Origin: Alphaproteobacteria bacterium | GTDB lineage: Bacteria; Pseudomonadota; Alphaproteobacteria; Rs-D84 | NCBI GenBank assembly: GCA_009782315.1 | Contig: WRJH01000003.1 | Coordinates: 1 to 37,637 of the forward strand | Length of the DNA: 37,637 nt | Direction of reading: 5' to 3' | In this document: positions 1-37,637 of the stretch, piece after piece | Position numbering within the stretch: the first letter of the stretch is position 1 | How the letters are laid out: each line of letters starts with the position of its first letter | Translations under genes and position numbers: made by a program | Notes under the pieces: model-generated | Told to the model about the DNA's origin: nothing | The model's input: the letters and a program-made list of their open reading frames with translations, nothing else | The model's database searches: none

Positions 1-200
1 AGACGGCTCATAAGTTGCTCGACCGTCTCGATGGCGGGCTTCATCACAGCCACGTCTTTTTTTGTCGATTCCGACTGATACAATATCAGTAGGCGGTTCA
101 GGAAATCCCCCTTGTTGTCGAAATCGCTCCTATCGGATAGTTCATTGAATAACGCCTTGACCTCATCGCTTGCCCGGATTGCCAGAGGATTGTCTGCCAT
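1..200 (-). CDS. Hypothetical protein, 3'-truncated by the window edge; possible ribbon-helix-helix N-terminus
   Basis: Manual translation from ATG at 200: MADNPLAIRASDEVKALFNELSDRSDFDNKGDFLNRLLILYQSESTKKDVAVMKPAIETVEQLMSR..., open to the edge; GAAGGGGG RBS and consensus promoter upstream. Confidence 0.7.
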   Translation of the reverse strand, partial: MADNPLAIRASDEVKALFNELSDRSDFDNKGDFLNRLLILYQSESTKKDVAVMKPAIETVEQLMSR

Positions 201-219
201 TTCAAAAGCCCCCTTCTAT

Positions 220-302
220 GTAAACATCTAATAACAGTGTTTACAGTATGTTTACTTGTATTTTTATGTTTACATTATATATCCATCTTCGAGCAAAGTC
301 AA
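220..302 (-). promoter_or_regulatory. Sigma70 promoter with four TGTTTAC boxes
   Basis: TTGACT (302-297), 17 nt, TATAAT (279-274); TGTTTAC at 238, 249, 267 and inverted at 220. Confidence 0.75.
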
Positions 303-342
303 AAGAAAAATTAAAAAACAAAAAAATACGAATCCGGGCGAA

Positions 343-882
343 TTATTTACGTCTGCGAATCCAATGAAAAACATATAAAGCAACGCCTATGCAAATAAAA
401 ATATCGGCGAAATTAAATGCCGGCCAATGATACCCCGCGTAATGAAAGTCCAAAAAGTCTATCACGGCGCCGAATCGTATGCGGTCTACCAGATTTCCAA
501 CGGCGCCGCCGATGATAAGGGCAAGCGATATGCGTTCCAACCGGCCGGGCGCGCGCAAAAGGACATGTCCGAAAAACCCGATGATTGCGGCGGTGATTAC
601 GACGATTGCAACCGGCGCCGCTTCGCCCAATGCACGGAACAAAGAAAACGACGTTCCTGGATTCCAAGTGAAAACAATATTGAAAAAATTGGTCACGCGC
701 GCCATCAGATAGGGATATGGAACCAGATTGAACGCCCGCCCGAACGCCGGCACGGAACCGGTCAAGAGATACAAAATATATCCCTTTGCAATCTGGTCGA
801 CAAGGACCAACACAAGGCATAAGGCACAAGGCATAAGGCATATGCGTTTTGTATTTGCCATAATTTTTTTCAACGACTTCAT
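343..882 (-). CDS. lspA: Lipoprotein signal peptidase II
   Basis: DQIAK, NPGTSFS, GGAVGNLVDR, VIDFLD, WPAFNFAD motifs. Confidence 0.97.
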   Translation of the reverse strand: MKSLKKIMANTKRICLMPCALCLVLVLVDQIAKGYILYLLTGSVPAFGRAFNLVPYPYLMARVTNFFNIVFTWNPGTSFSLFRALGEAAPVAIVVITAAIIGFFGHVLLRAPGRLERISLALIIGGAVGNLVDRIRFGAVIDFLDFHYAGYHWPAFNFADIFICIGVALYVFHWIRRRK

Positions 883-948
883 ACCTTGTCCTTTATGTGC
901 GACATTTCGACAATTTTTTATGCCTTATGCCCTATGCCTTATGCCTTA
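811..948. repeat. Inverted pair of heptamer arrays AAGGCAT / ATGCCTT
   Basis: Arms 811-842 (in lspA N-terminus) and 918-948 (contains tig stop). Confidence 0.92.
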
Positions 949-2207
949 AAAATTTCGTCCGGCTTTACCGTTTTTTCTTTTATCTTTGCCTGCGCGATCA
1001 TGGCGTCCAACGCCTTTTGTTCGAAAAGCATTCCGCGCATCATGGAAACCGCGTTCGGATTTTTGTTATAGAATTCGAAAACCTGCTGCGGGTTCGGATA
1101 TCCCGCCGCCTCTTTCCAGATTGTTTTCTGCAAATCTTCGTTTGTGACTTTGACATCGTTCGCGCTGCCCCATTCCGCCAGAACCAGGCCCAGTTTCACG
1201 CGGCGTTCGGCGTCTTTCATTTCTTTCTTTTCGTCGAATGCGACGCCTTTGCTTGTCGCTTCCCTTTTCGCCATGTCGAATTCCTGGGACACCAAAGTTT
1301 CAGGGATTTCCATTTTCACCTTGTCCGCCAGCATGTCCAAAAGCTCGTTCCGCATTTCGCGGCGCGCGGCGTCTTCGTACTGTTCCGCCAGTATGCGTTT
1401 TATGTGTTCGCGCAAATCGGCGGCGGATTCCCGGCCGACTTCTTTGGCAAAGGCATCGGACAGTTCTGGCAGAATGGATTTCCGAATTTCATGTATTTCG
1501 ATTTCAAACTTTGTCTTTTGCCCGGCCAGATTTGGCGCGTGATAGTCTTTCGGAAATGTGACGTCGATATCAAACTTGTCGCCCGTTTTATGGCCGACGA
1601 TTTTTTCTTCGAATCCGGGTATGAAAGACCCGCTGCCCAGGACCAGGCGATGCTTTTTCGCCTCTCCCCCTTCGAACGGTTCGTTTCCTAAAAACCCTTT
1701 GAAATCAATGACGGTAACGTCGCCGTTTTGGGCCTTGTATCCGGCGTCCTGCATTTCGAACGTCGCGCGGGATTTCCGCAGGTTGTCCAAAGATTTTTCA
1801 ATTTCGCTTTCCGGCACTTCGGCGATTTTTTTCGTAATTGTGAACCCCGACAATTCGATTTTCGGCAGCGCCGGCAGTACGTCGAATTCGATTGAGTACT
1901 CAACATCCTGTCCGCGCGCGAATTTCGTTATATCGGCCTTTGGCGCGCCGGCCAGGCGCAGATTCTTTTCCTTTGCATAGGCATCCATATCCGCGTTCAT
2001 CAGCTTGTCGACGGCGTCGGCATGCGCGGCGTCGCCGTATTTCTGTTGCAGAATATTCATCGGAATTTTGCCCGGACGAAATCCCGGTATTTTCGCCTTT
2101 TCGCCGTATTTGGCCAGTATTTCACAGGCAGATTTCTGTATTTCATCGGCGGTCAGCAAACCCGCGATATGATAATGCAAATCTTTGATTTTTTCTTTCT
2201 TGAACAT
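939..2207 (-). CDS. tig: Trigger factor
   Basis: IPGFRPGKIP ribosome-binding motif; FKBP domain (IDFKG, LGSGSFIPGFEE, VTFPKDYHA). Confidence 0.98.
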   Translation of the reverse strand: MFKKEKIKDLHYHIAGLLTADEIQKSACEILAKYGEKAKIPGFRPGKIPMNILQQKYGDAAHADAVDKLMNADMDAYAKEKNLRLAGAPKADITKFARGQDVEYSIEFDVLPALPKIELSGFTITKKIAEVPESEIEKSLDNLRKSRATFEMQDAGYKAQNGDVTVIDFKGFLGNEPFEGGEAKKHRLVLGSGSFIPGFEEKIVGHKTGDKFDIDVTFPKDYHAPNLAGQKTKFEIEIHEIRKSILPELSDAFAKEVGRESAADLREHIKRILAEQYEDAARREMRNELLDMLADKVKMEIPETLVSQEFDMAKREATSKGVAFDEKKEMKDAERRVKLGLVLAEWGSANDVKVTNEDLQKTIWKEAAGYPNPQQVFEFYNKNPNAVSMMRGMLFEQKALDAMIAQAKIKEKTVKPDEIFKA

Positions 2208-2310
2208 ATAAACGCCCCTTTATTTCAGCCCGCCCATTATAGTGTCAAATTGCCGGATTGCAACTTTTTTATACTTTACACAAGGGGCCCTTTTTCGGTA
2301 CATTATGGAT

Positions 2311-3390
2311 ATGAGAAAACTGCTTGCTCTATGCTCTATGCTCTATGCTCTTGCGCCGCTGGCGGCGCACGCGTCCGAATACCGCGCGGCGATTGTCGCG
2401 GACATGGATACCGGCGCGATATTGTTCCGCGACCGCGACGAAGAATTGAACTATCCGGCCAGCCTTACCAAAATAATGACGCTTTATCTGACGTTCGACG
2501 CGCTGGAAAGCGGGCGCCTGCACCTTTCCGACCAACTGATAGTATCCGCGGCCGCGGCAAATGCGCCGCCTGTGAAACTGGGCCTGGCGGCGGGTTCGAA
2601 AATTTCCGTCGACGACGCGATAAAGGCGGTCGCGGTGCACAGCGCCAACGACGTCGCGCGCGTATTGGCCGAAAATCTGCGCGGCGGGCGCGAGGCTACC
2701 TTTGCATCAATGATGACGGACGTGGCGAACCAAATCGGTCTTTCCCAGACTAATTTTGAAAACGCGTCGGGACTTCCCGACGACGACCATCTGTCGTCCG
2801 CGCGGGATATCGCGCTGCTGGCCATCGCGATTCACCAGCATTTTCCGGGGTATTGGAAATATTTCGGAATACGGAATTGGACATACGGCGGCCGGACTTA
2901 TACGAACGGGAATAAATTGCTGGGCAACTATGCCGGCGCGAATGGCATGAAGACCGGATTTACGAACAGCGCGCGCTATTGCTTGGTCGCAACGGCGGCA
3001 CGCGACGGCAAGAATATTGTGACGGTTGTTTTGGGCGCGCCTAACCGGGATGTCCGTCTGAACGCCTCGCGGAAATTGCTGGACCGCGCTTTCGGAACGG
3101 AAAGCCGGGAATTGAAAATCGAAGACCCGGACGAACAAACCGCTGTGCAAAAACCGAAACCTGTTTCCAGCGGCGGCGGCAAATCGGGGGTACAATTCGG
3201 CGCATTCGGCAGTCGGAACGCCGCAACCGAACAGGCAAAAAAAGTCCAAAAATACACCGGCATTGTACCAAAAATAGAACAGACTGGGGGCATGTTCCGC
3301 GTCCGGGCTTACGGACTATCGGCGACCGCGGCGGACGGGGCGTGCAAAAAATTCCGCGACCAGAAACTGGATTGTTTTATAATCAAATGA
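2311..3390 (+). CDS. D-alanyl-D-alanine carboxypeptidase (peptidase S11) with C-terminal SPOR-like domain
   Basis: PASLTKIMT (SxxK), SAND (SxN), KTG; VQFGAF SPOR-like tail; start placed at MRKLL (2305 also possible). Confidence 0.92.
   Translation: MRKLLALCSMLYALAPLAAHASEYRAAIVADMDTGAILFRDRDEELNYPASLTKIMTLYLTFDALESGRLHLSDQLIVSAAAANAPPVKLGLAAGSKISVDDAIKAVAVHSANDVARVLAENLRGGREATFASMMTDVANQIGLSQTNFENASGLPDDDHLSSARDIALLAIAIHQHFPGYWKYFGIRNWTYGGRTYTNGNKLLGNYAGANGMKTGFTNSARYCLVATAARDGKNIVTVVLGAPNRDVRLNASRKLLDRAFGTESRELKIEDPDEQTAVQKPKPVSSGGGKSGVQFGAFGSRNAATEQAKKVQKYTGIVPKIEQTGGMFRVRAYGLSATAADGACKKFRDQKLDCFIIK
2325..2351. repeat. Heptamer array (TGCTCTA)n within signal peptide
   Basis: About 4 units encoding ALCSMLYAL. 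Confidence 0.9.
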
Positions 3391-3983
3391 ATTCGAAAAT
3401 AGAAAAATTAATCAAACAATTCGCAAAGCTGCCGCGCGTCGGCGGCCGCGCGGGTCAGCGGATTGTCCTGGGGCTTTTACAGGATAAAACCGGAAAATCG
3501 GCCGCCCTTGCGGCCGCATTGATTGATGCGGCGGAAAGCATCAAACCATGCGCGACCTGCGGCTGTTTGACCGAAAACAATCCTTGCGAATTCTGCCTTG
3601 ATGCGGGCCGCGAAAATGGCCAGCTGTGCCTGGTTCGGGATTTGGGCGACGTCTGGACATTGGAAAAATCGGGGGTGTTCCGCGGCCGGTACCATATTGT
3701 CGGCGGACTTTTGTCGGCGGCGACGGGAACGACGCCCGCCGATTTGAATATCGAAAATATCCCTTTGCGAATTGCGGCGGAAAACATTTCCGAAATTATT
3801 TTCGCATTGCCGAATACGGTCGAAGGCAAAACGACCCAGCATTTCATAATTAACAACTTGCAATTATCAATTAACAATTTGCAATTCACTGAATTGGCGT
3901 CGGGCGTGCCGCTGGGCGGCGATTTGGATTATATAGACGACGGCACATTAAATATAGCTTTCGGAAACAGAAAACAGATATGA
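3387..3983 (+). CDS. recR: Recombination mediator RecR
   Basis: HhH LPRVGGRAGQR, CxxC...CxxC zinc finger, TOPRIM, GVPLGGDLDYID; ATGA overlap with upstream stop. Confidence 0.96.
   Translation: MNSKIEKLIKQFAKLPRVGGRAGQRIVLGLLQDKTGKSAALAAALIDAAESIKPCATCGCLTENNPCEFCLDAGRENGQLCLVRDLGDVWTLEKSGVFRGRYHIVGGLLSAATGTTPADLNIENIPLRIAAENISEIIFALPNTVEGKTTQHFIINNLQLSINNLQFTELASGVPLGGDLDYIDDGTLNIAFGNRKQI
3848..3889. repeat. Degenerate heptamer array (AATTNNC)6 in recR
   Basis: aattaac aacttgc aattatc aattaac aatttgc aattcac; encodes INNLQLSINNLQF. Confidence 0.8.
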
Positions 3984-4861
3984 AAAACCCGTCTTTCGAC
4001 TTTCGACTTTCGACTTTCGACTCACTGGCGGCTCTGCCGCCTGTTTCCGAAATGATGCGCGCCGCGGGACTAGAGCCCAAAAAGCAATTCGGCCAGAATT
4101 TTTTATTCGATTTGAATCTGACCGGAAAGATAGCGCGCGCTGTTCCAAATATCGAAAATTCAACCGTTGTCGAAGTGGGACCGGGACCTGGCGGACTTAC
4201 CCGCGCGCTGCTTTTGGACGGCGCCCGCAAAGTCATCGCCATCGAAAAAGATAAAACAACCGCGCCGATTTTGGAACAAATCGCGGCGGCGGATGGGCGG
4301 TTGGAAATCATATTTGCGGACGCGTTGAAATTCGATTTTGCCCGGCTTGGGAAGATTTCCATCTGTTCCAATCTGCCCTATAACGTCGGCACGGAATTAT
4401 TGATTCGCTGGCTGCACGATATGGAAAATATTTCGTCCATGACATTGATGTTTCAACGCGAAGTTGCGGAACGAATTGTTGCCGCGCCCGGCACGGAACA
4501 TTACGGCCGCCTGTCGGTTTTGACATCGCTTTTAGCGGACGCAAAAATATTATTCGATGTTCCGAATACGGCGTTCGTACCCAGGCCGAAAGTTCAATCG
4601 GCGGTTGTCCAAATCATTCCGAAAAATGTAGGGGCGCGCACCCACCCCGCGAAATCTTTGATTTCGCCGGGACCCGGGGGAAACGCGCCCATAGATAAAA
4701 TCGAAAAACTTACTGCGAAACTTTTCGGCCAGCGCAGAAAGATGATTCGCGGAATCCTGCCCGGCGCCCTCTGGGAACAATTCGGGCTTTCAGGCACGGA
4801 AAGGGCCGAAGAATTAACACCTGAAAAATTTGCCGAAATCGCCGCCGCAAATGTGATATAA
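3980..4861 (+). CDS. rsmA: 16S rRNA adenine dimethyltransferase KsgA/RsmA
   Basis: KKQFGQNFL, VEVGPGPGGLT, NLPYNV, MFQREVAERI, FVPRPKVQS. Confidence 0.97.
   Translation: MKNPSFDFRLSTFDSLAALPPVSEMMRAAGLEPKKQFGQNFLFDLNLTGKIARAVPNIENSTVVEVGPGPGGLTRALLLDGARKVIAIEKDKTTAPILEQIAAADGRLEIIFADALKFDFARLGKISICSNLPYNVGTELLIRWLHDMENISSMTLMFQREVAERIVAAPGTEHYGRLSVLTSLLADAKILFDVPNTAFVPRPKVQSAVVQIIPKNVGARTHPAKSLISPGPGGNAPIDKIEKLTAKLFGQRRKMIRGILPGALWEQFGLSGTERAEELTPEKFAEIAAANVI
3994..4021. repeat. Heptamer array (TTTCGAC)4 in rsmA N-terminus
   Basis: Four perfect units encoding FDFRLSTFD. Confidence 0.95.
4628..4690 (+). repeat. GTAG-type REP-like element in frame in rsmA
   Basis: 63 nt, 60/63 identical to the reverse complement of 13161-13223. 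Confidence 0.92.
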
Positions 4862-4882
4862 TATCTGCAAAAGAGAGAGAAA

Positions 4883-6586
4883 ATGAATCTATCCATCCTT
4901 GTCATATTGGGCGTGGCTTTCGCGCTGGTCTATTTGCTGCGCGTGGCGCATGTCGGAACTTTAATCGCATTCCTGTTCGCCGGAATCGTCGCGGGGCCTT
5001 ACGGCCTGGGGCTTTGGGAATTAACCGACACCTGGTCGTTTCTGGGAGAAATAGGAATTATATTTTTATGGTTCAGTATGGGCCTGGAACTGAACACGCG
5101 GCGATTGTGGCAAATGCGCGATACGATATTCGGATTCGGCGCGGCCCAGGTTCTGGCGGTTGCGGTAATGTTGTTTCCGCTTTTGTTCGGCATTACGCCG
5201 TGGGGGATTTTGCCCGTTATTATGGTGTGCCTTTTGCTTTCCATGTCGTCCAGTTCAAGTGATTTGGATCTGCTTGCGGAACGGAATGAATTACAGACTA
5301 CATTGGGCCGGCAAAGTTTTTCGATTCTGCTGTTCCAGGACCTTTTGGCCATACCGCTTATCGCGATGGTTCCGATTTTCGCCGGGAAACAGTTTAATCT
5401 GGGCGCCGAAGTTATCGATATAACTGTCATGTCCGTCGGCCTTATTATCGGTGTCGTGATTGTCGGCCGGCTGGTTTTGCAACCGCTGATGCGGCACGTG
5501 TCGCGGTTGAAATCCAAAGAAGCGTCGCTGATTGCGATATTCCTGAATATCATCGGCTGGGTCGTGGTTATGGAATTCGTGGGACTGCCGCCGGCAATCG
5601 GCGCGTTCCTTGGCGGTATGTTGATGAGCGAGACGCTGTACAGACATCAAGTCCAATCCGAAATCGCGCCATACCGGATTTTGTTTTTATCGTTCTTTTT
5701 CATTGCGTTGGGCATGGGGTTGAATCTGCCTATGCTGGCCGCGAACTGGTGGCTGGTTGCGGGCGGCGCAATCCTGTTGGTCGGCGTAAAATTCATCGCG
5801 ATATATGCCGTCGCGCGCCTGCGCCGGGTTCATCGCCGCGAAGCGTTCCTGATTGCGCTGATATTGGCCCAGGGCGGCGAATTCGGTCTGTTGATATTGC
5901 AGATGATGCGGCAAAACGGGATAGAGGCGATACCGTTCCAACATTCCGAAATCCTGATGTCCGTCATAGTGGTGTCGATGATTATGACGCCTATATTGCT
6001 TGCCATATACGACCGGCTGTATGAATCTGGCAAACTGGTATCCGGCGCCCGCGCGCGCAAGGTAAATATCGGCGCGACCGAAAAACCCGAAGTGATTATA
6101 TGCGGATTTGGGCGCGTCGGGCAAACGATTGCGAAAATGATGGAATCCCAGAATATCCCGTATGCGGCCATAGACATGAATGTCGACGCGGTTGTTCGCG
6201 GCCGGAACGAAGGCTTTAACGTATTTTACGGCGACACTGCAAAGGCGGCTGTGCTGTCCGAAATCGGCCTGGCGCCGCGTCGGACTCGCGCGGTTGTGAT
6301 TGCGCTTGATAACGCCAGCATTGCGAAAAGCACGGTCCGCGCGGTAAAACAGGCGACGCCGAACGTCCGCATATTCGCCCGCGCAAGAAATCTGGAAGAA
6401 GCGCTGATATTGCAAAGAGAGGGGGCAAAGCTTGCATTGCCTGAAACGATTGAATCGTCGTTCATGCTTGGCGAACAGGTTTTGGAAACCCTTGGCATAA
6501 AACAGGATAAAATAGACATTCTGTTGTCCCGTCTGCGCGGCGACAATTACGCGACTCTTTCGAAAATCCTGGACCGGAATAAATAA
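4883..6586 (+). CDS. Kef-type CPA2 cation/proton antiporter with TrkA-N domain
   Basis: Multi-TM N-terminus, LLFQD, LAQGGEF, ICGFGRVG Rossmann motif. Confidence 0.93.
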   Translation: MNLSILVILGVAFALVYLLRVAHVGTLIAFLFAGIVAGPYGLGLWELTDTWSFLGEIGIIFLWFSMGLELNTRRLWQMRDTIFGFGAAQVLAVAVMLFPLLFGITPWGILPVIMVCLLLSMSSSSSDLDLLAERNELQTTLGRQSFSILLFQDLLAIPLIAMVPIFAGKQFNLGAEVIDITVMSVGLIIGVVIVGRLVLQPLMRHVSRLKSKEASLIAIFLNIIGWVVVMEFVGLPPAIGAFLGGMLMSETLYRHQVQSEIAPYRILFLSFFFIALGMGLNLPMLAANWWLVAGGAILLVGVKFIAIYAVARLRRVHRREAFLIALILAQGGEFGLLILQMMRQNGIEAIPFQHSEILMSVIVVSMIMTPILLAIYDRLYESGKLVSGARARKVNIGATEKPEVIICGFGRVGQTIAKMMESQNIPYAAIDMNVDAVVRGRNEGFNVFYGDTAKAAVLSEIGLAPRRTRAVVIALDNASIAKSTVRAVKQATPNVRIFARARNLEEALILQREGAKLALPETIESSFMLGEQVLETLGIKQDKIDILLSRLRGDNYATLSKILDRNK

Positions 6587-6725
6587 TTTCTGATTTAGGA
6601 TTTCGGATTTCTGATTTGGAGATTGATTGAAATACATACATTAAAATCAAACGATTTTTATGACTTATATATGAAGTATCGGCGCGCTCCAAATCCTAAA
6701 TCAGAAATCATATATCAGAAATCCT
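6586..6725. repeat. Inverted pair of heptamer arrays ATTTNNG / CNNAAAT
   Basis: Arms 6586-6620 (starts in the antiporter stop codon) and 6688-6725. Confidence 0.88.
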
Positions 6726-6734
6726 ATTTTCCCC

Positions 6735-6762
6735 TTGCAAACGCCCAAATACCCCTTATAAT
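6735..6762 (+). promoter_or_regulatory. Sigma70 promoter
   Basis: TTGCAA-N16-TATAAT upstream of AAGGA RBS. Confidence 0.6.
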
Positions 6763-6791
6763 ATTTGTCAACTTGACCCAAAAGGAATGAC

Positions 6792-7664
6792 ATGGCAATA
6801 TTCATCGGCGGACGCACGCCAAAGAAAAAAGATTGGAAACATTCGGCGGCAAATATGCTGTCCTTGAAAACCGGCCCCGAATACAATGAAAACCCCATGC
6901 CGGGTATGGTGTTTCAATATATCTTGGACAATAAGAATGTCGGCAAAGCCGGCGCGGCCGGGGCCTTTGTTTACAACTATCTGCCGAAAATAAAAAGATA
7001 TGCAGACGGAACCTTTGAACTTATCGACCCCCATTATCTGGACACCTTCAAAAGCGGCGCCGGACGCGACCAACACGTCGCCATAATCTGCGACGACGGC
7101 TATGGCAAGCCTGTCTATGACACCCAATATTTAATCGGATGTATCCCAACCATAGTGGATTTGAATTTTCACTATGATGTTAAAGAAAAGAAAAAACTGC
7201 AAGAAAACCATGAAAAAGAAAGCAAAGCGGACTTTGACCATGACATACTCAACCTGGACCATTATGCCGGCGCCAGAATCGTGTCTATGGACAAAGAAAC
7301 GGTCGATATTCTGGGTCGCGACCCATATCAATTGCAACGCAAATACAATTGGGATAACGTGATTGTCAATCATGGACTGCACAGTATCTGGTTCACCAGA
7401 TTGGGCGTCAATTCTATTTTCGATTTCAAATATCGCGATGGCATTGAAAACGAAGCTACGTACGAATCAAAGCGCGAAATAGTTGCTGGCCTTGCGGCGG
7501 AATTCACATTGAACAATTACAAAATCTATGACAACGAAAACGTTTATGTGCCTCAACGCGTATTTCGCGACTATTGGGCGGAACATTTCGAACATGAAAA
7601 ACTAATATCTCTTGACCAGGCGCTGGCCATCCTGGGTCTGCAAACCCAAAGGCCCGGCAAATAA
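6792..7664 (+). CDS. Hypothetical protein
   Basis: 290-aa ORF with promoter, RBS and terminator; no family recognised. Confidence 0.8.
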   Translation: MAIFIGGRTPKKKDWKHSAANMLSLKTGPEYNENPMPGMVFQYILDNKNVGKAGAAGAFVYNYLPKIKRYADGTFELIDPHYLDTFKSGAGRDQHVAIICDDGYGKPVYDTQYLIGCIPTIVDLNFHYDVKEKKKLQENHEKESKADFDHDILNLDHYAGARIVSMDKETVDILGRDPYQLQRKYNWDNVIVNHGLHSIWFTRLGVNSIFDFKYRDGIENEATYESKREIVAGLAAEFTLNNYKIYDNENVYVPQRVFRDYWAEHFEHEKLISLDQALAILGLQTQRPGK

Positions 7665-7692
7665 AAAAATCCGCCTTTCGGCGGATTTTTTT
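7663..7692. terminator. Bidirectional intrinsic terminator
   Basis: AAAAAAATCCGCC-TTTC-GGCGGATTTTTTT between convergent genes. Confidence 0.9.
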
Positions 7693-7963
7693 ACTTACGC
7701 AATCCCAATTTTTTAATCAGTGCTTCATAATTGGAAACGCTGTGTCTTTTGATATAGGCAAGCAGTTTTTTGCGGCGGTTGACCATTTTCAAAAGGCCGA
7801 ATTTCGAATGCTGGTCTTTCGGCATTTTTTTCATATGTTCGGTCAGGTTGATGATGCGTTCGGTCAGAACCGCAACCTGTGCCGGGGCGCTGCCGCCGTT
7901 GTCCTTGTCGGACGATTTGTATGCTTTGATAAGCTCTGTTTTTTTTGCTTTTACAATCGACAT
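7691..7963 (-). CDS. rpsO: 30S ribosomal protein S15
   Basis: QVAVLTERIINLTEH, KDQHSKFGLLKMVNRRKKLL, LGLRK; follows truB. Confidence 0.98.
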   Translation of the reverse strand: MSIVKAKKTELIKAYKSSDKDNGGSAPAQVAVLTERIINLTEHMKKMPKDQHSKFGLLKMVNRRKKLLAYIKRHSVSNYEALIKKLGLRK

Positions 7964-7983
7964 TGTTTGCTCACTTTGTTCGC

Positions 7984-8018
7984 AGTGACTAGTAATTAGT
8001 GACTAGTGACTAGTTATT
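7984..8018. repeat. Heptamer array (AGTGACT)n containing the truB stop
   Basis: agtgact agtaatt agtgact agtgact agttatt. Confidence 0.85.
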
Positions 8019-9049
8019 ATTCGCTTTGGCCGCAGCTGTCCGTTTATAATTTCGCCGATTCCAATGAACCCGCCGTTATTATAGATACGCCGCAAACCAT
8101 CGCCGTTACTATCGATAAATCCGCCGTTTTTGAACAGTTCCGCGTCTTTATCGCCGATTTCCAAAACCAGAATGTCGTCCAGTCCGAAATCCACCGGTTT
8201 CAGGTATTCCAAAACCGGTTGGTGTTCCGCCTTCGCTTCCGCTCCGGCGCGACAGGCATTATTATACAGATTTTCCAGAAAATCAAGCGCCGCGGCATCT
8301 TTTATTTCAAAATTATGGGTGCGCGTCCGGCGAATGCTGTCGCAAGTGCAGATGAAACCGTTTCCCGTTTTCCGTTTCCCGTTTTCCGCATTATTAATTT
8401 CATCGACGATTTGTTGCGCCAAGGCCCGCACATAAGTCCCGGCGGAACACTGGACCCTGAACTCGGTCGATGTAGGGGCGTGCCGCGCACGCCCGGGCGC
8501 AAGCATTGCGCCCCTACATACTTCCAATTCATATATATTAACCCGTCGCGCGGGCACTTCAAATTCCGCGCCGCGCCGTGCCAATTCGTATGCCCGGCGG
8601 CCACCGATATGCACGGCGCTGTATGCGGGCGGCGTTTGTTCTATTTCGCCAACCAGCACGGACAATGCGGCCGATATCTGCTCACCCGACGGCACACTGT
8701 CGTTTTGTTCCATAACCTTTCCCGTAATATCATCTGTGTCTGTCTTGATTCCCCATTGAACAGAAAATTCATACTCTTTTTGACATCTGTGCTCTCTGCT
8801 CTCTGCTCTATGCTCTAAATACGGTATCATCTTGGTCGCCTCGCCCAGCGCGATTGGCAGAACACCGGACGCCATGGGGTCCAAAGTTCCCAAATGTCCG
8901 AATTTTTTTATCCCGAACATGCGCGCGACGCGGCCGCCGGCCGCGCGACTGGTCATGCCGGACGGTTTATCCAAAATAATCCACCCGCCTTCGTCCGCCT
9001 TCACTTCGTTACGGCGCGACTTCGGCGCGGCAAGCCCGCTTTTGCTCAT
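8003..9049 (-). CDS. truB: tRNA pseudouridine(55) synthase with multiple repeat-derived insertions
   Basis: LDKPSGMTS, GHLGTLDPMASGVL, QTPPAYSA, CSAGTYVR; start placed at ATG 9049. Confidence 0.96.
   Translation of the reverse strand: MSKSGLAAPKSRRNEVKADEGGWIILDKPSGMTSRAAGGRVARMFGIKKFGHLGTLDPMASGVLPIALGEATKMIPYLEHRAESREHRCQKEYEFSVQWGIKTDTDDITGKVMEQNDSVPSGEQISAALSVLVGEIEQTPPAYSAVHIGGRRAYELARRGAEFEVPARRVNIYELEVCRGAMLAPGRARHAPTSTEFRVQCSAGTYVRALAQQIVDEINNAENGKRKTGNGFICTCDSIRRTRTHNFEIKDAAALDFLENLYNNACRAGAEAKAEHQPVLEYLKPVDFGLDDILVLEIGDKDAELFKNGGFIDSNGDGLRRIYNNGGFIGIGEIINGQLRPKRIITSH
8227..8257 (+). repeat. CCSCCTTCRC...GG.GGRCAGG-type palindromic repeat in truB
   Basis: CCGCCTTCGCTTCCGCTCCGGCGCGACAGGC; related to 8985, 21472, 28483. 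Confidence 0.7.
8358..8388. repeat. Heptamer array (CCGTTTY)4 in truB
   Basis: Encodes ENGKRKTGNG. Confidence 0.9.
8472..8517. repeat. GTAG-type REP doublet in truB
   Basis: GTAGGGGCGTGCCGCGCACGCCC + GGGCGCAAGCATTGCGCCCCTAC; encodes CRGAMLAPGRARHAPT. Confidence 0.9.
8786..8817. repeat. Heptamer array (TCTNTGC)n in truB
   Basis: Encodes EHRAESREHR. Confidence 0.9.
8985..9035 (+). repeat. Nested CCGCCTTC-type palindromic repeat in truB N-terminus
   Basis: CCGCCTTCGT[CCGCCTTCACTTCGTTACGGCGCG]ACTTCGGCGCGGCAAG. Confidence 0.7.
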
Positions 9050-9050
9050 A

Positions 9051-11579
9051 TCATTCACCAAACAGGGACATTTGTTTTTTTGCGGCCAATTCCGGCTCTT
9101 TAACTTTTTTCACAATAGACGGCTCTTCCGTACCAGGCACAACAACCGGCGGCGGCGCTCTATCTATGCTCTGTTCTCTATGCTCTCTGCTCTCCAGTTG
9201 TTGCAGAATCCGCTCTGCGGATTCTACAACACTGGCTGGCATTCCGGACATTTTTGCGACATGTATTCCGTATGAAGACCCCGCAACCCCCGGCATAATT
9301 TTATGCAAGAATACGATTTCGTTATTGTGTTCCGCAACCTGGACCGTCAGATTTGTAATCGAATTCCGCGTATCCGAAAGCGCGGTCAATTCGTGATAAT
9401 GCGTCGCGAACAGCGTGCGCGGCGCGGCATTGTCGACAAATTCAAGAACGGCCTGGGCGATGGCCATGCCGTCGAACGTTGCGGTTCCGCGACCTATTTC
9501 GTCGAATATGATGAACGATTTTTCGGTCGCGCGGTTTAATATGTTCGCGGTTTCCGTCATTTCCACCATGAAAGTGGACTGTCCCGCGGCCAGATTATCC
9601 GACGCGCCAACGCGGCTGAACAGCTGGTCGCATATTCCAATGCTTGCGGAATTCGCGGGCACGAAAGACCCCAAATGGGCCAAAACGACAATCAGCGCGT
9701 TCTGTCGCAGATATGTGGATTTTCCGGCCATGTTCGGCCCGGTTAAAAGGGCGATGCGTTTTTCATTCAAATCGCAATCGTTTTTTACAAACTGGTCGCC
9801 GCGCCCGCGCAGCATGCATTCGACAACCGGGTGGCGGCCGCCGGTAACGGCGAATTCGCCGCCGTCCGTCATATTCGGCCGGGTCCAGCTATATTCTTCC
9901 GCGGCCAGTGAAAGCGAAAGCCATACGTCGGCATCGGCCAGCAAATCGGCGACATACATCAAATCGTCCGCCGCCGCGCGGATATGTTCGATTAATTTCG
10001 CGATGATTTCCGCCTCTATCGCGGCCGCTTTTTCGGCGGCGCCGCGAACTTCGTTGTCCAATTCGATAAGGCGCGCGGTTGTAAACCGGACGTTTCCGGC
10101 CATCGTCTGGCGGTGGATATAGGTATCCTTTGCATCGAACAAAGCGCCCGCCTTTGCCGCCGGCACTTCGATATGATACCCCAGTATGTTGTTGTATTTG
10201 ATTTTCAAAGTATTGATTCCGGACGCGGCCGCGTATTCGGATTGCAGGGACGCGATGACTTCCTTTGCGCCATGGGCCAGCGAATTCATATTGTCCAGCG
10301 CCGTGTCGTATCCGCCCCGTATGATGCCGCCGTCGCGAAAAAATGCCGGGCATTCGTCCGACAGCGCCAGGCGCAGTTCCGCGGAAAGCCCGTCCATAGT
10401 ATTTATATTTTCGAAACACGCGGACTGATTTGAATCAAGTTTGCGTCCGCATATTTTGAATTCCGGCAATCGCGCGATAAATTCGGCGCATCCTTTCAAA
10501 TCGCGTGGGCACCCGCGCCCGGATAACAGGCGCCCCAGCGCCCGCCCGATATCCGATGTCTTGGATAACAGTGCGCCCAGTTCCGCGGCGACATGACTGT
10601 TTAACAACAGGTGCCCGATGTGTTCCTGGCGGCTGCGGATTTCGGAAATATCGCCCGAAAGTTCGCGCAAGTATGCGCGCAGTTTCCGCGCGCCCGCGGC
10701 GGTTTTCGTCTTGTCCAGAATGTCCAATAATGTGGCGCCGCCGGACTGCATCGGCTCGTCAATTTCCAAGGACCGCCATGTCGCGGCATCGACCAACAGC
10801 CGGGCGCCCGCGCCCAGACGGTACGGCGCGCGGAACGACAATTTCGCGCCCCGCTGGGTCTGTTCCAAATACCCGGCCAGCAAATTGACCGACATATTGA
10901 CGGATGTTTTGTCGATTCCGAATATAGTCCGAACGGTATCCGATATGTTTTCGCGTTCGAAAATCCTGTCGTAAAGCGGCGTCGTGCGAAATGCAGTTCT
11001 TATGCGTTTTATATCCGGCAATTCCGCCGCGCTTTCGGGGTAAATTATTTCGGACGGATTTATACGAACCATTTCGTCGAACAGTCCGTCCGACAGTTCT
11101 CCAACGAAAAATTCGCCCGTGGATATGTCGCATCCGGCGATATGGAATAATGAATTTTCCGGCACGATGGCGACCAGAAAGTTTGATTTTTTCGGGCTTA
11201 ACAGATTTTCATCCGTCAAAGTTCCGGCGGTCAGAACGCGGACGACGCCGCGCTTGATTTGTTTCGCGCCTCTCGCCTTTGCCTCTTCCGGCGATTCCAA
11301 TTGTTCGGCGATGGCGACGTTATACCCTGCGCGCACCAGCCGCCCCAGATAATTTTCCGCCGCATGCCACGGTATTCCGCACATGGGGATTTCACCGCCC
11401 GACGCATCGGTTCCGCGACGGGTCAGGACCAGTTCCAGCGCGCGCGACACGACAACGGCGTCTTCGAAAAAGCATTCGTAAAAATCGCCCAACCGGAACA
11501 ACAGCACGGCCCCCGGACATTCGGATTTAATGTCCAGGTATTGCTGCATAACGGGCGTAAGGGCTGGTTTGATTGGCAT
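9051..11579 (-). CDS. mutS: DNA mismatch repair protein MutS
   Basis: TPVMQQY, FRLGDFYECF, GRHPVVE, TGPNMAGKSTYLRQ, STFMVEM, DEIGRGT, SYGIHVA. Confidence 0.98.
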   Translation of the reverse strand: MPIKPALTPVMQQYLDIKSECPGAVLLFRLGDFYECFFEDAVVVSRALELVLTRRGTDASGGEIPMCGIPWHAAENYLGRLVRAGYNVAIAEQLESPEEAKARGAKQIKRGVVRVLTAGTLTDENLLSPKKSNFLVAIVPENSLFHIAGCDISTGEFFVGELSDGLFDEMVRINPSEIIYPESAAELPDIKRIRTAFRTTPLYDRIFERENISDTVRTIFGIDKTSVNMSVNLLAGYLEQTQRGAKLSFRAPYRLGAGARLLVDAATWRSLEIDEPMQSGGATLLDILDKTKTAAGARKLRAYLRELSGDISEIRSRQEHIGHLLLNSHVAAELGALLSKTSDIGRALGRLLSGRGCPRDLKGCAEFIARLPEFKICGRKLDSNQSACFENINTMDGLSAELRLALSDECPAFFRDGGIIRGGYDTALDNMNSLAHGAKEVIASLQSEYAAASGINTLKIKYNNILGYHIEVPAAKAGALFDAKDTYIHRQTMAGNVRFTTARLIELDNEVRGAAEKAAAIEAEIIAKLIEHIRAAADDLMYVADLLADADVWLSLSLAAEEYSWTRPNMTDGGEFAVTGGRHPVVECMLRGRGDQFVKNDCDLNEKRIALLTGPNMAGKSTYLRQNALIVVLAHLGSFVPANSASIGICDQLFSRVGASDNLAAGQSTFMVEMTETANILNRATEKSFIIFDEIGRGTATFDGMAIAQAVLEFVDNAAPRTLFATHYHELTALSDTRNSITNLTVQVAEHNNEIVFLHKIMPGVAGSSYGIHVAKMSGMPASVVESAERILQQLESREHREQSIDRAPPPVVVPGTEEPSIVKKVKEPELAAKKQMSLFGE
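9157..9193. repeat. Heptamer array (CTATGCT)-like in mutS C-terminus
   Basis: Encodes ESREHREQSIDRA. Confidence 0.85.
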
Positions 11580-11589
11580 TGGAATTTTT

Positions 11590-11817
11590 TTATTTTTCTG
11601 TGTTCAGTTTTTCTATTTTCAATTCCGCCTCTTTCAAGACCTGTTCCAAATAGGCTTTCAGTTTCATACCCTGTTCATATGCCTTTACGGAATCGGCCAG
11701 CGGCAGCGCGCCGGATTCCATCTTTTTGACCAGTTCCGAAAGCTGGCCCAGCGCCTGTTCGAAAGACATTTCGTGGTTGGTGGCTGGTGGCTGGTGGTTC
11801 GTATTTTCTTTTTCCAT
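11590..11817 (-). CDS. xseB: Exodeoxyribonuclease VII small subunit
   Basis: SFEQALGQLSELVKKMESGALPLADSVKAYEQG; start at MEKEN after AAGGAAG. Confidence 0.95.
   Translation of the reverse strand: MEKENTNHQPPATNHEMSFEQALGQLSELVKKMESGALPLADSVKAYEQGMKLKAYLEQVLKEAELKIEKLNTEK
11771..11802. repeat. Heptamer array (TGGTGGC)-like in xseB N-terminus
   Basis: Encodes TNHQPPATNHE. Confidence 0.9.
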
Positions 11818-11893
11818 AAAACTTCCTTTTTGATTTATTAAATATATAAAAATCAAATCGTAAAATCAAATCATTTTTGTTCATTGTGCCGAC

Positions 11894-11952
11894 TGTTTGC
11901 GTTTTCGGGGGTGAAGTGTATTGAAATACATGAATCCCCGAAAACGCAAACA
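11894..11952. repeat. Long intergenic palindrome (17-bp perfect stem plus inner TGTATT/AATACA stem)
   Basis: TGTTTGCGTTTTCGGGG ... CCCCGAAAACGCAAACA. Confidence 0.8.
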
Positions 11953-11972
11953 CCGCGGACCGATGGGAAAAT

Positions 11973-11994
11973 AAAACCGCGCAATTGCGCGGTT
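11973..11994 (-). terminator. Putative mreB terminator
   Basis: Palindrome AACCGCGCAATTGCGCGGTT directly after the stop, short U-tract. Confidence 0.6.
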
Positions 11995-11996
11995 CA

Positions 11997-13235
<1,239 letters not shown>

Positions 13236-13580
13236 TCAACCCAGCGCCGCCTTTGCCTTCGCCAACAGCGACAATGCGGATTCTATGGATTCCGGGTCCG
13301 GCTTTTTTTTGCCCGCCGCGCGCGCTTTGCCTTTACTGTCCGGCAAATTGCCGCCTTCCAGCAGTTTACGCACGCCGGCGATGGTATATCCCTGGTCGTA
13401 CAACAGGCCCTTTATGCTTTCTATTTTGGCGGCGTCTTCATCGCGGTAATACCGGCGACCCCCGGCCCCGGTTACGGGCCGTATGGCGCCATCGAAAGTC
13501 TTTTCCCAGTACCGCAGGGTATGCGCCGGCACGTTGATGCGCTTGGAAAGTTCGTTAATGGAAATAAATGGCTCTGTCAT
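13236..13580 (-). CDS. MerR-family HTH transcriptional regulator
   Basis: SINELSKRINVPAHTLRYWE, GGRRYY, LLYDQGYTIAGV. Confidence 0.93.
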   Translation of the reverse strand: MTEPFISINELSKRINVPAHTLRYWEKTFDGAIRPVTGAGGRRYYRDEDAAKIESIKGLLYDQGYTIAGVRKLLEGGNLPDSKGKARAAGKKKPDPESIESALSLLAKAKAALG

Positions 13581-13584
13581 CTTG

Positions 13585-13612
13585 CAGTTGTTAGTTGTTA
13601 GTTGTCAGTTGT
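13585..13612. repeat. Heptamer array (YAGTTGT)4 containing the gyrA stop
   Basis: cagttgt tagttgt tagttgt cagttgt; encodes QLTTNN*. Confidence 0.9.
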
Positions 13613-16305
13613 TCGCTGTCTTCGTCTTCTTTCTCTATCGCCGTTGCGGAAATGACCTTTTCATCCGCGGCGGTGCGGAACAATGTGACGCCCGCGGTCG
13701 CGCGGCCGGCAATTCGGACATCCGCGATTGGCGTTCTGATAATCTTTCCACCGTCTGTCACCATCATCACGTCGTGGTCGGAATCGATTGGGAAACTGCC
13801 CGCGACGGCGGTGTTTTTCCCGCCCAGTTTTATGTTCGCGAATCCCATTCCGCCGCGATGGGTTATCCGGTATTCATAAGACGATGTGCGCTTTCCGAAT
13901 CCGTTTTCGGAAATGGTCAGTATGAACTGTTCGCGCAGCGCCATTTCGGCCATCTTCGCATCGTCCAGAACGACTGCGTTCGCCGCATTGTCTTCGGCAT
14001 CCGGCGCGCCTTCTTCCTCTTCGATTCCGGTTGCGGCGCGGCGCAGCGCGCGCGATTGTTTTACATATGCGGCGCGAATATCCGGCGTGTCTTCGTTATG
14101 CGACAGCATGGCCATGCCGATAATGCGGTCGTCTTTGGCAAGTTTGATTGCGCGCACGCCCGTCGATGCTCTGGATTGGAACACGCGGATTTCCGTGACG
14201 GGGAATCGTATGCAGCGGCCGCGGTAAGTGGACAGGAAAACGTCTTCGTTTTCGTTGCACAGCGCGACGGAAACAAGGCTTTCGCCCTCTTCCAATTTCA
14301 TTGCGATTTTGCCGTTGGCGCGTATGGATTCGAAATCTTCAAAGGTATTTCTGCGTATTGTTCCCATGGATGTCGCGAACATCAGATGCTGTCCGGCGGC
14401 GTCTTCCGACACCGGCAGTATGGCGGTGATGGTTTCGCCATTATCCAAAGGCAACAAATTGACCAGCGGGCGTCCCTTTGCCGCGGCGGCCGCCTCTGGC
14501 AATTTATATGTTTTAAGGCGATAGCACATGCCCTTGCTGGAAAAGAACATCAACGGAGTATGCGTATTCGCGACAAACACGTTTGTAACGTAATCGTCGT
14601 CTTTGGTCGTCATGGCATTGCGCCCCTTGCCGCCGCGCCGCTGCGCACGGTAAGTGTCCAACGCAACCCGTTTGATATACCCGGTGTTGGTGACAGTGAC
14701 CACCATGTCTTCGCGGGCAATCAGGTCTTCGATGTCCATGTCGATTTCCGCGTCGGAAATCTGGGTGCGGCGCGCGCGGCCGAACTGGTCACGGATTGCC
14801 GATGTTTCGGTGCGTATTATGTCGGATATCTTTTCGTTGCTGCCCAAAATTTCCAAAAGCCCTTTAATCACGGCGCCCAATTCGACCAAATCGCCGTGAA
14901 TCTTGTCGCGTTCCAATCCGGTAAGGCGGTGCAGTTGTAATTCCAATATCGCCTTTGCCTGGTCTTCGGACATATGAAACAGACCGTCTTTGTATTCCGA
15001 ATTCGGATCGTCTATCAGGCGGATATAGGATTCGATGTCGGACGCTTTCCATCCGCGGGCGACCAACGCCTGGCGCGCGGCTTCCGGGTTTTCGCTTCCC
15101 TTGATAAGCGCGATTACTTCGTCCAGATTGCCCACGGCGACGGAAAGTCCCAAAAGGGTGTGCGCGCGGTTGCGGGCCTTGTTCAGTTCGAATATGGTGC
15201 GGCGGCGGATTACCTCGCCTCTGAATTCGATAAATGCGTCCAAAACTTTGCGCACATTGAACAGCATGGGCCGCCCGTTGTTCAGCGCCATCATATTGAC
15301 GGGAAAAGACGACTGCAGCTGGGTATATTGGTACAGCTGGTTTAAGACAACGTCGGGGATGGCATCGCGTTTTAATTCGATGACGACCCGGACTCCGTCG
15401 CGCGATGATTCATCGCGGATTTCGGAAATCCCTTCGACGCGTTTTTCTTTGGACAATTCGACGATTTTGATGACCAGCTGGGATTTGTTTACTTGGTACG
15501 GCAATTCGTCGATGATGATTGCCTGGTTGTCCTTGAATTCTTCAAAATGGGTTTTCGCGCGGACGATAACGGAACCGCGACCCATTGTGTGCGCCTTGAA
15601 AGCGCCGGCGCGTCCCATCATTATGCCGCCGGTCGGGAAATCGGGTCCGGGAATGATTTGGAACAATTCTTCGTCGGAAATGTCGCGCCGGTCCAGGACG
15701 GCCAGCGTTGCATTGCATACTTCGGTCAAATTATACGGCGGAACGTTGGTCGCCATGCCGACGGCGATTCCGGCGCCGCCGTTGACCAGGAAGTTGGGAA
15801 ATTTCGCGGGCAGAACGCGCGGTTCTTGAAAACCGCCGTCATAGTTCGGCATCCAATCGACGGTGTCTTTGTCCAAATCGTCCATCAAATGGGACGCAAG
15901 GCGGGTCAGGCGCGCTTCGGTATAGCGCTGTGCGGCGGGATTGTCGCCGTCCATGGAACCGAAATTTCCCTGGCCGTCGACCAGCATTTCGCCCATGGAA
16001 AAATCCTGGGCCATTCTTGCCATGGCTTCGTATATAGCGCCTTCGCCGTGCGGGTGGTATTTACCCATGACGTCGCCGGATACGCGGGCGGATTTAACGT
16101 GTTTTCCACCGGCCTTTGCAATATCGTTCATAACGTACATGATTCGGCGGTGTACGGGCTTGCATCCGTCGCGCACATCGGGCAGCGCGCGGTCGACGAT
16201 AACGCTCATCGCATAGTCCAGAAACGACGATTGCATTTCGGTTTCGATGGCGGATTGGGGGATTGCGGGGCTTTGAATTTCGTTGTTATTTTGTTCGTCT
16301 GACAT
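13591..16305 (-). CDS. gyrA: DNA gyrase subunit A
   Basis: RALPDVRDG, GKYHPHG, AAQRYTE, GyrA-box QRRGGKG. Confidence 0.98.
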   Translation of the reverse strand: MSDEQNNNEIQSPAIPQSAIETEMQSSFLDYAMSVIVDRALPDVRDGCKPVHRRIMYVMNDIAKAGGKHVKSARVSGDVMGKYHPHGEGAIYEAMARMAQDFSMGEMLVDGQGNFGSMDGDNPAAQRYTEARLTRLASHLMDDLDKDTVDWMPNYDGGFQEPRVLPAKFPNFLVNGGAGIAVGMATNVPPYNLTEVCNATLAVLDRRDISDEELFQIIPGPDFPTGGIMMGRAGAFKAHTMGRGSVIVRAKTHFEEFKDNQAIIIDELPYQVNKSQLVIKIVELSKEKRVEGISEIRDESSRDGVRVVIELKRDAIPDVVLNQLYQYTQLQSSFPVNMMALNNGRPMLFNVRKVLDAFIEFRGEVIRRRTIFELNKARNRAHTLLGLSVAVGNLDEVIALIKGSENPEAARQALVARGWKASDIESYIRLIDDPNSEYKDGLFHMSEDQAKAILELQLHRLTGLERDKIHGDLVELGAVIKGLLEILGSNEKISDIIRTETSAIRDQFGRARRTQISDAEIDMDIEDLIAREDMVVTVTNTGYIKRVALDTYRAQRRGGKGRNAMTTKDDDYVTNVFVANTHTPLMFFSSKGMCYRLKTYKLPEAAAAAKGRPLVNLLPLDNGETITAILPVSEDAAGQHLMFATSMGTIRRNTFEDFESIRANGKIAMKLEEGESLVSVALCNENEDVFLSTYRGRCIRFPVTEIRVFQSRASTGVRAIKLAKDDRIIGMAMLSHNEDTPDIRAAYVKQSRALRRAATGIEEEEGAPDAEDNAANAVVLDDAKMAEMALREQFILTISENGFGKRTSSYEYRITHRGGMGFANIKLGGKNTAVAGSFPIDSDHDVMMVTDGGKIIRTPIADVRIAGRATAGVTLFRTAADEKVISATAIEKEDEDSEQLTTNN

Positions 16306-16323
16306 AATTTTTCCTGTTGATTT

Positions 16324-16418
16324 TGTGGCTGGTGGCTTGTGCTGGTGACTTGTATTTTTGGAATTGTTTCAACAAAAAACCAACCCCACGAATCACCAGC
16401 ACGAACCACCAACCACGA
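16324..16418. repeat. Inverted pair of degenerate TGGTGGC / GCCACCA-type arrays upstream of gyrA
   Basis: Arms 16324-16353 and 16386-16418. Confidence 0.82.
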
Positions 16419-16560
16419 CCTGTTTTTCGCCCTGAAAATATAGCAAAAAACGCCCCCAAAGGTCAAGGAAATCATGCATGTTTTTTGCAGGTTCAGGCTA
16501 TGAAAAATATATTGACAAACGTATATATTTACTTAACAATAAGGGCTCAAGGAATATAAC

Positions 16561-16668
16561 ATGTTCTGGTCCATATGGGGTCTTTTTGCGCAAATCATAG
16601 CCGCACTGATGGTGTACGGCATTGCCAATTATTTTATCCAATTGGCGTTCGGCGTTAAAAGCAAATAA
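16561..16668 (+). CDS. Small hydrophobic protein (35 aa)
   Basis: MFWSIWGLFAQIIAALMVYGIANYFIQLAFGVKSK*; AAGGA RBS; TTGACA at 16512. Confidence 0.6.
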   Translation: MFWSIWGLFAQIIAALMVYGIANYFIQLAFGVKSK

Positions 16669-16730
16669 AAACTTGCAAACGGCGGATTCTTGTGATTAAA
16701 TGGCCGGACAAAGAGTAAAGGTATAATACT

Positions 16731-16883
16731 ATGGCAACAAAAAGAACCTATCAGCCGTCGAATTGCCGCCGCGTAAAAACGCACGGGTTTCGCGAAAAGA
16801 TGGCCACAAAATCCGGCCGCGACGTTTTGAACCGTCGCCGCGCGACCGGGCGCAAGCGCCTGGCCGTTTCCGCCGCAAGATAA
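16731..16883 (+). CDS. rpmH: 50S ribosomal protein L34 (absent from the ORF track)
   Basis: [50 protein letters not shown]. Confidence 0.97.
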
Positions 16884-16910
16884 AAACGCCGCTTTCGCGG
16901 CGTTTTTTTT
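16882..16910. terminator. Bidirectional intrinsic terminator
   Basis: AAAAACGCCGC-TTTC-GCGGCGTTTTTTT. Confidence 0.9.
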
Positions 16911-17097
16911 ACATGTACAATCGCATTACATACAAATGGGGCAGTTTTTTCGGAATATATTTTCCGGATTCAAAATCCCGATATTCGGCCAATTTAATTC
17001 TTAACCATTTGGCCATCTGTTCTTCTGATAATCTGGCGGACATGCGAATTTGTCGCACCCTGTCCCCGATTACGTTTGGGTAACTTTTGCCTTTCAT
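16909..17097 (-). CDS. Small XRE-family HTH protein
   Basis: IGDRVRQIRMSARLSEEQMAKWL...DFESGKYIP; GGAGAGAG RBS. Confidence 0.8.
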   Translation of the reverse strand: MKGKSYPNVIGDRVRQIRMSARLSEEQMAKWLRIKLAEYRDFESGKYIPKKLPHLYVMRLYM

Positions 17098-17114
17098 CTC
17101 TCTCTCCGTTTAGA

Positions 17115-17294
17115 TAAAAAAATACCGCCGTGACGAAGAGCGGTTGGGAGTTAAAAGCTATACAGGTATAGTACGCATATTCGGCGGCAAGCCGCCTTAT
17201 TTTGCGTCTCCCAACCTGGTTGGGAGTTTTTATACTGATGACTATCAGCAACCTGCGAGACTTTTAACTCTCACCCTGGGTGTCACCCAAGGCA
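17115..17294 (-). ncRNA. Structured leader RNA (c4/CI-like architecture), copy 1
   Basis: Pairings GTTAAAAG/CTTTTAAC, CAGGT/ACCTG, GGTTGGGAG/CTCCCAACC; promoter TTGCAT-N16-TATAAT at 17327-17300. Confidence 0.55.
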
Positions 17295-17330
17295 TAACCA
17301 TTATACAATGTAATCATGGAAATGCAAAAC

Positions 17331-17361
17331 AAAAAACGCGCCCAAACGGGTGCGTTTTTTT
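17331..17361. terminator. Intrinsic terminator after thioesterase
   Basis: AAAAAACGCGCCC-AAAC-GGGTGCGTTTTTTT. Confidence 0.8.
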
Positions 17362-17377
17362 ATGTCTTATGCCTTAT
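17360..17377. repeat. Short TTATGCC-type array containing the thioesterase stop
   Basis: ttatgtc ttatgcc ttat (only about 2.5 units). Confidence 0.55.
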
Positions 17378-18096
17378 ATTGTGCCCCACTCGCAAATCAC
17401 ATTCGCGTGTTCTATTTCGTTTTTAATCATGTGCCTGCTGGTCATTCCGTCAATGCGCGATTCCACGTTGATGTTACGCATATCCGCCGGAATTTCCTTT
17501 TTGAAATTGATGTCGATCCGGCGCAGCTTGTGGCCGTTTCGGAATTCGAATCCCAAAGATTCCGCCGCCCATGTGGCGTATACCGCGTTGTTTATATGCT
17601 GATTCAAATCGACATCGTCAAAACGGGGATACGCAACCCAGGTGGTATCCGCATCGAATTCCGGAAATTTTTCAAACGGCCGGTCGATGACATGTTCGTC
17701 CACTGTCCCCCAACCCGCCAATACTTCGTCGATACGCACCGGCCGGCGGGTGTCCATGTCTATCATGACCCATTGGCTGGTCGCGCGAACCATGATGTTG
17801 CCAGACATGTCTTTGATTTCGAAATCGCGCGCCGCGCGCAGCGCGTCCGCCGCGGACGGCCAAGTGTATATTTCGATTTCCTGGTTTTCGCCCGGCATTT
17901 TGATTATGTCGACCAAGTAATGAGTAACAACCCACGCGCGGCCGGTATCACGGCACCATGTCCGTCCGCGTCCCAAAAGTTCAGCGTGAATATCCGCGAC
18001 TTCCTGTAATTCGTTCATCAGCATGACCGGCCGCAACAGCCCGTGCCGGTCCATTTTATAAGTTTTCAAAACCTTTTTTTCAACGTGCTTTTGCAT
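17374..18096 (-). CDS. Acyl-ACP thioesterase (FatA/B-like double hotdog)
   Basis: LQEVADIHA, IYTWP, ATSQWVMIDMDTRRP, DVDLNQHINNAVY. Confidence 0.93.
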   Translation of the reverse strand: MQKHVEKKVLKTYKMDRHGLLRPVMLMNELQEVADIHAELLGRGRTWCRDTGRAWVVTHYLVDIIKMPGENQEIEIYTWPSAADALRAARDFEIKDMSGNIMVRATSQWVMIDMDTRRPVRIDEVLAGWGTVDEHVIDRPFEKFPEFDADTTWVAYPRFDDVDLNQHINNAVYATWAAESLGFEFRNGHKLRRIDINFKKEIPADMRNINVESRIDGMTSRHMIKNEIEHANVICEWGTI

Positions 18097-18097
18097 T

Positions 18098-20503
18098 TTA
18101 TTCCACCTTTACAACCATATCGACTTTTTCGTTTTGGGACAAATTGATTTCCATCCCATCGGCGCGCGCGCCGGACAGGATTACGCCGTGCAGGATTTCC
18201 GGAACGTCGGTATTAACTATTATCTTTTCCAGACGCGCGCCACCTCCAATATGGCGTTCCGAACGAAGTCCCCGCACGGATTTGATAATATCCAATGCAA
18301 TATCCATTTCGGACACGTCTGTATTCCATTCCGCGCACGCGGCCGGATATTCCGTCAAATGTAGCGTTTCGCCGCCTTCGAAACCTTTATAAATCGTCTG
18401 CCATAATTCTTCTGTGATGAACGGCACGAACGGCGCGTAAAGACCCAATATATTTCGCAAGACTTCGAACAAAGTCCATTGCGCGGACAATTTGGATTCT
18501 GCGGAATATTTATCCGGCGACCAGAACCGGTCCTTGATGTATTCAAGATACTGGTCGCAGAACACGGACCAAAAGAATTCGTCGATAGCGGCGCGCGCAT
18601 TGAACGTGTCATACTTGTCCATATGCTTTCGGACTTCGGCGATTGTTTTGTTCAGCTCTGCCAAAACCCATCTGTCTTCGATAAACCGACTTTCGACTTT
18701 CGACTTTCGACTTTCGACTGGTTCAAAATCCGCCAAGTTTCCCAAAACATATTTAGCCGCATTCCAAAGCTTGGTCGACAGTTTTGTTCCGCGTTTTGCT
18801 TCCTCTTCGCTGTATCTTATGTCTTGTCCAATTGGCGTTGTCGACACCCAGTAACGCAGGGCGTCGACGCCGAATTTTTCAATCACTTCGTCGGGGTCCG
18901 TACCGTTGCCTTTGGTTTTGGACATTTTCTGACCTTTGGAATCACGAACCATGCCGTGGATATGGACGGTACGGAACGGGACATCATCCATAACGTACAT
19001 CCCCATCATTACCATTCGCGCAACCCAAAAGAATATTATATCCGTTCCGGTATTCATCAAATCCGTCGGATAATATCTGGAAAGTTCCGGGGTTTTATCC
19101 GGCCAGCCCAGTGTGGAAAAAGGCCACAGCGCGGACGAAAACCAGGTATCCAGAACGGCTTCGTCGCGGACCAGTTTTTTACCGCCCGAAATCATCACCG
19201 CCGCTTCTTCATTTTCCGCAACGTATACGCTTCCGTCTTCGTCGTACCATGCGGGAATCTGGTGGCCCCACCACAGCTGGCGCGATATGGACCATTCGTG
19301 GATATTGTTCATCCACGACATGTAAAGGTTATATCGATGGTCAGGCAAGAATTTGACATCGCCCTTTTCGGCGACTTTGATGGCGCGCGCGGCCAATTTT
19401 TTCGCATCGACGAACCATTCGTCGCGCACCATGTATTCGACGACGCAATTGCCGCGTTCCGAAAATGGCGTGGGTATCGTCTTGTCTTCCACTTTGGTCA
19501 ATGCGCCCGACGATTCCAAATCGGCGATAATTTTTTCACGCGCCTTGTATCTGTCCAATCCGCGATACTCTTCCGGAACCGGTGCGGCGTCTATCAGTTT
19601 CGCATCGTCGGTCAGTATGGATATAACGGCCAAGTTGTGGCGTTTCCCGACTTCCCAGTCGTCCATGTCGTGCGCCGGGGTGATTTTAACGGCGCCGGTG
19701 CCTTTGTCCGGGTCTGCGTGTTCGTCCGCGATGACCGGAATTTCGATGTCGGTCAATGGGATTGTCGCACGCGAACCTATCAGGTGTTTTAATTTTTTAT
19801 TGTCCGGGTGAATGGCTATGGCCTGGTCCGCGAACATTGTTTCCGGCCGGGTTGTCGCGATTTCGATATTGCCGCCCGCGGCCAGCGGATAATTGATATA
19901 ATAGAATTTTCCCTTTTCTTCGCGCACATCTATTTCCAAATCGGAAATGGTTGTCATCTGTTTTGGGCACCAGTTGACCAGACGGCGGGCCTTGTAAATC
20001 AAACCTTCACCGTGCATTTTGACGAACAGTTTTACAACAGCGCGGGACAGGCCTTCGTCCATTGTAAAGCGTTCCCGCGACCACGCCGGGGTCACGCCCA
20101 GCATGTGCAGCTGGTCGATAATCTGACCGCCTTTTTCGGCCTTCCATTTCCATGCGATTTCCAATAATTCCGCGCGGGACAAATCGCGCGGATTGGTTCC
20201 ACGTTTAGAAATGTCCCGTTCGACCAATAATTGGGTGGCGATGGACGCATGGTCGGTTCCCGGTTGCCATAATACGTCGAATCCGGCCATTCTTTTATAC
20301 CGCGCGATGAAATCGGTCATGATGTTTTCCAACGCATGCCCCATGTGCAGATTGCCGGTGACATTAGGCGGCGGCATCATAGTGCAGAAAGCAGGTTTCG
20401 AAGACGTCACATCATTTTCCCAGAACTTGTTATCATCCCAGAATTTCTGTATGCGTTTTTCGATTTCACGCGCGGATATATTCTTTCCCAATTCTATATT
20501 CAT
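18098..20503 (-). CDS. valS: Valyl-tRNA synthetase, short C-terminus
   Basis: PPPNVTGNLHMGHA, ATTRPET, GTGAVKITPAHD, ISRQLWWGH, LDTWFSS, KMSKT. Confidence 0.97.
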   Translation of the reverse strand: MNIELGKNISAREIEKRIQKFWDDNKFWENDVTSSKPAFCTMMPPPNVTGNLHMGHALENIMTDFIARYKRMAGFDVLWQPGTDHASIATQLLVERDISKRGTNPRDLSRAELLEIAWKWKAEKGGQIIDQLHMLGVTPAWSRERFTMDEGLSRAVVKLFVKMHGEGLIYKARRLVNWCPKQMTTISDLEIDVREEKGKFYYINYPLAAGGNIEIATTRPETMFADQAIAIHPDNKKLKHLIGSRATIPLTDIEIPVIADEHADPDKGTGAVKITPAHDMDDWEVGKRHNLAVISILTDDAKLIDAAPVPEEYRGLDRYKAREKIIADLESSGALTKVEDKTIPTPFSERGNCVVEYMVRDEWFVDAKKLAARAIKVAEKGDVKFLPDHRYNLYMSWMNNIHEWSISRQLWWGHQIPAWYDEDGSVYVAENEEAAVMISGGKKLVRDEAVLDTWFSSALWPFSTLGWPDKTPELSRYYPTDLMNTGTDIIFFWVARMVMMGMYVMDDVPFRTVHIHGMVRDSKGQKMSKTKGNGTDPDEVIEKFGVDALRYWVSTTPIGQDIRYSEEEAKRGTKLSTKLWNAAKYVLGNLADFEPVESRKSKVESRFIEDRWVLAELNKTIAEVRKHMDKYDTFNARAAIDEFFWSVFCDQYLEYIKDRFWSPDKYSAESKLSAQWTLFEVLRNILGLYAPFVPFITEELWQTIYKGFEGGETLHLTEYPAACAEWNTDVSEMDIALDIIKSVRGLRSERHIGGGARLEKIIVNTDVPEILHGVILSGARADGMEINLSQNEKVDMVVKVE
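18687..18719. repeat. Heptamer array (CGACTTT)4+ in valS
   Basis: Encodes VESRKSKVESR. Confidence 0.95.
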
Positions 20504-20976
20504 AAATCAATTCCTTGCAATTCAGGCGGCAGTTCGGTGATGGCATGCCAAACCTGGGTCCGACCAAACGGCCCGACTTTGCCGCGTACGCGAAGCAGCG
20601 ACGCATCGTCCTTGTCCTGCCAAATTACGGAAGAATAGACGCTGCCCGACTGGGGGTCCATGATTTTTCCGCCGATATATTCCGTTCCATCCCATTTCAT
20701 GTCCCAGATGATTTCCAGACCGGACATTTTCGGCGCGCCTTTTACTTTTTCGGCGATTTTGACGGGTGCTTTGATTGTTTCGGAAATTTCGCCGGTATCG
20801 GCATCAAACAAAGCTACAATTCGCCCGCACAAGCGGTCTTCGCATTCGTGCAATTGGACGATTGATTTCGGCGCGTTCGTCTTGTCGTCTATGGTTTTGT
20901 AAAACCCGGTATGCGGGGCGGCATGCACACCCAAGGCATAGGGCATAAGGCATAGGGCATAAATTACTTTTTTCAT
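20500..20976 (-). CDS. DUF2147-family exported protein
   Basis: LCGRIV, GLEIIWDM, GGKIMDPQSGSVY, LRVRG, GRTQVW. Confidence 0.88.
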   Translation of the reverse strand: MKKVIYALCLMPYALGVHAAPHTGFYKTIDDKTNAPKSIVQLHECEDRLCGRIVALFDADTGEISETIKAPVKIAEKVKGAPKMSGLEIIWDMKWDGTEYIGGKIMDPQSGSVYSSVIWQDKDDASLLRVRGKVGPFGRTQVWHAITELPPELQGIDL

Positions 20977-21103
20977 AACTGAAATTCCTTTGATAATTTT
21001 AATATTGGACTGGCAAATAATACATTATAAAAAACATAAAATCAACCGTCTTGCGATTCTTAATTCTATGCCTTATGCCTTATGCCCTATGCCCTATGCC
21101 CTA
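20933..21103. repeat. Inverted pair of ARGGCAT / YTATGCC arrays
   Basis: Arms 20933-20962 (DUF2147 signal peptide) and 21066-21103 (ends in comF stop). Confidence 0.93.
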
Positions 21104-21841
21104 AATCGCCCGCACGACTCTGCAAAATACGACGCCGTATACCCGCTTTGCGCCGGCGCGTTTCAAAACGCGGCGCAATTCATAAAATGTGGCGCCGGTT
21201 GTCATGACGTCGTCGACCAACAGGATTGTTTTGCCTTTGATTTCATCCGGGCGGCGAACTTTGAACACTCCGCGGATATTTGCCCTGCGTTCTTTGGCGT
21301 TTTTATGCCCCATGTCTTTTCGGTGGGCTCGCCGGACGGAATCGACGTCCATCGGAACGGCGAAATGTTTCGCGATGGGCCGGGCCAAAAGGGCCGCCTG
21401 GTTGTATCCGCGTTTGAACAATCGCCGGTATGAAAGCGGCACCGGCATGATTAAATCGAACGGCGGAACATCCCCCTTCGCGCATTGCGCTTTGGGGGAC
21501 AGGTCGCGCAGCGAATTAATCATCGCACGCGCCATAAGATTGCGGTATTTCAGCGCGGCCGCATGCTTGAACGGCAACATGACACCCTTTGAAGCGTCGT
21601 CGTAAACGCAAGAGCTTCGCATAAAATCGACAACGTTTTTGCCGGACGCGCACGTGGGGCAAAGCGGCCGCGAACCCAAATCGATATTCGCCGGAAAAGG
21701 ATAGCCGCAAACAAAGCATTTCGGGTCGGAAATCCAGTTGAATTCGGCCCAGCATTTTGCGCACAAAACGCCGTCTTCGGTACCGACGGTTTTACAAACC
21801 GGACAAGACGGCGGGAAAAGAAAATCCAGGATAAATTTCAC
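21101..21841 (-). CDS. comF: ComF family protein (zinc ribbon plus phosphoribosyltransferase)
   Basis: LFPPSCPVC, four CxxC, VPLSYRR, RGYNQA, LLVDDVMTTGAT; GTG start. Confidence 0.93.
   Translation of the reverse strand: MKFILDFLFPPSCPVCKTVGTEDGVLCAKCWAEFNWISDPKCFVCGYPFPANIDLGSRPLCPTCASGKNVVDFMRSSCVYDDASKGVMLPFKHAAALKYRNLMARAMINSLRDLSPKAQCAKGDVPPFDLIMPVPLSYRRLFKRGYNQAALLARPIAKHFAVPMDVDSVRRAHRKDMGHKNAKERRANIRGVFKVRRPDEIKGKTILLVDDVMTTGATFYELRRVLKRAGAKRVYGVVFCRVVRAI
21472..21503 (+). repeat. CCSCCTTCRC-type palindromic repeat in comF
   Basis: CCCCCTTCGCGCATTGCGCTTTGGGGGACAGG; encodes LSPKAQCAKG. Confidence 0.7.
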
Positions 21842-21854
21842 AAAGCCGCCTTTG

Positions 21855-21990
21855 AAAAAGACGGCAGGAGGTCGAAAACTATGCTAGGCAATAGTATGAC
21901 TTATTCAATATATTCAGTCACCCTCCTGCCTGGTGGACAGGAGCATTGCTCATAAGAACAGCCTAGTGAGTTTTTCGAAACTCTATGCTG
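21855..21990 (-). ncRNA. Structured leader RNA (c4/CI-like architecture), copy 2
   Basis: Pairings TCGAAAA/TTTTCGA, CTAGGC/GCCTAG, GGCAGGAGG/CCTCCTGCC; TATAAT at 22001-21996. Confidence 0.55.
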
Positions 21991-22173
21991 AATGCATTAT
22001 AGGATACAACTCAAAGGGAAACAAGGAAAATTTCCAAATAAACCGGGTAAAATTGATTCAAGTGGTGTGATTGGAAATAAAAATTATATTTTTTAATGGG
22101 GAGTGTACTTATATGTACATGACCTATTAAAAAATATAATTTCTTATGACCAGGCGCGCCGCATCAATCGATT

Positions 22174-23433
22174 TTACCACGAAAGGCTTCTTTGCGTGCG
22201 GGTTGATACCGTATCGCCGAAAATATCGCGCTGTTTTTCGACCAGCGTCTGGAAACTGTCGGTCGAAATGACGCGCAGGACGAACGCGTCGCTTTCGCGC
22301 CCGGACAGGACCGGCATAATCTTGTTGTCGGAAACGTTCGAATCTTTCAATGCTTGTTCCACAATGGCCAGGCGGCGCGCGGCCAGGCGGCGGCCATCGA
22401 TGTTTTGGACGGACCTTTCTGGAATGGAAATCTGAATCGCGCGTTTCGGATTTCTGACCACCAGTCCCGCGAAATCGGACAACAGTTGGAAATTGTCGCG
22501 CGACAGCGCGGCATCGTCGCCGCGGAATCCAATCCGTATTTCCAGCGGCCGGGGCAGTTCCTGTTCGGTCAAATCCCGGGCCGAATCGAACCCTTGCATT
22601 TCGACGGACATATCGCTGGCGACATCGAACCGGTCGTCGATTTTATACGTCGACAGGTGCTTGTTTTCGGAAATATATGTTTTCTGGAAAGCGCGGCGCA
22701 ACTGCATCGGGGACAGTTTGTTTAACGGAACATCGTCGTTGTCCGTTGTCCGTTGTCCGTTGTCCGTAACGGCGGCAATTACACTATCGTCATTTACCTT
22801 GTACCCTTTGAAATCATCGAACGGAATTTCCACGCGGGCAAAGGCGATGTCGTTGTTTTCAATCGGCGCCGGCACAAATTCGGGCACGGATGCGGCAACG
22901 TCCGGCGACGGTTTGATTGTCGGCTGGAATGAAATGGCGGGCGCTGGGACGATTGCCGGTACGGAAACCTTTCGTGCGAACAACCTTTCTTCGGGCAACT
23001 CGAAATCATCGGGAAATTCAATCATTGGGCGCGCGGGCACGGGAATTATTTCGGCGGACGGTGCGGGCGCATGGGCGGCGGCGATTGGAACGGGGACGGC
23101 CGCGCCACGTGCTAGCCACGGCGCGTCGTTATTGGCTGCGCGCGCCCACAGATTGTCGTTCGGACGGCGCGGGGTTAAAATATCCGTTGAATTGTTTTCG
23201 GCGGCAACGGGTGCGGGGACTGGTGTTACGGGAACCGCGGCGCGCGCTATAACCCTGGGCGCCCTTTGCGCAACCGGCGCGGGCGCGGGTTTTGGCGGCA
23301 TGCCGAACGCTTCGCGCGCGGACACCATGTGGCCGGGATTGACGGCGGGCAATGCGGCCGACGCAAACGCATCGTGTAAAAAACCGAACGATACGAACGC
23401 CAATGCGCAAAGATAAACCCTTGACGATATCAA
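22174..23433 (-). CDS. Exported Pro/Ala-rich protein with possible OmpA-like C-terminal domain
   Basis: Signal peptide, low-complexity middle, IGFRGDDAALS...RRLAARRLAIVEQAL; TTG start with GGAAGG RBS. Confidence 0.75.
   Translation of the reverse strand: MISSRVYLCALAFVSFGFLHDAFASAALPAVNPGHMVSAREAFGMPPKPAPAPVAQRAPRVIARAAVPVTPVPAPVAAENNSTDILTPRRPNDNLWARAANNDAPWLARGAAVPVPIAAAHAPAPSAEIIPVPARPMIEFPDDFELPEERLFARKVSVPAIVPAPAISFQPTIKPSPDVAASVPEFVPAPIENNDIAFARVEIPFDDFKGYKVNDDSVIAAVTDNGQRTTDNDDVPLNKLSPMQLRRAFQKTYISENKHLSTYKIDDRFDVASDMSVEMQGFDSARDLTEQELPRPLEIRIGFRGDDAALSRDNFQLLSDFAGLVVRNPKRAIQISIPERSVQNIDGRRLAARRLAIVEQALKDSNVSDNKIMPVLSGRESDAFVLRVISTDSFQTLVEKQRDIFGDTVSTRTQRSLSW
22737..22767. repeat. Heptamer array (CGTTGTC)4
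   Basis: Four perfect units encoding TDNGQRTTDN. Confidence 0.93.
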
Positions 23434-23496
23434 CAGACCCTTCCTTTTATAAAATTATAGTAAAAATCCCAAAACCGGGGCAAGCGAAAAATAAGG

Positions 23497-24192
23497 CTAA
23501 CTTTTCCACAAACTGTCTTTGACATTCTTGTCGATAAATTCCGCATGCGCGGCCAATTCGTCGGCCGGCACGTCGAATTCGCGGCGCGGAAAATTCCCGT
23601 CCGATTTCGGCACGGCGGAAAAAGCGTCGCATTGTTTTTGAATTATGTCGGCGATGGATTCGCCGGCAGCGGCAGCCTCCAGTTCCAGATAAACTTTCGC
23701 CAATATTTCCGCGTCGATAAGCGCGCCGTGCGAATCCGCGCGCGTGGCCAAAGATATGCCGAACCATTTGGCCAAAGAATCCAGGGTATAGCTTTTCGGA
23801 CCGAAAATCTTGTTTCGCGCGATTTGAATGGTGTCTACCTGGCGGTCGCGCGAGATGGTGGAAAGCCCCAGCGCGTTCAGTTCGTAATTAATGAACGGAA
23901 AATCGAAATCTATTCCGTTGTGCGCGACGACGGGACTGTCGCCGATAAAATCCAAAAGCTTTTGCGCCAGCGCGGAAAACTTCGGCTTGTCCGAAAGGAA
24001 TTCGTTGGATAGTTTGTGCACCATGTACGATTCGGCGGGGATAATTTTCCCGTCCGGATTTACGTATTCGTGGAAAGTCTTGTCGGTGACGCGCCCGTCG
24101 ATGATTTCGACGGCGCCGATTTCGATAACGCGGTCTCCTTTGTCATAAAAGAACCCGGTGGTTTCGATGTCAAAGCAGATTATTCGTGGCAT
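23497..24192 (-). CDS. dnaQ: DNA polymerase III epsilon subunit
   Basis: DIETTG, DRVIEIGAVE, VAHN..FD, HGALIDAEILAKVYLEL (DEDDh). Confidence 0.95.
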   Translation of the reverse strand: MPRIICFDIETTGFFYDKGDRVIEIGAVEIIDGRVTDKTFHEYVNPDGKIIPAESYMVHKLSNEFLSDKPKFSALAQKLLDFIGDSPVVAHNGIDFDFPFINYELNALGLSTISRDRQVDTIQIARNKIFGPKSYTLDSLAKWFGISLATRADSHGALIDAEILAKVYLELEAAAAGESIADIIQKQCDAFSAVPKSDGNFPRREFDVPADELAAHAEFIDKNVKDSLWKS

Positions 24193-24315
24193 GGTGGCTG
24201 GTGGCTCGTGCTGGTGGCTGGTGACTAAATGGATTCATAGCAAATTTCTATTGGAAATAACAATAAAATTTTTTATACTGCCCCCATGAATCACCAGCCA
24301 CCAGCCACCAGCTAC
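24184..24315. repeat. Inverted pair TGGTGGC / CCACCAG spanning the dnaQ-uvrD divergent promoter
   Basis: Arms 24184-24226 (embeds dnaQ ATG) and 24291-24315 (uvrD HQPPATS). Confidence 0.9.
24251..24279 (+). promoter_or_regulatory. Putative promoter for leaderless uvrD
   Basis: TTGGAA-N17-TATACT, ATG 6 nt downstream, no RBS. Confidence 0.5.
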
Positions 24316-26409
24316 AAATCACGATTAAATCCCGAACAATTGTGCGCCGTGGAAACGACGGACGGTCCGGTTTTGGTTCTGTCCGGCGCGGGTACGGGAA
24401 AGACATCCGTTCTTGTCGCGCGCATGGCGCATATCCTGGACCGGAATTTGGCGCGGCCGTGGGAAATCCTGGCCGTGACGTTTACTAACAAGGCTGCGGC
24501 AGAGATGAGGACCCGTGTCGCGGCGCTTGCGCCTACCCCTGAATGGGTCGGCACTTTTCATTCCATTTGCCTTCGTATATTGCGGATTAATTCTGCGGCG
24601 GCGGGACTTGGCAATAATTTCATAGTGCTGGGCGAAGACGGTCAGAAAGCGGTTTTGAAAACCGTGATAACGGCGATGAAACTGGACACCAAAGAATACC
24701 CGCCCGCGGATTGGGTGGAACGCATATCGGCAATAAAGGACAAGGGCCTGGGCGATAACTCCCCCCTTCGGGGGGAAGTCGACGGCAAAGCCGTCGGTGG
24801 GGGGCAAAAAATCTATAACGCGTACAACGCGGAATTGGCGCGGATGAACGCGGTGGATTTCGGCGATTTGATTTTGAAAGTTTTGGAACTGTTCAAAGGC
24901 CGCCCGGACGTGCTGCAAAAATATCAAAAACAATTCAAATATATCATGGTTGATGAATACCAGGATACGAACGCCGCGCAATACCAATTGCTGCGCATGC
25001 TGGCTGCGGCACATAACAATATATGCTGTGTGGGCGATGATGACCAGTCGATATATTCCTGGCGCGGGGCGGATATAAAAAATATTTTGGGATTCGAAAG
25101 CGATTACGCGGACGCAGACGTAATCAGGTTAGAGACGAATTATCGCAGCACGGGAAATATCCTGGGCGCGGCAAACAGCCTGATACGGCATAACACGGAC
25201 CGTCTGGGCAAAAACCTGCGCGCAAGCGATGGCGCGGGCGACGGCGAAAAAATCCGCATCCTGCATCTGCCGACGGATTTCGACGAAGCGCGCCTGACTG
25301 CGGACGCCATCACCGCGTATCCAGCGGGTGAAGTCGCCGTGCTTATCCGCGCCGGTTCGCTGTCCAGATTGTTCGAAGAAGAATTCGCGCGCCGCGGCAT
25401 AGAATACAAACTTGTCGGCGCGACGAAATTTTACGACCGCATGGAAATAAAGGATACGGTCGCGTACTCGAATCTTCTTGCCCACCCGCACGACGATATT
25501 TCGTTCGCGCGGGTCATATCGAAACCGCGCCGCGGATTCGGCGATGTCGCCGTGCAAAAAATCCGGGATTTCGCCGCGGCGAAAAAAATCGGAATGCTGG
25601 CTGCATTGCGCGAAATGCCGCTGTCGGGCGCGCAAAAAAAATCCGCGGACGAATTTTCGGCCGTATTCGATTTTGCATGGGAAAACATGGCGCCTTCTGA
25701 TGCGGTGTCGGAACTGTTGGAAAAATCCGGATATATGAAAATCTGGGCGGAATCCAAAGACGCGGATGCGCCCGAAAGATTGCAAAATGTCCGGGAATTG
25801 ATTTCGAACGTGATTTCAAAATACGATTCTTTGCCGGAATTTTTGGAACATGCCGCGCTGATGATGACGGACACGGGCGATACGGAACCGGATGCTTCCA
25901 GCCGCGGCGCGGTCGCCATAATGACGATTCATGCGGCAAAGGGCCTGGAATTCGACACGGTGTTTCTGCCCGCGTGGGAGGAAGGAATTTTCCCGAACGA
26001 CATAGCTATAAAAGAAGGCGGAATCGAAGAAGAGCGCCGCCTGGCATACGTTGCCATAACGCGCGCAAAACGCCGTGCGATTATAACGCATACGATGTCG
26101 CGCATGCTTTACGGCACAAGACAACCCGGCACCCAAAGCCGGTTTATCGCAGAGATTGATGAAGAATTCATAGGGCATAAGGCACAAGGCATAAGGCATA
26201 ATAATATAAAACCGGCGGAACATTATTCTGAAAAAACAAAACCCATTTGCCCCATGCCTTATGCCTTATGCCCTAATATGGTCGGCAAACTTGTGACTCA
26301 TGCCGAATTGGGCGGCGGCGTGGTTATAGAGGACGGCGGGGAAATACTGACCGTCGCTTTCAAAGACAAGGGCATTAAAAAAATCGCCCGGAAATTTGTG
26401 GGGTTGTGA
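24286..26409 (+). CDS. uvrD: UvrD/PcrA family helicase
   Basis: GAGTGKT, VTFTNKAA, VDEYQDTN, VGDDDQSIY, NYRS, TIHAAKGLEF, EERRLAYVAITRA. Confidence 0.95.
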   Translation: MNHQPPATSYKSRLNPEQLCAVETTDGPVLVLSGAGTGKTSVLVARMAHILDRNLARPWEILAVTFTNKAAAEMRTRVAALAPTPEWVGTFHSICLRILRINSAAAGLGNNFIVLGEDGQKAVLKTVITAMKLDTKEYPPADWVERISAIKDKGLGDNSPLRGEVDGKAVGGGQKIYNAYNAELARMNAVDFGDLILKVLELFKGRPDVLQKYQKQFKYIMVDEYQDTNAAQYQLLRMLAAAHNNICCVGDDDQSIYSWRGADIKNILGFESDYADADVIRLETNYRSTGNILGAANSLIRHNTDRLGKNLRASDGAGDGEKIRILHLPTDFDEARLTADAITAYPAGEVAVLIRAGSLSRLFEEEFARRGIEYKLVGATKFYDRMEIKDTVAYSNLLAHPHDDISFARVISKPRRGFGDVAVQKIRDFAAAKKIGMLAALREMPLSGAQKKSADEFSAVFDFAWENMAPSDAVSELLEKSGYMKIWAESKDADAPERLQNVRELISNVISKYDSLPEFLEHAALMMTDTGDTEPDASSRGAVAIMTIHAAKGLEFDTVFLPAWEEGIFPNDIAIKEGGIEEERRLAYVAITRAKRRAIITHTMSRMLYGTRQPGTQSRFIAEIDEEFIGHKAQGIRHNNIKPAEHYSEKTKPICPMPYALCPNMVGKLVTHAELGGGVVIEDGGEILTVAFKDKGIKKIARKFVGL
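24759..24804 (+). repeat. CCCC/GGGG double-hairpin palindromic insert in uvrD
   Basis: CTCCCCCC-TTC-GGGGGGAAGT CGACGGC-AAA-GCCGTCG GTGGGGGG; encodes SPLRGEVDGKAVGG. Confidence 0.7.
26169..26275. repeat. Inverted heptamer pair wholly in frame within uvrD
   Basis: Arms 26169-26201 (IGHKAQGIRH) and 26246-26275 (ICPMPYALCP). Confidence 0.92.
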
Positions 26410-26428
26410 TTCGTGGTTGGTGGTTCGT
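26404..26428. repeat. TGGTGGT-type array containing the uvrD stop
   Basis: ttgtgat tcgtggt tggtggt tcgt, abutting a REP. Confidence 0.75.
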
Positions 26429-26498
26429 AGGGGCGCATATATGCGCCCTTTAATTATGAACACGTTCATACTATACGGGCGCATATATCCACCCCTAC
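26427..26498. repeat. GTAG-type REP doublet
   Basis: GTAGGGGCGCATATATGCGCCC ... GGGCGCATATATCCACCCCTAC. Confidence 0.9.
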
Positions 26499-26529
26499 AA
26501 AAAACGGATTCTTTCGAATCCGTTTTTTT
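26499..26529. terminator. Bidirectional intrinsic terminator
   Basis: AAAAAACGGATTC-TTTC-GAATCCGTTTTTTT. Confidence 0.9.
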
Positions 26530-28834
26530 ATTGCCGGCATTGCATTGTCGTGCCGCCTTCCTCCGCTTTCCACGAATACCCCGGCGCGCATCTGCAATAT
26601 TGCATTCCTGGAATTGCTCCACCTGTGCCCCCCAACTGTTGATTATTCACAGCATTGCATTCTTCATACGACACACAACTGCCGTTCATTACCATAAATG
26701 AACTGTCGCACTTACACATCGCGTTGACCCAGCCGTTAGACGTACCGTTAGCGCTGATAGCTGTTCCGCCAGTTGCGAATGTCGAATTATCCGGGCACAG
26801 CATGGATTGATAGAATATTTCCGAAATTCCGTTTATGAAAACATTCTGGTCATTTCGGTTTGTTTCCGCCGAAAATACCGCGTATCCGCATGTCAGCGCG
26901 ACATTGCGGCACGCGCCCCGCATAACATTGTACACATGTTCCGCCGACGCGTTGGACGACCATGCGCCGACCTGGCTGACCTGTTGGCTGTAACAGAATG
27001 CTACGTCCTGCATGCACGTTGTCGCAAAATCGGAAATTACGCGGGACTGGGCGGCCTTTATATTAACCATCGCGCGCTGTATGAATGTTTTTACAACCTC
27101 GTTATGAGGATTGAATTTTCCGGACTTGTCATACGTGACGGCACGGCACCGGTCCATAGTCGCACGGCAAAGTCCGCTGGTCGCATCCTGGCTTGTGCCG
27201 ATTTTCTGCAACAGGAAATTGATGATGCATGTGCCGTCGGTCAGTGCGGTTGAAGAGCATTGACCCGGCACGGGCAGCCCCTCTAACGACATGTCCGCCA
27301 TATTGAATCCCGCCGTCATGCCCGTTATATTCGTTATATCCTTGCCCAAAACGACAGTGCCGTTTTCGTCGATATACATTTTCGTCGGGTCTATGCATTT
27401 AACAAAATCGCGGCCGCACACCATGTCGTCGGTCATGCATTTTTCCAGCGCGCCGACGCAACCCTTTGCGTCGTATTGGTTATGGTTCTGCATGACGGCA
27501 AGCCTGGCCTGTTGCAGCATCTGCGTCGCGGCGCGCACATTGGTGCGCAACGTCTGGTTCATCTTTTCCAATCCCTTTTCGTACTGGGTGCAGTCGCGGT
27601 CGATTTCAATTTCGTACCGGGCGGTGATTTGCGACACGTTGACGCCGGACCGCCGGCAAGCGGACAATACGTTTTCACACCGGCCCCTTGCGGCGTTCAA
27701 TAATTGGGTCCCGCGCATATTCGCAAAGGTCCCGCCGCCGGTTCCGAATAGATTACCGATATTGAACATTTCGGCCGGATCGCCCGACAGCGCGAAATCT
27801 ATATTCATATCCAAACCGTATCCGGTCGTGCCGGATGCGGCGACGAACGATTCCGGATTTTTTATCAGCTGTTCGATTTGGTCCAGCATGTTGCGGTTTT
27901 CGGTTGTGTCGCGCGCGCCGGTCAATGCAAGTTCCGCTTCGGTCGCGCTTAATATCGCGCGGATTTCATCGGCGGTAAGGCCGACATAGCGTATACGCTG
28001 GGCGACTTCGTTCAATTCGTTGTTGGCTTCTTTTGTGGCGTTTTCGACGCGGGAATAATTGGACAGCCGGTCGGAACAGCTGCACCGTTTTTGATTCGCG
28101 TCCAGGACGTTGCAGAACTGGTCCATGCATTCCGTGTATTGTTCGTGGCATGCGGCGGTCAAATCGCCCATGGCGGACAGCTTGTCGGTCAGTTCGTTAA
28201 TAGACACGGACGTCACTTGGGTTCCGGCGCGGTCGGTGCGCGTTGCGATGCGGCCGGTGTTGCCGATGTTGGATGTTGTGGGCTGGCCCGTGCCGGCGAC
28301 GTTTCCGCGGCCGCCGACTTCGGCGACGGTGGGCCGCAGAATGATTCCGGCGCGGCGCAAACTGGCCTCTTGATTCACAACGCCTTTGTCGTTTTCATGA
28401 AAAGCCGCGCGTCCCATGGCGCTGCCGGCGCCCTGCGCCTGAACGCCCGCCGCGCGGGATACGGCCGCAGAACGCGCAACAGCCTGCCCCCCGGAACCTT
28501 GGTGAAGGGGGGTGCGCGCAACAACGGGGGCGGAAACCTGGGGTGCGGCGGCCGATTGTTGCGGCACGGCTTGTGATGTTGTTGCTGTGCGTGTTACAAC
28601 GGCATTACGCGATACACCTGGCGCGACCGCCGTTCTCTCCGCTCTATTATCTATGCTCTCTTCTCTATGCTCTATGCTCTGCGGCGCCTGCGCCGCAGCC
28701 TGCGTCACGGTTCTGGAAACCGCCGCGCGACCGTATTGGATTGGTTCATCAGCGTTTGCAATGAAAGCAAGGCACAAAGCCCCGGCTGTTGCCAGGGCCA
28801 CTGTCTTTATGAAAAATCTTCCCTGTGATTTCAT
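26528..28834 (-). CDS. Large exported Cys-rich hypothetical protein (paralog A)
   Basis: Signal peptide, Ala/Arg/Thr-rich N-terminus, CHEQYTECMDQFC...KRCSC, EGF-like Cys tail. Confidence 0.88.
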   Translation of the reverse strand: MKSQGRFFIKTVALATAGALCLAFIANADEPIQYGRAAVSRTVTQAAAQAPQSIEHREESIDNRAERTAVAPGVSRNAVVTRTATTSQAVPQQSAAAPQVSAPVVARTPLHQGSGGQAVARSAAVSRAAGVQAQGAGSAMGRAAFHENDKGVVNQEASLRRAGIILRPTVAEVGGRGNVAGTGQPTTSNIGNTGRIATRTDRAGTQVTSVSINELTDKLSAMGDLTAACHEQYTECMDQFCNVLDANQKRCSCSDRLSNYSRVENATKEANNELNEVAQRIRYVGLTADEIRAILSATEAELALTGARDTTENRNMLDQIEQLIKNPESFVAASGTTGYGLDMNIDFALSGDPAEMFNIGNLFGTGGGTFANMRGTQLLNAARGRCENVLSACRRSGVNVSQITARYEIEIDRDCTQYEKGLEKMNQTLRTNVRAATQMLQQARLAVMQNHNQYDAKGCVGALEKCMTDDMVCGRDFVKCIDPTKMYIDENGTVVLGKDITNITGMTAGFNMADMSLEGLPVPGQCSSTALTDGTCIINFLLQKIGTSQDATSGLCRATMDRCRAVTYDKSGKFNPHNEVVKTFIQRAMVNIKAAQSRVISDFATTCMQDVAFCYSQQVSQVGAWSSNASAEHVYNVMRGACRNVALTCGYAVFSAETNRNDQNVFINGISEIFYQSMLCPDNSTFATGGTAISANGTSNGWVNAMCKCDSSFMVMNGSCVSYEECNAVNNQQLGGTGGAIPGMQYCRCAPGYSWKAEEGGTTMQCRQ
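28483..28512 (-). repeat. CCSCCTTCRC-type palindromic repeat in paralog A
   Basis: Minus strand CCCCCTTCACCAAGGTTCCGGGGGGCAGG; encodes PLHQGSGGQ. Confidence 0.65.
28641..28680. repeat. Heptamer array (GCTCTAT)-like in paralog A
   Basis: Encodes QSIEHREESIDNRA. Confidence 0.85.
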
Positions 28835-28856
28835 ATTAAATCCGAAACCAGTTCAC

Positions 28857-30992
28857 TTATGGCTGTATGCCTTGCGACCCATCCGGCAACACGCCCCAAT
28901 CGCGGATATTGTCCACATTCATCTGTTGCAGACACCATTCGCGGATTTCCTTTGATTTTTTGCCGGTTCCATAAGTCGGCTGACTTATAGTTCCCGTTAC
29001 GCCCGTGCCGTAAAGGATTTCAGACAGCGTCACAACGTTGCGGCAAGTGTTCAGCTTTGGATCCTGGTTGTTGTCGCAAGTTTCGTTGTCAACCTTGTCT
29101 ATGATTGCCGCCACGGACGTATGCGCCGGACTGCAAATCATATCGCGGTAACAGCTGGGGATATTGGACGTCTGCGTGCAGTGCGCTTTGATTCTCGCGG
29201 TCGTCCAATTTTGCGACTGGTACTGCATCTGTTCGTAACAATCCCATATTTCGGTCAGGCATTGCACGAAATTGTTTTTCGCGGCGGTGGAATTCGCGCG
29301 CTGGGCGTTTGTTTCCGTTGTTTCGAATTCAAGGCGTTTCGCTTGCAGCGCCTGCATTGCGGCAATACGCTGGAACGCCATGTTCTGGGTCATCGTTTTC
29401 AATTCTTCGCCGTAAACGTCGCAGTCGGCGTTCGCGTCCAGCGCATACCGGACCAGAACGCTGCGGCGCGCGTCCGCGATGGGCTTGCGCAGATTTTCAA
29501 ACGGGTCGGAATTCGCATTGTATCCGAAACACACGGCCGTGGCGGCTGTGCTGGAACTGTTGGATTTTATGGCGAATGCGTTGTTCACGTCGGTATTGTT
29601 GTTGCTGATTGTGATTTTGCTGTTCAGGTTTCCGGGCGTGTTGCTTTTACAGTCTTCGTATATTCCGTTGAAACAGGAATCCAGAACGCGTCCGCAAACT
29701 TCGTTGTGCGCGAATTGGAACAAATCATATCCCCATGTTTCTGCCAGATTGTCTTTCACCATCGTATCGCCGAATACCGAACTTTCGCCGGGCCGGCGCA
29801 GCCCCAAATCCACGGTAATATTGTACGCGCTGTTGATATTTTTCAACCAGGCGAACATGTCGTTGTCGCGGGTGATTGTGTCGACCAGCTGCATATTGCT
29901 GTTCGCGGTGTTAAGCAGATTGCTGATGGACGAATCCATGCCGTTCAAACTGTTTATCATACCGCCCGGACACATTGTGTTTTCAAAGTTGCGAATAGTG
30001 CCGGCTGTACAGGTAGCAGTGTCGCTTTGCGCTATAAGCGCAACGGTATTGTTATTGCACCATTCTGTTTTCATATTTTCGTTGTCGCTGAAAACAACTT
30101 CGCGGAACGAAACGCAGTTCAGAATTTTTTCCGCATCGGTCAGCGTGAATGCGGCCGATATGTCGCGCCCGCCGGATGCGACGATAAGCGCCAATTCGCC
30201 CGACGCGCGCAATAAATCCTCGCGCGCCTGGTTCAATGTTTTTTCCGCCGAATTGAATGTCAGAACGCGTCCAGCGCACGCACAGCGGCGCTGTCCCGGA
30301 TTGCGCGCGGTGCAGATTTCATCCATGCAGGTGTAATACGCGTCCATACAGTTCGCGTACGCTTCCGCGGATATCAGACCGGTCTGCGGGTCGATGATGT
30401 TCGCGTGGCTGCCCGTCCACATGCGTTGCGACAAAAGGGAATTGGAATTCACCGATGTGCCCGGAACCCGCGAAGTCGCGGATGCGCCCGCAACCATTCC
30501 GACGCGCGCGCTTTGCGGCATAACTCCGGTTCGCGCCGAAACGGCGCGGCTTTGCGTCGATGCGGCGGCGCGACCTGTGACATTACGCGGTGTAACTGTG
30601 GCGGCGCGTGCCGTTGGCGCGGCGTTGCGCGCGGACTGCGTTGTTGTTGTGGCGCGGCTTTGCTGTGCGGTTGTGCCGGCTGTTGCCGGTGTGGCGATGG
30701 CGGCCGGTGCCGCCGCTGTACGCGCGGTTACCGCGCGGGCGCCCAAACCTTCGCGGCCCTGTGCCTGACCGCGGGCGGCGACGCCGCGCGACCCTGCGCC
30801 TGCGCCGCCTGTGCGGCCGGATTGCTGTGCGGCCGCGCTGCGCGGATTATACGTCTGGCTTCCGGCCGCCGCTTGCTGCGCCGCGACCTGGGCCTGGTAT
30901 ACGCCCGCCTCTCCGTATTGAACCTGTGCGTATGCGCTGAATGCAAAAACCGCCGCGCAAATAGCCGCCATAAAAAAATGCGTGAACTTCAT
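28857..30992 (-). CDS. Large exported Cys-rich hypothetical protein (paralog B)
   Basis: Signal peptide ending AYA, low-complexity N-terminus, CMDAYYTCMDEIC...RRCAC. Confidence 0.88.
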   Translation of the reverse strand: MKFTHFFMAAICAAVFAFSAYAQVQYGEAGVYQAQVAAQQAAAGSQTYNPRSAAAQQSGRTGGAGAGSRGVAARGQAQGREGLGARAVTARTAAAPAAIATPATAGTTAQQSRATTTTQSARNAAPTARAATVTPRNVTGRAAASTQSRAVSARTGVMPQSARVGMVAGASATSRVPGTSVNSNSLLSQRMWTGSHANIIDPQTGLISAEAYANCMDAYYTCMDEICTARNPGQRRCACAGRVLTFNSAEKTLNQAREDLLRASGELALIVASGGRDISAAFTLTDAEKILNCVSFREVVFSDNENMKTEWCNNNTVALIAQSDTATCTAGTIRNFENTMCPGGMINSLNGMDSSISNLLNTANSNMQLVDTITRDNDMFAWLKNINSAYNITVDLGLRRPGESSVFGDTMVKDNLAETWGYDLFQFAHNEVCGRVLDSCFNGIYEDCKSNTPGNLNSKITISNNNTDVNNAFAIKSNSSSTAATAVCFGYNANSDPFENLRKPIADARRSVLVRYALDANADCDVYGEELKTMTQNMAFQRIAAMQALQAKRLEFETTETNAQRANSTAAKNNFVQCLTEIWDCYEQMQYQSQNWTTARIKAHCTQTSNIPSCYRDMICSPAHTSVAAIIDKVDNETCDNNQDPKLNTCRNVVTLSEILYGTGVTGTISQPTYGTGKKSKEIREWCLQQMNVDNIRDWGVLPDGSQGIQP

Positions 30993-31058
30993 GGAATATC
31001 CTTTCCTACTAATTCTAATAAATTATATCATTTTTGCGCCATGCAGGTAAAGGGGAAA

Positions 31059-31192
31059 ATAGGGCATAAGGCACAAGGCATAAGGCATATTTTCCTGTTG
31101 TTAATATTTGGATTTTCGATGATAATTTCACCGTTAACCAAAAGGAAAAAATATGAAAAAACTTATGCCTTATGCCTTATGCCTTGTGCCTT
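31059..31192. repeat. Inverted pair AAGGCAT / CTTATGC
   Basis: Arms 31059-31089 (identical to 26170-26200) and 31162-31192 (mliC signal peptide). Confidence 0.93.
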
Positions 31193-31467
31193 TATTTCTT
31201 GGCGCCTGCCGGGAAAAGCCGTTGGAAACCATCGACCTGATGTGCGGCGAAGTCCATGTGGACGCGCGCATTTACCGCGATAGAATCGAAGCGAAAATGT
31301 ACGAACAAGACATAGAAATGAAATTGTCGCAGTCGGCCAGCGGCGCCAGATATGCGGGAAGCACAAACGACACCCGTCTGGTTCTTTGGAACAAAGGCGA
31401 AGAATGGCTGCTTTTGTCCGTCACCGGGAACGAAGAAGAAGTCCTGGTCAGTTGCATGAAACAATAA
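31153..31467 (+). CDS. mliC: MliC-family lysozyme-inhibitor lipoprotein
   Basis: Lipobox LGAC, SASGARY, LWNKG, two Cys. Confidence 0.85.
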   Translation: MKKLMPYALCLVPLFLGACREKPLETIDLMCGEVHVDARIYRDRIEAKMYEQDIEMKLSQSASGARYAGSTNDTRLVLWNKGEEWLLLSVTGNEEEVLVSCMKQ

Positions 31468-31493
31468 AAAACGCCGCGAAAGCGGCGTTTTTT
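31466..31493. terminator. Bidirectional intrinsic terminator
   Basis: AAAAAACGCCGC-GAAA-GCGGCGTTTTTT. Confidence 0.9.
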
Positions 31494-31746
31494 ATTCCGG
31501 CATGACCGATACGGTCGCGCGGTTTCCGGTTCCGCGTTTGAAACGCACGAATCCCGCGATTTTGGAAAATATGGTGTGGTCTTTGCCCATCCCGACGTTC
31601 AGACCGGGGTGAACTTTCGTTCCGCGCTGGCGGATAATGATGTTTCCGGCAATGACGCGTTGTCCGCCGCCCTTTTTGACGCCCAGTCTGCGCCCCGCTG
31701 AATCGCGTCCGTTTGACGATGACCCGCCGCCTTTTTTATGTGCCAT
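31492..31746 (-). CDS. rpmA: 50S ribosomal protein L27
   Basis: [41 protein letters not shown]. Confidence 0.98.
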
Positions 31747-31769
31747 AATTTGCTCCTTTCAGTCGCAAG

Positions 31770-31838
31770 CAGTCGGCAGTCTATAGTCTTCAGTCGTCAG
31801 AATTTTATCTTTCGACTTTCGACTTTCGACTTTCGACT
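31770..31838. repeat. Inverted pair of related arrays (YAGTCNN)4 / (TTTCGAC)4 between rplU and rpmA
   Basis: Arms 31770-31800 and 31810-31837; the second overlaps the rplU stop. Confidence 0.85.
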
Positions 31839-32136
31839 ATCCTTTAATTTCTGTTATTTTCACCACCGTTATATGCTGGCGGTGGCCGCGTGTTCTGCGG
31901 TAATTCTGGCGGCGTTTTTTCTTGAACACCAAAATTTTATCCGCGCGTTTTTGTTCCAATATTTCGCAAACGACTTTCGCGCCTTTGACAATCGGGTCGC
32001 CGACTTTGTCGCCCACCATCAGAACCTGGTCGAATTCGACCTTGCCTTCGGCTTTTAACTTTTCAATCTTGATGGTATCGCCGACTTTTGCGCGATATTG
32101 TTTGCCGCCTGTCTGAAATATAGCATAATTTTCCAT
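31837..32136 (-). CDS. rplU: 50S ribosomal protein L21
   Basis: YAIFQTGGKQYR, VFKKKRRQNYRRTRGHRQ; start at MENY. Confidence 0.97.
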   Translation of the reverse strand: MENYAIFQTGGKQYRAKVGDTIKIEKLKAEGKVEFDQVLMVGDKVGDPIVKGAKVVCEILEQKRADKILVFKKKRRQNYRRTRGHRQHITVVKITEIKG

Positions 32137-32202
32137 ATTTTTTGCCTTTTTGTCTAAAACTTTATGCAATAATGGCATATTTTTCTTGAAAGTCAAGAAA
32201 AA

Positions 32203-32282
32203 AGGTAAGAGGTGTGAAGTAAAAGGTATGAAGTATCCATCGTCCACCTACCTCATACTTCTTACCTCATACCTTTTACCTA
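32203..32282. repeat. Inverted pair ARGTANG / CNTACYT
   Basis: Arms 32203-32236 and 32247-32281, five units each; second arm overlaps the PBP1A stop. Confidence 0.88.
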
Positions 32283-34391
32283 AAACACTCCGCCCACTAC
32301 TGTTTCGCCCGATGCGCCATCTTCATTTGGCGCGCCCCGCGGCGGATTGGGCTTTTGCCCCGGTTTGAACGCTTCCAGAATAATGGTTCCTTCGGGGTCC
32401 TGGCTGGCCGCGATGCCTGTTGCGCGGTTCACACGTATGAGTTCCAGGCCGTCCGGTATGGGGAACGGGCGGTTGCTTTCATTTTGAAGCGCGACTTTCA
32501 TAAAATCGCCGAAAACTTTCGCGGCCATGTATGAACCGGCGCCGGGCCCCAAGGGATGGGGATTGTCGTATCCCAAATAAACGCCGGCGACCAGGTCTTT
32601 GGAAAAACCGACGAACCAGACGTCGCGCACTTCGTTTGTGGTTCCGGTCTTGCCCGCGATGGTGCGTCCGGGCACACGCGCCTGGCGCCCTGTTCCCATT
32701 TCGACCGCGCCCTGCAAAATGGATACTATCTGGTACAGGCTTTGCGGGTCGGCAAGCGCCTCGCCCGGCTCTACCCGTTCCGGCGGCAGCATGCCGGGCG
32801 TCCATTCCATGGACATGTCGCCTGCTGATTCCTGGTTTCTGGTTCCTATGATTTTCCCATGCCTGTCCTGGACATAGTCGACCAGTTTCAAATCATGCCT
32901 GTATCCGCCGTTGATGAACGCGGCATACCCCAGCGCAAGTTTGGCCAAAGTCGTCTCGCCCGACCCCAGCGCCAGCGACAAATTCATGTGCCGCATATTG
33001 TTGTCGTACACGCCGAACCGCTGGGCCGTGGCGACGGCGCGGCGCACGCCGATATCGTCGACCAATCGCACGGTCGGCACGTTCCGGCTGGTTTCCAGCG
33101 AAAGGCGGAAAGGAACGTTGCCCAAAAACTTGCGGTCGTAATTTTCCGGCTTCCATAATTTTTCGTCTTCGCGCCATCCGACGATGGGCGCATCCATCAA
33201 AAGGGTTTGCGGCGTATAGTTCCCGGTTTCCAGCGCCGCCAGATAAACAAAAGGCTTTATTGTCGAACCGACCTGTCGCATGGCCTGGGTCGCGCGGTTG
33301 AACGAAGATTCCGCAAAAGAATCGCCGCCCGACATTGCCAAAACGCGCCCGGTGTGCGGATTTACCACGATGATTGCGCCTTGCAGTCGCTCTTCGCGGC
33401 CCTGGCTGTATGTGTCGATTGCGGATTTCAATGCCGCGGCCGCCGCGCGCTGCAATTCCGGAACGATTGTCGTCTTTACGTACAGTCCGTCGTTGTACAG
33501 CATTTCGCGCCCGATTTTATTCAACAGTTCGCGGCGGACGTCTTCGGCGAAATATTGAAAATCATCCTCCATCTGGGCCATAAATCCGCGGTTGATGTTC
33601 AATGGGTCCGACATAGCTTCCGTCATCTGCTGTTTTGTAATGAACCCTTCATCCATCATGCGGCGCAATACGTAATTGCGGCGTTCGACCGCGCGGTCGC
33701 GGTTGTTCGGCGCCTTGGGCAGCGATGCCAGGAAAGCCATCTGGGACAAAGACAGCTCTGCTACGGGCTTGTTGAAATACATCAAGGACGCGCTGCCCAC
33801 GCCGTACGCGCGCGCGCCCAAAAATATCTGGTTCAGATACAGGGTCATTATATGCTGTTTGGAAAAAGCGCGTTCCAGGCGCAGCGCCAGAATAGCCTCT
33901 TTTGCCTTGCGCGCGATGGTGCGGTCGGATGATAAAAAGAAATTCTTCGCGACCTGTTGGGTTACCGTCGACGCACCTGAAAACCGCGTCGGCCCGCCCA
34001 GTATTTTGATAAGGTTGTTTGTCGCGGCGCGCGCGATTCCGAAAACGTCGATTCCGGCGTGGCGCCAGAAATTCTTGTCTTCGGCGGCGACGAACGCGTT
34101 GACCAGTTGCGGCGGCATGTCTTCGAATTCTATGAACACGCGGCGTTCTTCGGCATATTCGATAAGCAAAGAGCCGTCGGCGGCATAAAGGCGCGTCGCG
34201 ACCGGCGGCGAATACGCGGCCAGTTTTTTATAGTCCGGCAAATCGCGGCCGTATTTCACGACCAGCGCGGTTGCCAGAATGACCAGAACGACGGCGGCCC
34301 AGAACGCGCCGCGCAGCAGCAGAATCGTTGATTTTTTAAGGAAAGATAAAAACGCGCCGAATTTTTTCACCCGAAAAGTATACACCGGCAA
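32280..34391 (-). CDS. mrcA: Class A penicillin-binding protein 1A
   Basis: AAEDKNFWRHAGID, GASTVTQQVAKNF, GSTIKPF, SRN, GKTGTTN; start uncertain. Confidence 0.93.
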   Translation of the reverse strand: MPVYTFRVKKFGAFLSFLKKSTILLLRGAFWAAVVLVILATALVVKYGRDLPDYKKLAAYSPPVATRLYAADGSLLIEYAEERRVFIEFEDMPPQLVNAFVAAEDKNFWRHAGIDVFGIARAATNNLIKILGGPTRFSGASTVTQQVAKNFFLSSDRTIARKAKEAILALRLERAFSKQHIMTLYLNQIFLGARAYGVGSASLMYFNKPVAELSLSQMAFLASLPKAPNNRDRAVERRNYVLRRMMDEGFITKQQMTEAMSDPLNINRGFMAQMEDDFQYFAEDVRRELLNKIGREMLYNDGLYVKTTIVPELQRAAAAALKSAIDTYSQGREERLQGAIIVVNPHTGRVLAMSGGDSFAESSFNRATQAMRQVGSTIKPFVYLAALETGNYTPQTLLMDAPIVGWREDEKLWKPENYDRKFLGNVPFRLSLETSRNVPTVRLVDDIGVRRAVATAQRFGVYDNNMRHMNLSLALGSGETTLAKLALGYAAFINGGYRHDLKLVDYVQDRHGKIIGTRNQESAGDMSMEWTPGMLPPERVEPGEALADPQSLYQIVSILQGAVEMGTGRQARVPGRTIAGKTGTTNEVRDVWFVGFSKDLVAGVYLGYDNPHPLGPGAGSYMAAKVFGDFMKVALQNESNRPFPIPDGLELIRVNRATGIAASQDPEGTIILEAFKPGQKPNPPRGAPNEDGASGETVVGGVF

Positions 34392-34409
34392 AAATCAAAT
34401 AGCAATAAA

Positions 34410-34488
34410 AAGTGACAAGTGACAAGTAATAAGTGATACCGCCGTTCCAGGATTACAAGTATCACTTATCACTTGTCACTTTTCACTT
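34410..34488. repeat. Inverted pair AAGTGAY / NTCACTT
   Basis: Arms 34410-34437 and 34461-34488, four units each, 23-nt spacer, between divergent genes. Confidence 0.9.
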
Positions 34489-34527
34489 GATATGCTACAA
34501 TTTCGAAAGATACCAAAGGAGAAAACT

Positions 34528-34914
34528 ATGGACTATTTAACAACAATACGGAATATGCGTCGGATAACTTTCACCGCGTTTTTGACAACTATACTGTTCG
34601 TGATTGTATTCTGGGCGTTCATCATGACGAACGCGATGCAGTATTTCATGTGGGCGCTGCCCGGGTTCGACCTGTCATCCACCAACGTCTATGTCATGTG
34701 GCTGACCGGCGCGCTGGAAATTGCGGGAATCGTTTTGTTTTTGATACCGGCGATAGTATTGTCTTTTGAAATCCGGTTTGAAAAACGACGCGCGGCCGCC
34801 GAAGAAAAAGAATTCCTGGAATGGCGCGAAGAACTGTTCGGCGCACTTGAATCGAAACCGGCCAAGGCGAAAACGAAAGCAAAGCCGAAAGCGAAATCAA
34901 AGAAAAAGAAATAA
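34528..34914 (+). CDS. Small membrane protein with Lys-rich tail
   Basis: AAGGAG RBS, two hydrophobic segments, KPAKAKTKAKPKAKSKKKK tail. Confidence 0.8.
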   Translation: MDYLTTIRNMRRITFTAFLTTILFVIVFWAFIMTNAMQYFMWALPGFDLSSTNVYVMWLTGALEIAGIVLFLIPAIVLSFEIRFEKRRAAAEEKEFLEWREELFGALESKPAKAKTKAKPKAKSKKKK

Positions 34915-34935
34915 AAACATCTTTTGATTTAATGC

Positions 34936-34961
34936 AAACCGGCGCAAACAGCGCCGGTTTT
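34936..34961 (+). terminator. Intrinsic terminator
   Basis: AAACCGGCGC-AAACA-GCGCCGGTTTT. Confidence 0.7.
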
Positions 34962-34978
34962 ATAGTCTGGAAAATACA

Positions 34979-35812
34979 ATGAATAAATTTATCGGAATAG
35001 AATATGGTCGCGGCTGCCTGCGGGTCGCAATCGACGGCGGGTGCGCGGACGCGCCGGCGCGGGTGCGGGAAATGTTTTCAGGAAACGATTGGACGATTGT
35101 GCATTCGGAACCGTTTGATGCGAACGAATGCGCGGCCGACAGGTTTGGCGAAAATTTCAAAATACAACGGGAAATTTATAACAGGGCGCCGGCCGGCCGG
35201 CATATATTAATCGGCGGCGACCATTCGGTAAACTTTGGGCATTTCGCGGCCATCGCGGACCAAATGCCGGACACGGATTTATGTCTGGTCTATATAGATT
35301 CGCATCTGGATATACATTCACCGGAAAGCGGAAGGCAGCAGGGTTCGGGCAGCCCGCACGGTTCAAACGTGCGCGCGCTGCTGGGCACGGGCGACGAACG
35401 CTGGCTTTCTTTGATGAAGAAACGTCCCGCGCTGAAACCGGAAAATCTTTTTTATCTGGGACCGCGTTCTTATGAACCCGCGGAAATAGAATTTATTGCT
35501 GAAAACAATATATTCATGCGCACCAGCGACGAATTGAAAACGCCGGAACAGCGGACCGCGGCCGTCCGTGAAATCAAAGAACGAATTGGCGACCGGCCTT
35601 TCGTTCTGTCGTTCGATTTCGATTCGATTGACCCGGGCCTATTCAAAGAAGTCTTGGTGCCGGCAAAAAACGGTATTGATGTCGCCGCGGCGGAATTTTT
35701 TATAGATGAATTCAAGGGTGCGATATCTTTTGAATTTGTTGAATACGCGCCCGCGGGCGACGATGCGTCCGCCGAAATTGTAAAAAGATTGATTGGAATC
35801 GTCGCGGAATAA
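34979..35812 (+). CDS. Arginase/ureohydrolase family protein
   Basis: GGDHS, DSHLD, SPHG, SFDFDSIDP metal-binding motifs. Confidence 0.93.
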   Translation: MNKFIGIEYGRGCLRVAIDGGCADAPARVREMFSGNDWTIVHSEPFDANECAADRFGENFKIQREIYNRAPAGRHILIGGDHSVNFGHFAAIADQMPDTDLCLVYIDSHLDIHSPESGRQQGSGSPHGSNVRALLGTGDERWLSLMKKRPALKPENLFYLGPRSYEPAEIEFIAENNIFMRTSDELKTPEQRTAAVREIKERIGDRPFVLSFDFDSIDPGLFKEVLVPAKNGIDVAAAEFFIDEFKGAISFEFVEYAPAGDDASAEIVKRLIGIVAE

Positions 35813-35815
35813 AGT

Positions 35816-36418
35816 TTATCGGCCCCGCGCCGCACGATACGCACTCTCGATGGCCCGCCTTATACCGTCTATGCAGCCGGGATGGTCGGGATGGCCAAAA
35901 AGATATGCGACAAAGTCGGGCGCATCCTTCGCGGCGTGGATGACATACTCGCGTTCGAAATCGACAAAGCACATCCAGGGAGTGTTTACAATCATCTCTC
36001 CAACCTTGGCGGTATATTCGCACCAAACGACCGAATCGAAACTCTCGGCGCCGGTCACCGTGTCTTTCTGGACCGGATGAACCGTGGTCGGGGTGTCGCG
36101 CGAAGCCGCGCTGTTGCTGGCCGTTATGACCTTTATGCTCTTCATTTCGACCTTGTGGTCGTCAATCGTCCAGCCTTCTTCCACGGCGGTTTTGCTTGTC
36201 GTAAAGCGATGGCCGATATTGGCTATATTGTCCAATAAATTGCCCTTGTAATGGGTCGCCGGGCGGCCGACATGGTCGGTTGCGCCCTTTGGGCATACGA
36301 CGACGAATTCCGTCGCATGAACTTCGCCTTGTTTTTTGACCCGGTTTGAATTTGGATTTTCTTGCGGTTTGCGGATGGTATTTTTAACGTCTGTTTTGGT
36401 TTTCATTTTATTTTCCAT
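35816..36418 (-). CDS. Hypothetical protein
   Basis: 200-aa ORF overlapping the upstream ORF end; no family recognised. Confidence 0.65.
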   Translation of the reverse strand: MENKMKTKTDVKNTIRKPQENPNSNRVKKQGEVHATEFVVVCPKGATDHVGRPATHYKGNLLDNIANIGHRFTTSKTAVEEGWTIDDHKVEMKSIKVITASNSAASRDTPTTVHPVQKDTVTGAESFDSVVWCEYTAKVGEMIVNTPWMCFVDFEREYVIHAAKDAPDFVAYLFGHPDHPGCIDGIRRAIESAYRAARGR

Positions 36419-36962
36419 TCACCGCATAGTCTTTTATAAACAGGTGCAACGCGACCGGCAATGGTTCGCGACAGGCATTGCAAATTTTCTTTTTGCATTT
36501 ATTGCATTTTTTCATACCAGACAATGTTATTTCCACAGTTTGGGGGACATTATCATCAGACGAACCGCACAGACCGGTTATGTTGTTCCAATGATTGTAC
36601 CTGTAATCGACATGTATATAGAATGTTTTCTTCAATACATCGGACACTTTGATATCCAATTCGCCATCTATATCCATGGTCCCTATCCTCCAATTTACAT
36701 CTGACCCTTGGGGTTCTAAATTCCCTTGGTTTATAATATAATTGCCGTCGCGGAATATTTCGCCCAAAATAGAAGTGATTCTAGTTTCAATGTTTTCCTG
36801 TGAAAAATTATATGGGGTTTCTGTTACAATCTTATTTTTCGGAAAGTTGACTTTCAGCAATCCATTGTCCATTTTATAGTCCTTATGCTTACGCCCCCTA
36901 CCGAAATTTGGAAATTTCTGCGCATCTCTCTCTTGCGCGGTTGTACCGGGATAATAATCCAA
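36408..36962 (-). CDS. Hypothetical AT-rich protein with C-terminal Cys cluster
   Basis: 184-aa ORF, TTG start uncertain, CNKCKKKICNAC. Confidence 0.55.
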   Translation of the reverse strand: MDYYPGTTAQERDAQKFPNFGRGRKHKDYKMDNGLLKVNFPKNKIVTETPYNFSQENIETRITSILGEIFRDGNYIINQGNLEPQGSDVNWRIGTMDIDGELDIKVSDVLKKTFYIHVDYRYNHWNNITGLCGSSDDNVPQTVEITLSGMKKCNKCKKKICNACREPLPVALHLFIKDYAVNGK

Positions 36963-36980
36963 AATCCGGCAAATGCAAAT

Positions 36981-37007
36981 AAAAAAGTCCCCATGTAAAC
37001 ACGGGGA
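36981..37007 (-). terminator. Probable rRNA operon terminator
   Basis: Minus strand TCCCCGTG-TTTA-CATGGGGA followed by CTTTTTT. Confidence 0.7.
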
Positions 37008-37078
37008 TGGAAATATATTGCGGTCTTTATGTCTGCCTCGGCTGCGCTTTGCGCAAACGGGTCAAAAACAGATTTTGT

Positions 37079-37192
37079 ACTGGCGACGACCTACTCTTCC
37101 GTGGCTTAAGCCAAAGTACCATTGGCGATACGGGGTTTCCCTGTCTGGTTCGAGATGGAACAGAGGGTGTCTCCCGCTCAATAATCACCAGA
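37079..37192 (-). rRNA. rrf: 5S rRNA
   Basis: Minus strand CTGGTG...CCATCTCGAAC...GCCAATGGTACT...GAGTAGGTCGTCGCCAG; flanked by processing stem CAGATTTTGT/ACAAAATCTG. Confidence 0.93.
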
Positions 37193-37308
37193 ACAAAATC
37201 TGCCGAGCATCGTAACAATCCAAAAAAGAATCTTTACTTTCAACATACTCTTCAAGCATTCGTTTGATTTGTAGAGCACCGATGGCGCTCAACAAATCAA
37301 ACAAAGAT

Positions 37309-37637
37309 AAAAAGTCTATCATCCGATTAGTACGGCTGAGCTGAACCCCTCGCAGGGCTTGCACTTGCCGCCTATCAACGTTGTAGTCTACAACAGGATT
37401 GGTGGGGATATCTTATCTTGCGACCAGCTTCCCGCTTAGATGCATTCAGCGGTTATCTGTTCCGAATTTAGCTAACCTGCGCTGCCGCGGGCGCGACAAC
37501 AGGTACACCAGGGATTCGTTCGACCCGGTCCTCTCGTACTAAGGTCAAGTTCGCTCAAATATCCAACGCCCACAGTAGATAGGGACCTAACTGTCTCACG
37601 ACGTTATTAACCCAACTCACGTACCGCTTTAAATGGC
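37309..37637 (-). rRNA. rrl: 23S rRNA, 3' end (partial)
   Basis: Sarcin-ricin loop AGTACGAGAGGACC, CGTGAGACAG, GCATCTAAGCGGGAA on minus strand. Confidence 0.98.

What the first reader, a model, noticed from the sequence alone, without database searches (positions are those of the whole stretch)
811..34488. Dense, sequence-diverse system of short heptamer arrays across core genes (candidate undescribed repeat-writing or mobile system)
Seen: about 34 arrays in 37 kb, starting at 811, 918, 2325, 3848, 3994, 6586, 6688, 7984, 8358, 8786, 9157, 11771, 13585, 16324, 16386, 17360, 18687, 20933, 21066, 22737, 24184, 24291, 26169, 26246, 26404, 28641, 31059, 31162, 31770, 31810, 32203, 32247, 34410 and 34461. 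The period is 7 and the length is mostly 4-5 units (about 28-35 nt). The unit itself varies: AAGGCAT, AGAGCAT, TTTCGAC, TGGTGGC, AGTGACT, YAGTTGT, CGTTGTC, CCGTTTY, ATTTCTG, AGGTANG, AATTNNC, CAGTCNN. Inference: a fixed period and size with a free sequence is not what random slippage gives and suggests a dedicated mechanism acting in trans. Knowledge: heptamer STRR repeats are described in cyanobacteria. From memory, and not verifiable here, similar arrays flank four-helix-bundle (23S-IVS/bAvd-like) and GxxExxY genes. No such gene is in this window.
Basis: partly seen in the sequence, partly recalled or inferred. Interest (0 to 1): 0.92.

Follow-up and report, generated by a model that had tools for sequence, protein, structure and literature searches.

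The report
Heptamer arrays tied to IVS-type gene cassettes
A tiny termite-gut bacterial genome is peppered with about 31-base runs of seven-base repeats, often in mirror-image pairs that fold into long hairpins, and they are built like the arms that bracket small four-helix-bundle genes known from ribosomal RNA intervening sequences, which may explain where such repeats come from.

Summary
TRF recovers 31 of the 34 listed arrays, and the other 3 are degenerate period-7 tracts. Genome-wide (814,626 b) there are 365 period-7 loci, against 48 of period 6 and 37 of period 8. Their lengths peak at about 31 nt.

The arrays are not free-standing slippage products. 144 of the 323 arrays of 20 nt or more form 72 inverted pairs that fold into 27-31 bp stems. 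The genome's three PF05635/TIGR02436 four-helix-bundle genes (the "23S rRNA IVS protein" family) are each bracketed by such a pair. The same holds for 20 of 31 such genes in related genomes, and for 3 of 3 copies that lie inside 23S rRNA genes of other Alphaproteobacteria. Related cassettes share protein and unit but sit in different genomic contexts. Array-rich genomes always carry such genes.

My reading is an IVS-type palindromic element family that has overrun a reduced genome, reaching into signal peptides and protein linkers. How the arrays spread is not shown. No reverse transcriptase or Y1 transposase was found. It is a new variant of a known kind.

The parts
811..842 (.). (AAGGCAT)4 array. 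It is the 5' arm of an inverted pair with 918-948. On the minus strand it encodes residues about 14-24 of LspA (343-882).
   Evidence: G004 has an AGAGCAT array at the same site
918..948 (.). (TTATGCC)4.4 array, the 3' arm of the pair. It overlaps the stop codon of the trigger factor gene (939-2207, minus strand).
   Evidence: G004 has an ATGCTCT-type array here, so both arms changed together
2325..2351 (.). (TGCTCTA)3.9 solo array in the signal peptide of the D-Ala-D-Ala carboxypeptidase (LALCSMLYAL)
   Evidence: orthologs in G002, G003 and G004 carry ATGCCTT-type remnants (LCLMPYAL)
3848..3886 (.). degenerate (AATTNNC)5.6 array near the 3' end of ORF 3342-3983
   Evidence: G004 has a period-7 tract of a different unit and the same length
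3993..4022 (.). (CTTTCGA)4.3 array at the 5' end of the ksgA/rsmA ORF (3980-4861), or in its leader
   Evidence: G004 has an AACTCTN array at the same site, lag-7 identity 0.86
6586..6617 (.). (ATTTCKG)4.6 array just after the stop of the Na+/H+ exchanger gene; 5' arm of a pair
6691..6727 (.). (AAATCAG)-type array, 3' arm of the pair with 6586-6617
7984..8014 (.). (AGTGACT)4.4 solo array between ORF 7691-7963 and the truB-like gene
   Evidence: absent from G004 as an indel
8358..8388 (.). (CCGTTTY)4.4 solo array inside the truB-like gene (encodes ENGKRKTGNG)
   Evidence: 21 nt (7 residues) longer than in G004, which has about one unit
8786..8816 (.). (TCTCTGC)4.4 solo array inside the truB-like gene (EHRAESREHR), in a variable loop
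9163..9193 (.). (TCTATGC)4.4 solo array in the C-terminal linker of MutS (ESREHREQSID)
11773..11797 (.). (GTGGCTG)3.6 solo array upstream of mutS
   Evidence: absent from G004
13586..13613 (.). (AGTTGTT)4 solo array at the gyrA stop codon
16323..16353 (.). (GTGGCTG)-type array upstream of gyrA, 5' arm of a pair
   Evidence: G004 has an AACTAAC-type pair at the same site, both arms exchanged
16387..16411 (.). (CCACSAA)-type array, 3' arm of the pair with 16323-16353
17360..17394 (.). degenerate ATGCCTT-type tract
   Evidence: lag-7 identity 0.46; not found by TRF
18687..18719 (.). (CGACTTT)4.7 perfect solo array inside valS. It encodes VESRKSKVESR in the linker between the catalytic and anticodon-binding domains.
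   Evidence: the linker has the same length in 5 of the 7 other orthologs
20933..20962 (.). (AAGGCAT/AGGGCAT) array, 5' arm. On the minus strand it encodes the signal peptide of a DUF2147 protein (YALCLMPYAL).
   Evidence: conserved in G004
21066..21103 (.). (CTATGCC)5.4 array, 3' arm of the pair
   Evidence: absent from G004, which has other sequence including a G+C-rich palindrome
22737..22767 (.). (CGTTGTC)4.4 perfect solo array inside ORF 22174-23433 (TDNGQRTTDND)
24186..24223 (.). (GTGGCTG)5.4 array, 5' arm of the pair flanking the divergent intergenic region before uvrD
   Evidence: conserved in G004
24292..24312 (.). (CACCAGC)3 array, 3' arm, at codons 3-9 of the uvrD ORF
   Evidence: conserved in G004
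26169..26201 (.). (CATAAGG)4.7 array, 5' arm, in the 3' tail of the uvrD ORF
   Evidence: partly conserved in G004
26248..26275 (.). (TGCCYTA)4 array, 3' arm of the pair
   Evidence: conserved in G004
26404..26438 (.). degenerate GTGGTTS-type tract
   Evidence: lag-7 identity 0.54; not found by TRF
28633..28680 (.). (TGCTCTA)-type array near the 5' end of ORF 26528-28834 (QSIEHREESIDNRA)
   Evidence: conserved in G004
31059..31089 (.). (ATAAGGC)4.4 array, 5' arm of the pair upstream of an MliC-like lipoprotein gene
   Evidence: conserved in G004
31162..31192 (.). (CTTATGC)4.4 array, 3' arm. It encodes the hydrophobic core of the lipoprotein signal peptide (MKKLMPYALCLVPLFLGAC).
   Evidence: G004 has an ordinary signal peptide one residue shorter
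31770..31804 (.). degenerate (CAGTCNN)5 tract, partly complementary to the next array
31809..31838 (.). (CTTTCGA)4.3 perfect array
   Evidence: G004 has a GTGGCTG/CAGCCAC inverted pair at this site
32205..32235 (.). (AGGTANG)-type array, 5' arm of a pair
32249..32281 (.). (TACCTCT)4.7 array, 3' arm, at the stop codon of the PBP1-type gene
34410..34436 (.). (AAGTGAC)3.9 array, 5' arm of a pair with a 23-nt spacer
34460..34489 (.). (TATCACT)4.1 array, 3' arm of the pair

Best explanation
The arrays are the arms of an IVS-type palindromic element family. The full-length members are about 430-nt cassettes: an arm of some 30 nt made of 4-5 tandem heptamers, a 120-aa four-helix-bundle gene (PF05635/TIGR02436, the 'S23p' ORF of 23S rRNA intervening sequences), and the reverse-complement arm. 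Each cassette lineage has its own heptamer. In this genus of reduced-genome termite-gut Alphaproteobacteria the arms have multiplied far beyond the three cassettes, to about one array per 2.2 kb. They occur as ORF-less inverted pairs enclosing short intergenic regions, and as solo arrays.

Shown: the anatomy of the cassettes; their co-occurrence with arrays; their presence, absence and internal deletion between sister genomes; the exchange of both arms in concert at orthologous sites; and the enrichment of arrays at gene boundaries.

Inferred: (1) transcripts that read across a pair fold into 27-31 bp stems, and RNase III cuts them as it cuts rRNA IVS stems; (2) arrays are kept homogeneous and near 31 nt by slippage together with selection or templating between the two arms; (3) arrays persist only where they are tolerated, that is, in intergenic DNA, signal-peptide cores and disordered linkers; (4) the four-helix-bundle protein takes part in propagating them.
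For: Cassettes. G000 has three PF05635 genes, and each is bracketed by an inverted array pair with its own unit. They are the only correctly handed inverted pairs with a 350-390 nt gap in the genome. In relatives, 20 of 31 such genes have complementary heptamer arms on both sides, and several more have 2-unit arms.

Beyond the order. 12 of 17 loci have flanks dominated by lag 7. The 3 of those 17 that lie inside 23S rRNA genes all have heptamer arms. The Coxiella IVS has a 28-bp inverted-repeat stem cut by RNase III, and heptameric repeats (PMC4990558, passages).

Mobility. Four supported sister groups of proteins from different genomes share a unit. Homology stops at the arms in 5 of the 6 such pairs compared. 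G004 has an internally deleted cassette at the site orthologous to G000:C35, and an empty site for the C39 cassette.

Co-occurrence. All 10 genomes with at least 0.067 arrays per kb have a 4HB gene. All 20 genomes without one have at most 0.05 per kb. 4HB genes were found in 15 of 24 genomes of family f1 and in 0 of 16 of the other families of the order.

Units. AACAACT and AAGGCGT arrays occur in 7 and 5 of 41 genomes respectively, including all 2 and all 3 genomes known to hold the cognate cassette.

Pairs. 72 inverted against 2 direct among 104 adjacent pairs. One handedness within each family: 21 of 21 AAGGCAT pairs and 12 of 12 AGAGCAT pairs. Fold z-scores of -6 to -9 for 6 of 6 pairs tested. 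Against G004, 3 of 7 evaluable pairs changed both arms to a new complementary unit, 2 kept both arms, 2 have one arm only, and none became non-complementary.

Placement. 128 intergenic against 21.0 expected; 77 in ORF interiors against 224.8 expected.
Against: No enzyme that could move or copy DNA is linked to the arrays. There is no RVT_1 or Y1_Tnp hit in G000, and no RT in G001, G002 or G004.

Only three cassettes stand against some 365 arrays, and tblastn finds no further remnants. The abundant units AGAGCAT (48), AAATCAG (22) and AAAGTCG (15) have no cognate cassette in the assembly. The cassette unit of G002 is not among its commonest units.

Spacers of ORF-less pairs show no similarity to cassette interiors: 12 of 55 have hits, against 15 for shuffled spacers. 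Descent by internal deletion is therefore shown at one site only.

11 of 31 cassettes lack clear arms on both sides.

Within family f1 the difference in density between genomes with and without 4HB genes is not significant by rank test (p = 0.10). Five 4HB-bearing genomes had no array in samples of 9-45 kb. Related genomes are not independent.

About half of the arrays are solo, and a hairpin role cannot explain them.

RNase III was not found in G000 itself, although 39 of 41 relatives have it.

One in-gene array looks like a plain local 3-unit expansion.
Confidence: 0.6

Rival explanations
1. Ordinary replication slippage. Bacterial polymerases favour 7-nt realignment, so heptamer microsatellites arise locally everywhere. 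Selection trims them to a tolerated size and to tolerated places. The four-helix-bundle cassettes merely carry, or land in, such arrays.
For: Heptanucleotide repeats are reported as the commonest long simple-repeat class in most prokaryote genomes, with polymerase slippage proposed as the cause (Mrazek 2007, as summarised in the Introduction of PMC4679880, section read). Array 8358 is 21 nt longer than the single-unit sequence in G004. Coxiella strains differ in their number of heptameric repeats (PMC4990558, passage).
Against: Slippage cannot place the same unit at 50 separate loci. It cannot give 72 inverted against 2 direct neighbour pairs with a fixed handedness. It cannot exchange both arms of a pair for a new complementary unit. 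Lengths peak at 31 nt instead of falling off from the shortest class. Close relatives of similar G+C content without 4HB genes have almost no arrays, for example G032 at 53% G+C and 0.05 per kb.
Confidence: 0.15
2. A dedicated in-place 'writer'. A trans-acting activity overwrites about 31 nt of existing DNA with a heptamer array, templated by the partner arm or by another array (template switching or conversion). This would change sequence without changing length.
For: The ValRS linker keeps its length in 5 of the 7 other orthologs while G000 carries a perfect array there. The MliC-like signal peptide, the MutS linker and a truB-like loop carry arrays where orthologs have unrelated sequence of nearly the same length. 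Sister genomes have arrays of unrelated units at the same site. The 31-nt mode also holds for solo arrays inside ORFs. In two pairs G004 has only the upstream arm, and the downstream arm of G000 lies in coding sequence of near-equal length.
Against: Length is conserved only roughly, -2 to +7 residues, and all these sites are variable loops where indel turnover is expected. No candidate enzyme was found. The right arm at 31162 is not an in-register copy of its partner. Recurrent insertion into the few tolerated sites of a genome that is 94% ORF by a crude call would give the same picture.
Confidence: 0.15
3. Host-selected regulatory modules. The pairs are kept because they insulate neighbouring genes, for example by ending translation, by processing or stabilising mRNA, or by terminating transcription. 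On this view they are not selfish elements.
For: Arrays are enriched sixfold in intergenic DNA and twofold at ORF 5' ends. The 5' arm carries stop codons in all frames in 58 of 72 pairs, against 14 of 72 for the 3' arm, and the 3' arm carries ATG in 36 of 72. Several pairs are conserved between G000 and G004. Heptamer repeats upstream of start codons have been proposed as translational regulators in Beggiatoaceae (PMC4679880, abstract).
Against: Most relatives with the same compact gene order do without arrays. Arrays at the same site differ completely between sister species, or are absent. Half of the arrays are solo, and 77 lie inside ORFs. A tolerance filter on selfish insertions predicts the same handedness.
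Confidence: 0.1

Closest known systems
23S rRNA intervening sequences (IVS) that carry an S23p / four-helix-bundle ORF (Coxiella, Leptospira, Brucella, Xanthomonas; PMC4990558, passages read)
   Same: An element of about 430 nt with terminal inverted repeats forming a stem of about 28 bp around a PF05635 ORF, with heptameric repeats in the stem region.
   Different: None of the 20 cassettes tested here lies in an rRNA gene. The arms have also multiplied without the ORF to hundreds of sites, including protein-coding sequence. RNase III cutting is not shown here.
Cyanobacterial STRR (short tandemly repeated repetitive) heptamers (recalled; only search listings seen)
   Same: Several families of tandem heptanucleotides of a few copies each, dispersed mostly between genes.
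   Different: A different phylum, different units, and a genome under 1 Mb. A link of STRR to four-helix-bundle genes was not found in my searches and was not tested on cyanobacterial genomes here.
TAACTGA direct repeats of marine Beggiatoaceae, some Cyanobacteria and Bacteroidetes (PMC4679880, abstract and Introduction read)
   Same: Heptamer arrays of 2-6 copies, mostly just upstream of start codons, with a patchy phylogenetic spread and no known mechanism.
   Different: That case has one dominant unit and almost no inverted repeats (169 direct sets against 1 indirect). Here there are 112 units, and inverted pairs dominate among neighbouring arrays.
REPIN-RAYT systems (PMC3116915, passages read)
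   Same: A short palindromic doublet dispersed in intergenic DNA, with the gene thought to serve it flanked by the same repeats. Family-specific repeat and gene go together.
   Different: There is no RAYT/Y1 transposase. The flanked gene encodes a small helical protein with no known catalytic activity. The repeats are tandem heptamers, not a fixed 20-25 nt palindrome.
Small dispersed repeats (SDR) of Nostoc punctiforme (Elhai et al. 2008; recalled, paper not held)
   Same: Very small repeats (under 30 nt) that appear at new sites without an obvious transposase.
   Different: I could not read the paper, so no detailed comparison is made.

Membership tests
IVS-type element with S23p / four-helix-bundle ORF | ORF of family PF05635 / TIGR02436 | tested here: met
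   There are three in G000 (99.8, 86.3 and 84.7 bits; one has an internal TAG), confirmed by TIGR02436 and by PDB 2rld at E = 5e-32. None lies in the window itself.
IVS-type element with S23p / four-helix-bundle ORF | terminal inverted repeats that form a stem of about 28 bp | tested here: met
   All three G000 cassettes and 20 of 31 in relatives have such repeats. The ORF-less pairs in the window fold to 27-31 bp stems.
IVS-type element with S23p / four-helix-bundle ORF | insertion in helix 25 or 45 of the 23S rRNA gene | tested here: not met
   0 of 20 cassette loci of this bacterial family hit an rRNA model. The window's arrays lie between and inside protein-coding genes. The window's own 23S fragment covers only model positions 2583-2925, so helices 25 and 45 of this organism could not be examined.
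IVS-type element with S23p / four-helix-bundle ORF | excision of the stem-loop by RNase III | not testable with these tools
   No RNA run is listed. The RNase III domain was found in 39 of 41 relatives but not in the G000 assembly.
Cyanobacterial STRR | tandem heptanucleotides in several sequence families, dispersed through the genome | tested here: met
Cyanobacterial STRR | occurrence in (heterocystous) cyanobacteria with the named STRR units | tested here: not met
   The nearest named relatives are Alphaproteobacteria / 'Candidatus Enterousia' MAGs. The STRR units are recalled only and were not searched.
REPIN-RAYT | RAYT (Y1 / IS200-like tyrosine transposase) gene flanked by the repeats | tested here: not met
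   PF01797: 0 hits in G000, with the control ringing in 6 of 14 genomes
MITE | terminal inverted repeats | tested here: met
   72 inverted pairs
MITE | internal sequence shared among copies and derived from the autonomous element | tested here: not met
   Spacers are diverse and often hold native promoters and gene starts. 12 of 55 match cassette interiors, against 15 for shuffled spacers. One orthologous deletion derivative exists in G004.
MITE | target-site duplication | tested here: inconclusive
   I saw none by eye at the two clean presence/absence sites (7984, 11773), but the alignments there are poor.
Diversity-generating retroelement (Avd + RT + TR/VR) | reverse transcriptase next to the Avd-like gene | tested here: not met
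   No RVT_1 hit in G000, G001, G002 or G004. The RTs of other relatives lie on other contigs, or far from the listed 4HB genes, and one of them has its own weak bAvd neighbour.
Phase-variable simple-sequence contingency loci | copy number varies within populations and switches a reading frame or promoter | tested here: inconclusive
   Contigs of three runs list no 7-nt indels at arrays, but contigs drop rare variants and break at the arrays.

The most novel reading that the evidence does not exclude
The pentameric four-helix-bundle protein is the missing trans factor. Each variant would recognise its own heptamer, one unit per protomer, which would account for arrays of 4-5 units. With host replication or repair it would propagate or re-template arrays at hairpin-prone sites without a transposase or reverse transcriptase. 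If so, 23S rRNA IVSs, cyanobacterial STRRs and other bacterial heptamer arrays would be products of one widespread, unrecognised class of protein-guided repeat element that can overwrite coding sequence.
Probability: 0.2. Interest if true: 0.9.

Novelty: new variant of a known kind. Interest (0 to 1): 0.72.

Why it matters
Bacterial heptamer arrays (STRR, TAACTGA repeats) and the ORF-bearing intervening sequences of 23S rRNA have both lacked an explanation for their origin and spread. The papers I could search treat them as separate subjects.

Here the two meet in one small genome. The IVS-type gene cassette is bounded by heptamer arrays. The cassette moves between genomic contexts. Its presence marks the genomes in which arrays abound. 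This gives a concrete, testable candidate, the four-helix-bundle protein, for a trans factor.

It also shows that such repeats can colonise essential genes without destroying them: valS, mutS, a truB-like gene, and signal peptides including that of the lspA product. They do so by encoding tolerated 7-residue periodic peptides. This happens in a genome otherwise under strong reduction.

For annotation, it warns that array-coded N-termini and linkers in these MAGs are real sequence, and that assemblies break at arrays.

Tried and rejected
Spacers as deletion remnants. I asked whether the spacers of ORF-less pairs are leftovers of four-helix-bundle genes. blastn-short gave hits for 12 of 55 spacers, against 15 for shuffled spacers, so there is no signal.

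Hidden cassette remnants in G000. tblastn with 31 proteins finds only the three known genes below E = 0.01.

A reverse transcriptase as writer. None is found in G000, G001, G002 or G004. The RTs in nine other genomes of the family are 350-407 aa. One has a weak bAvd-like neighbour (E = 0.007, below the curated cut-off), so they look like separate DGRs.

RAYT and GxxExxY (PDDEXK_3) genes: none.

Cassettes inside rRNA genes of this family: none of 20. The 23S gene of G000 is cut off by the contig end.

Sequencing runs. Three termite-gut metagenome runs hold the stretch (word shares 0.99, 0.67 and 0.15). No RNA holder is listed, and all are contigs. When laid, the contigs break at arrays, and the joints between distant arrays look like repeat-graph artefacts. 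No 7-nt indels are listed. I draw no conclusion from this.

Conserved core. About 17 elements share a 23-nt core between their arms (25 places matched the search in all). I first read it as a MITE core. It is partly a palindrome, and it partly coincides with start codons and N-regions of secreted-protein genes. I left this unresolved.

Exact length-neutral replacement. I considered it as a general rule and rejected it after protein alignments showed differences of -2 to +7 residues.

Literature. Searches were. None returned a paper linking four-helix-bundle genes with genome-wide heptamer arrays. Supplementary files were not consulted.

Full report
**1. The observation**

The remaining three (17360, 26404, 31770) are degenerate tracts. 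Their self-identity is highest at lag 7 (0.46-0.68) compared with lags 5, 6, 8 and 9. One TRF period-7 row, 17826-17850 (CGCGCGC), is conserved coding sequence and does not belong to the system.

The window is contig C3 of an 814,626-base, 60-contig assembly that is 88% complete. Genome-wide, my own detector finds 126 period-7 runs. No other period that is not a multiple of 7 exceeds 9, and Markov-1 shuffles give none. Non-redundant TRF loci number 365 for period 7, against 9, 48 and 37 for periods 5, 6 and 8.

Lengths peak at 31 nt. The median is 4.29 copies, against 2.0-2.9 for the other periods. There are 112 canonical units, but a few dominate: AAGGCAT 50, AGAGCAT 48, AAATCAG 22, AAAGTCG 15, AATAGGT 14.

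**2. Organism and genes**

The window encodes ordinary core genes:
- trigger factor
- a D-Ala-D-Ala carboxypeptidase
- KsgA
- a Na+/H+ exchanger
- a TruB-like protein
- MutS, GyrA, ValRS and UvrD
- a PBP1-type protein
- LspA

It ends in 5S rRNA and the 3' end of 23S rRNA.

GyrA relatives at 74-84% identity are titled Alphaproteobacteria or 'Candidatus Enterousia' MAGs. Relatives have genomes of 0.5-1.1 Mb. The runs that hold the window are termite-gut metagenomes. Reduced-genome gut Alphaproteobacteria of order Rs-D84 are described in PMC12306168 (abstract read).

**3. Anatomy of the arrays**

Of 323 arrays of 20 nt or more, 104 adjacent pairs lie within 250 nt of each other. Of those pairs, 72 are inverted, 2 are direct and 30 are other. 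In the window, nine pairs and about 13 solo arrays are present.

Every multi-copy family has a single handedness: 21 of 21 AAGGCAT pairs, 12 of 12 AGAGCAT pairs and 5 of 5 AAATCAG pairs. The 5' arm carries stop codons in its unit cycle in 58 of 72 pairs, against 14 of 72 for the 3' arm. Six window pairs fold as RNA into 27-31 bp stems, with z-scores of -6.0 to -9.1.

| Location of the 297 arrays of 24 nt or more | Observed | Expected from random placement |
|---|---|---|
| Intergenic | 128 | 21.0 |
| First 90 nt of a crudely called ORF | 73 | 32.8 |
| Last 45 nt of an ORF | 19 | 18.4 |
| ORF interior | 77 | 224.8 |

The gene calls are my own greedy ORF picks. Some '5' end' arrays may therefore really lie in leaders.

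Arrays inside genes encode recurring 7-residue periodic peptides: KSEIRNQ, VESRKSK, SIEHRAE and MPYALCL. The ATGCCTT orientation supplies the hydrophobic core of many signal peptides. The 31-nt mode holds for paired arrays, for solo intergenic arrays and for solo arrays in ORF interiors alike.

**4. The link to four-helix-bundle genes**

G000 has three PF05635 genes, on contigs C34, C35 and C39. They are confirmed as TIGR02436 and match PDB entry 2rld, which has five chains. Each is tightly bracketed by an inverted pair of about 30-nt arrays with its own unit. They are the only correctly handed inverted pairs in the genome with a gap of 350-390 nt.

Among 40 relatives, the gene occurs in 15 of 24 genomes of the same family and in 0 of 16 of the other families of the order. 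Of 31 loci, 20 have complementary heptamer arms on both sides, and several of the rest have 2-unit arms.

In a sample of 200 other Alphaproteobacteria, 12 genomes have the gene. Of 17 loci from that sample, 12 have flanks dominated by lag 7 and 2 have flanks dominated by lag 8. Three lie inside 23S rRNA genes, and all three have heptamer arms.

This matches the published Coxiella IVS: a 428-nt element, a 28-bp terminal inverted-repeat stem cut by RNase III, an S23p ORF, and a variable number of heptameric repeats (PMC4990558, passages read). The cassettes here are therefore IVS-type elements outside rRNA: 0 of the 20 tested lie in an rRNA gene.

**5. Mobility and turnover**

In a protein tree, four supported sister groups from different genomes share the flanking unit: AACAACT, ACTAGAT, AATCAGT and AAGGCGT. 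In 5 of the 6 such pairs compared, homology ends at the arms and the flanking genes differ.

At the site orthologous to the G000:C35 cassette, G004 keeps both arms but only the first 57 nt or so and the last 45 nt or so of the gene. At the C39 site G004 is empty.

In the window, compared with G004 (72% identity over 23.8 kb), the arrays fall into four classes:
- Conserved: 20935, 24186, 24292, 26248, 28642 and 31059.
- Absent from G004: 7984 and 11773.
- Replaced at the same site by arrays of another unit: 814 and 918, 3993, 16325 and 16387, 31809.
- Opposite non-repeat sequence of similar length: 8786, 18687 and 31162.

Of seven evaluable pairs, three changed both arms to a new complementary unit, two kept both arms, two have only one arm in G004, and none became non-complementary.

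**6. Co-occurrence**

I took contig samples that were not chosen for the gene. All 10 genomes with at least 0.067 arrays (24 nt or more) per kb carry a four-helix-bundle gene. All 20 genomes without the gene have at most 0.05 per kb, including one at 53% G+C.

The caveats are real:
- Five gene-bearing genomes showed no array in samples of 9-45 kb.
- Within the family the rank test gives p = 0.10.
- Related genomes are not independent.

Three-unit patterns of AACAACT occur in 7 of 41 genomes (G030 52 matches, G000 26, G004 19, G011 6, others at most 1). Patterns of AAGGCGT occur in 5 of 41. Both sets include every genome known to hold the cognate cassette, but also G000, where no such cassette was found.

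**7. What was not found**

There is no reverse transcriptase, Y1 transposase or PDDEXK_3 gene in G000. The RTs in nine other genomes of the family look like separate DGRs. All nine of those genomes also carry four-helix-bundle genes.

RNase III was not found in G000, but it is present in 39 of 41 relatives, including the four other members of the genus. Its absence here is probably an assembly gap, which is an inference.

Spacers of ORF-less pairs do not resemble cassette interiors. The sequencing runs gave contigs only, with no RNA and no information on array polymorphism.

**8. Arrays inside genes**

The ValRS array (33 nt, perfect) lies in the linker between the catalytic and anticodon-binding domains. 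That linker has the same length in 5 of the 7 other orthologs; the remaining two are 1 and 4 residues shorter.

Other arrays inside genes also sit in variable loops, and their lengths differ from orthologs by -2 to +7 residues. One of them (8358) is 21 nt longer than the sequence in G004, which has about one unit.

Strictly length-neutral 'writing' is therefore not a rule. Indel turnover in tolerated loops could explain most cases. The ValRS case and the signal-peptide cases keep the in-place conversion idea alive.

**9. Interpretation**

Best supported: the arrays are the arms of an IVS-type palindromic element family whose full members carry the four-helix-bundle gene. In this genus they have multiplied as ORF-less pairs and as solo arrays, and they persist where they are tolerated.

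The RNA-hairpin and RNase III role, the length homeostasis and any role of the protein are inferences.

The rivals are pure slippage, an in-place writer, and host-selected regulatory modules. They are not mutually exclusive, and I weigh them in their own sections.

My searches returned no paper that links these genes to genome-wide heptamer arrays. Supplementary files, and the Elhai 2008 paper, could not be seen.

**10. Verdict**

The feature is real and striking. It is related to known things: IVS elements, STRR-like repeats and heptanucleotide simple repeats. What goes beyond them is its density, its invasion of core coding sequence and the explicit link between cassette and arrays. I class it as a new variant of a known kind, with an open and testable question about mechanism.

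Noticed in passing
window 37078-37192 (-) and 37306-37637 (-): A 5S rRNA gene and the 3' end of the 23S rRNA gene (model positions 2583-2925), cut off by the contig end. The part of the 23S gene where an IVS would sit is not assembled.
   Followed up: partly
L208 (G006:C25) 2535-4578; also L209, L210, L211: Reverse transcriptases of 350-407 aa in relatives. One has a weak bAvd-like ORF just upstream, so these are probably DGRs. All nine RT-bearing genomes of the family also carry PF05635 cassettes, while none of the nine genomes without cassettes has an RT.
   Followed up: partly
L204 and L205 (G176): Two four-helix-bundle genes in another alphaproteobacterial family are flanked by period-8 tracts instead of period-7 (lag-8 scores 9/14 and 6/12), a possible octamer variant.
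   Followed up: no
G000 contigs C1, C2, C8, C17, C23, C42 and others; window about 843-917: About 17 elements share a partly palindromic core of about 23 nt (ATTGWTGAAA...TTTCWACAAT type) between arms of different units. It coincides with start codons and N-regions of secreted or lipoprotein genes. C23:5662-5767 and C42:5974-6078 have identical spacers but different flanks.
   Followed up: partly
G000:C39:2050-2358 (L079): One of the three four-helix-bundle genes has an in-frame TAG, so it may be a pseudogene.
   Followed up: no
window 8001-28000: Logan contigs of the source run end at or inside arrays (for example 18690/18716, 21068/21094, 22738, 26171/26199). Some joints connect distant arrays. 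The arrays fragment short-read assemblies.
   Followed up: no
window 26169-26201, 811-842 and 31059-31089: Three separate AAGGCAT arrays share the same variant third unit (CACAAGG). In the uvrD frame this variant removes what would be an in-frame TAA.
   Followed up: no
window 26528-28834 and 28857-30992 (-): Two long ORFs (768 and 711 aa) have no Pfam match. The first is low-complexity and Ala/Pro/Gln-rich at its N-terminus.
   Followed up: no

Follow-up and report, generated by a model that had tools for sequence, protein, structure and literature searches.

Proteins of the S23p/TIGR02436 family are known from the intervening sequences (IVSs) of 23S rRNA. In the opa genes of Neisseria, pentamer repeats in the signal-peptide region bring about on/off switching. 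Heptanucleotide repeats are known to drive hmw phase variation in Haemophilus. The 23S IVS of Coxiella is 428 nt long; it contains an S23p ORF, and RNase III cuts its 28-bp terminal stem (PMC4990558). Non-B DNA has been proposed for the Xanthomonas heptamer repeats, which are G-rich and show a preference for four units (PMC4692102).

Here we analyzed a window of 37,637 nt (positions 1 to 37,637 of contig WRJH01000003.1) in the 815-kb, 88% complete genome of a termite-gut bacterium (G000). A sequence-only reading had described ten inverted pairs of tandem heptamer arrays in the window, and had interpreted them either as termini left by a cassette whose cargo was lost or as the result of a second arm being copied from the first into nearby host DNA.

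Inverted pairing of heptamer arrays across the genome

The heptamer arrays and their inverted pairing are real and extend throughout the genome. We found 323 arrays in the 815 kb against about 6 in a shuffled sequence, and Tandem Repeats Finder returned 379 period-7 rows compared with 5 in a mononucleotide shuffle. The arrays use dozens of unrelated units and have a median length of 31 nt (about 4.4 units); 193 of the 323 have four units, 213 are 28-35 nt long, and the lengths of perfect period-7 runs have a second peak at 28-33 nt.

Neighboring arrays at most 150 nt apart form 105 pairs: 73 inverted matches, 3 direct matches and 29 unmatched pairs, several of the last being inverted pairs whose consensus units differ at two positions. 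Random pairs of arrays match in only 5.9% (inverted) and 5.6% (direct) of cases, and the matched units in opposite orientation seen in the window hold genome-wide. Local alignment detected an inverted partner within 200 nt for 188 of the 323 arrays and none for the other 135; in the control searches, the direct one gave 6, the reversed one 1 and the complement-only one 12. Pair polarity, which the sequence-only reading had proposed to tabulate, is not random: it is 100% consistent in all 11 families with at least two pairs, including AAGGCAT (20/20) and AGAGCAT (15/15). The accompanying statement that the G-richer reading lies on the left arm applies to 51 of the 73 pairs; 11 show the opposite and 11 are tied.

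Array pairs at gene junctions

Pairs occupy gene junctions tightly, with arms overlapping coding ends; the gene contexts come from a crude ORF caller that missed lspA and over-extended rplU. The arm read inward usually has stops in all three frames and often supplies the neighbor's stop codon, which lies within an arm on 38 pair sides. The arm read outward usually lacks stops, and in many cases its translation forms the hydrophobic core of a signal peptide or of a first membrane helix. An inward arm with stops accompanies an open outward arm in 49 of the 73 pairs and the reverse is seen in 6; in the sister species G004 the same rule holds for 7 of 18 pairs, with no reverse case. The spacers of the AAGGCAT and AGAGCAT families hold an ORF start in 25 of 35 pairs (26 when LspA of the window is counted), and these ORFs open with a K/R-rich stretch that leads into YALCLMP- or YALCSML-type residues. 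Arms form the hydrophobic cores of the LspA, DUF2147 and MliC-like proteins of the window, and array-free orthologues have ordinary signal peptides of similar length. Only 16 of the 73 pairs lie between divergent genes.

Both arms were recovered by Tandem Repeats Finder and direct reading at nine of the ten window pairs; at 31770/31809 the left arm is degenerate, and this pair has an inverted-match score of 8.5 compared with 15.5 to 24.5 for the others. Spacers measure 9 to 103 nt, in agreement with the 9 to about 104 nt given previously. At the first junction, AAGGCAT x4 (811-842), translated on the minus strand, contributes to the first membrane segment of LspA (ORF 343-882, Pfam PF01252 match), and the tig stop codon (ORF 939-2207, minus strand) lies within ATGCCTT x4 (918-948). 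The ATTTCTG-family arm at 6586-6617 adjoins the stop codon of a kefC-like gene (4883-6586), and its AAATCAG-family partner (6691-6727) is intergenic. Upstream of gyrA, a GTGGCTG-family arm (16323-16353) lies 18 nt from the start (16305, minus strand) and faces a degenerate CACCAGC/CACGAAC arm (16387-16411; score 15.5). The AAGGCAT/AGGGCAT arm at 20933-20962 encodes on the minus strand the signal-peptide hydrophobic core IYALCLMPYAL of a DUF2147 protein (20500-20976), and ATGCCTT/ATGCCCT x5.4 (21066-21103) reaches into gene 21101-21841 (minus strand) at its stop codon. GTGGCTG x5.4 (24186-24223), conserved in G004, lies at the 5' end of an RNase_T-type exonuclease gene (23497-24192, minus strand), and CACCAGC x3 (24292-24312) codes for PcrA residues 3-9.

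The sixth pair lies wholly within pcrA, with an AAGGCAT-family arm (26169-26201) in frame in the linker at about residues 628-638 and an ATGCCTT-family arm (26248-26275) translated as ICPMPYALCPN. At the seventh, a non-coding AAGGCAT-family arm (31059-31089), also found at the orthologous G004 site, is followed by ATGCCTT x4.4 (31162-31192), the hydrophobic core of an MliC-like lipoprotein (31153-31467) that has an ordinary signal peptide in G004. Between rpmA (L27) and rplU (L21), degenerate AGTCnnn units (31770-31800) precede a perfect CTTTCGA x4.3 array (31809-31838) at the rplU stop codon, a combination that recurs at C5:14416-14486. Upstream of rplU, whose Pfam L21 match starts at residue 41 of the long ORF, an AAGAGGT/AAAAGGT-family arm (32205-32235) pairs with ACCTCAT/ACCTCTT (32249-32281), which reaches into the PBP1A stop codon (gene 32280-34391, minus strand). 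An AAGTGAC-family arm (34410-34436) is located 18 nt beyond the start codon of PBP1A, and its TATCACT/GTCACTT partner (34460-34489) contains a promoter-like -35 hexamer and ends 2 nt before the start of ORF 34492-34914.

Solitary arrays occur in the window as well. An ATGCTCT-type array (2325-2351; translation ALCSMLYAL) lies near the N-terminus of ORF 2242-3390, and CTTTCGA x4.3 (3993-4022) is in the first codons of ORF 3980-4861. The array at 9163-9193 falls in the C-terminal tail of mutS at about residue 796 of 842, with similar ones at 8358-8388 and 8786-8816 within ORF 8003-9061. AGTTGTT units (13586-13620) overlap the 3' end of gyrA, CGACTTT x4.7 (18687-18719) is translated as VESRKSKVESR at about residue 595 of valS, and an AGAGCAT-family array (28633-28680) within ORF 26528-28834 runs antisense to the pair-type orientation. 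Further solitary arrays are at 3848-3886, 7984-8014, 11773-11797 and 22737-22767.

Predicted stems and discrete elements

As paired arms are 91% complementary (Watson-Crick at 1880 of 2068 aligned positions), one strand, whether DNA or RNA, is predicted to pair with itself in a stem of roughly 26 bp that encloses a loop. The predicted folds have a median energy of -43.9 kcal/mol, and at least 20 arm-to-arm base pairs are predicted in 69 of the 73 pairs. A test for RNA-level selection on the sense strand of 45 tandem-context pairs gave 26 G-U against 17 A-C, which is not significant. Loops are of three kinds: those of 8 to 17 nt; those of 45 to 100 nt, which hold promoter-like sequence, the start codon and charged N-terminal residues of the neighboring gene; and those of about 370 nt, which hold a four-helix-bundle gene of the S23p/TIGR02436 family. 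In the window, the loops of pairs 20933, 24186 and 31059 contain promoter-like hexamers.

Many of the pairs represent copies of discrete elements, each about 105 to 150 nt long with its spacer. Their copies share 75-91% homology that ends at the outer arm ends, with unrelated flanks. The spacers are therefore not all unrelated, contrary to what had been stated from the window: pair 811-948 is 91% identical to C6:19051-19188 over 143 nt, spacer included, and pair 26169-26275 is one of 14 copies in a family whose spacer, about 45 nt long, is conserved.

S23p-like genes among array-bearing relatives

A search for pairs enclosing ORFs, suggested in the sequence-only reading, was positive. Three G000 pairs with arms 358 to 388 nt apart surround TIGR02436 four-helix-bundle genes; the best solved relative is 2RLD (E = 1.3e-31). 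Inverted tandem arrays flank 16 of 20 TIGR02436 loci in relatives, compared with 12 of 656 G000 genes in general; the other 4 loci have no flanking arrays. Descent of the cargo-free elements from cargo-bearing ones was tested by looking for a remnant of the cargo gene's 3' end in the 45-nt spacers; none was found, and this descent is not supported.

TIGR02436 was found in 15 of 24 relatives of the same family and in none of 16 from other families of the order. Array density rises with TIGR02436 copy number (Spearman rho 0.90 over 18 genomes that are not independent by kinship, with copy numbers taken from incomplete assemblies). In all eight genomes with a copy number of zero, array density is 1-6 per 100 kb and inverted pairs are absent; in all seven with at least two copies it is 20-68 per 100 kb. 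G002 is array-rich despite a single copy. In a PcrA tree, array-poor and array-rich genomes appear as sisters in three contrasts only (G003/G000+G004, G009+G010/G006 and G008/G005). The link between S23p and the arrays is correlative. RNase III was not found in the 88% complete G000 and was found in G004, G002, G006 and G009.

Comparison with the sister species

In the 703 kb of G004 we counted 168-176 arrays; 18 of its neighbor pairs are inverted and 1 is direct. An array is present there too at 23 of 49 syntenic junctions. The unit is switched in both arms at C6:19051, C4:25230, C3:811 and C13:14423, and likewise in both arms of the pcrA linker pair (CAT with ATG to CAC with GTG). Whole elements are missing from G004 at C17:1876, C5:10694 and C31:1728. 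At 31059/31162, G004 has the upstream arm, the orthologous spacer and an ordinary signal peptide instead of the right arm, which in G000 takes the place of the hydrophobic core and adds just one residue. At 20933/21066, G004 has the coding arm only, plus a conventional GC-rich hairpin upstream.

Discussion

The interpretation offered in the sequence-only reading is partly supported. Cassettes with cargo do exist, as the three G000 TIGR02436 pairs and the 16 of 20 loci in relatives indicate, and to that extent the cargo-lost model has some support; the spacer-remnant test was negative. Copying of a second arm fits the single G004 arms at 31059/31162 and 20933/21066, and does not fit the many pairs that are whole copies of discrete elements. 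As stated, neither model holds, given that the spacer belongs to the repeated element and that whole elements are cleanly present or absent relative to G004.

We consider it an evenly balanced proposition that the array pairs are cassettes resembling 23S rRNA IVSs, plus gene-lacking derivatives. Each pair would be the two-armed stem of a small palindromic cassette. By analogy with rRNA IVSs, read-through transcripts may fold the stem, which would then be cut or act as a barrier, so that use of the enclosed gene start would depend solely on the promoter within the loop. Recombination or template switching between arms might keep them matched and spread the elements without a transposase, and the S23p-like protein might assist in either. 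If the loop promoters are real, however, many mRNAs carry one arm only and the stem cannot fold in them; moreover, a pure stem model leaves unexplained the many partnerless arrays inside genes such as valS and mutS.

A mutational by-product is an unlikely account overall, though one with appreciable weight. It holds that one array came first, that template switching (quasi-palindrome correction) wrote a second arm nearby, that gene conversion homogenized the roughly 30-nt arms within and between loci, and that functionless arrays survive only where tolerated, namely between genes and in linkers, protein tails and the cores of signal peptides. The second model of the sequence-only reading comes near to this. 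The single G004 arms opposite G000 pairs at 31059/31162 (with orthologous spacer) and 20933/21066 fit it, as do the one-residue replacement at 31162, the pcrA linker pair that adds no net length relative to other relatives, and the DUF2147 signal peptide, which is coded by arrays of different unit families in G000, G029 and G002. The non-significant G-U excess, the location of arrays in permissive parts of essential proteins, and the search for a transposase or reverse transcriptase, which found none in array-rich genomes with five families tried, also agree with it. It leaves unexplained the sharp 31-nt size mode across unrelated units, the fact that entire elements of 76-105 nt are cleanly present or absent, the conserved element-borne spacers, the tight TIGR02436 association, and the pairs kept at orthologous junctions where the adjacent intergenic sequence no longer aligns. 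Movement in trans by a resident transposase, as for MITE-type or REPIN-type elements, would account for the terminal inverted repeats, the sharp-ended multi-copy families and their presence/absence polymorphism, and two inverted arms with a spacer fit the REPIN definition (PMC3337134). We nevertheless judge such classical non-autonomous transposons highly improbable: searches of G000, G004 and G002 detected no Y1_Tnp (RAYT type), DDE_Tnp_1, rve or TnpB zinc-ribbon domain, RVT_1 was found only in array-poor G003, the 14-copy alignment shows no evident target-site duplication, and copies that are 75-91% alike are not recent. The arms are also tandem heptamers rather than short palindromes.

The position of heptamers in signal-peptide regions recalls the opa pentamers, and contingency loci are a further reading, in which gain or loss of units in the coding arm would switch secreted and surface proteins on and off, since 7 nt is not a multiple of three, and the upstream arm would modulate the switch. 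At least 25 predicted secreted proteins or lipoproteins do have an array in the region that codes for their signal peptide, three copies of the 45-nt family run into a stop or have lost the ATG (C17:1876, C30:2305, C8:3716), and hmw phase variation offers a precedent. Such switching is very unlikely to be the explanation: arrays also lie in essential single-copy coding sequence (lspA, the N-terminus and linker of pcrA, valS, mutS, gyrA), where a change of frame would be lethal. Array length is tightly kept near 31 nt, contigs from two other runs that span 26169-26275 (X2 record 14) and 32205-32281 (X2 record 16, X3 record 23) show no difference at these pairs, and pairs persist at orthologous sites between species. 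Little probability, likewise, attaches to iterated sites for a DNA- or RNA-binding protein, or to non-B DNA, with the inverted layout letting one motif serve two outward-facing genes. At divergent junctions both mRNAs would have one unit in common at their beginning, such as CACCAGC in the case of pcrA and its neighbor; yet just 16 of 73 pairs are so placed, one sequence-specific protein cannot serve dozens of unrelated units, and neighboring arms match in 70% of cases against about 6% expected from random pairs. The four-unit preference is common to G000 arrays and the Xanthomonas repeats (PMC4692102). The G000 units have no G-runs, so that G-quadruplexes are not available to them.

For the IVS-like cassettes that we favor, the Coxiella 23S IVS is a precedent. 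The G000 cargo cassettes span 428-452 nt in total, compared with 428 nt for that IVS (PMC4990558), and an S23p-type gene is present in both.

Host genome and window content

The genome carrying the window (G000) is represented by an 815-kb assembly of 60 contigs that is 88% complete, the window being contig C3. The housekeeping genes in the window are tig, a kefC-like gene, mutS, mreB, gyrA, valS, pcrA, the PBP1A gene and rplU-rpmA. A 5S rRNA gene and the last 332 nt of a 23S rRNA gene are also present, and Rfam and tRNA scans of the window returned nothing beyond these two. A 23S rRNA gene search across the whole of G000 returned none, the rRNA operon being essentially unassembled. Its GyrA has 84% identity to the protein of an uncultured alphaproteobacterial MAG and 75–77% identity to those of 'Candidatus Enterousia' gut MAGs. 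The metagenome runs that contain the sequence are from termite guts, and no RNA run is among those listed. The order Rs-D84, which includes Enterousia, is described in the available part of one study as made up of bacteria that depend on partners and have genomes below 1 Mb (PMC12306168).

Heptamer arrays form inverted pairs of fixed polarity

Merging of Tandem Repeats Finder (TRF) output gave 393 arrays, 326 of which match a 7-nt consensus at 70% identity or more and are at least 20 nt long; removal of three homopolymer-like units left 323. The genome yielded 379 period-7 TRF rows versus 5 in a shuffled copy. The sequence-only reading had described ten pairs in the window, each with two arms of one unit family in opposite orientation around a spacer. 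Both arms were recovered by TRF and by direct reading in nine of them; in the tenth (31770/31809) the right arm is perfect and the left one degenerate. Tabulated over the whole genome, pair polarity proved to be non-random. The 105 neighboring array pairs at most 150 nt apart comprise 73 inverted matches, 3 direct matches and 29 unmatched pairs, against about 6% for each matched kind among random array pairs. Several of the 29 are inverted with two consensus differences, and others set the left half of one family beside the right half of another. Local alignment finds an inverted partner at most 200 nt away for 188 of the 323 arrays (6 in the direct control) and no detectable partner for 135.

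Polarity is fixed in all 11 families that have at least two pairs. The proposal that the G-richer arm lies on the left holds for 51 of the 73 pairs, fails for 11 and is tied in 11, and polarity is described better by reading-frame content. In 49 of the 73 pairs the unit contains a stop codon when read inward and none when read outward; the opposite layout is found in 6. The same layout occurs in 7 of 18 pairs of the sister species of the same genus (G004), and the reverse in none. As 7 is coprime to 3, three inward units place stops in all three frames.

The arms have a median length of 31 nt; 193 of the 323 arrays contain four units and 213 measure 28–35 nt. Perfect period-7 runs number 2–7 per length class at 21–27 nt and then show a second mode at 28–33 nt, so the preferred arm length is not a detection artefact, and the arrays of G004 have the same length mode. 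Watson-Crick complementarity holds at 1880 of 2068 aligned arm positions. RNA folding predicts at least 20 arm-to-arm base pairs in 69 of the 73 pairs, the medians being 26 base pairs and -43.9 kcal/mol. The main units AAGGCAT, AGAGCAT, AAATCAG, AAAGTCG and AATAGGT contain no G-runs. A comparison of G-U with A-C mismatches on the sense strand, as a sign of RNA-level selection on the stems, gave 26 versus 17, which is not significant.

The pairs are discrete elements

The AAGGCAT and AGAGCAT pair loci with 300-nt flanks were compared all-to-all by blastn. Homology of 75–91% is bounded by the outer arm ends, and the flanks are unrelated. In fourteen AAGGCAT pairs the alignment shows a single element of about 105 nt, in which four units stand on either side of a conserved spacer of some 45 nt, or variants of it with longer spacers. 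Two of these lie in the window, at 811-948 (75-nt spacer) and 26169-26275 (46-nt spacer), and the former is 91% identical over 143 nt to C6:19051-19188 on another contig. The earlier statement that spacers are unrelated therefore does not hold genome-wide, although the DNA between the arms of other pairs, such as 31059/31162, is host-specific. Terminal inverted repeats and multiple sharp-ended copies, which are hallmarks of the MITE type, are present. No target-site duplication is evident in the 14-copy alignment with 25-nt flanks, in which the repetitive ends blur the junctions.

Two genes on contigs C23 and C42 have a common 5' module of 125 nt (C23:5662-5787 and C42:5974-6098, 99% identical), which spans both arms, the spacer and about 20 nt past the right arm. 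Their proteins have MRLLKYLSTKTKCICLMPYALCLALACASA in common and then continue with different sequence. This points to a recent exchange between unrelated genes, or else to collapsed strain variants.

Arrays also act as assembly breakpoints. Contigs of one termite-gut run (X1) start or stop within the arrays at 18687-18719, 21066-21103, 22737-22767, 26169-26201 and 31809-31838, and neighboring X1 contigs overlap by about 27–29 nt there. Some contig joints connect arms of different loci, e.g. 20962 to 31163. Two joints skip exactly one spacer (20963 to 21074 and 31090 to 31164), but they are uninformative because sides of only 27–28 nt can derive from other copies of the same element. Among assembled contigs of two other runs, three bridge two of the pairs, and no difference is seen.

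Arms and spacers are written into gene ends

The pairs are the stems of palindromic cassettes located on gene junctions. Gene contexts were taken from a crude custom ORF caller, which missed lspA and over-extended several ORFs of the smaller families, such as rplU, where the Pfam match starts only at residue 41. By this caller, a neighbor's stop codon falls within an arm at 38 pair sides and an ORF starts within the spacer of 33 pairs. Of the 35 AAGGCAT and AGAGCAT pairs, 25 start an ORF with a K/R-rich N-terminus that is followed by array-coded residues of the YALCLMP or YALCSML type, often with a Cys or an Ala-x-Ala motif behind them. The LspA of the window, in which Pfam PF01252 covers residues 22-174, is the 26th such case.

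In the window, pair 811/918 carries the tig stop codon in its right arm, the lspA start in its spacer and the first LspA membrane segment in its left arm. Pair 20933/21066 is built alike: the right arm contains the stop codon of gene 21101-21841, the spacer the start of a DUF2147 gene and the left arm its signal-peptide core. The start of an MliC-like lipoprotein gene lies in the spacer of pair 31059/31162, whose right arm encodes the hydrophobic core. Pair 24186/24292 separates the divergent starts of an RNase_T-type exonuclease gene and pcrA, its right arm encoding PcrA residues 3-9, and pair 26169/26248 lies entirely within the pcrA linker, in frame. The remaining pairs are found 3' of the kefC-like stop codon (6586/6691), upstream of gyrA (16323/16387), between rplU and rpmA (31770/31809), between the PBP1A stop codon and rplU (32205/32249), and between the divergent starts of PBP1A and ORF 34492 (34410/34460). 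The gyrA-proximal pair lies in a region of about 1 kb (16306-17373) that has no confident ORF or Rfam match. Solitary arrays occur in frame in permissive parts of valS, in the mutS tail, in the gyrA C-terminus and in several N-termini.

Promoter-like hexamer pairs lie within the spacers of pairs 20933/21066, 24186/24292 and 31059/31162. One of them, TTGGAA-17-TATACT at 24251-24288, ends 6 nt before the pcrA start codon, so that the pcrA mRNA may be leaderless and begin with the CACCAGC array. The 45-nt AAGGCAT elements likewise have CATAAT a few bases 5' of their ATG. Over window positions 18000-37000, promoter-like sites are more frequent than in shuffles (34 versus 19.2 ± 4.8) and intrinsic-terminator-like hairpins less so (22 versus 34.7 ± 6.0). 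At two junctions a conventional GC-rich hairpin in G004 stands opposite a heptamer hairpin in G000. Outside the window, 18-nt palindromes of the TGTCTATTATAATAGACA or TGTCCAATATATTGGACA type, perfect or nearly so, occur in 1–4 copies in AATAGGT, AAAAGGT and AAAAACT spacers (C8:22887-23122, C2:30322-30437, C47:5207-5410, C31:2910-3063, C11:5678-5792 and C19:6084-6280); they look like operator sites of a dimeric regulator.

Turnover of arms and cassettes between species

The pattern (AAGGCAT)x3 with up to two mismatches has 112 matches in G000, 23 in G004 and 1–6 in five other relatives, and none in 34 of the 41 genomes searched. In the 703 kb retrieved, G004 contains 176 heptamer arrays, or 168 (23.9 per 100 kb) when length and period are filtered more strictly, with units largely different from those of G000, and its neighbor pairs are inverted in 18 cases and direct in 1. 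Placement of the 73 G000 pairs in G004 left out 24: 16 without a flanking gene or orthologue, 5 with flanks on different pieces and 3 with non-adjacent flanks. At 23 of the 49 syntenic junctions, G004 has a TRF-detectable array.

The arms stay complementary while their sequence turns over. Both arms have switched together from AAGGCAT in G000 to AGAGCAT in G004 at C6:19051, C4:25230 and C3:811 (the first pair of the window), and from AAAAACT to AACAACT at C13:14423. In the pcrA linker, where the pair adds no net length, CAT is paired with ATG in G000 and CAC with GTG in G004. The spacer beside switched arms is often unalignable between the two genomes. Two G004 loci have a common G004-specific spacer, while their G000 orthologues carry different ones; elements are therefore homogenized within each genome.

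Cassettes are also gained and lost as units. Whole elements are cleanly missing from G004 at C17:1876, C5:10694 and C31:1728. Single-arm states exist as well: at 31059/31162, G004 has the upstream arm, the orthologous spacer and an ordinary signal peptide (MKKLLTLALPLALLLGAC, versus MKKLMPYALCLVPLFLGAC in G000), and at 20933/21066 it has the coding arm alone. The DUF2147 signal peptide is plain in some relatives and is array-coded by different units in G000 and two relatives (G029 and G002). The LspA N-terminus is 11 residues longer in G000 and G004 than in the relatives G002, G003 and G006.

The architecture is not strictly tied to period 7, since octamer and hexamer arrays were observed in relatives. 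G029 and G023 have 25.6 and 21.1 octamer arrays per 100 kb, with 4 inverted pairs each, and at locus L165 of G025 the octamer GAGAATAA surrounds a four-helix gene. Hexamers with the same inverted layout are GTGCAA in G005 (L156) and TAGTGC in G028 (L157).

Cassettes are tied to four-helix-bundle genes

Pairs enclosing ORFs, which the sequence-only reading had proposed to look for, do exist. A search of G000 for matched inverted arrays 160–3000 nt apart found three pairs whose arrays are 358–388 nt apart, each around one small gene, with total spans of 428–452 nt. All three genes match TIGR02436, 'four helix bundle protein' (E 1e-31 to 9e-18), with 2RLD as the closest solved structure; one has an internal stop codon. 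TIGR02436 is the S23p type that occurs in the intervening sequences (IVS) of 23S rRNA. The three cassettes lie between protein-coding ORFs and not in a 23S rRNA helix; the 23S gene of G000 is barely assembled, so a further copy within rRNA may exist. None of the 73 close pairs contains an S23p or four-helix-bundle ORF. Matched inverted arrays also bracket some ordinary genes, namely ribosomal protein S13 (C5:5700-6077; arrays C5:5630-6219), a 236-residue ORF (C2:25345-26055; arrays C2:25254-26092) and a 97-residue ORF (C6:19188-19481; arrays C6:19051-19655).

The link extends to the relatives. Of 24 relatives of the same family, 15 yielded TIGR02436 genes, with as many as 12 copies per genome; none was found in 16 genomes belonging to the order's other families. 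Inverted tandem arrays flank 16 of the 20 TIGR02436 loci returned, as against 12 of 656 G000 genes under the same test; they are mostly heptamers with some hexamers or octamers, and the units vary by locus. Array density follows TIGR02436 copy number with a Spearman coefficient of 0.90 over 18 genomes, a value uncorrected for kinship and drawn from samples of about 59–815 kb. All eight genomes with no copy have 1–6 arrays per 100 kb and no inverted pairs, whereas all seven with at least two copies have 20–68 arrays per 100 kb and inverted pairs. Among the three single-copy genomes the densities are 3.9, 6.0 and 27.5; G003 and G010 have no inverted pairs and G002 has 9. The gyrA loci L002-L046 have 2.1 arrays per 100 kb. 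In a PcrA tree, array-rich and array-poor genomes are sisters three times: G003 with G000+G004, G009+G010 with G006, and G008 with G005.

We also considered the 45-nt spacers as a remnant of a four-helix gene, as the N-terminal peptides they encode resemble the C-terminal helix of its protein by eye. The 26 spacer peptides scored on average 21.8 against true C-termini, 22.2 against reversed C-termini and 19.7 against internal windows, and just 4 of the 26 beat all controls. The resemblance was rejected as evidence, and this test gave no support to a descent of gene-less elements from gene-bearing ones.

Proposed working and spread

In the working that we consider most likely, by analogy with the IVS and with Correia elements, a transcript running through both arms would fold into a stem of about 26 bp that could serve as a barrier or as an RNase III substrate. 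A cut in the stem would sever the upstream message from the start of the enclosed gene. The downstream gene might then be expressed from the promoter-like sequence of the loop, on an mRNA that carries the outward, translatable arm alone. The depletion of intrinsic-terminator-like sites fits this proposal loosely. The RNase III gene rnc was found in 4 of the 5 genomes searched and not in G000, which is 88% complete.

As to how the elements spread, classical MITE or REPIN mobility would require a parent transposase, and members of four families were not found in 5 genomes. Y1_Tnp (PF01797, the RAYT type) was found in none of the five, with G000 being 88% complete and a control search matching 6 of 14 known genomes. 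The result was likewise 0 of 5 for each of DDE_Tnp_1, rve and the TnpB zinc-ribbon domain. RVT_1 was not found in the array-rich genomes searched, and the sole match among the five genomes is in the array-poor G003 (C2:200350-200787). Because these five transposase and reverse-transcriptase families were not found in array-rich genomes, we infer that spread and arm matching may proceed by recombination or template switching between the arms of about 30 nt. An S23p-like protein may participate in both. The 135 partnerless arrays, the non-significant G-U test, the missing RNase III gene in the incomplete G000 and the negative test for descent of gene-less elements all count against this account of working and spread. 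The second model of the sequence-only reading was purely mutational, with one arm copied from the other into nearby host DNA. It accounts for the single-arm states and for the length-neutral replacement of signal-peptide cores, yet the 31-nt size mode, the element-borne spacers and the S23p link are left unexplained.

Two further explanations concern function. Phase variation at contingency loci would suit a unit that is not a multiple of 3 and lies in or before coding regions. It is unlikely because the arrays are coding in lspA, pcrA, valS, mutS and gyrA, and so are not confined to dispensable surface or modification genes, and because two pairs are bridged by contigs of other runs without any difference. 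A sequence-specific protein-binding site cannot account for dozens of different units.

A bolder reading is that S23p/Avd-like four-helix proteins are the trans-acting partner of a self-propagating hairpin cassette of a kind not recognized before. Its gene-bearing form would be the IVS when located in 23S rRNA, and gene-less derivatives would seed matched heptamer arrays that the host recruits as stops, gene starts and signal-peptide cores. We hold this reading only tentatively and consider it rather improbable as a whole.

Significance

An excess of heptamer tandem repeats has long been recognized in certain bacteria, among them cyanobacteria, Xanthomonas and Beggiatoaceae. To our knowledge there is no agreed mechanism or function for them, and the S23p ORFs carried by rRNA intervening sequences likewise lack an explanation. 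In this genome and its relatives the two are connected, both physically and quantitatively. Both puzzles become testable here, since genomes below 1 Mb allow each junction to be looked at individually and the system is present in some sister species and missing from others. A repeat element that supplies stop and start codons, hydrophobic signal-peptide cores and even LspA's first membrane helix is a striking case of selfish or structural DNA becoming part of proteins. On the practical side, gene callers and assemblers will mis-handle array junctions, as lspA was missed and public contigs break at arrays. If S23p-like proteins are indeed the trans-acting partner, the same partnership could underlie unexplained heptamer repeats in other phyla.

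Comparison with known systems

Several features have been described before, as far as the accessible parts of the sources show: inverted heptamer-array pairs with a four-unit preference and fixed polarity in Xanthomonas, palindromic elements translated in genes in Rickettsia, and promoter-bearing elements cut by RNase III in Neisseria. In the open-access literature searched, we found no description of many unit families under one architecture, of arms supplying stop codons and signal-peptide cores, or of concerted two-arm switching at orthologous junctions. Nor were heptamer arrays linked there with four-helix-bundle genes or signal-peptide coding, or connected, physically and quantitatively, with S23p-type genes located outside rRNA.

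REPINs are REP doublets that form hairpins and are moved by RAYT transposases (PMC3337134, available sections). The present elements resemble them in having two inverted short repeats that flank a spacer, an overall length of about 100 nt, intergenic copies in the hundreds and long persistence in a lineage. They differ in that RAYT (Y1_Tnp) was not found in the 5 genomes searched and that the arms are tandem heptamers, partly coding, rather than imperfect palindromes. Correia elements of Neisseria are likewise small, have terminal inverted repeats, lie just upstream of genes and carry promoters; in the sections of a review available to us, RNase III cleaves the paired ends within the mRNA, and inversion is reported (PMC10969869). 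Their ends are fixed and non-repetitive and the elements are described as transposon-like, whereas here no target duplication is evident, none of the transposase families searched for was found and no inversion is seen among assembled contigs.

The palindromic elements of Rickettsia, covered by the same review (PMC10969869), are also about 100–150 bp long, reside in a reduced alphaproteobacterial genome and are translated in frame inside unrelated genes, as here in the pcrA linker and N-terminus, LspA, valS and the mutS tail. The available text mentions no periodicity of 7 nt in these elements, and the preferred protein sites here, unlike theirs, are signal-peptide cores, N-termini and linkers. 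The TAACTGA repeats of Beggiatoaceae, cyanobacteria and Bacteroidetes are, like ours, abundant 7-nt tandems of 2–6 copies located a few nucleotides from start codons, and some overlap gene ends or are translated (MacGregor 2015, PMC4679880, accessible text). They differ in being a single unit, with 169 direct sets and one inverted pair only, and the accessible text of that article makes no mention of four-helix-bundle or IVS genes.

A similar layout among heptamers is found in Xanthomonas, whose GGGAATC repeats include inverted 'convergent' pairs (Rehm et al. 2015, PMC4692102, sections available). Both systems have tandem 7-nt units genome-wide, chiefly outside genes, close opposite-strand arrays always of one polarity (70–75 cases per Xanthomonas genome), a single or paired repeat type usually kept between two species, and a preference for four units. 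Xanthomonas has one G-rich unit, interpreted as quadruplex-forming, whereas we find dozens of units without G-runs. Unlike those of Xanthomonas, the arms here overlap coding ends and are translated, and the elements are discrete, multi-copy and equipped with their own spacers. The link to S23p-like genes seen here is unreported for the Xanthomonas repeats in the available text (PMC4692102).

The accessory protein Avd of diversity-generating retroelements (DGR) is described, in the part of the preprint at hand, as similar to S23 proteins and as binding an RNA stem-loop (bioRxiv 10.1101/2023.10.23.563531). The 23S IVS of Coxiella burnetii is 428 nt long, with a 28-bp terminal stem cut by RNase III and an S23p ORF, and it counts as a selfish element whose mobility is unknown (PMC4990558, accessible text). 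Unlike it, the cassettes of G000 lie between protein-coding genes, have tandem-heptamer stems and are mostly without an ORF. Like it, the three gene-bearing pairs are cassettes of about 430 nt with an inverted-repeat stem of about 28 bp and a four-helix-bundle ORF in the loop.

Follow-up and report, generated by a model that had tools for sequence, protein, structure and literature searches.

Dispersed heptamer arrays as probable suppliers of predicted signal-peptide cores in a termite-gut alphaproteobacterium

Introduction

Rickettsia palindromic elements (RPEs) are hairpin-forming dispersed repeats that are translated in frame inside conserved genes, where they add surface loops. To our knowledge, no RPE is known to provide an export signal with its start codon, n-region, and h-region, or to leave total length unchanged. 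The cyanobacterial STRR sequences are dispersed heptanucleotide repeats, and in the opa genes of Neisseria a CTCTT repeat encodes the hydrophobic core.

The opa CTCTT repeat is a coding repeat of the leader-peptide region and is translated (PMC3960869). As far as the available text of that source goes, it resembles the arrays described here in being a short tandem repeat, with a unit that is not a multiple of three, translated inside a signal-peptide coding region. It differs in its 5-nt unit, its long variable tracts, its proven slippage on/off switch, and its restriction to one surface-antigen gene family (PMC3960869), whereas the present arrays have a 7-nt unit in a fixed 4-5 copies, occur in ~45 unrelated, mostly housekeeping envelope genes, and show no length variation among the contigs compared.

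Other dispersed heptanucleotide repeats include GGGNATC in Xanthomonas and Nostoc (PMC4692102) and TAACTGA in Beggiatoaceae (PMC4679880). According to the accessible parts of both reports, these share with the present arrays the 7-nt unit, a preference for about four units, a genome-wide spread, sites near ORF starts and ends, and overlap with stop codons. They are reported there to be under-represented in coding regions (PMC4692102, PMC4679880), in contrast to the genome described below. A further difference is that one strand is used here as a signal-peptide core, a term ('signal peptide') that does not occur in the available text of PMC4679880. Enterobacterial MITE-like repeat units RU-1 and RU-2 have also been found fused to ORFs (Delihas, 2007; PMC2759123). 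In the available text these are isolated in-silico cases of non-tandem, 103-168 bp elements, unlike the present pattern, which is genome-scale, systematic, heptamer-based, and turning over between sister genomes. No description of heptamer arrays as signal-peptide cores was found in the literature searched, supplements aside.

Heptamer arrays across the genome

The window, the whole 37,637-nt stretch of DNA that was analysed, belongs to the 814-kb genome (G000; assembly 88% complete) of a small termite-gut bacterium. Genome-wide, 326 merged heptamer arrays were found, with a length mode of 31-33 nt and 4-5 units. Tandem Repeats Finder (TRF) returned 379 period-7 rows, compared with 22-28 in three third-order Markov simulations and with 48 period-6 and 39 period-8 rows in the same genome; the heptamer arrays are thus far above chance expectation. 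By our own gene calls, made with a crude Markov caller, 219 of the 326 arrays overlap called ORFs and 107 are intergenic. The arrays are not assembly artefacts, since they recur without change in contigs from two other termite-gut runs: the mliC array lies within one (X3 record 21) and both uvrD arrays within another (X2 record 12), each with 0 other letters. Short-read assemblies are broken by arrays, as X1 contigs stop at them.

A single superfamily, ATGCCTT/ATGCTCT, accounts for 108 of the 326 arrays. Its hydrophobic strand encodes (MPYALCL)n or (MLYALCS)n, is free of stop codons, and offers ATG in all frames, while the opposite strand of canonical units has TAA or TAG in all frames. Because 7 and 3 have no common factor, every frame of an array encodes one cyclic heptapeptide, and the strand alone decides which peptide is made. 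With ATGs in all frames on one strand and stops on the other, such arrays will mislead start-codon calling.

Array positions and predicted export signals

The 108 superfamily arrays comprise 49 that are N-terminal (within the first 40 codons of an ORF) in the hydrophobic sense, 2 that are N-terminal in the other sense, 23 that are C-terminal, 15 internal, and 19 intergenic. The sense space of the first 40 codons makes up 5.3% of strand space, so that the excess of N-terminal hydrophobic arrays has a binomial p of 1.8e-33. Signal-like N-termini hold 44 of the 49, as judged by a home-made rule. This rule, on which the predictions of export and cleavage are based, flags 242 of 717 ORFs and so probably over-calls. 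At least 3 codons separate the called start from the array in 47 of the 49. Among the C-terminal arrays, 22 of 23 contain the stop codon of the upstream gene, supplied by the stop-bearing strand.

When 24 array-bearing proteins were scanned for families, 13 matched envelope families (TolB, LolA, LptE, LpoB, OmpA/Pal, SLT, M48+TPR, PagL, SurA_N, LspA, S11, DUF2147, and MliC, the SurA_N match being weak), none matched a cytoplasmic family, and 11 had no family. The M48+TPR carrier is BepA-like, the S11 carrier DacC-like, and the OmpA/Pal carrier Pal-like, and the SLT carrier is Slt. TolB, LolA, LptE, and LspA are encoded by core envelope-biogenesis genes that are usually regarded as essential. 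As predicted from these N-termini, the hydrophobic core of the export signal is array-coded in about 45 envelope proteins (TM1 in the case of LspA).

The n-region of the array-coded signals is either MKK/MRK or a 13-aa Lys/Arg-rich stretch encoded by the core of a composite element (see below), giving a bimodal length of 3-6 and 11-15 aa across 47 array signals. The best 8-residue Kyte-Doolittle window has a median of 2.5-2.7 with an array and 2.8 in other signals, and the median uncharged stretch is the same with and without an array (16-18 aa). Candidate lipoboxes, called by regex match with no trained predictor, number 40, of which 12 bear an array. Recognizable c-regions follow the arrays, such as LGAC in MliC and AHA-S in the S11 carboxypeptidase.

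These positions also bear on a proposal of the sequence-only reading, that selection retains the orientation whose peptide fits its context. The association is real (2 × 2 table with rows 44, 8 and 1, 13; Fisher p = 1.2e-7), and the other strand does yield hydrophilic peptides in soluble proteins, EHRAESREHR in TruB and GHKAQGIRH in UvrD. Part of the fit is forced, however, because the reverse strand of canonical units has stops in every frame and because orientation is built into a composite element with its own start codon in 27 of the 49 N-terminal cases.

Four envelope genes of the window

All six array peptides originally picked out, in LspA, the carboxypeptidase, DUF2147, MliC, TruB, and UvrD, are present, and far more genes are concerned. 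The families of the four envelope genes were confirmed by Pfam. The lspA gene (343-882, minus strand) reads MKSLKKIMANTKR-ICLMPCALCL-VLVLVDQ. Its ATGCCTT-type array (811..842, minus) is the downstream arm of a composite element and encodes residues 14-24 (ICLMPCALCLV), most of TM1. The element core (843..917, minus) contains the start codon (882) and the n-region MKSLKKIMANTKR, and the upstream arm (918..948, minus), which is stop-bearing on the coding strand, supplies the stop of trigger factor (939-941; protein end ...FKA*). The S11 carboxypeptidase/SPOR gene (2311-3390, plus) reads MRKL-LALCSMLYAL-APLAAHAS, and a solo ATGCTCT array (2325..2351, plus) encodes its h-region, LALCSMLYAL. In the DUF2147 gene (20500-20976, minus; MKKV-IYALCLMPYAL-GVHA), an ATGCCYT array (20933..20962, minus) encodes the h-region IYALCLMPYAL; a partner arm 103 nt upstream (21066..21103, minus) contains the stop at which the upstream gene (21101-21841) ends. 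The mliC gene (31153-31467, plus) reads MKK-LMPYALCLVP-LFLGAC, with the ATGCCTT array (31162..31192, plus) encoding LMPYALCLVP and adjoining the lipobox LGAC. Its intergenic upstream arm (31059..31089, plus; AAGGCAT type) is also found in decayed form in the sister genome G004.

That such arrays might be untranslated 5' leaders, with the true starts downstream, is suggested by two ribosomal-protein genes (G000:C1:15415 and C5:13564) in which a conserved start (MAKKE and MLMPTK, respectively) follows the array. In the four named genes no in-frame start lies between the array and the lipobox or mature start, except ATGs inside the array itself, so these arrays must be translated. There and in most other carriers the lipobox or AXA motif and the mature start directly follow the array with no start between, and every ortholog carries an equally long signal peptide in that position. 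Leaders of this kind are therefore extremely improbable as a general explanation, and the downstream starts that had been raised against the original reading do not exist in the four genes.

Gain or loss of a 7-nt unit would shift the reading frame, and the arrays could be phase-variation switches that toggle envelope genes, as CTCTT does in the Neisseria opa leader. The unit that is not a multiple of three and the location towards the 5' end of coding sequences for exported proteins are shared with opa, as far as the available text describes it (PMC3960869). Against this, the arrays have just 4-5 units and a length distribution with a tight mode at 31-33 nt, genes for TolB, LolA, LptE, and LspA, which are not dispensable surface genes, are among the carriers, and no 7-nt indel occurs at any array in 17700-37637 among the contigs of three runs, contigs being a form of data that drops rare variants. 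We regard switching as very unlikely.

Replacement and addition

With the array residues removed, the uncharged stretch at the N-terminus falls from 15 residues to 5 in LspA, from 16 to 8 in the S11 carboxypeptidase, from 14 to 5 in DUF2147, and from 16 to 6 in MliC; the expectation that mliC and DUF2147 would keep almost no h-region is thus borne out. The remaining 5-8 uncharged residues are too few for an h-region, which means that no intact older core lies beside the array. This is difficult to reconcile with selfish in-frame insertion, as in RPEs, where arrays would only add residues and signals would tolerate the extra length.

Ortholog lengths bear on both possibilities. The lipobox Cys of MliC is at position 19; in G004, whose ortholog lacks the array, it is at 18, and across 8 orthologs it lies at 16-22. 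For DUF2147 the signal has 22 aa (20-26 in 11 orthologs), as does that of the S11 carboxypeptidase, DacC (18-26 in 18 orthologs), so that all three fall inside the ortholog range; comparisons over 9-20 orthologs show signal length to be conserved. For 8 solo-array genes, the G004 ortholog lacks an array or keeps a decayed trace; in these 8 the signal is only 1-5 aa longer, although the arrays encode 9-11 aa. An automated comparison of N-terminal lengths placed 23 of 40 pairs within 3 aa, 7 at -7 aa or below, and 3 at +7 aa or above, several of these outliers stemming from mis-picked starts or from comparison of composite with solo forms.

Insertion gains support from other sites. LspA has 28 residues before the conserved DQ in both G000 and G004, compared with 13-18 in most array-less orthologs; its ~10 extra residues arose because a composite element of ~150 nt took the place of the native 5' end. 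Composite-bearing genes in general exceed their solo or array-less orthologs by 8-11 aa, which, together with LspA, indicates that replacement is not universal. Among internal arrays, 11 of 70 face a gap of at least 6 aa in G004.

Two arrays in truB, a Pfam-confirmed gene, are net additions of 11-12 aa. An AGAGCAT-type array (8786..8816, minus) encodes EHRAESREHR in the hydrophilic sense, in a loop for which 10 of 16 orthologs have 2 residues, and a CCGTTTC-family array (8358..8388, minus) encodes ENGKRKTGN at a site where only this genome, G004, and G001 have an insert. In uvrD (Pfam-confirmed), a composite element of array, 46-nt core, and array (26169..26275, plus) is read through in frame as IGHKAQGIRH...CPMPYALCP, the hydrophilic-sense array GHKAQGIRH occupying 26169-26201 (plus). 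It lies in a linker of conserved length before the C-terminal domain. The UvrD-linker element and the TruB loops are the RPE-like behaviour of this genome. The earlier suggestion that arrays replace sequence and do not add it is accordingly upheld for MliC, DUF2147, and the S11 carboxypeptidase; the UvrD linker likewise gains no residues relative to orthologs, whereas LspA and the TruB loops do. Insertion as the sole mode appears unlikely, and we favor the explanation that lineage-specific dispersed heptamer repeats supply the signal h-regions, mostly by replacing an older core without lengthening it, which we consider probable.

Under this replacement model, the arrays would constitute a genome-wide class of short dispersed heptamer repeats of 4-5 units and ~31 nt. 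Most copies would belong to an intergenic composite, in which a stop array ends the upstream ORF and is followed by a core of 45-100 nt, with an ATG and a Lys/Arg-rich n-region, and a hydrophobic array. Composite copies, together with solo arrays behind a native MKK start, would supply the Sec or lipoprotein signal h-regions of ~45 envelope proteins. A permissive tract of ~30 nt may have been overwritten again and again by copies of dispersed arrays, through recombination, conversion, or insertion followed by compensating deletion (one-step and two-step routes being indistinguishable here), and selection would then retain only products of the right hydrophobicity, length, and frame. Since a signal core demands only these three properties, it would be a safe harbour for the hydrophobic strand.

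The composite element and turnover between relatives

In 33 of 34 close pairs of arrays the order is stop array, core with ATG and n-region, and h-region array. The arms of these 33 pairs are inverted, and both arms of a pair always belong to one family; the core measures 43-47 nt in 15 of the 34 pairs. The lspA element (808-956) is 92% identical (137/149) to G000:C6:19045-19197, upstream of an unrelated lipoprotein gene. Stems of 30 bp are predicted for composite elements, with energies of -59 and -61 kcal/mol (z = -9.9 and -8.6). Arm-to-arm copying (template switching) was considered as a general source of the second arm and is unsupported as such, since the mean complementarity of an arm to its own partner (23.8, vs. 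24.2 across pairs) was reached by 443 of 500 permutations. The mliC pair alone shows a mirrored CAC/GTG variant, which we treat as a hint of such copying.

Comparison of the 45-nt cores between G000 and G004 was uninformative about concerted evolution, as shuffled AT-rich 45-mers reach a median best identity of 0.64 and a maximum of 0.78. Only identities of at least 0.8 carry meaning, such as those of the lspA core with that on C6 (0.96) and of C23 with C42 (1.00). Inspection of 5 families by eye revealed neither a flank motif nor a target-site duplication. Neither Y1_Tnp nor RVT_1 (Pfam) was found in G000 at its 88% completeness, so that neither a Y1 transposase nor a reverse transcriptase is identified as a mobilising enzyme. 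Because the genome retains MutS and RecA, the arrays are not explained by a loss of repair.

Between sister genomes there is turnover in the unit family that occupies a given site. In 23 ortholog pairs with an array in both G000 and G004, the family differs in 11 by automatic label, or 12 including lspA. In other genera, the same signal peptides are encoded by TTACTGG, TTTTCAC, TGTCACT, ATCTGTT, or TATCTTT arrays. Of 68 G004 positions aligned with internal arrays, 21 are also heptamer-periodic, mostly with another unit, whereas 5 of 320 control windows are (p = 2.5e-13).

It can be proposed, tentatively and at odds clearly below even, that a cassette of ~105-150 nt (stop array, SD-like AAGG, ATG, n-region, and hydrophobic array) serves as portable gene punctuation and export signal and that, in dozens of conserved envelope genes, it has been written over the native 5' end. 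Arrays at fixed sites would, in addition, be rewritten periodically with the current unit families of the genome, by copying without a recognisable transposase. If true, coding sequence would here be subject to concerted evolution of a kind not described before.

Biological significance

The genome offers a natural experiment on the minimal signal peptide, in which (MPYALCL)n and (MLYALCS)n, with Pro, Tyr, and Cys in the core, would serve TolB, LolA, LptE, LpoB, and ~40 other proteins. Whether an array adds or replaces residues appears to be set by the length constraint at its site, with signals and linkers on one side and loops on the other. Repeats of selfish origin or born by slippage can make the export signals of unrelated genes alike and exchange these signals between sister species, which adds a new route of signal-peptide evolution.

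Heptamer Arrays and Their Reading Sense

The source genome (G000; 814,626 bases in 60 contigs, 51% GC, 88% complete) yields 953 TRF repeat rows, 60 of them in the window. Rows of period 7 number 379, as against 48 of period 6 and 39 of period 8, and three third-order Markov simulations of the genome give an expectation of 22-28 period-7 rows. After merging, 326 arrays are obtained with a sharp length mode at 31-33 nt (~4.4 units), the biggest families being AAGGCAT (51), AGAGCAT (51), AAATCAG (24), AAAGTCG (15), and AATAGGT (12). The window, contig C3 of G000, occurs in three termite-gut metagenome runs, whose contigs served for the population check. In one of them, X1, contigs terminate at heptamer arrays (window 18716, 21094, 22738, 26199, and 31811); such repeats thus break up short-read assemblies, which may account for G000 being in 60 contigs. 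Word depth is very high at the window end, owing to 5S rRNA (window 37078-37192) and the 3' end of 23S rRNA (37306-37637), both on the minus strand.

Since 7 and 3 have no common factor, 21 nt of array traverse all three frames, so the same cyclic heptapeptide is read from any frame and strand alone matters. In the ATGCYYT superfamily, ATGCCTT encodes MPYALCL (mean Kyte-Doolittle 1.56) and ATGCTCT encodes MLYALCS (1.67), both being free of stops and having an ATG in all three frames. On the reverse strands, AAGGCAT and AGAGCAT, TAA or TAG occurs in each frame, and variants of these strands that lack stops encode KAQGIRH or RAESIEH (Kyte-Doolittle -1.31).

Genome-wide positions were assigned with a home-made gene caller (717 ORFs, 85.5% of the genome). 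Among 108 superfamily arrays, 49 lie in the first 40 codons in the hydrophobic sense and two in the other sense, 23 lie at ORF 3' ends in the stop sense, 15 are internal (12 hydrophilic, 3 hydrophobic), and 19 are intergenic. The first-40-codon sense space makes up 5.3% of strand space (binomial p = 1.8e-33 for 49/108). The called start precedes the array by at least three codons in 47/49. The arrays are translated and form the hydrophobic core, and 44 of the 49 fall in N-termini that are signal-like by a crude home-made n/h/c rule. The five outside it comprise two ribosomal-protein leaders, a HemK-like protein, an ORF truncated at a contig edge, and LolA, a false negative of the rule. The proposal of the sequence-only reading that array orientation fits the context of the encoded peptide was borne out (two-by-two table with rows 44, 8 and 1, 13; Fisher p = 1.2e-7). 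Likewise, the six peptides that it had quoted were all found where it had placed them, with its gene names backed by Pfam. Pfam names 13 of the 24 array-bearing proteins scanned, all from envelope families (TolB, LolA, LptE, LpoB, OmpA/Pal-like, SLT, M48+TPR, PagL, SurA_N (weak), LspA, S11+SPOR, DUF2147, and MliC), and the remaining 11 have no family. An h-region array occurs in 12 of 40 lipobox candidates.

At C-termini, the stop codon falls within the array in 22/23 superfamily cases. Across all families this holds for 51/62 C-terminal arrays, the stop frequently being the first codon of the array. Within the window, MutS (9051-11579, minus strand) carries near its C-terminus an AGAGCAT-type array (9163-9193) read as SREHREQSI. 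Two adjacent large ORFs (26528-28834, 768 aa; 28857-30992, 711 aa) have no Pfam family, and the former contains a 48-nt AGAGCAT-type array (28633-28680) also found in G004, a genome of the same genus.

A Dispersed Composite Element

Close pairs of superfamily arrays form a composite element that is dispersed through the genome. In 33/34 pairs the order is stop-sense array, core, and hydrophobic-sense array; the two arms invariably come from a single family, and the core is 43-47 nt long in 15/34. Aligned copies begin with an upstream arm (AAGKCAT AGGGCAT AAGGCAT) and ~5 nt, followed by a core (ATG AGA TTG.TG AAA ... ACA AAA YGC A) encoding MRLLKxxxSxxTKR and by an ATGCCTT array, after which a GC-rich palindrome coding the c-region often follows. 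Such palindromes (e.g., GCGCTTGCTTGCGCAAG) lie directly 3' of many N-terminal arrays (e.g., at G000 contig positions C23:5768 and C8:21483), code for an Ala/Cys-rich c-region, and may belong to the element. The downstream arm of a composite pair accounts for 27 of the 49 N-terminal arrays, and copies without gene fusion occur at C17:1876-1980, C8:3716-3817, and C30:2305-2409.

At lspA, the element (window 808-956, minus strand) matches a copy at C6:19045-19197 with 92% identity (137/149); that copy precedes an unrelated gene for a 424-aa lipoprotein. The similarity ends at the element edges, and the first 24 codons of lspA thus derive from a dispersed repeat. The trigger factor stop codon (window 939-941) lies inside the upstream arm of this element. 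By RNA fold prediction, pairing of the arms could give a 30-bp stem whose loop holds the start codon (-58.9 and -61.2 kcal/mol; z -9.9 and -8.6). G004 has a core of its own, coding (M/V)LRLKRYFTDIKKA, which precedes ATGCTCT arrays in nearly identical form at no fewer than four unrelated genes (C2:55073, C2:78541, C5:6708, and C4:4065 of that genome), and this sharing points to recent spread inside G004.

Replacement and Addition

The sequence-only reading had also suggested that arrays replace rather than add sequence. This stood for the carboxypeptidase, DUF2147, and MliC, whose signal lengths are as in their orthologs, and failed for LspA, which is longer, and TruB, where the arrays are additions. 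The carboxypeptidase signal is 22 aa in G000 vs. 18-26 aa in the 18 others whose start is clear, the DUF2147 signal is 22 aa vs. 20-26 aa in 11 others, and the MliC Cys stands at position 19 vs. 18 in G004 and 16-22 in eight orthologs. LspA has 28 residues before the conserved DQ in both G000 and G004, whereas most orthologs lacking an array have 13-18. For mliC, G000 and G004 can be aligned as DNA in the flanks, and a non-array core is common to G004 and a further genome, G001 (LLTLALPLAL / LLTLSLTLTL), which makes the array in G000 the derived state.

Signal length is conserved more widely. Eight solo-array genes with a G004 ortholog that lacks an array or keeps just a decayed trace differ from that ortholog by +1, +1, +2, +2, +2, +3, +3, and +5 aa, so that arrays coding 9-11 aa sit in proteins only 1-5 aa longer. 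Conserved flanks around a swapped tract are seen in DNA alignments of LptE, LpoB, TolB, and three lipoproteins, and uncharged stretches with and without arrays have equal medians (16-18 aa). An automated N-terminal comparison of 40 G000/G004 pairs gave a median difference of +1, with 23 within 3 aa, three at +7 or above, and seven at -7 or below, several outliers reflecting mis-picked starts or composite-versus-solo forms. Signals built from a composite element exceed their solo or array-less orthologs by 8-11 aa, the extra length coming from the 13-aa n-region.

In TruB, the loop has two residues in 10/16 orthologs and carries differing inserts across six genomes. In UvrD, the linker ahead of the C-terminal domain contains a whole composite element (window 26169-26275: array, 46-nt core, array) that is read through; its left arm is open in the UvrD frame only, owing to a CAA variant unit. 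This linker is of about equal length across all orthologs, and a decayed version of the element is kept at the same place in G004. Taken across signals, linker, and loops, the length data indicate replacement at sites of constrained length and addition at the others. An inverted pair from a different family, GTGGCTG / CACCAGC (window 24186-24223 and 24292-24317), flanks the region in which uvrD and the gene at 23497-24192 start divergently; it codes the UvrD N-terminus MNHQPPATS, and this tail has the length of that of the orthologs.

Turnover of Units at Persistent Sites

The G004 comparison took in 885 kb and gave 272 period-7 rows, again with a mode of 31 nt, in families that overlap those of G000 only partly. 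An ortholog exists there for 47/49 N-terminal-array genes. Arrays occur in both members of 23 ortholog pairs, and the family differs in 11 (12 with lspA), counts in which kin genomes are non-independent samples. At the same site in the tig-lspA spacer, an AAGGCAT-type pair in G000 faces an AGAGCAT-type pair in G004. The carboxypeptidase h-region is built from ATGCCYT in G002-G004, TTACTGG in G001, TTTTCAC in G011, TGTCACT in G005, and ATCTGTT in G006. Exact matches to three ATGCYYT units number 115 in G000, 28 in G004, two in G001, and one each in G005 and G033, with none in the other 36 genomes searched.

Internal arrays face G004 sequence of similar length in 57/70 cases and a gap of at least 6 aa in 11/70. 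Of the aligned G004 positions, 21/68 are heptamer-periodic, vs. 5/320 control windows (p = 2.5e-13), and the unit there is mostly an unrelated one. Units turn over, whereas the array sites persist.

Mechanism and Relatives

MutS and RecA are present in G000, and neither a Y1 transposase nor an RT was found in this 88% complete genome. Arm-to-arm copying is not supported as a general origin. RPEs are a known relative. Others are the CTCTT leader repeats of opa (PMC3960869) and dispersed heptamers that lie near ORF ends and prefer four units (PMC4692102, PMC4679880); the term "signal peptide" is absent from PMC4679880. A literature search, supplements aside, turned up no paper in which heptamer arrays serve as signal cores. 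One-step replacement is indistinguishable from insertion plus deletion. By either route, copies of arrays would overwrite permissive tracts, and selection would then filter what results.

Follow-up and report, generated by a model that had tools for sequence, protein, structure and literature searches.

The short tandem arrays that lie against stop codons in the genome analyzed here are the arms of hairpins, and on balance we regard these hairpins as small repeat elements, with stems made of tandem 7-base words, that selection tolerates at the ends of genes. We infer that selection on tolerated sites, and neither targeting nor function, is the source of their flush position, and our account of how the elements move is of the same inferential kind. 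Heptamer repeats that hug stop codons have already been published for Xanthomonas and the Beggiatoaceae, and the present genome is a fresh example of this reported pattern.

Tandem heptamers at stop codons

The window, a stretch of 37,637 nucleotides, belongs to the genome of a small gut bacterium (G000; 815 kb, in an assembly that is 88% complete), for which two sister genomes, G002 and G004, served as comparison. Arrays were detected with TRF at a score of at least 30, and the TRF rows were then merged. Period 7 is dominant in G000 (379 of 953 rows), and merging gives a genome-wide total of 393 arrays with a median length of 31 bases and 126 canonical units, the commonest of which are AGAGCAT, at 53 loci, AAGGCAT, at 51, and also AAATCAG. 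A strict detector returned 126 period-7 arrays, against none in shuffled sequence. Genes were called with our own caller, based on open reading frames and codon scores, in which stops are reliable and starts, set by the longest reading frame, overshoot; the nine window genes were identified through Pfam. When array placement was permuted, stop overlap lay above chance in window and genome alike: 7 of the 31 window arrays overlap a stop where 0.85 would be expected (maximum of 5 in 2000 permutations), and in G000 as a whole 66 of 393 overlap a called stop, against 11.3 under uniform placement (sd 3.1, maximum of 23 in 500 placements). The sister genomes behave similarly, with 31 of 291 arrays against 7.6 expected in G004 and 24 of 178 against 5.0 in G002.

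The position of the arrays is sharply defined. Among the 144 arrays within 60 bases of a stop, 69 have their proximal edge between -5 and +9 of the first stop base, and 19 of the 48 elements that lie in tandem gaps with at least 40 spare bases are flush, where a within-gap null predicts 2.3 (9 of 35 against 1.0 with at least 80 spare bases). The ancestral stop position falls in the first unit of the array in 42 cases, in the second in 7 and in the third or later in 12, so that first-unit placement is far commoner than the equal thirds of a random phase. Arrays whose units hold no stop triplet are also flush, 14 of them beginning at 0 or later and within 5 bases of the stop. These counts bear on the view that short intergenic spacing, together with stop triplets in the units, suffices to produce the overlap, a view that we find scarcely credible. 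Junctions are indeed short (the median for tandem gaps without an array is 22 bases), and a stop-bearing heptamer ends any open reading frame within 21 bases, as is argued for the TAACTGA repeats in the available part of the source (PMC4679880). Nevertheless, the observed counts exceed both the uniform and the within-gap nulls, the flush arrays without stop triplets fall outside that argument, and chance as the sole explanation is refuted by the overlap, within-gap and phase counts.

Hairpins at the window genes

The claim that nine gene stops of the window lie in, or at the edge of, an array holds, with seven of them found at the TRF threshold. All of these genes and their arrays are on the minus strand except for the Kef-type antiporter and uvrD, which are on the plus strand, and TRF delimits the arms described below apart from the 3' arm of rplU. 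At tig (939-2207), the 5' arm of the tig-lspA hairpin (918-948, AAGGCAT type) holds the stop at 939-941 and encodes the last residues, K and A; it pairs with a 3' arm at 811-842, reading ATGCCTT on the transcribed strand, that lies within the N-terminal coding region of lspA (fold z -9.3). The 5' arm of the Kef-type antiporter (gene 4883-6586; arm 6586-6617, TGATTTC type) begins on the final base of the stop at 6584-6586 and has its partner at 6691-6727 (AAATCAG type; z -4.7). At comF (21101-21841), the first triplet of the 5' arm (21066-21103, AGGGCAT/AAGGCAT) is the stop itself, TAG at 21101-21103, and the arm pairs with 20933-20962 at the start of a DUF2147 gene. At rplU (31837-32247), the unit of the 5' arm (31809-31838, GTCGAAA type) has no stop triplet and the arm overlaps the TAG at 31837-31839 by 2 bases; its degenerate partner at 31760-31798, with GACT every 7 bases (z -5.9), is followed by AAAGGAG and then by the rpmA start at 31744-31746. 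The 5' arm of PBP1A (gene 32280-34391; arm 32249-32281, GGTAAAA/GGTATGA type) begins right after the T of the TAG at 32280-32282, a 2-base overlap, and pairs with 32205-32235 (z -5.9).

Of the remaining four genes, two have single arrays and two have arrays below the TRF threshold. The single ACTAGTC-type array of truB (gene 8003-9061; array 7984-8014) holds the stop at 8003-8005 and encodes T-S-H, and it gave no stable hairpin on folding (z -0.6). That of gyrA (gene 13591-16305; array 13586-13620, AACAACT type) holds the stop at 13591-13593, encodes the end of the acidic tail and extends to 5 bases before the start of a merR-family gene; no fold was obtained for it. The stops of the acyl-ACP thioesterase (17374-18096) and uvrD (24286-26409) touch arrays below the TRF threshold, which were read directly: 2.4 AAGGCAT-type units at 17360-17376, whose first triplet is the stop at 17374-17376, and about 3.5 degenerate GTGGTTC-type units at 26407-26431, opened by the TGA at 26407-26409. 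Classical terminator-like hairpins, separate from the arrays, follow both. The repeat-encoded C-termini reported earlier are confirmed by their orthologues, tig ending in FKA* against FKQAEHG* or FKQAEPK*, truB in IITSH* against IITTQG*, and gyrA in ...SEQLTTNN* against ...SEQVAE*.

The pairing seen in the window extends across the genome, where 90 of 137 neighboring array pairs are inverted, 3 are direct and 44 are unrelated. We folded 13 stretches, and all nine with an inverted array pair have z between -4.7 and -9.4, with none of 200 shuffles equally stable; in two of the 13, the regions 3' of uvrD and the thioesterase, folding proceeds via structures other than the arrays. The arms co-vary, matched variant units included, and one degenerate 27-base arm variant was found after at least five different genes. 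The arms are also ordered, the stop-bearing one coming first in 71 of the 90 inverted pairs of G000 (13 are reversed and 6 equal), in 24 against 7 when counted by unit family, and in the sister genomes in 20 against 6 (G004) and 15 against 0 (G002). With a stop triplet every 7 bases in the 5' arm, no reading frame stays open for more than 21 bases. Among the 76 stop-adjacent arrays, the stop triplet repeats at +7 or +14 in 44 and is not periodic in 32, and 61 of the 76 sense arms hold at least two stop triplets.

Acquisition and placement of the elements

Comparison with the sister genomes indicates what the gene ends looked like without the arrays. For 69 G000 genes with stop arrays, the C-terminal tail differs from that of array-free G002 orthologues by a median of 0 residues (IQR -1..0), and the nine window genes likewise keep the ancestral stop position. 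The corresponding syntenic junction in G002 is 20 bases or shorter and free of a hairpin in 23 of 35 cases, and in alignments the insert follows the stop and precedes the SD; the rplU-rpmA junction measures 12 bases (TAAGGAG...) in 11 of 34 relatives examined. The words themselves turn over, since orthologous junctions carry different units in 15 of 16 and 10 of 11 cases in the two sister genomes, as in the PBP1A, tig and rplU junctions of G000 and G004, and 62 G000 stop arrays have no counterpart in G004 and 69 none in G002. The stop is TAG in 12 of the 22 G000 genes whose array starts at -2 to +1, against 137 of 747 genome-wide, and TAA in 16 of the 22 G002 orthologues; the comF stop, TAG in G000, is TAA at the same codon in both sister genomes. 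The comparison with orthologous C-termini that the first-pass annotation suggested thus shows that the ancestral stop position is kept, and the most fitting description is that the array has taken over the stop, often with a change from TAA to TAG, and not that the stop was its seed.

In the account that we favor, gene-less versions of the architecture that brackets S23p genes would occupy the window junctions, the elements having been acquired at gene junctions by individual lineages. The ancestral junctions would have spanned about 0-20 bases, with the part beside the next start taken by the ribosome-binding site, and it is because of this shortness and this site that the edge of the stop would be almost the sole place where an insertion is survivable. 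An element landing on the stop or a few codons before it would cost at most about 6 residues, and since 7 is coprime with 3, one TAA, TAG or TGA per unit of the 5' arm would close every frame in 21 bases, so that hairpins with the stop-bearing arm first would be the type that persists. Where an array abuts a stop similar to its own word, the stop may become the first unit and be homogenized, TAA to TAG. The possibility raised in the first-pass annotation that gene ends are simply where a compact genome tolerates arrays is largely upheld by the short ancestral junctions and the conserved C-terminal length; against it, flushness exceeds the within-gap null even where room exists. Nor are longer gaps more often occupied, the share being roughly 15-35% in each bin of spare length, which is not obviously expected from uniform insertion and purifying selection unless large gaps are densely constrained. 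Occupancy of orthologous junctions is also correlated between sister species (odds ratio 3.8; p 2e-4 and 2e-3), which as kin are not independent. The mobile-element part of the account is weakened by the search for movers, as neither the Y1 (RAYT) transposase PF01797 nor the reverse transcriptase PF00078 has a match in the 88%-complete assembly; the control search for the former was positive in 6 of 14 genomes.

Some of these observations lend credit to hairpins with a function, a long stem beginning at the stop and acting on transcript or translation, which we nonetheless consider rather unlikely. Candidate roles would be to let RNase III cut between cistrons, as it does in rRNA intervening sequences, to protect the 3' end of the upstream cistron, or to hinder terminating ribosomes in the manner of REPs; in E. 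coli, ribosomes stall at REPs that lie within 15 bases of a stop, according to the available part of PMC12306157. Within-gap flushness, occupancy independent of gap size, co-varying arms and the co-occupancy of orthologous junctions by different words, as if structure were kept and sequence replaced, all fit such a role, and the RNase III gene (rnc) is present in four of four good sister genomes. It was not found, however, in the 88%-complete G000; the hairpin is dispensable at the G002 junctions that have none, 62 and 69 G000 stop arrays lack a counterpart in G004 and G002, two of the nine window genes (truB and gyrA) have single arrays without a fold, and 176 of the 393 arrays lie within open reading frames, one hairpin being translated in uvrD.

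Insertion targeted to gene ends, whether to a TAR/TGA-like triplet matching the terminal word or to the loop of a prior stop-adjacent hairpin, as with intervening sequences in helix tips, seems to us quite unlikely. It would explain the first-unit phase, the arms without a stop in the unit that begin 0-5 bases past the stop, and the TAG variant that often opens AAAGTCG-type arms. At one junction the outer flanks TAATTCGT ... ACGAACGAAGTGAG are common to G000 and G004 and the inner arm families differ, as if inserts had been swapped within a fixed outer stem, and in many relatives the rplU stop forms part of a small ancestral hairpin. Junction occupancy in G000 argues against targeting to stops, as the occupied share is lowest where two stops face each other (14 of 124, against 109 of 449 for tandem junctions, p 0.0013, and 35 of 114 for divergent ones, p 0.0003) and highest at start-start junctions, which have no stop at all. 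Three-way alignments of 14 junctions, at 65-80% DNA identity, show no target-site duplication, a mark of MITEs along with a parent IS, and the two mover families searched for gave no matches.

The idea that arrays are seeded at TAA, TAG or TGA through replication slippage, with a 7-base stretch around the stop expanding outward, fares worse, and we judge it very improbable. The periodic stop triplets of 44 of the 76 arrays would suit it, as would differences in copy number, with about 5.5 units in G000 and about 3 in G004 in the same-word orthologous arrays after gene C8:20505-21368, or the variable heptamer copy number between Coxiella strains noted in the available part of PMC4990558. Copy-number polymorphism within populations would mark phase-variable contingency repeats; for the assembled contigs of three runs, which break at the arrays, no indel is listed. 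Against seeding, units are common to up to 53 loci and differ at orthologous junctions, identical degenerate arms occur at unrelated genes, the four bases that accompany the stop triplet in a unit are unlike the ancestral post-stop sequence in the sister genomes, stop triplets are not periodic in 32 of the 76 arrays, junctions between two stops have the lowest occupancy, and slippage at a stop cannot yield inverted partner arms. Shared units, ancestral mismatch, non-periodic arrays and inverted arms largely refute local seeding.

S23p cassettes and known repeat families

All three PF05635 genes of G000 (S23p, four-helix-bundle proteins of the rRNA-intervening-sequence type; C34, C35 and C39) are flanked on both sides by TRF arrays, in inverted orientation as judged from the printed sequences. 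Across the three genomes a downstream array is present at 6 of 6 such genes and an upstream array at 3 of 6 by the strict period-7 detector, to which TRF adds two G000 loci. The 5' arm of the C34 cassette is the 27-base variant, found also after at least four other genes. Pfam detects no PF05635 gene in any of the nine window elements, which are at most gene-less relatives of these cassettes. Cassette interiors and gene-less hairpin loops share no detectable sequence, the three cassettes matching only each other (blastn, E 0.01), so that it is the resemblance of the arms that suggests a possible descent of the gene-less hairpins from S23p cassettes.

A precedent is the intervening sequence (IVS) in the 23S rRNA of Coxiella burnetii, a hairpin-forming insert that contains an S23p gene, with variable-copy tandem heptamers 5' of it and RNase III cutting at the start of the first repeat (available part of Warrier et al. 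2016, PMC4990558). The G000 cassettes resemble it in that all three S23p genes lie between inverted heptamer arrays; the Coxiella insert sits in rRNA helices and has an open reading frame, whereas the elements here lie between or inside protein-coding genes, and mostly have no reading frame. A speculative extension, which we consider improbable, is that the stop-flush hairpins are putative IVS-type elements in mRNA: S23p would recognize its own 7-base word and spread or maintain the arms, RNase III would cut the first repeat on the stop and uncouple the cistrons, and the three-frame stop arm would be an adaptation for gene ends. If true, one mechanism would account for the orphan S23p family and for the long-noted heptamer excess of bacteria with its link to stop codons.

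The closest published likenesses, as described in the available parts of the sources, are the heptameric repeats of Xanthomonas (GGGAATC) and Nostoc (GGGGA(C/T)T), the former being tandem 7-base units in about 4 copies, mostly between same-direction open reading frames (Rehm et al. 2015, PMC4692102). Common to that type and G000 are tandem 7-base units in few copies at many loci per genome (393 arrays here), positions overlapping a stop or within 50 bases of it (66 arrays here against 11.3 expected), and convergent, inverted pairs (90 against 3 direct here). Each Xanthomonas genome has a single word, which is G-rich and forms quadruplexes, whereas G000 has 126 words that are mostly not G-rich; divergent junctions are under-represented there and the most occupied here; and the available part of that paper draws no link to S23p genes, which are bracketed here. 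In marine Beggiatoaceae, TAACTGA direct repeats form arrays at gene junctions, including those of ribosomal-protein operons, and the forward repeats carry stops in all three frames, hence their confinement to the ends of open reading frames; 13 sets overlap an upstream stop codon (available part of MacGregor 2015, PMC4679880). Heptamers at junctions in a forward orientation with stops in all three frames are likewise seen in G000, but the Beggiatoaceae have a single word, nearly always direct (one indirect) and just upstream of starts, against many words here, mostly in inverted long-hairpin pairs. TAACTGA is absent among the 40 commonest of the 126 G000 units, the nearest being AACTGAG, in one pair.

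Enterobacterial REP/BIME elements are dispersed imperfect palindromes, many within 15 bases past a stop, that can affect translation of the upstream gene (available part of PMC12306157). The hairpins of G000 are likewise dispersed imperfect palindromes near stop codons. REPs differ in sharing a family consensus, in lacking a 7-base period and in their tie to RAYT (Y1) transposases, of which none was found in G000. The Rickettsia palindromic elements (RPEs) are selfish repeats tolerated in frame inside the genes of a reduced alphaproteobacterial genome; they are consensus elements of 100-150 bases without tandem heptamer arms, and we know of no association of theirs with stop codons. An inverted array pair at 26169-26275, which lies inside uvrD and is translated, resembles them.

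Stop codons and heptamer arrays

Stop codons and tandem 7-base arrays are associated in this genome far beyond chance. The source genome (G000; 815 kb in 60 contigs, 52% GC, 88% complete) includes the window as its contig C3, and about 86% of it is coding according to our own gene calls, which were made with an ORF and codon-score caller and number 747. The relatives named via the L21 protein of the window are Alphaproteobacteria MAGs from gut and termite gut, 'Candidatus Enterousia' among them, and window DNA was matched solely in termite-gut metagenome runs, with no RNA run among those listed and with identical pieces of positions 31867-32327 and 32182-32840 present in two runs from other studies. 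TRF returned 60 rows in the window, the majority with a period of 7 or 14, and across G000 period 7 is the outlier among periods (379 of 953 rows). A strict period-7 detector found 126 arrays in G000 and none after shuffling; in its place we used merged TRF rows of period 7, 14 or 21, which yield 393 arrays (median length 31 bases; 126 distinct 7-base words). No insertions or deletions were seen at arrays in the assembled contigs of three DNA runs; these contigs stop at arrays and lose rare variants, so the result does not bear on slippage.

The first-pass annotation had placed the stop codons of nine genes inside or at the edge of an array and had read the last residues of tig, truB and gyrA as repeat-encoded. 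All nine genes were verified by Pfam. Seven of the stops (tig, the Kef antiporter, truB, gyrA, comF, rplU and PBP1A) lie in or at the edge of arrays at the TRF threshold, and the other two touch arrays too short to reach it: an AAGGCAT remnant of 2.4 units has the thioesterase stop as its first triplet, and the uvrD stop, TGA at 26407-26409, opens about 3.5 degenerate GTGGTTC units. The repeat-encoded residues were borne out against orthologues in two sister genomes. The C-terminus of tig is FKA, as opposed to FKQAEHG and FKQAEPK in relatives; that of truB is IITSH, as opposed to IITTQG in the orthologue; and the acidic tail of gyrA ends in SEQLTTNN rather than SEQVAE, at nearly equal tail length. 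Directly after the short uvrD array (26427-26530) there is a GC-rich palindrome (TAGGGGCGCATATATGCGCCC ... CCCCTAC), then a terminator-like hairpin with a U run; one of the sisters, G002, has similar GC-rich palindromes that are stop-flush at several junctions orthologous to those with heptamer hairpins in G000. The word CTTTCGA/CGACTTT appears at three window sites: in the first codons of an rRNA adenine dimethylase gene, 10 bases past the recR stop (3993-4022), within a class-I tRNA synthetase gene (18687-18719), and after rplU (31809-31838).

Under uniform placement, 11.3±3.1 of the 393 arrays in G000 would be expected to overlap a stop (maximum 23 in 500 permutations), and 66 do so; in the window the corresponding figures are 0.85 (maximum 5 in 2000 permutations) and 7 of 31. 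Between positions -100 and -30 ahead of the stop, array coverage is approximately zero; it rises sharply at the stop itself, and among 144 arrays located within 60 bases of a stop, the proximal edge falls at -5 to +9 in 69 and at 0 to +4 in 34. It had been allowed at the outset that such overlap might follow from short intergenic spacing. In same-direction junctions with at least 40 spare bases, random placement inside the same junction predicts 2.3 stop-flush elements (within 5 bases) and 19 of 48 were found, which argues against this explanation; start-flush elements make up 2 of 48. Chance placement is ruled out by both the uniform and the within-gap permutations. The full set of results was reproduced in the whole genomes of the two sisters, with stop overlap in 31 of 291 arrays (7.6 expected) and flushness in 14 of 42 (2.4 expected) in G004, and 24 of 178 (5.0 expected) and 5 of 15 (1.1 expected) in G002.

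Hairpin architecture and arm polarity

The 137 neighbouring array pairs in G000 comprise 90 inverted, 3 direct and 44 unrelated pairs, and the loops of the inverted pairs span 0-171 bases (median 47). RNA folding of 13 window stretches gave long stems for the nine that contain an inverted array pair (z -4.7 to -9.4), a stability that none of 200 shuffles reached for any of them. The truB and gyrA single arrays gave no fold, the fold of the uvrD 3' region is that of the GC palindrome and terminator and not of its array, and that of the thioesterase remnant is a terminator-like stem.

The 5' arm is richer in stop triplets in 71 of the 90 inverted pairs, with 13 reversed and 6 equal. Counted by word family, the stop-bearing arm is first in 24 versus 7, and the sister genomes display the same polarity (20 versus 6 in G004, 15 versus 0 in G002). 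The repeat period is coprime with the codon length, so an arm halts translation in every frame and the insert can occupy a stop codon. Because the two strands of an inverted repeat have the same reading, translation arriving from either side is stopped, in all frames, within 21 bases. The arm towards the next gene is without those stop triplets. The reading of these positions as tolerated sites, with the three-frame-stop arm as the enabling feature, is in our assessment largely right.

Some arms are themselves translated. Within the uvrD ORF (26169-26275; fold z -7.0), translation runs in frame through an AAGGCAT/ATGCCTT inverted pair and its loop, which separate the helicase core from the conserved C-terminal domain; one unit of the pair is AAGGCAC, where the usual T would give an in-frame TAA. 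The ATGCCTT-type 3' arms at 811-842 and 31162-31192 encode hydrophobic N-terminal segments (MPYALCL...), the first in the N-terminus of LspA and the second in an MliC-like lipoprotein, where it belongs to the signal peptide, and the LspA arm of G004, at a roughly equal position, is ATGCTCT-type.

Candidate readings: tolerated insertion, seeding, function or targeting

Comparison of C-termini with orthologues indicates that the ancestral stop position was retained. The reciprocal-best pairs between G000 and G002 number 477, and where a G000 gene has a stop array and its G002 orthologue lacks one (69 genes), the difference in the unaligned C-terminal tail has a median of 0 (IQR -1 to 0). For arrays that begin at the stop, alignments mostly reach the last residue in both proteins; the stop position has therefore been kept and the array starts there. 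Among junctions with both flanks syntenic and no G002 array, the G002 gap is at most 20 bases in 23 of 35, and alignments place the inserted element after the stop and ahead of the next gene's SD. At one such junction, G002 reads TAAttATG, and in G000 a 90-base hairpin separates TAAtt and ATG. In 11 of the 34 relatives examined, the rplU-rpmA spacer is TAAGGAG plus 8 bases. Many relatives (L120-L150) have in common a small hairpin incorporating the rplU stop (TAATTTCTG ... CAGAAATTA) and bearing one or two AAATCAG units; this word family is thus old and widespread in the order.

The stop itself is often taken over by the array, as exemplified in the window by comF. In 22 G000 genes the array starts at -2 to +1 and G002 has no array; 12 of these genes end in TAG, compared to 137 of 747 genome-wide, and the G002 stop is TAA in 16 of the 22. 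Among stop-bearing arms the stop lies in unit 1 (n=42) more often than in unit 2 (n=7) or unit 3 or later (n=12), where random phase would give equal thirds.

We dropped the idea that the hairpin is looped out to keep an upstream SD near the start, since the inspected junctions have an SD-like stretch on the 3' side of the hairpin. The motif GAAC(A/G)AAGTGAG, present in six copies in G000 (window 7970-7981 on the minus strand; C2; C5, three copies; C6), seven in G004 and none in G002, may be a substitute for a displaced ribosome-binding site. It lies 6-7 bases ahead of an ATG in five of the six G000 copies, the genes including ribosomal-protein genes, and four of these five directly follow a heptamer 3' arm, the fifth following the single truB array.

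Two readings had been offered initially, that arrays are seeded at stops or gene ends and that these are simply the sites tolerated in a compact genome. Local seeding from the stop is not supported and was set aside: single words recur at up to 53 loci in G000, and words differ at orthologous junctions occupied in both species (15 of 16 for G004; 10 of 11 for G002, where the sole shared word is that of an S23p cassette). Moreover, stop-stop junctions have the lowest occupancy (14 of 124, compared to 109 of 449 same-direction, Fisher p 0.0013, and 35 of 114 start-start junctions, p 0.0003). With tiny ancestral gaps and C-termini kept, the tolerated-sites reading is largely right and explains the bulk of the pattern, though part of it fits less cleanly, and the residue points to either a function of the stop-adjacent stems or targeted insertion. 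Junction occupancy is flat with spare gap length, flushness persists in roomy gaps, and the same junctions are occupied in sister species with an odds ratio of 3.8, though these kin are not independent. The PBP1A, tig and rplU hairpins are stop-flush in both G000 and G004 with differing words, and at one junction (insert C2:22790-22881) these two genomes have outer flanks in common, TAATTCGT ... ACGAACGAAGTGAG, around inner arms drawn from different heptamer families; the equivalent in G002 is a mere 2 bases between genes. An essential function, however, sits poorly with the absence of the hairpin from most such junctions in the sister genome, with two of the nine arrays that do not fold, and with the 176 arrays located inside ORFs.

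REP-like effects or IVS-like RNase III processing would fit as functions; ribosomes are stalled by REPs that lie no more than 15 bases from a stop (PMC12306157). RNase III is encoded in four of four good sister genomes and was not found in the 88% complete G000. Targeted insertion, in turn, could be directed, for example, into pre-existing hairpin loops. Mobility of the RAYT/REP or retro-element type was set aside on zero hits to the Y1 transposase (PF01797) and reverse transcriptase (PF00078) families in G000, which at 88% completeness leaves their absence unproven.

S23p cassettes and related heptamer repeats

Heptamer repeats close to stops have been published for Xanthomonas (PMC4692102), and for the TAACTGA repeats of Beggiatoaceae the published account makes the three-frame-stop argument and describes 13 sets that overlap a stop (PMC4679880). 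In contrast to both, the repeats described here comprise 126 words in 815 kb, have a clear polarity in which the stop-bearing arm precedes its partner, display stop capture documented by orthologues and word turnover at fixed junctions, and reside in a reduced gut alphaproteobacterium; our literature searches yielded nothing on such repeats in this lineage. They show a very compact genome absorbing hundreds of inserts with its genes undamaged. For annotation, the last residues, the stop-codon type and some N-terminal signal peptides are repeat-derived in this lineage, and the arrays are also points where assemblies break. A clean comparative system for stop-adjacent hairpins, selfish versus regulatory, and for the role of S23p is provided by three sister genomes whose shared junctions carry different words, together with S23p cassettes that have matching arms.

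G000 has three genes for S23p (PF05635), a four-helix-bundle protein that some 23S rRNA intervening sequences (IVS) encode: C34:5748-6199, C35:982-1413 and C39:1994-2421, all outside the window. The C34 and C35 copies are intact. Each is flanked on both sides by TRF heptamer arrays, inverted by sequence, and each has a different word (AAGGCAT, ACTAGAT and AATAGGT among the cassettes). Over three genomes, a downstream array is present at six of six PF05635 genes and an upstream array at three of six by the strict detector, to which TRF adds two further loci in G000. In the C34 cassette, the 5' arm opens with the stop of the gene upstream and is a degenerate 27-base variant that also follows at least four other genes. 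Cassette interiors have no match in the gene-less hairpins, so their kinship rests on the arms; derivation of the gene-less hairpins from S23p cassettes via internal deletion was dropped for this lack of interior similarity. In the Coxiella IVS, the S23p ORF is preceded by tandem heptamers that vary in number, the first of which is cut at its start by RNase III (PMC4990558); beyond this IVS, we found no link in the literature between S23p and dispersed heptamer hairpins. On the minus strand at the end of the window, the 23S rRNA 3' end (37306-37637; model positions 2583-2925), a portion without an intervening sequence, lies beside the 5S rRNA gene (37078-37192). The C39 S23p copy contains an in-frame TAG.

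Follow-up and report, generated by a model that had tools for sequence, protein, structure and literature searches.

How a conserved enzyme gene can hold several pieces of dispersed, repetitive DNA and still be read as one uninterrupted protein is the question raised by truB, a housekeeping gene for tRNA modification, in the contig analyzed here. The contig belongs to an uncultured alphaproteobacterium of the termite gut, and its whole stretch of 37,637 nucleotides is referred to as the window. A preliminary description of this locus, made from the letters alone, had proposed six repeat-derived segments from three families, all of them in frame, and had presented the gene as an extreme case of repeat-driven loop accretion. 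Our analyses make it likely that truB is an intact, probably active gene carrying small translated DNA insertions, four from genome repeats and two that are one-off, tolerated at the chain ends and in variable loops. The case concerns a conserved enzyme in which about 15% of the length is repeat-derived or foreign, at six places, while the predicted core fold and purifying selection are intact.

The truB gene and its product

The open reading frame spans positions 8003 to 9061 of the minus strand, with the truB start at the ATG at 9049 and a product of 348 amino acids (Table 1). A single nucleotide separates the mutS stop codon from this ATG, a GGTGA sequence lies 5 nt upstream of it, and G004, the closest genome, has the identical ATG context. 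Pfam recognizes two domains in the product, the catalytic TruB_N (PF01509; E = 1.2e-46, 159.3 bits against a cut-off of 27.3) and, as the C-terminal TruB/PUA-type domain, TruB-C_2 (PF09157; E = 3.4e-07, 30.5 bits against a cut-off of 21), and Escherichia coli TruB (1r3f) matches it with an E value of 1.5e-40. The statement that frame and catalytic motifs were kept was borne out: no stop interrupts the 348 codons, and both GHLGTLD (8879-8899) and CSAGTYVR (8426-8449) are encoded on the minus strand. The product has the motifs GHLGTLDP, KEY, and GTYVR, none of which varies across 60 sequences, and we take the catalytic Asp of TruB to sit in GxxGxLDP and the conserved Tyr and Arg in KEY and GTYVR. 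Furthermore, the product keeps all 45 invariant columns of the 60-sequence clade alignment. The AlphaFold (AF2) model, for which this alignment was the input, has a mean pLDDT of 88.6, with 256 of the 348 residues at 90 or higher, and the structure it matches best is that of E. coli TruB in complex with RNA (1k8w_A; E = 3.3e-33, TM 0.87 normalized to the target). Judged by domains, motifs, and modeled fold, truB probably encodes an active tRNA pseudouridine-55 synthase.

Table 1. truB and the segments discussed in the text (window positions)
Feature	Positions	Strand	Description	Basis
truB coding sequence	8003..9049	minus	348 codons and TAG stop	ORF translation, Pfam
N-terminal insert	8990..9046	minus	19 codons right behind the start codon, SKSGLAAPKSRRNEVKADE; unique sequence	
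Site 1 heptamer array	8786..8816	minus	coding-strand unit GAGCAKA x4.4, read as EHRAESREHR; AGAGCAT family	TRF
Site 2 GTAG hairpin doublet	8471..8518	minus	46-nt core (8472-8517) with flanking T and A, exactly 16 codons, CRGAMLAPGRARHAPT	
Site 3 heptamer array	8358..8388	minus	(CGGAAAACGGGAAA) x2.2 on the coding strand, read as AENGKRKTGNG	TRF, 100% matches at period 14
Site 4 insert	8228..8257	minus	10 codons, ACRAGAEAKA, in the linker ahead of the C-terminal domain; unique sequence	
3'-end heptamer array	7984..8014	minus	ACTAGTC x4.4; final three codons (TSH), stop codon TAG, and 19 nt of the intergenic spacer to rpsO	TRF

A load of repeats could also mark a gene that is no longer needed and has come under relaxed constraint. 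Laboratory E. coli can do without truB, and here the gene carries an unusual load in a small genome, all of which would suit such decay; however, we consider it very unlikely, given the 348-codon open frame, the complete set of clade-invariant residues, and a dN/dS of about 0.2 (0.16 to 0.26 against G004 over 298 shared codons, with dS at ~1.1). The amino acid identity to G004 also argues against decay, as it is 71% over shared columns and 64.5% in reciprocal-best-hit BLAST, near the genome-wide median of 70.4% (336 reciprocal best hits), and 38 of 41 related genomes have retained the gene. Thus, truB is an intact gene with its core under purifying selection. No known RNA family or tRNA was found in the truB region, the only hits being the 5S and 23S rRNAs at the window end, and no RNA data set was listed for positions 7900 to 9100.

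Six inserts and two classes of repeats

With 348 amino acids, the product exceeds the median of 303 among 59 aligned relatives and the usual clade length of about 290. All six flagged places proved to be extra or replaced sequence relative to G004, in the codon alignment at 71% identity and, for the 3' end, in a comparison of the truB-rpsO region, in agreement with the view that these segments do not align to ordinary TruB. Across the 59 relatives, four runs of at least two residues with less than 35% occupancy (48 residues) lie in or overlap four of the six places. E. coli TruB is gapped opposite sites 1, 2, and 3; opposite site 4 it has no gap, and its linker is equally long there.

Three of the segments are heptamer arrays, as had been claimed, each found by TRF as 4.4 copies of a 7-nt unit over 31 nt. 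The site 1 array is identical over 27 of 27 nt to a copy on contig C2 (1143-1169), and the site 3 array over 26 of 26 nt to one on contig C5 (16133-16158). At site 1 the sequence differs from that of G004 and is 2 codons longer; L003 has a baseline of 5 codons there, which site 1 exceeds by 7, and site 3 exceeds G004 by exactly 21 nt (7 codons). The 3'-end array extends into a truB-rpsO spacer of 39 nt, against 3 nt in G004. The conserved KEY motif starts two codons past the end of site 1, and an effect of this array on catalysis is conceivable given that closeness.

Site 2, with 11 codons more than G004 and about 14 more than the baseline, had been described as a GTAG REP doublet. The doublet was confirmed and belongs to a repeat family: the element at 8472-8517 forms an outer stem with two inner hairpins (-34.3 kcal/mol, z = -4.33, with none of 200 shuffles as good), and the genome holds 42 GTAGGG..CCCTAC elements of at most 72 nt, 16 of them exactly 46 nt long. 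Only 2 copies were counted in 686 kb of G004 and 1 to 5 in five shuffles. Seventeen of the 42 copies lie inside crude genes, and in 9 of the 10 copies with a G004 orthologue the protein is 4 to 17 amino acids longer at that point. The spread of this family as REPINs driven by a RAYT was rejected, as no match to Y1_Tnp (PF01797) was found in the organism's own 88%-complete assembly or in any of five genus genomes, some of them 97 to 98% complete; within the family, 3 of 41 genomes gave weak matches. Reverse transcriptase- or DDE/integrase-driven spread was likewise set aside after searches for RVT_1, DDE_3, and rve gave no matches in the same 88%-complete assembly, which does not by itself show their absence.

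The remaining two segments had been read as a nested palindrome (8985-9035) and a palindrome (8227-8257), and this reading was abandoned. No inverted repeat of at least 8 nt (seed 6) occurs in 8975-9050 or 8215-8270, and the predicted folds are at chance level (z = -1.15 and -1.33; out of 200 shuffles, 27 and 20, respectively, fold equally well). Neither insert has a second copy in the 815-kb assembly by blastn-short, where the best other match of the N-terminal insert is 18 to 19 nt (E = 0.12 or weaker) and that of the site 4 insert is 13 nt. They are real insertions of 19 and 10 codons all the same. The N-terminal insert is missing in G004, whose upstream sequence and ATG match, and has a mean occupancy of 0.07 in the 59 relatives; the site 4 insert faces a clean 30-nt gap in G004 and 10 other aligned relatives, with a mean occupancy of 0.04, and P0006, a protein from a metagenome, carries a similar insert there. 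Hence, of the six supposed repeat-derived segments from three families, four are repeats and two are not, and the three families are replaced by two classes, heptamer arrays with three different units and one hairpin family. An in-frame GTG is found at codon 21 counted from the ATG at 9049; a start there might leave the 19 N-terminal codons untranslated, but this GTG, unlike the ATG, has no Shine-Dalgarno-like sequence.

When mapped on the predicted structure, the inserts coincide with every low-confidence stretch. Seven 10-residue blocks have a pLDDT below 87 (1-10, 11-20, 81-90, 181-190, 221-230, 261-270, and 271-280), all at insert positions, and every remaining block is at 87 or higher. 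Values are 48 to 60 for the N-terminal insert, 67 for the block with the site 1 region (residues 81-90), and 54 for that of site 2 (residues 181-190). Since these stretches have a low pLDDT, are assigned as coil, and vary in length from relative to relative, we infer that the inserts sit in surface-exposed loops away from the RNA.

It is important to consider that repeats are places where metagenome bins can be misjoined. Logan contigs from three termite-gut runs were compared with positions 1 to 20000 of the window; no single listed contig bridges the GTAG element, contigs break inside it, and loose ends of other copies map there, which would suit an assembly artefact. This explanation is nevertheless hardly credible for the inserts as a whole. 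Contigs of the likely source run, made by this second assembler, reproduce 4661-8499 and 8489-13156 without a difference, matching both sides of the element and overlapping by 11 nt inside it, and a 312-nt contig from an independent study (run X3) is identical to 8170-8481, so that it covers both site 3 and site 4 and extends as far as the GTAG element. Moreover, a further run has a single-base variant within the N-terminal insert, and the reading frame is kept by every insert.

The load of truB is heavy, though not unique. With four family-derived segments it is tied for second among 740 crude genes, one gene having five segments and two others four, and by repeat density it ranks seventh of 740; the G001 orthologue itself holds four arrays. 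To call the gene an extreme case was therefore an overstatement. Under a uniform Poisson model, such a load in a gene as long as truB has P = 5e-4, so that loading is clustered in few genes.

Possible origin and turnover of the inserts

Under the explanation that we favor, about 45 to 58 residues of the product stem from small DNA insertions read through as protein. Four are copies of repeats that litter the genome, namely three heptamer arrays of ~31 nt and one 48-nt, GC-rich hairpin doublet ending in GTAG and CTAC, whereas the 19- and 10-codon inserts are one-off insertions. The repeats may arrive as pre-formed copies, by a copy-and-paste or a repair-templated route. The survivors would be the frame-preserving, stop-free events, three heptamer units amounting to 21 nt or 7 codons and the doublet with its T and A to 16 codons. 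Such inserts would persist because the two chain ends and four loops or linkers vary in length throughout the clade and only events that keep the frame and bring no stop survive.

The heptamer arrays of truB belong to a genome-wide population. The 815-kb assembly contains 379 period-7 arrays, where a mononucleotide shuffle yields 5; their most frequent length is 31 nt, and 117 distinct units are represented. After merging, 197 of 393 arrays (50%) lie wholly inside crude ORFs, compared with 87% of random 31-mers, and 161 of the 740 crude genes have at least one. An unrelated gene at C2 908-2059 has gained 7 codons from the same GAGCAGA variant array as truB. In the GAGCATA reading orientation, every translated copy shown has lost the TAG of a unit through the replacement of T by A or G, a loss that an open frame requires. 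A rule by which every array adds 7 codons fails genome-wide. The length difference from G004 at arrays is most often 0 amino acids (29 of 93), with a broad spread, and +7 in just 3 of 93, so most arrays are not described by simple insertion.

Growth in place by slippage, from a heptamer already in the gene, would also explain the truB arrays, with contraction and re-expansion keeping them uniform and the frame permitting three-unit steps. Several observations suit it. Sites 1 and 3 are each exactly 21 nt longer than in the array-free orthologue, and G004 has GGGAACG where this genome (G000) has its GGAAACG/GAAAACG array. At site 1, the arrays of this genome and G017 both start directly behind the same Leu codon and have 4.3 units each, of GAGCAKA and GAGAACA, respectively, each being the baseline plus 21 nt. 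Behind truB, ACTAGTC here and ACTGGTT x4.4 in G001 occupy the same place with the same copy number and a variant third unit in both, and identical substitutions separate every unit. The 117 distinct units in the genome can be added, as can the published idea that a length of 7 nt favors polymerase slippage (PMC4679880). On the contrary, the truB arrays are identical over 26 to 27 nt to copies elsewhere, down to the alternating 14-mer pattern, and aligned slots are filled by lineage-specific families with unrelated units, such as AAATCAG in this genome against TGTCGCC, CAGTGCC, or CCGAATA in G004. Array length peaks at 31 nt where slippage predicts decay. Length variants at the arrays, of the kind that a frame-switching, phase-variable contingency repeat would show within a population, did not appear in the contigs of the three runs over 20 kb, a weak argument given that contigs drop rare variants and that the listed X2 pieces miss truB. 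On balance, slippage seems to us a possible but rather unlikely origin, and the arrival of pre-formed copies is the reading we retain.

The comparison with relatives complicates any one-way process. Arrays occur in the truB orthologues of G001 (four), G004 (two), G017 (two), and G011 (one), in the same loops with other units, and one-way accretion, as first proposed, is thus too simple. Across the genome, 110 in-gene arrays have an orthologue to compare, and 37 of these lie opposite an array in G004, whose unit is often unrelated; among internal in-gene arrays this applies to 15 of 64, where random placement would give 2.0 +/- 1.3. These alignments suggest that the array positions are old slots in which the unit sequence is replaced or re-homogenized over time. 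Slippage cycles, repeated copy-in, and a rewriting process are all compatible with these slot data. A more radical proposal can be put forward tentatively, and we rate it as doubtful: loops of TruB and many other proteins of this bacterial family would contain fixed array slots, each rewritten by a DNA-level process to ~4.4 copies of the lineage's active heptamer family, through templated overwrite or resynthesis instead of ordinary slippage or transposition. If it were true, the loop sequence of proteins would be continuously redrawn while position and length are kept. That the same loops hold different units across species makes the matter testable, and it bears on the origin and turnover of heptamer repeats, which are widespread in bacteria.

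That several genera have arrays in the same loops could also reflect selection for what these do, either new TruB surfaces for partner or RNA contacts or, at the mRNA level, control of the mutS-truB-rpsO transcript through sites for pairing or protein binding. An array in another gene that shares ~39 identical nt between this genome and G004, despite a dS of ~1.1, points in this direction, and 76 of 125 neighboring array pairs are inverted pairs of the same unit, suggesting that pairing matters elsewhere in the genome. However, each truB array stands alone, lacking an inverted partner in its vicinity, the peptide that fills any one loop of TruB is entirely different from species to species, and the inserts are predicted to be disordered. 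In addition, G004, termed array-free in this connection, and the 290-residue relatives manage without the inserts. An adaptive role is improbable for these reasons, and tolerated insertion is kept as the preferred account.

Relation to known repeat systems

In-frame palindromic elements (RPEs) have reportedly been found in the protein genes of Rickettsia, and the analogy, already drawn in the preliminary description, fits the GTAG element well, with in-frame copies within conserved genes at the level of open frames. The doublet is likewise a dispersed hairpin repeat that occurs in conserved genes (17 of the 42 copies being in crude genes), in open frames that it preserves, where the fold tolerates it. 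The differences are size, as RPEs are ~100 to 150 nt long and the GTAG element is 46 to 48 nt, and the termite-gut host; also, most of the inserts here are tandem heptamer arrays and not palindromes, and the two systems are likened by description, not by sequence. The idea of selfish DNA inside genes is thereby extended from palindromic elements to tandem arrays of 7 nt, a unit that is not a multiple of three. The element resembles REPs and REPINs as well, in its GTAG head, GC-rich hairpins, self-folding doublet, and lineage-specific burst of 42 against 2 copies. REP/REPIN elements are mobilized by RAYT transposases, and REPs are extragenic by definition, whereas no cognate Y1_Tnp/RAYT was found in the searches described above and many GTAG copies are intragenic.

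Heptameric repeats are also familiar from other bacteria, the cyanobacterial STRR being one example. Published accounts describe those of Xanthomonas (GGGAATC) and Nostoc (GGGGAYT) (PMC4692102) and the TAACTGA repeats of Beggiatoaceae (PMC4679880). The likeness lies in a 7-nt unit, mostly about four units per array, hundreds of dispersed copies, and some arrays over stop codons. Convergent pairs are frequent in both cases, with 70 to 75 in Xanthomonas (PMC4692102) and 76 here. The known repeats have one or two units per genome and are mostly intergenic, whereas 117 units occur here, half of the arrays are in ORFs, and conserved enzymes carry them as translated sequence. A search of the literature, with supplementary files outside its scope, found no earlier description of heptamer arrays translated as part of conserved enzymes, nor any of the repeats of this lineage.

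The in-gene repeat units of Borgs are multiples of three; here, on the contrary, the unit is 7 nt, the peptide repeats every 21 nt, and the arrays are short, at ~4.4 units. Both kinds of repeat, those of Borgs according to PMC9879509, evolve fast, arise inside ORFs, and add disordered segments. The inserts have a practical effect too: they make the proteins longer, depress identity scores, and fragment the contigs of metagenome bins.

Orientation and pairing of the heptamer arrays

Throughout the genome that contains the window, the position of AGAGCAT heptamer arrays within proteins follows their orientation. All 24 in-ORF arrays of the AGAGCAT family, to which one truB array belongs, that have the ATGCTCT orientation lie within residues 1 to 40, with start codons taken from crude (automatic) ORF calls; they read LCSMLYALCS and are preceded by K or R. 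By the same genome-wide calls, 17 of 20 AAGGCAT arrays also fall within residues 1 to 40, reading LCLMPYALCL. These N-terminal peptides look like export-signal cores. In the orientation opposite to ATGCTCT, the arrays form internal hydrophilic loops (7/7 cases).

Neighboring arrays, defined as two arrays at most 200 nt apart, are mostly inverted. In 76 of the 125 such pairs in the genome, both arrays share one unit and face in opposite directions, direct pairs numbering only 2, and the spacer of neighboring pairs has a genome-wide mode of about 45 nt. For 49 of the 76 inverted same-unit pairs, the start of a crude gene falls between the arms or beside them, and the AAGGCAT pairs have in common a conserved spacer with an ATG.

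Comparison with the closest related genome

The heptamer families are different in the two lineages: AAATCAG forms 23 arrays in the genome studied and is outside the top 25 units of the closest related genome (G004), whereas ACTAGGC (11 arrays) and AATACCG (8 arrays), common in G004, are outside the 40 commonest units here. The truB gene of G004 carries two arrays of its own, and its 14-mer array occupies the same site as the GTAG doublet, a hairpin repeat, of truB in the window. At the C-terminal array and hairpin (9163-9231) of the window's mutS, the G004 protein is 2 amino acids shorter. On the mutS coding strand, the hairpin is located just upstream of the array.

An in-gene AGAGCAT array on another contig (C4 9095-9129) and its flanks are identical to the G004 orthologue over approximately 39 nt. 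Given a truB dS of approximately 1.1 between the two genomes, this conservation is far above the neutral expectation.

Repeat load and feature coordinates

Two crude genes, on contigs C4 and C2, have the highest repeat load in the genome.

Coordinates of repeats and other features (window positions unless stated)
Feature	Position	Strand	Remarks
N-terminal array (AGAGCAT/AAGGCAT)	2325-2351		
N-terminal array (AGAGCAT/AAGGCAT)	811-842		
N-terminal array (AGAGCAT/AAGGCAT)	31162-31192		
Neighboring pair	811-842/918-948		
Neighboring pair	6586-6617/6691-6727		
Neighboring pair	20933-20962/21066-21103		
Neighboring pair	24186-24223/24292-24312		
Neighboring pair	26169-26201/26248-26275		
Neighboring pair	31059-31089/31162-31192		
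Neighboring pair	34410-34436/34460-34489		
mutS C-terminal array	9163-9193	-	AGAGCAT-type, as in truB; read as LESREHREQSID
mutS C-terminal hairpin	9199-9231	-	15-nt arms, 93% complementary
5S rRNA gene	37078-37192	-	End of window
23S rRNA gene, 3' end	37306-37637	-	End of window
G004 truB array	L002 (truB ORF) 346-373		CCACACT x4, loop after DITGK
G004 truB array	L002 535-565		14-mer x2.2
Crude gene	C4 8027-10090		688 aa, 5 segments (4 arrays, 1 GTAG doublet)
Crude gene	C2 25348-26055		236 aa, 4 arrays
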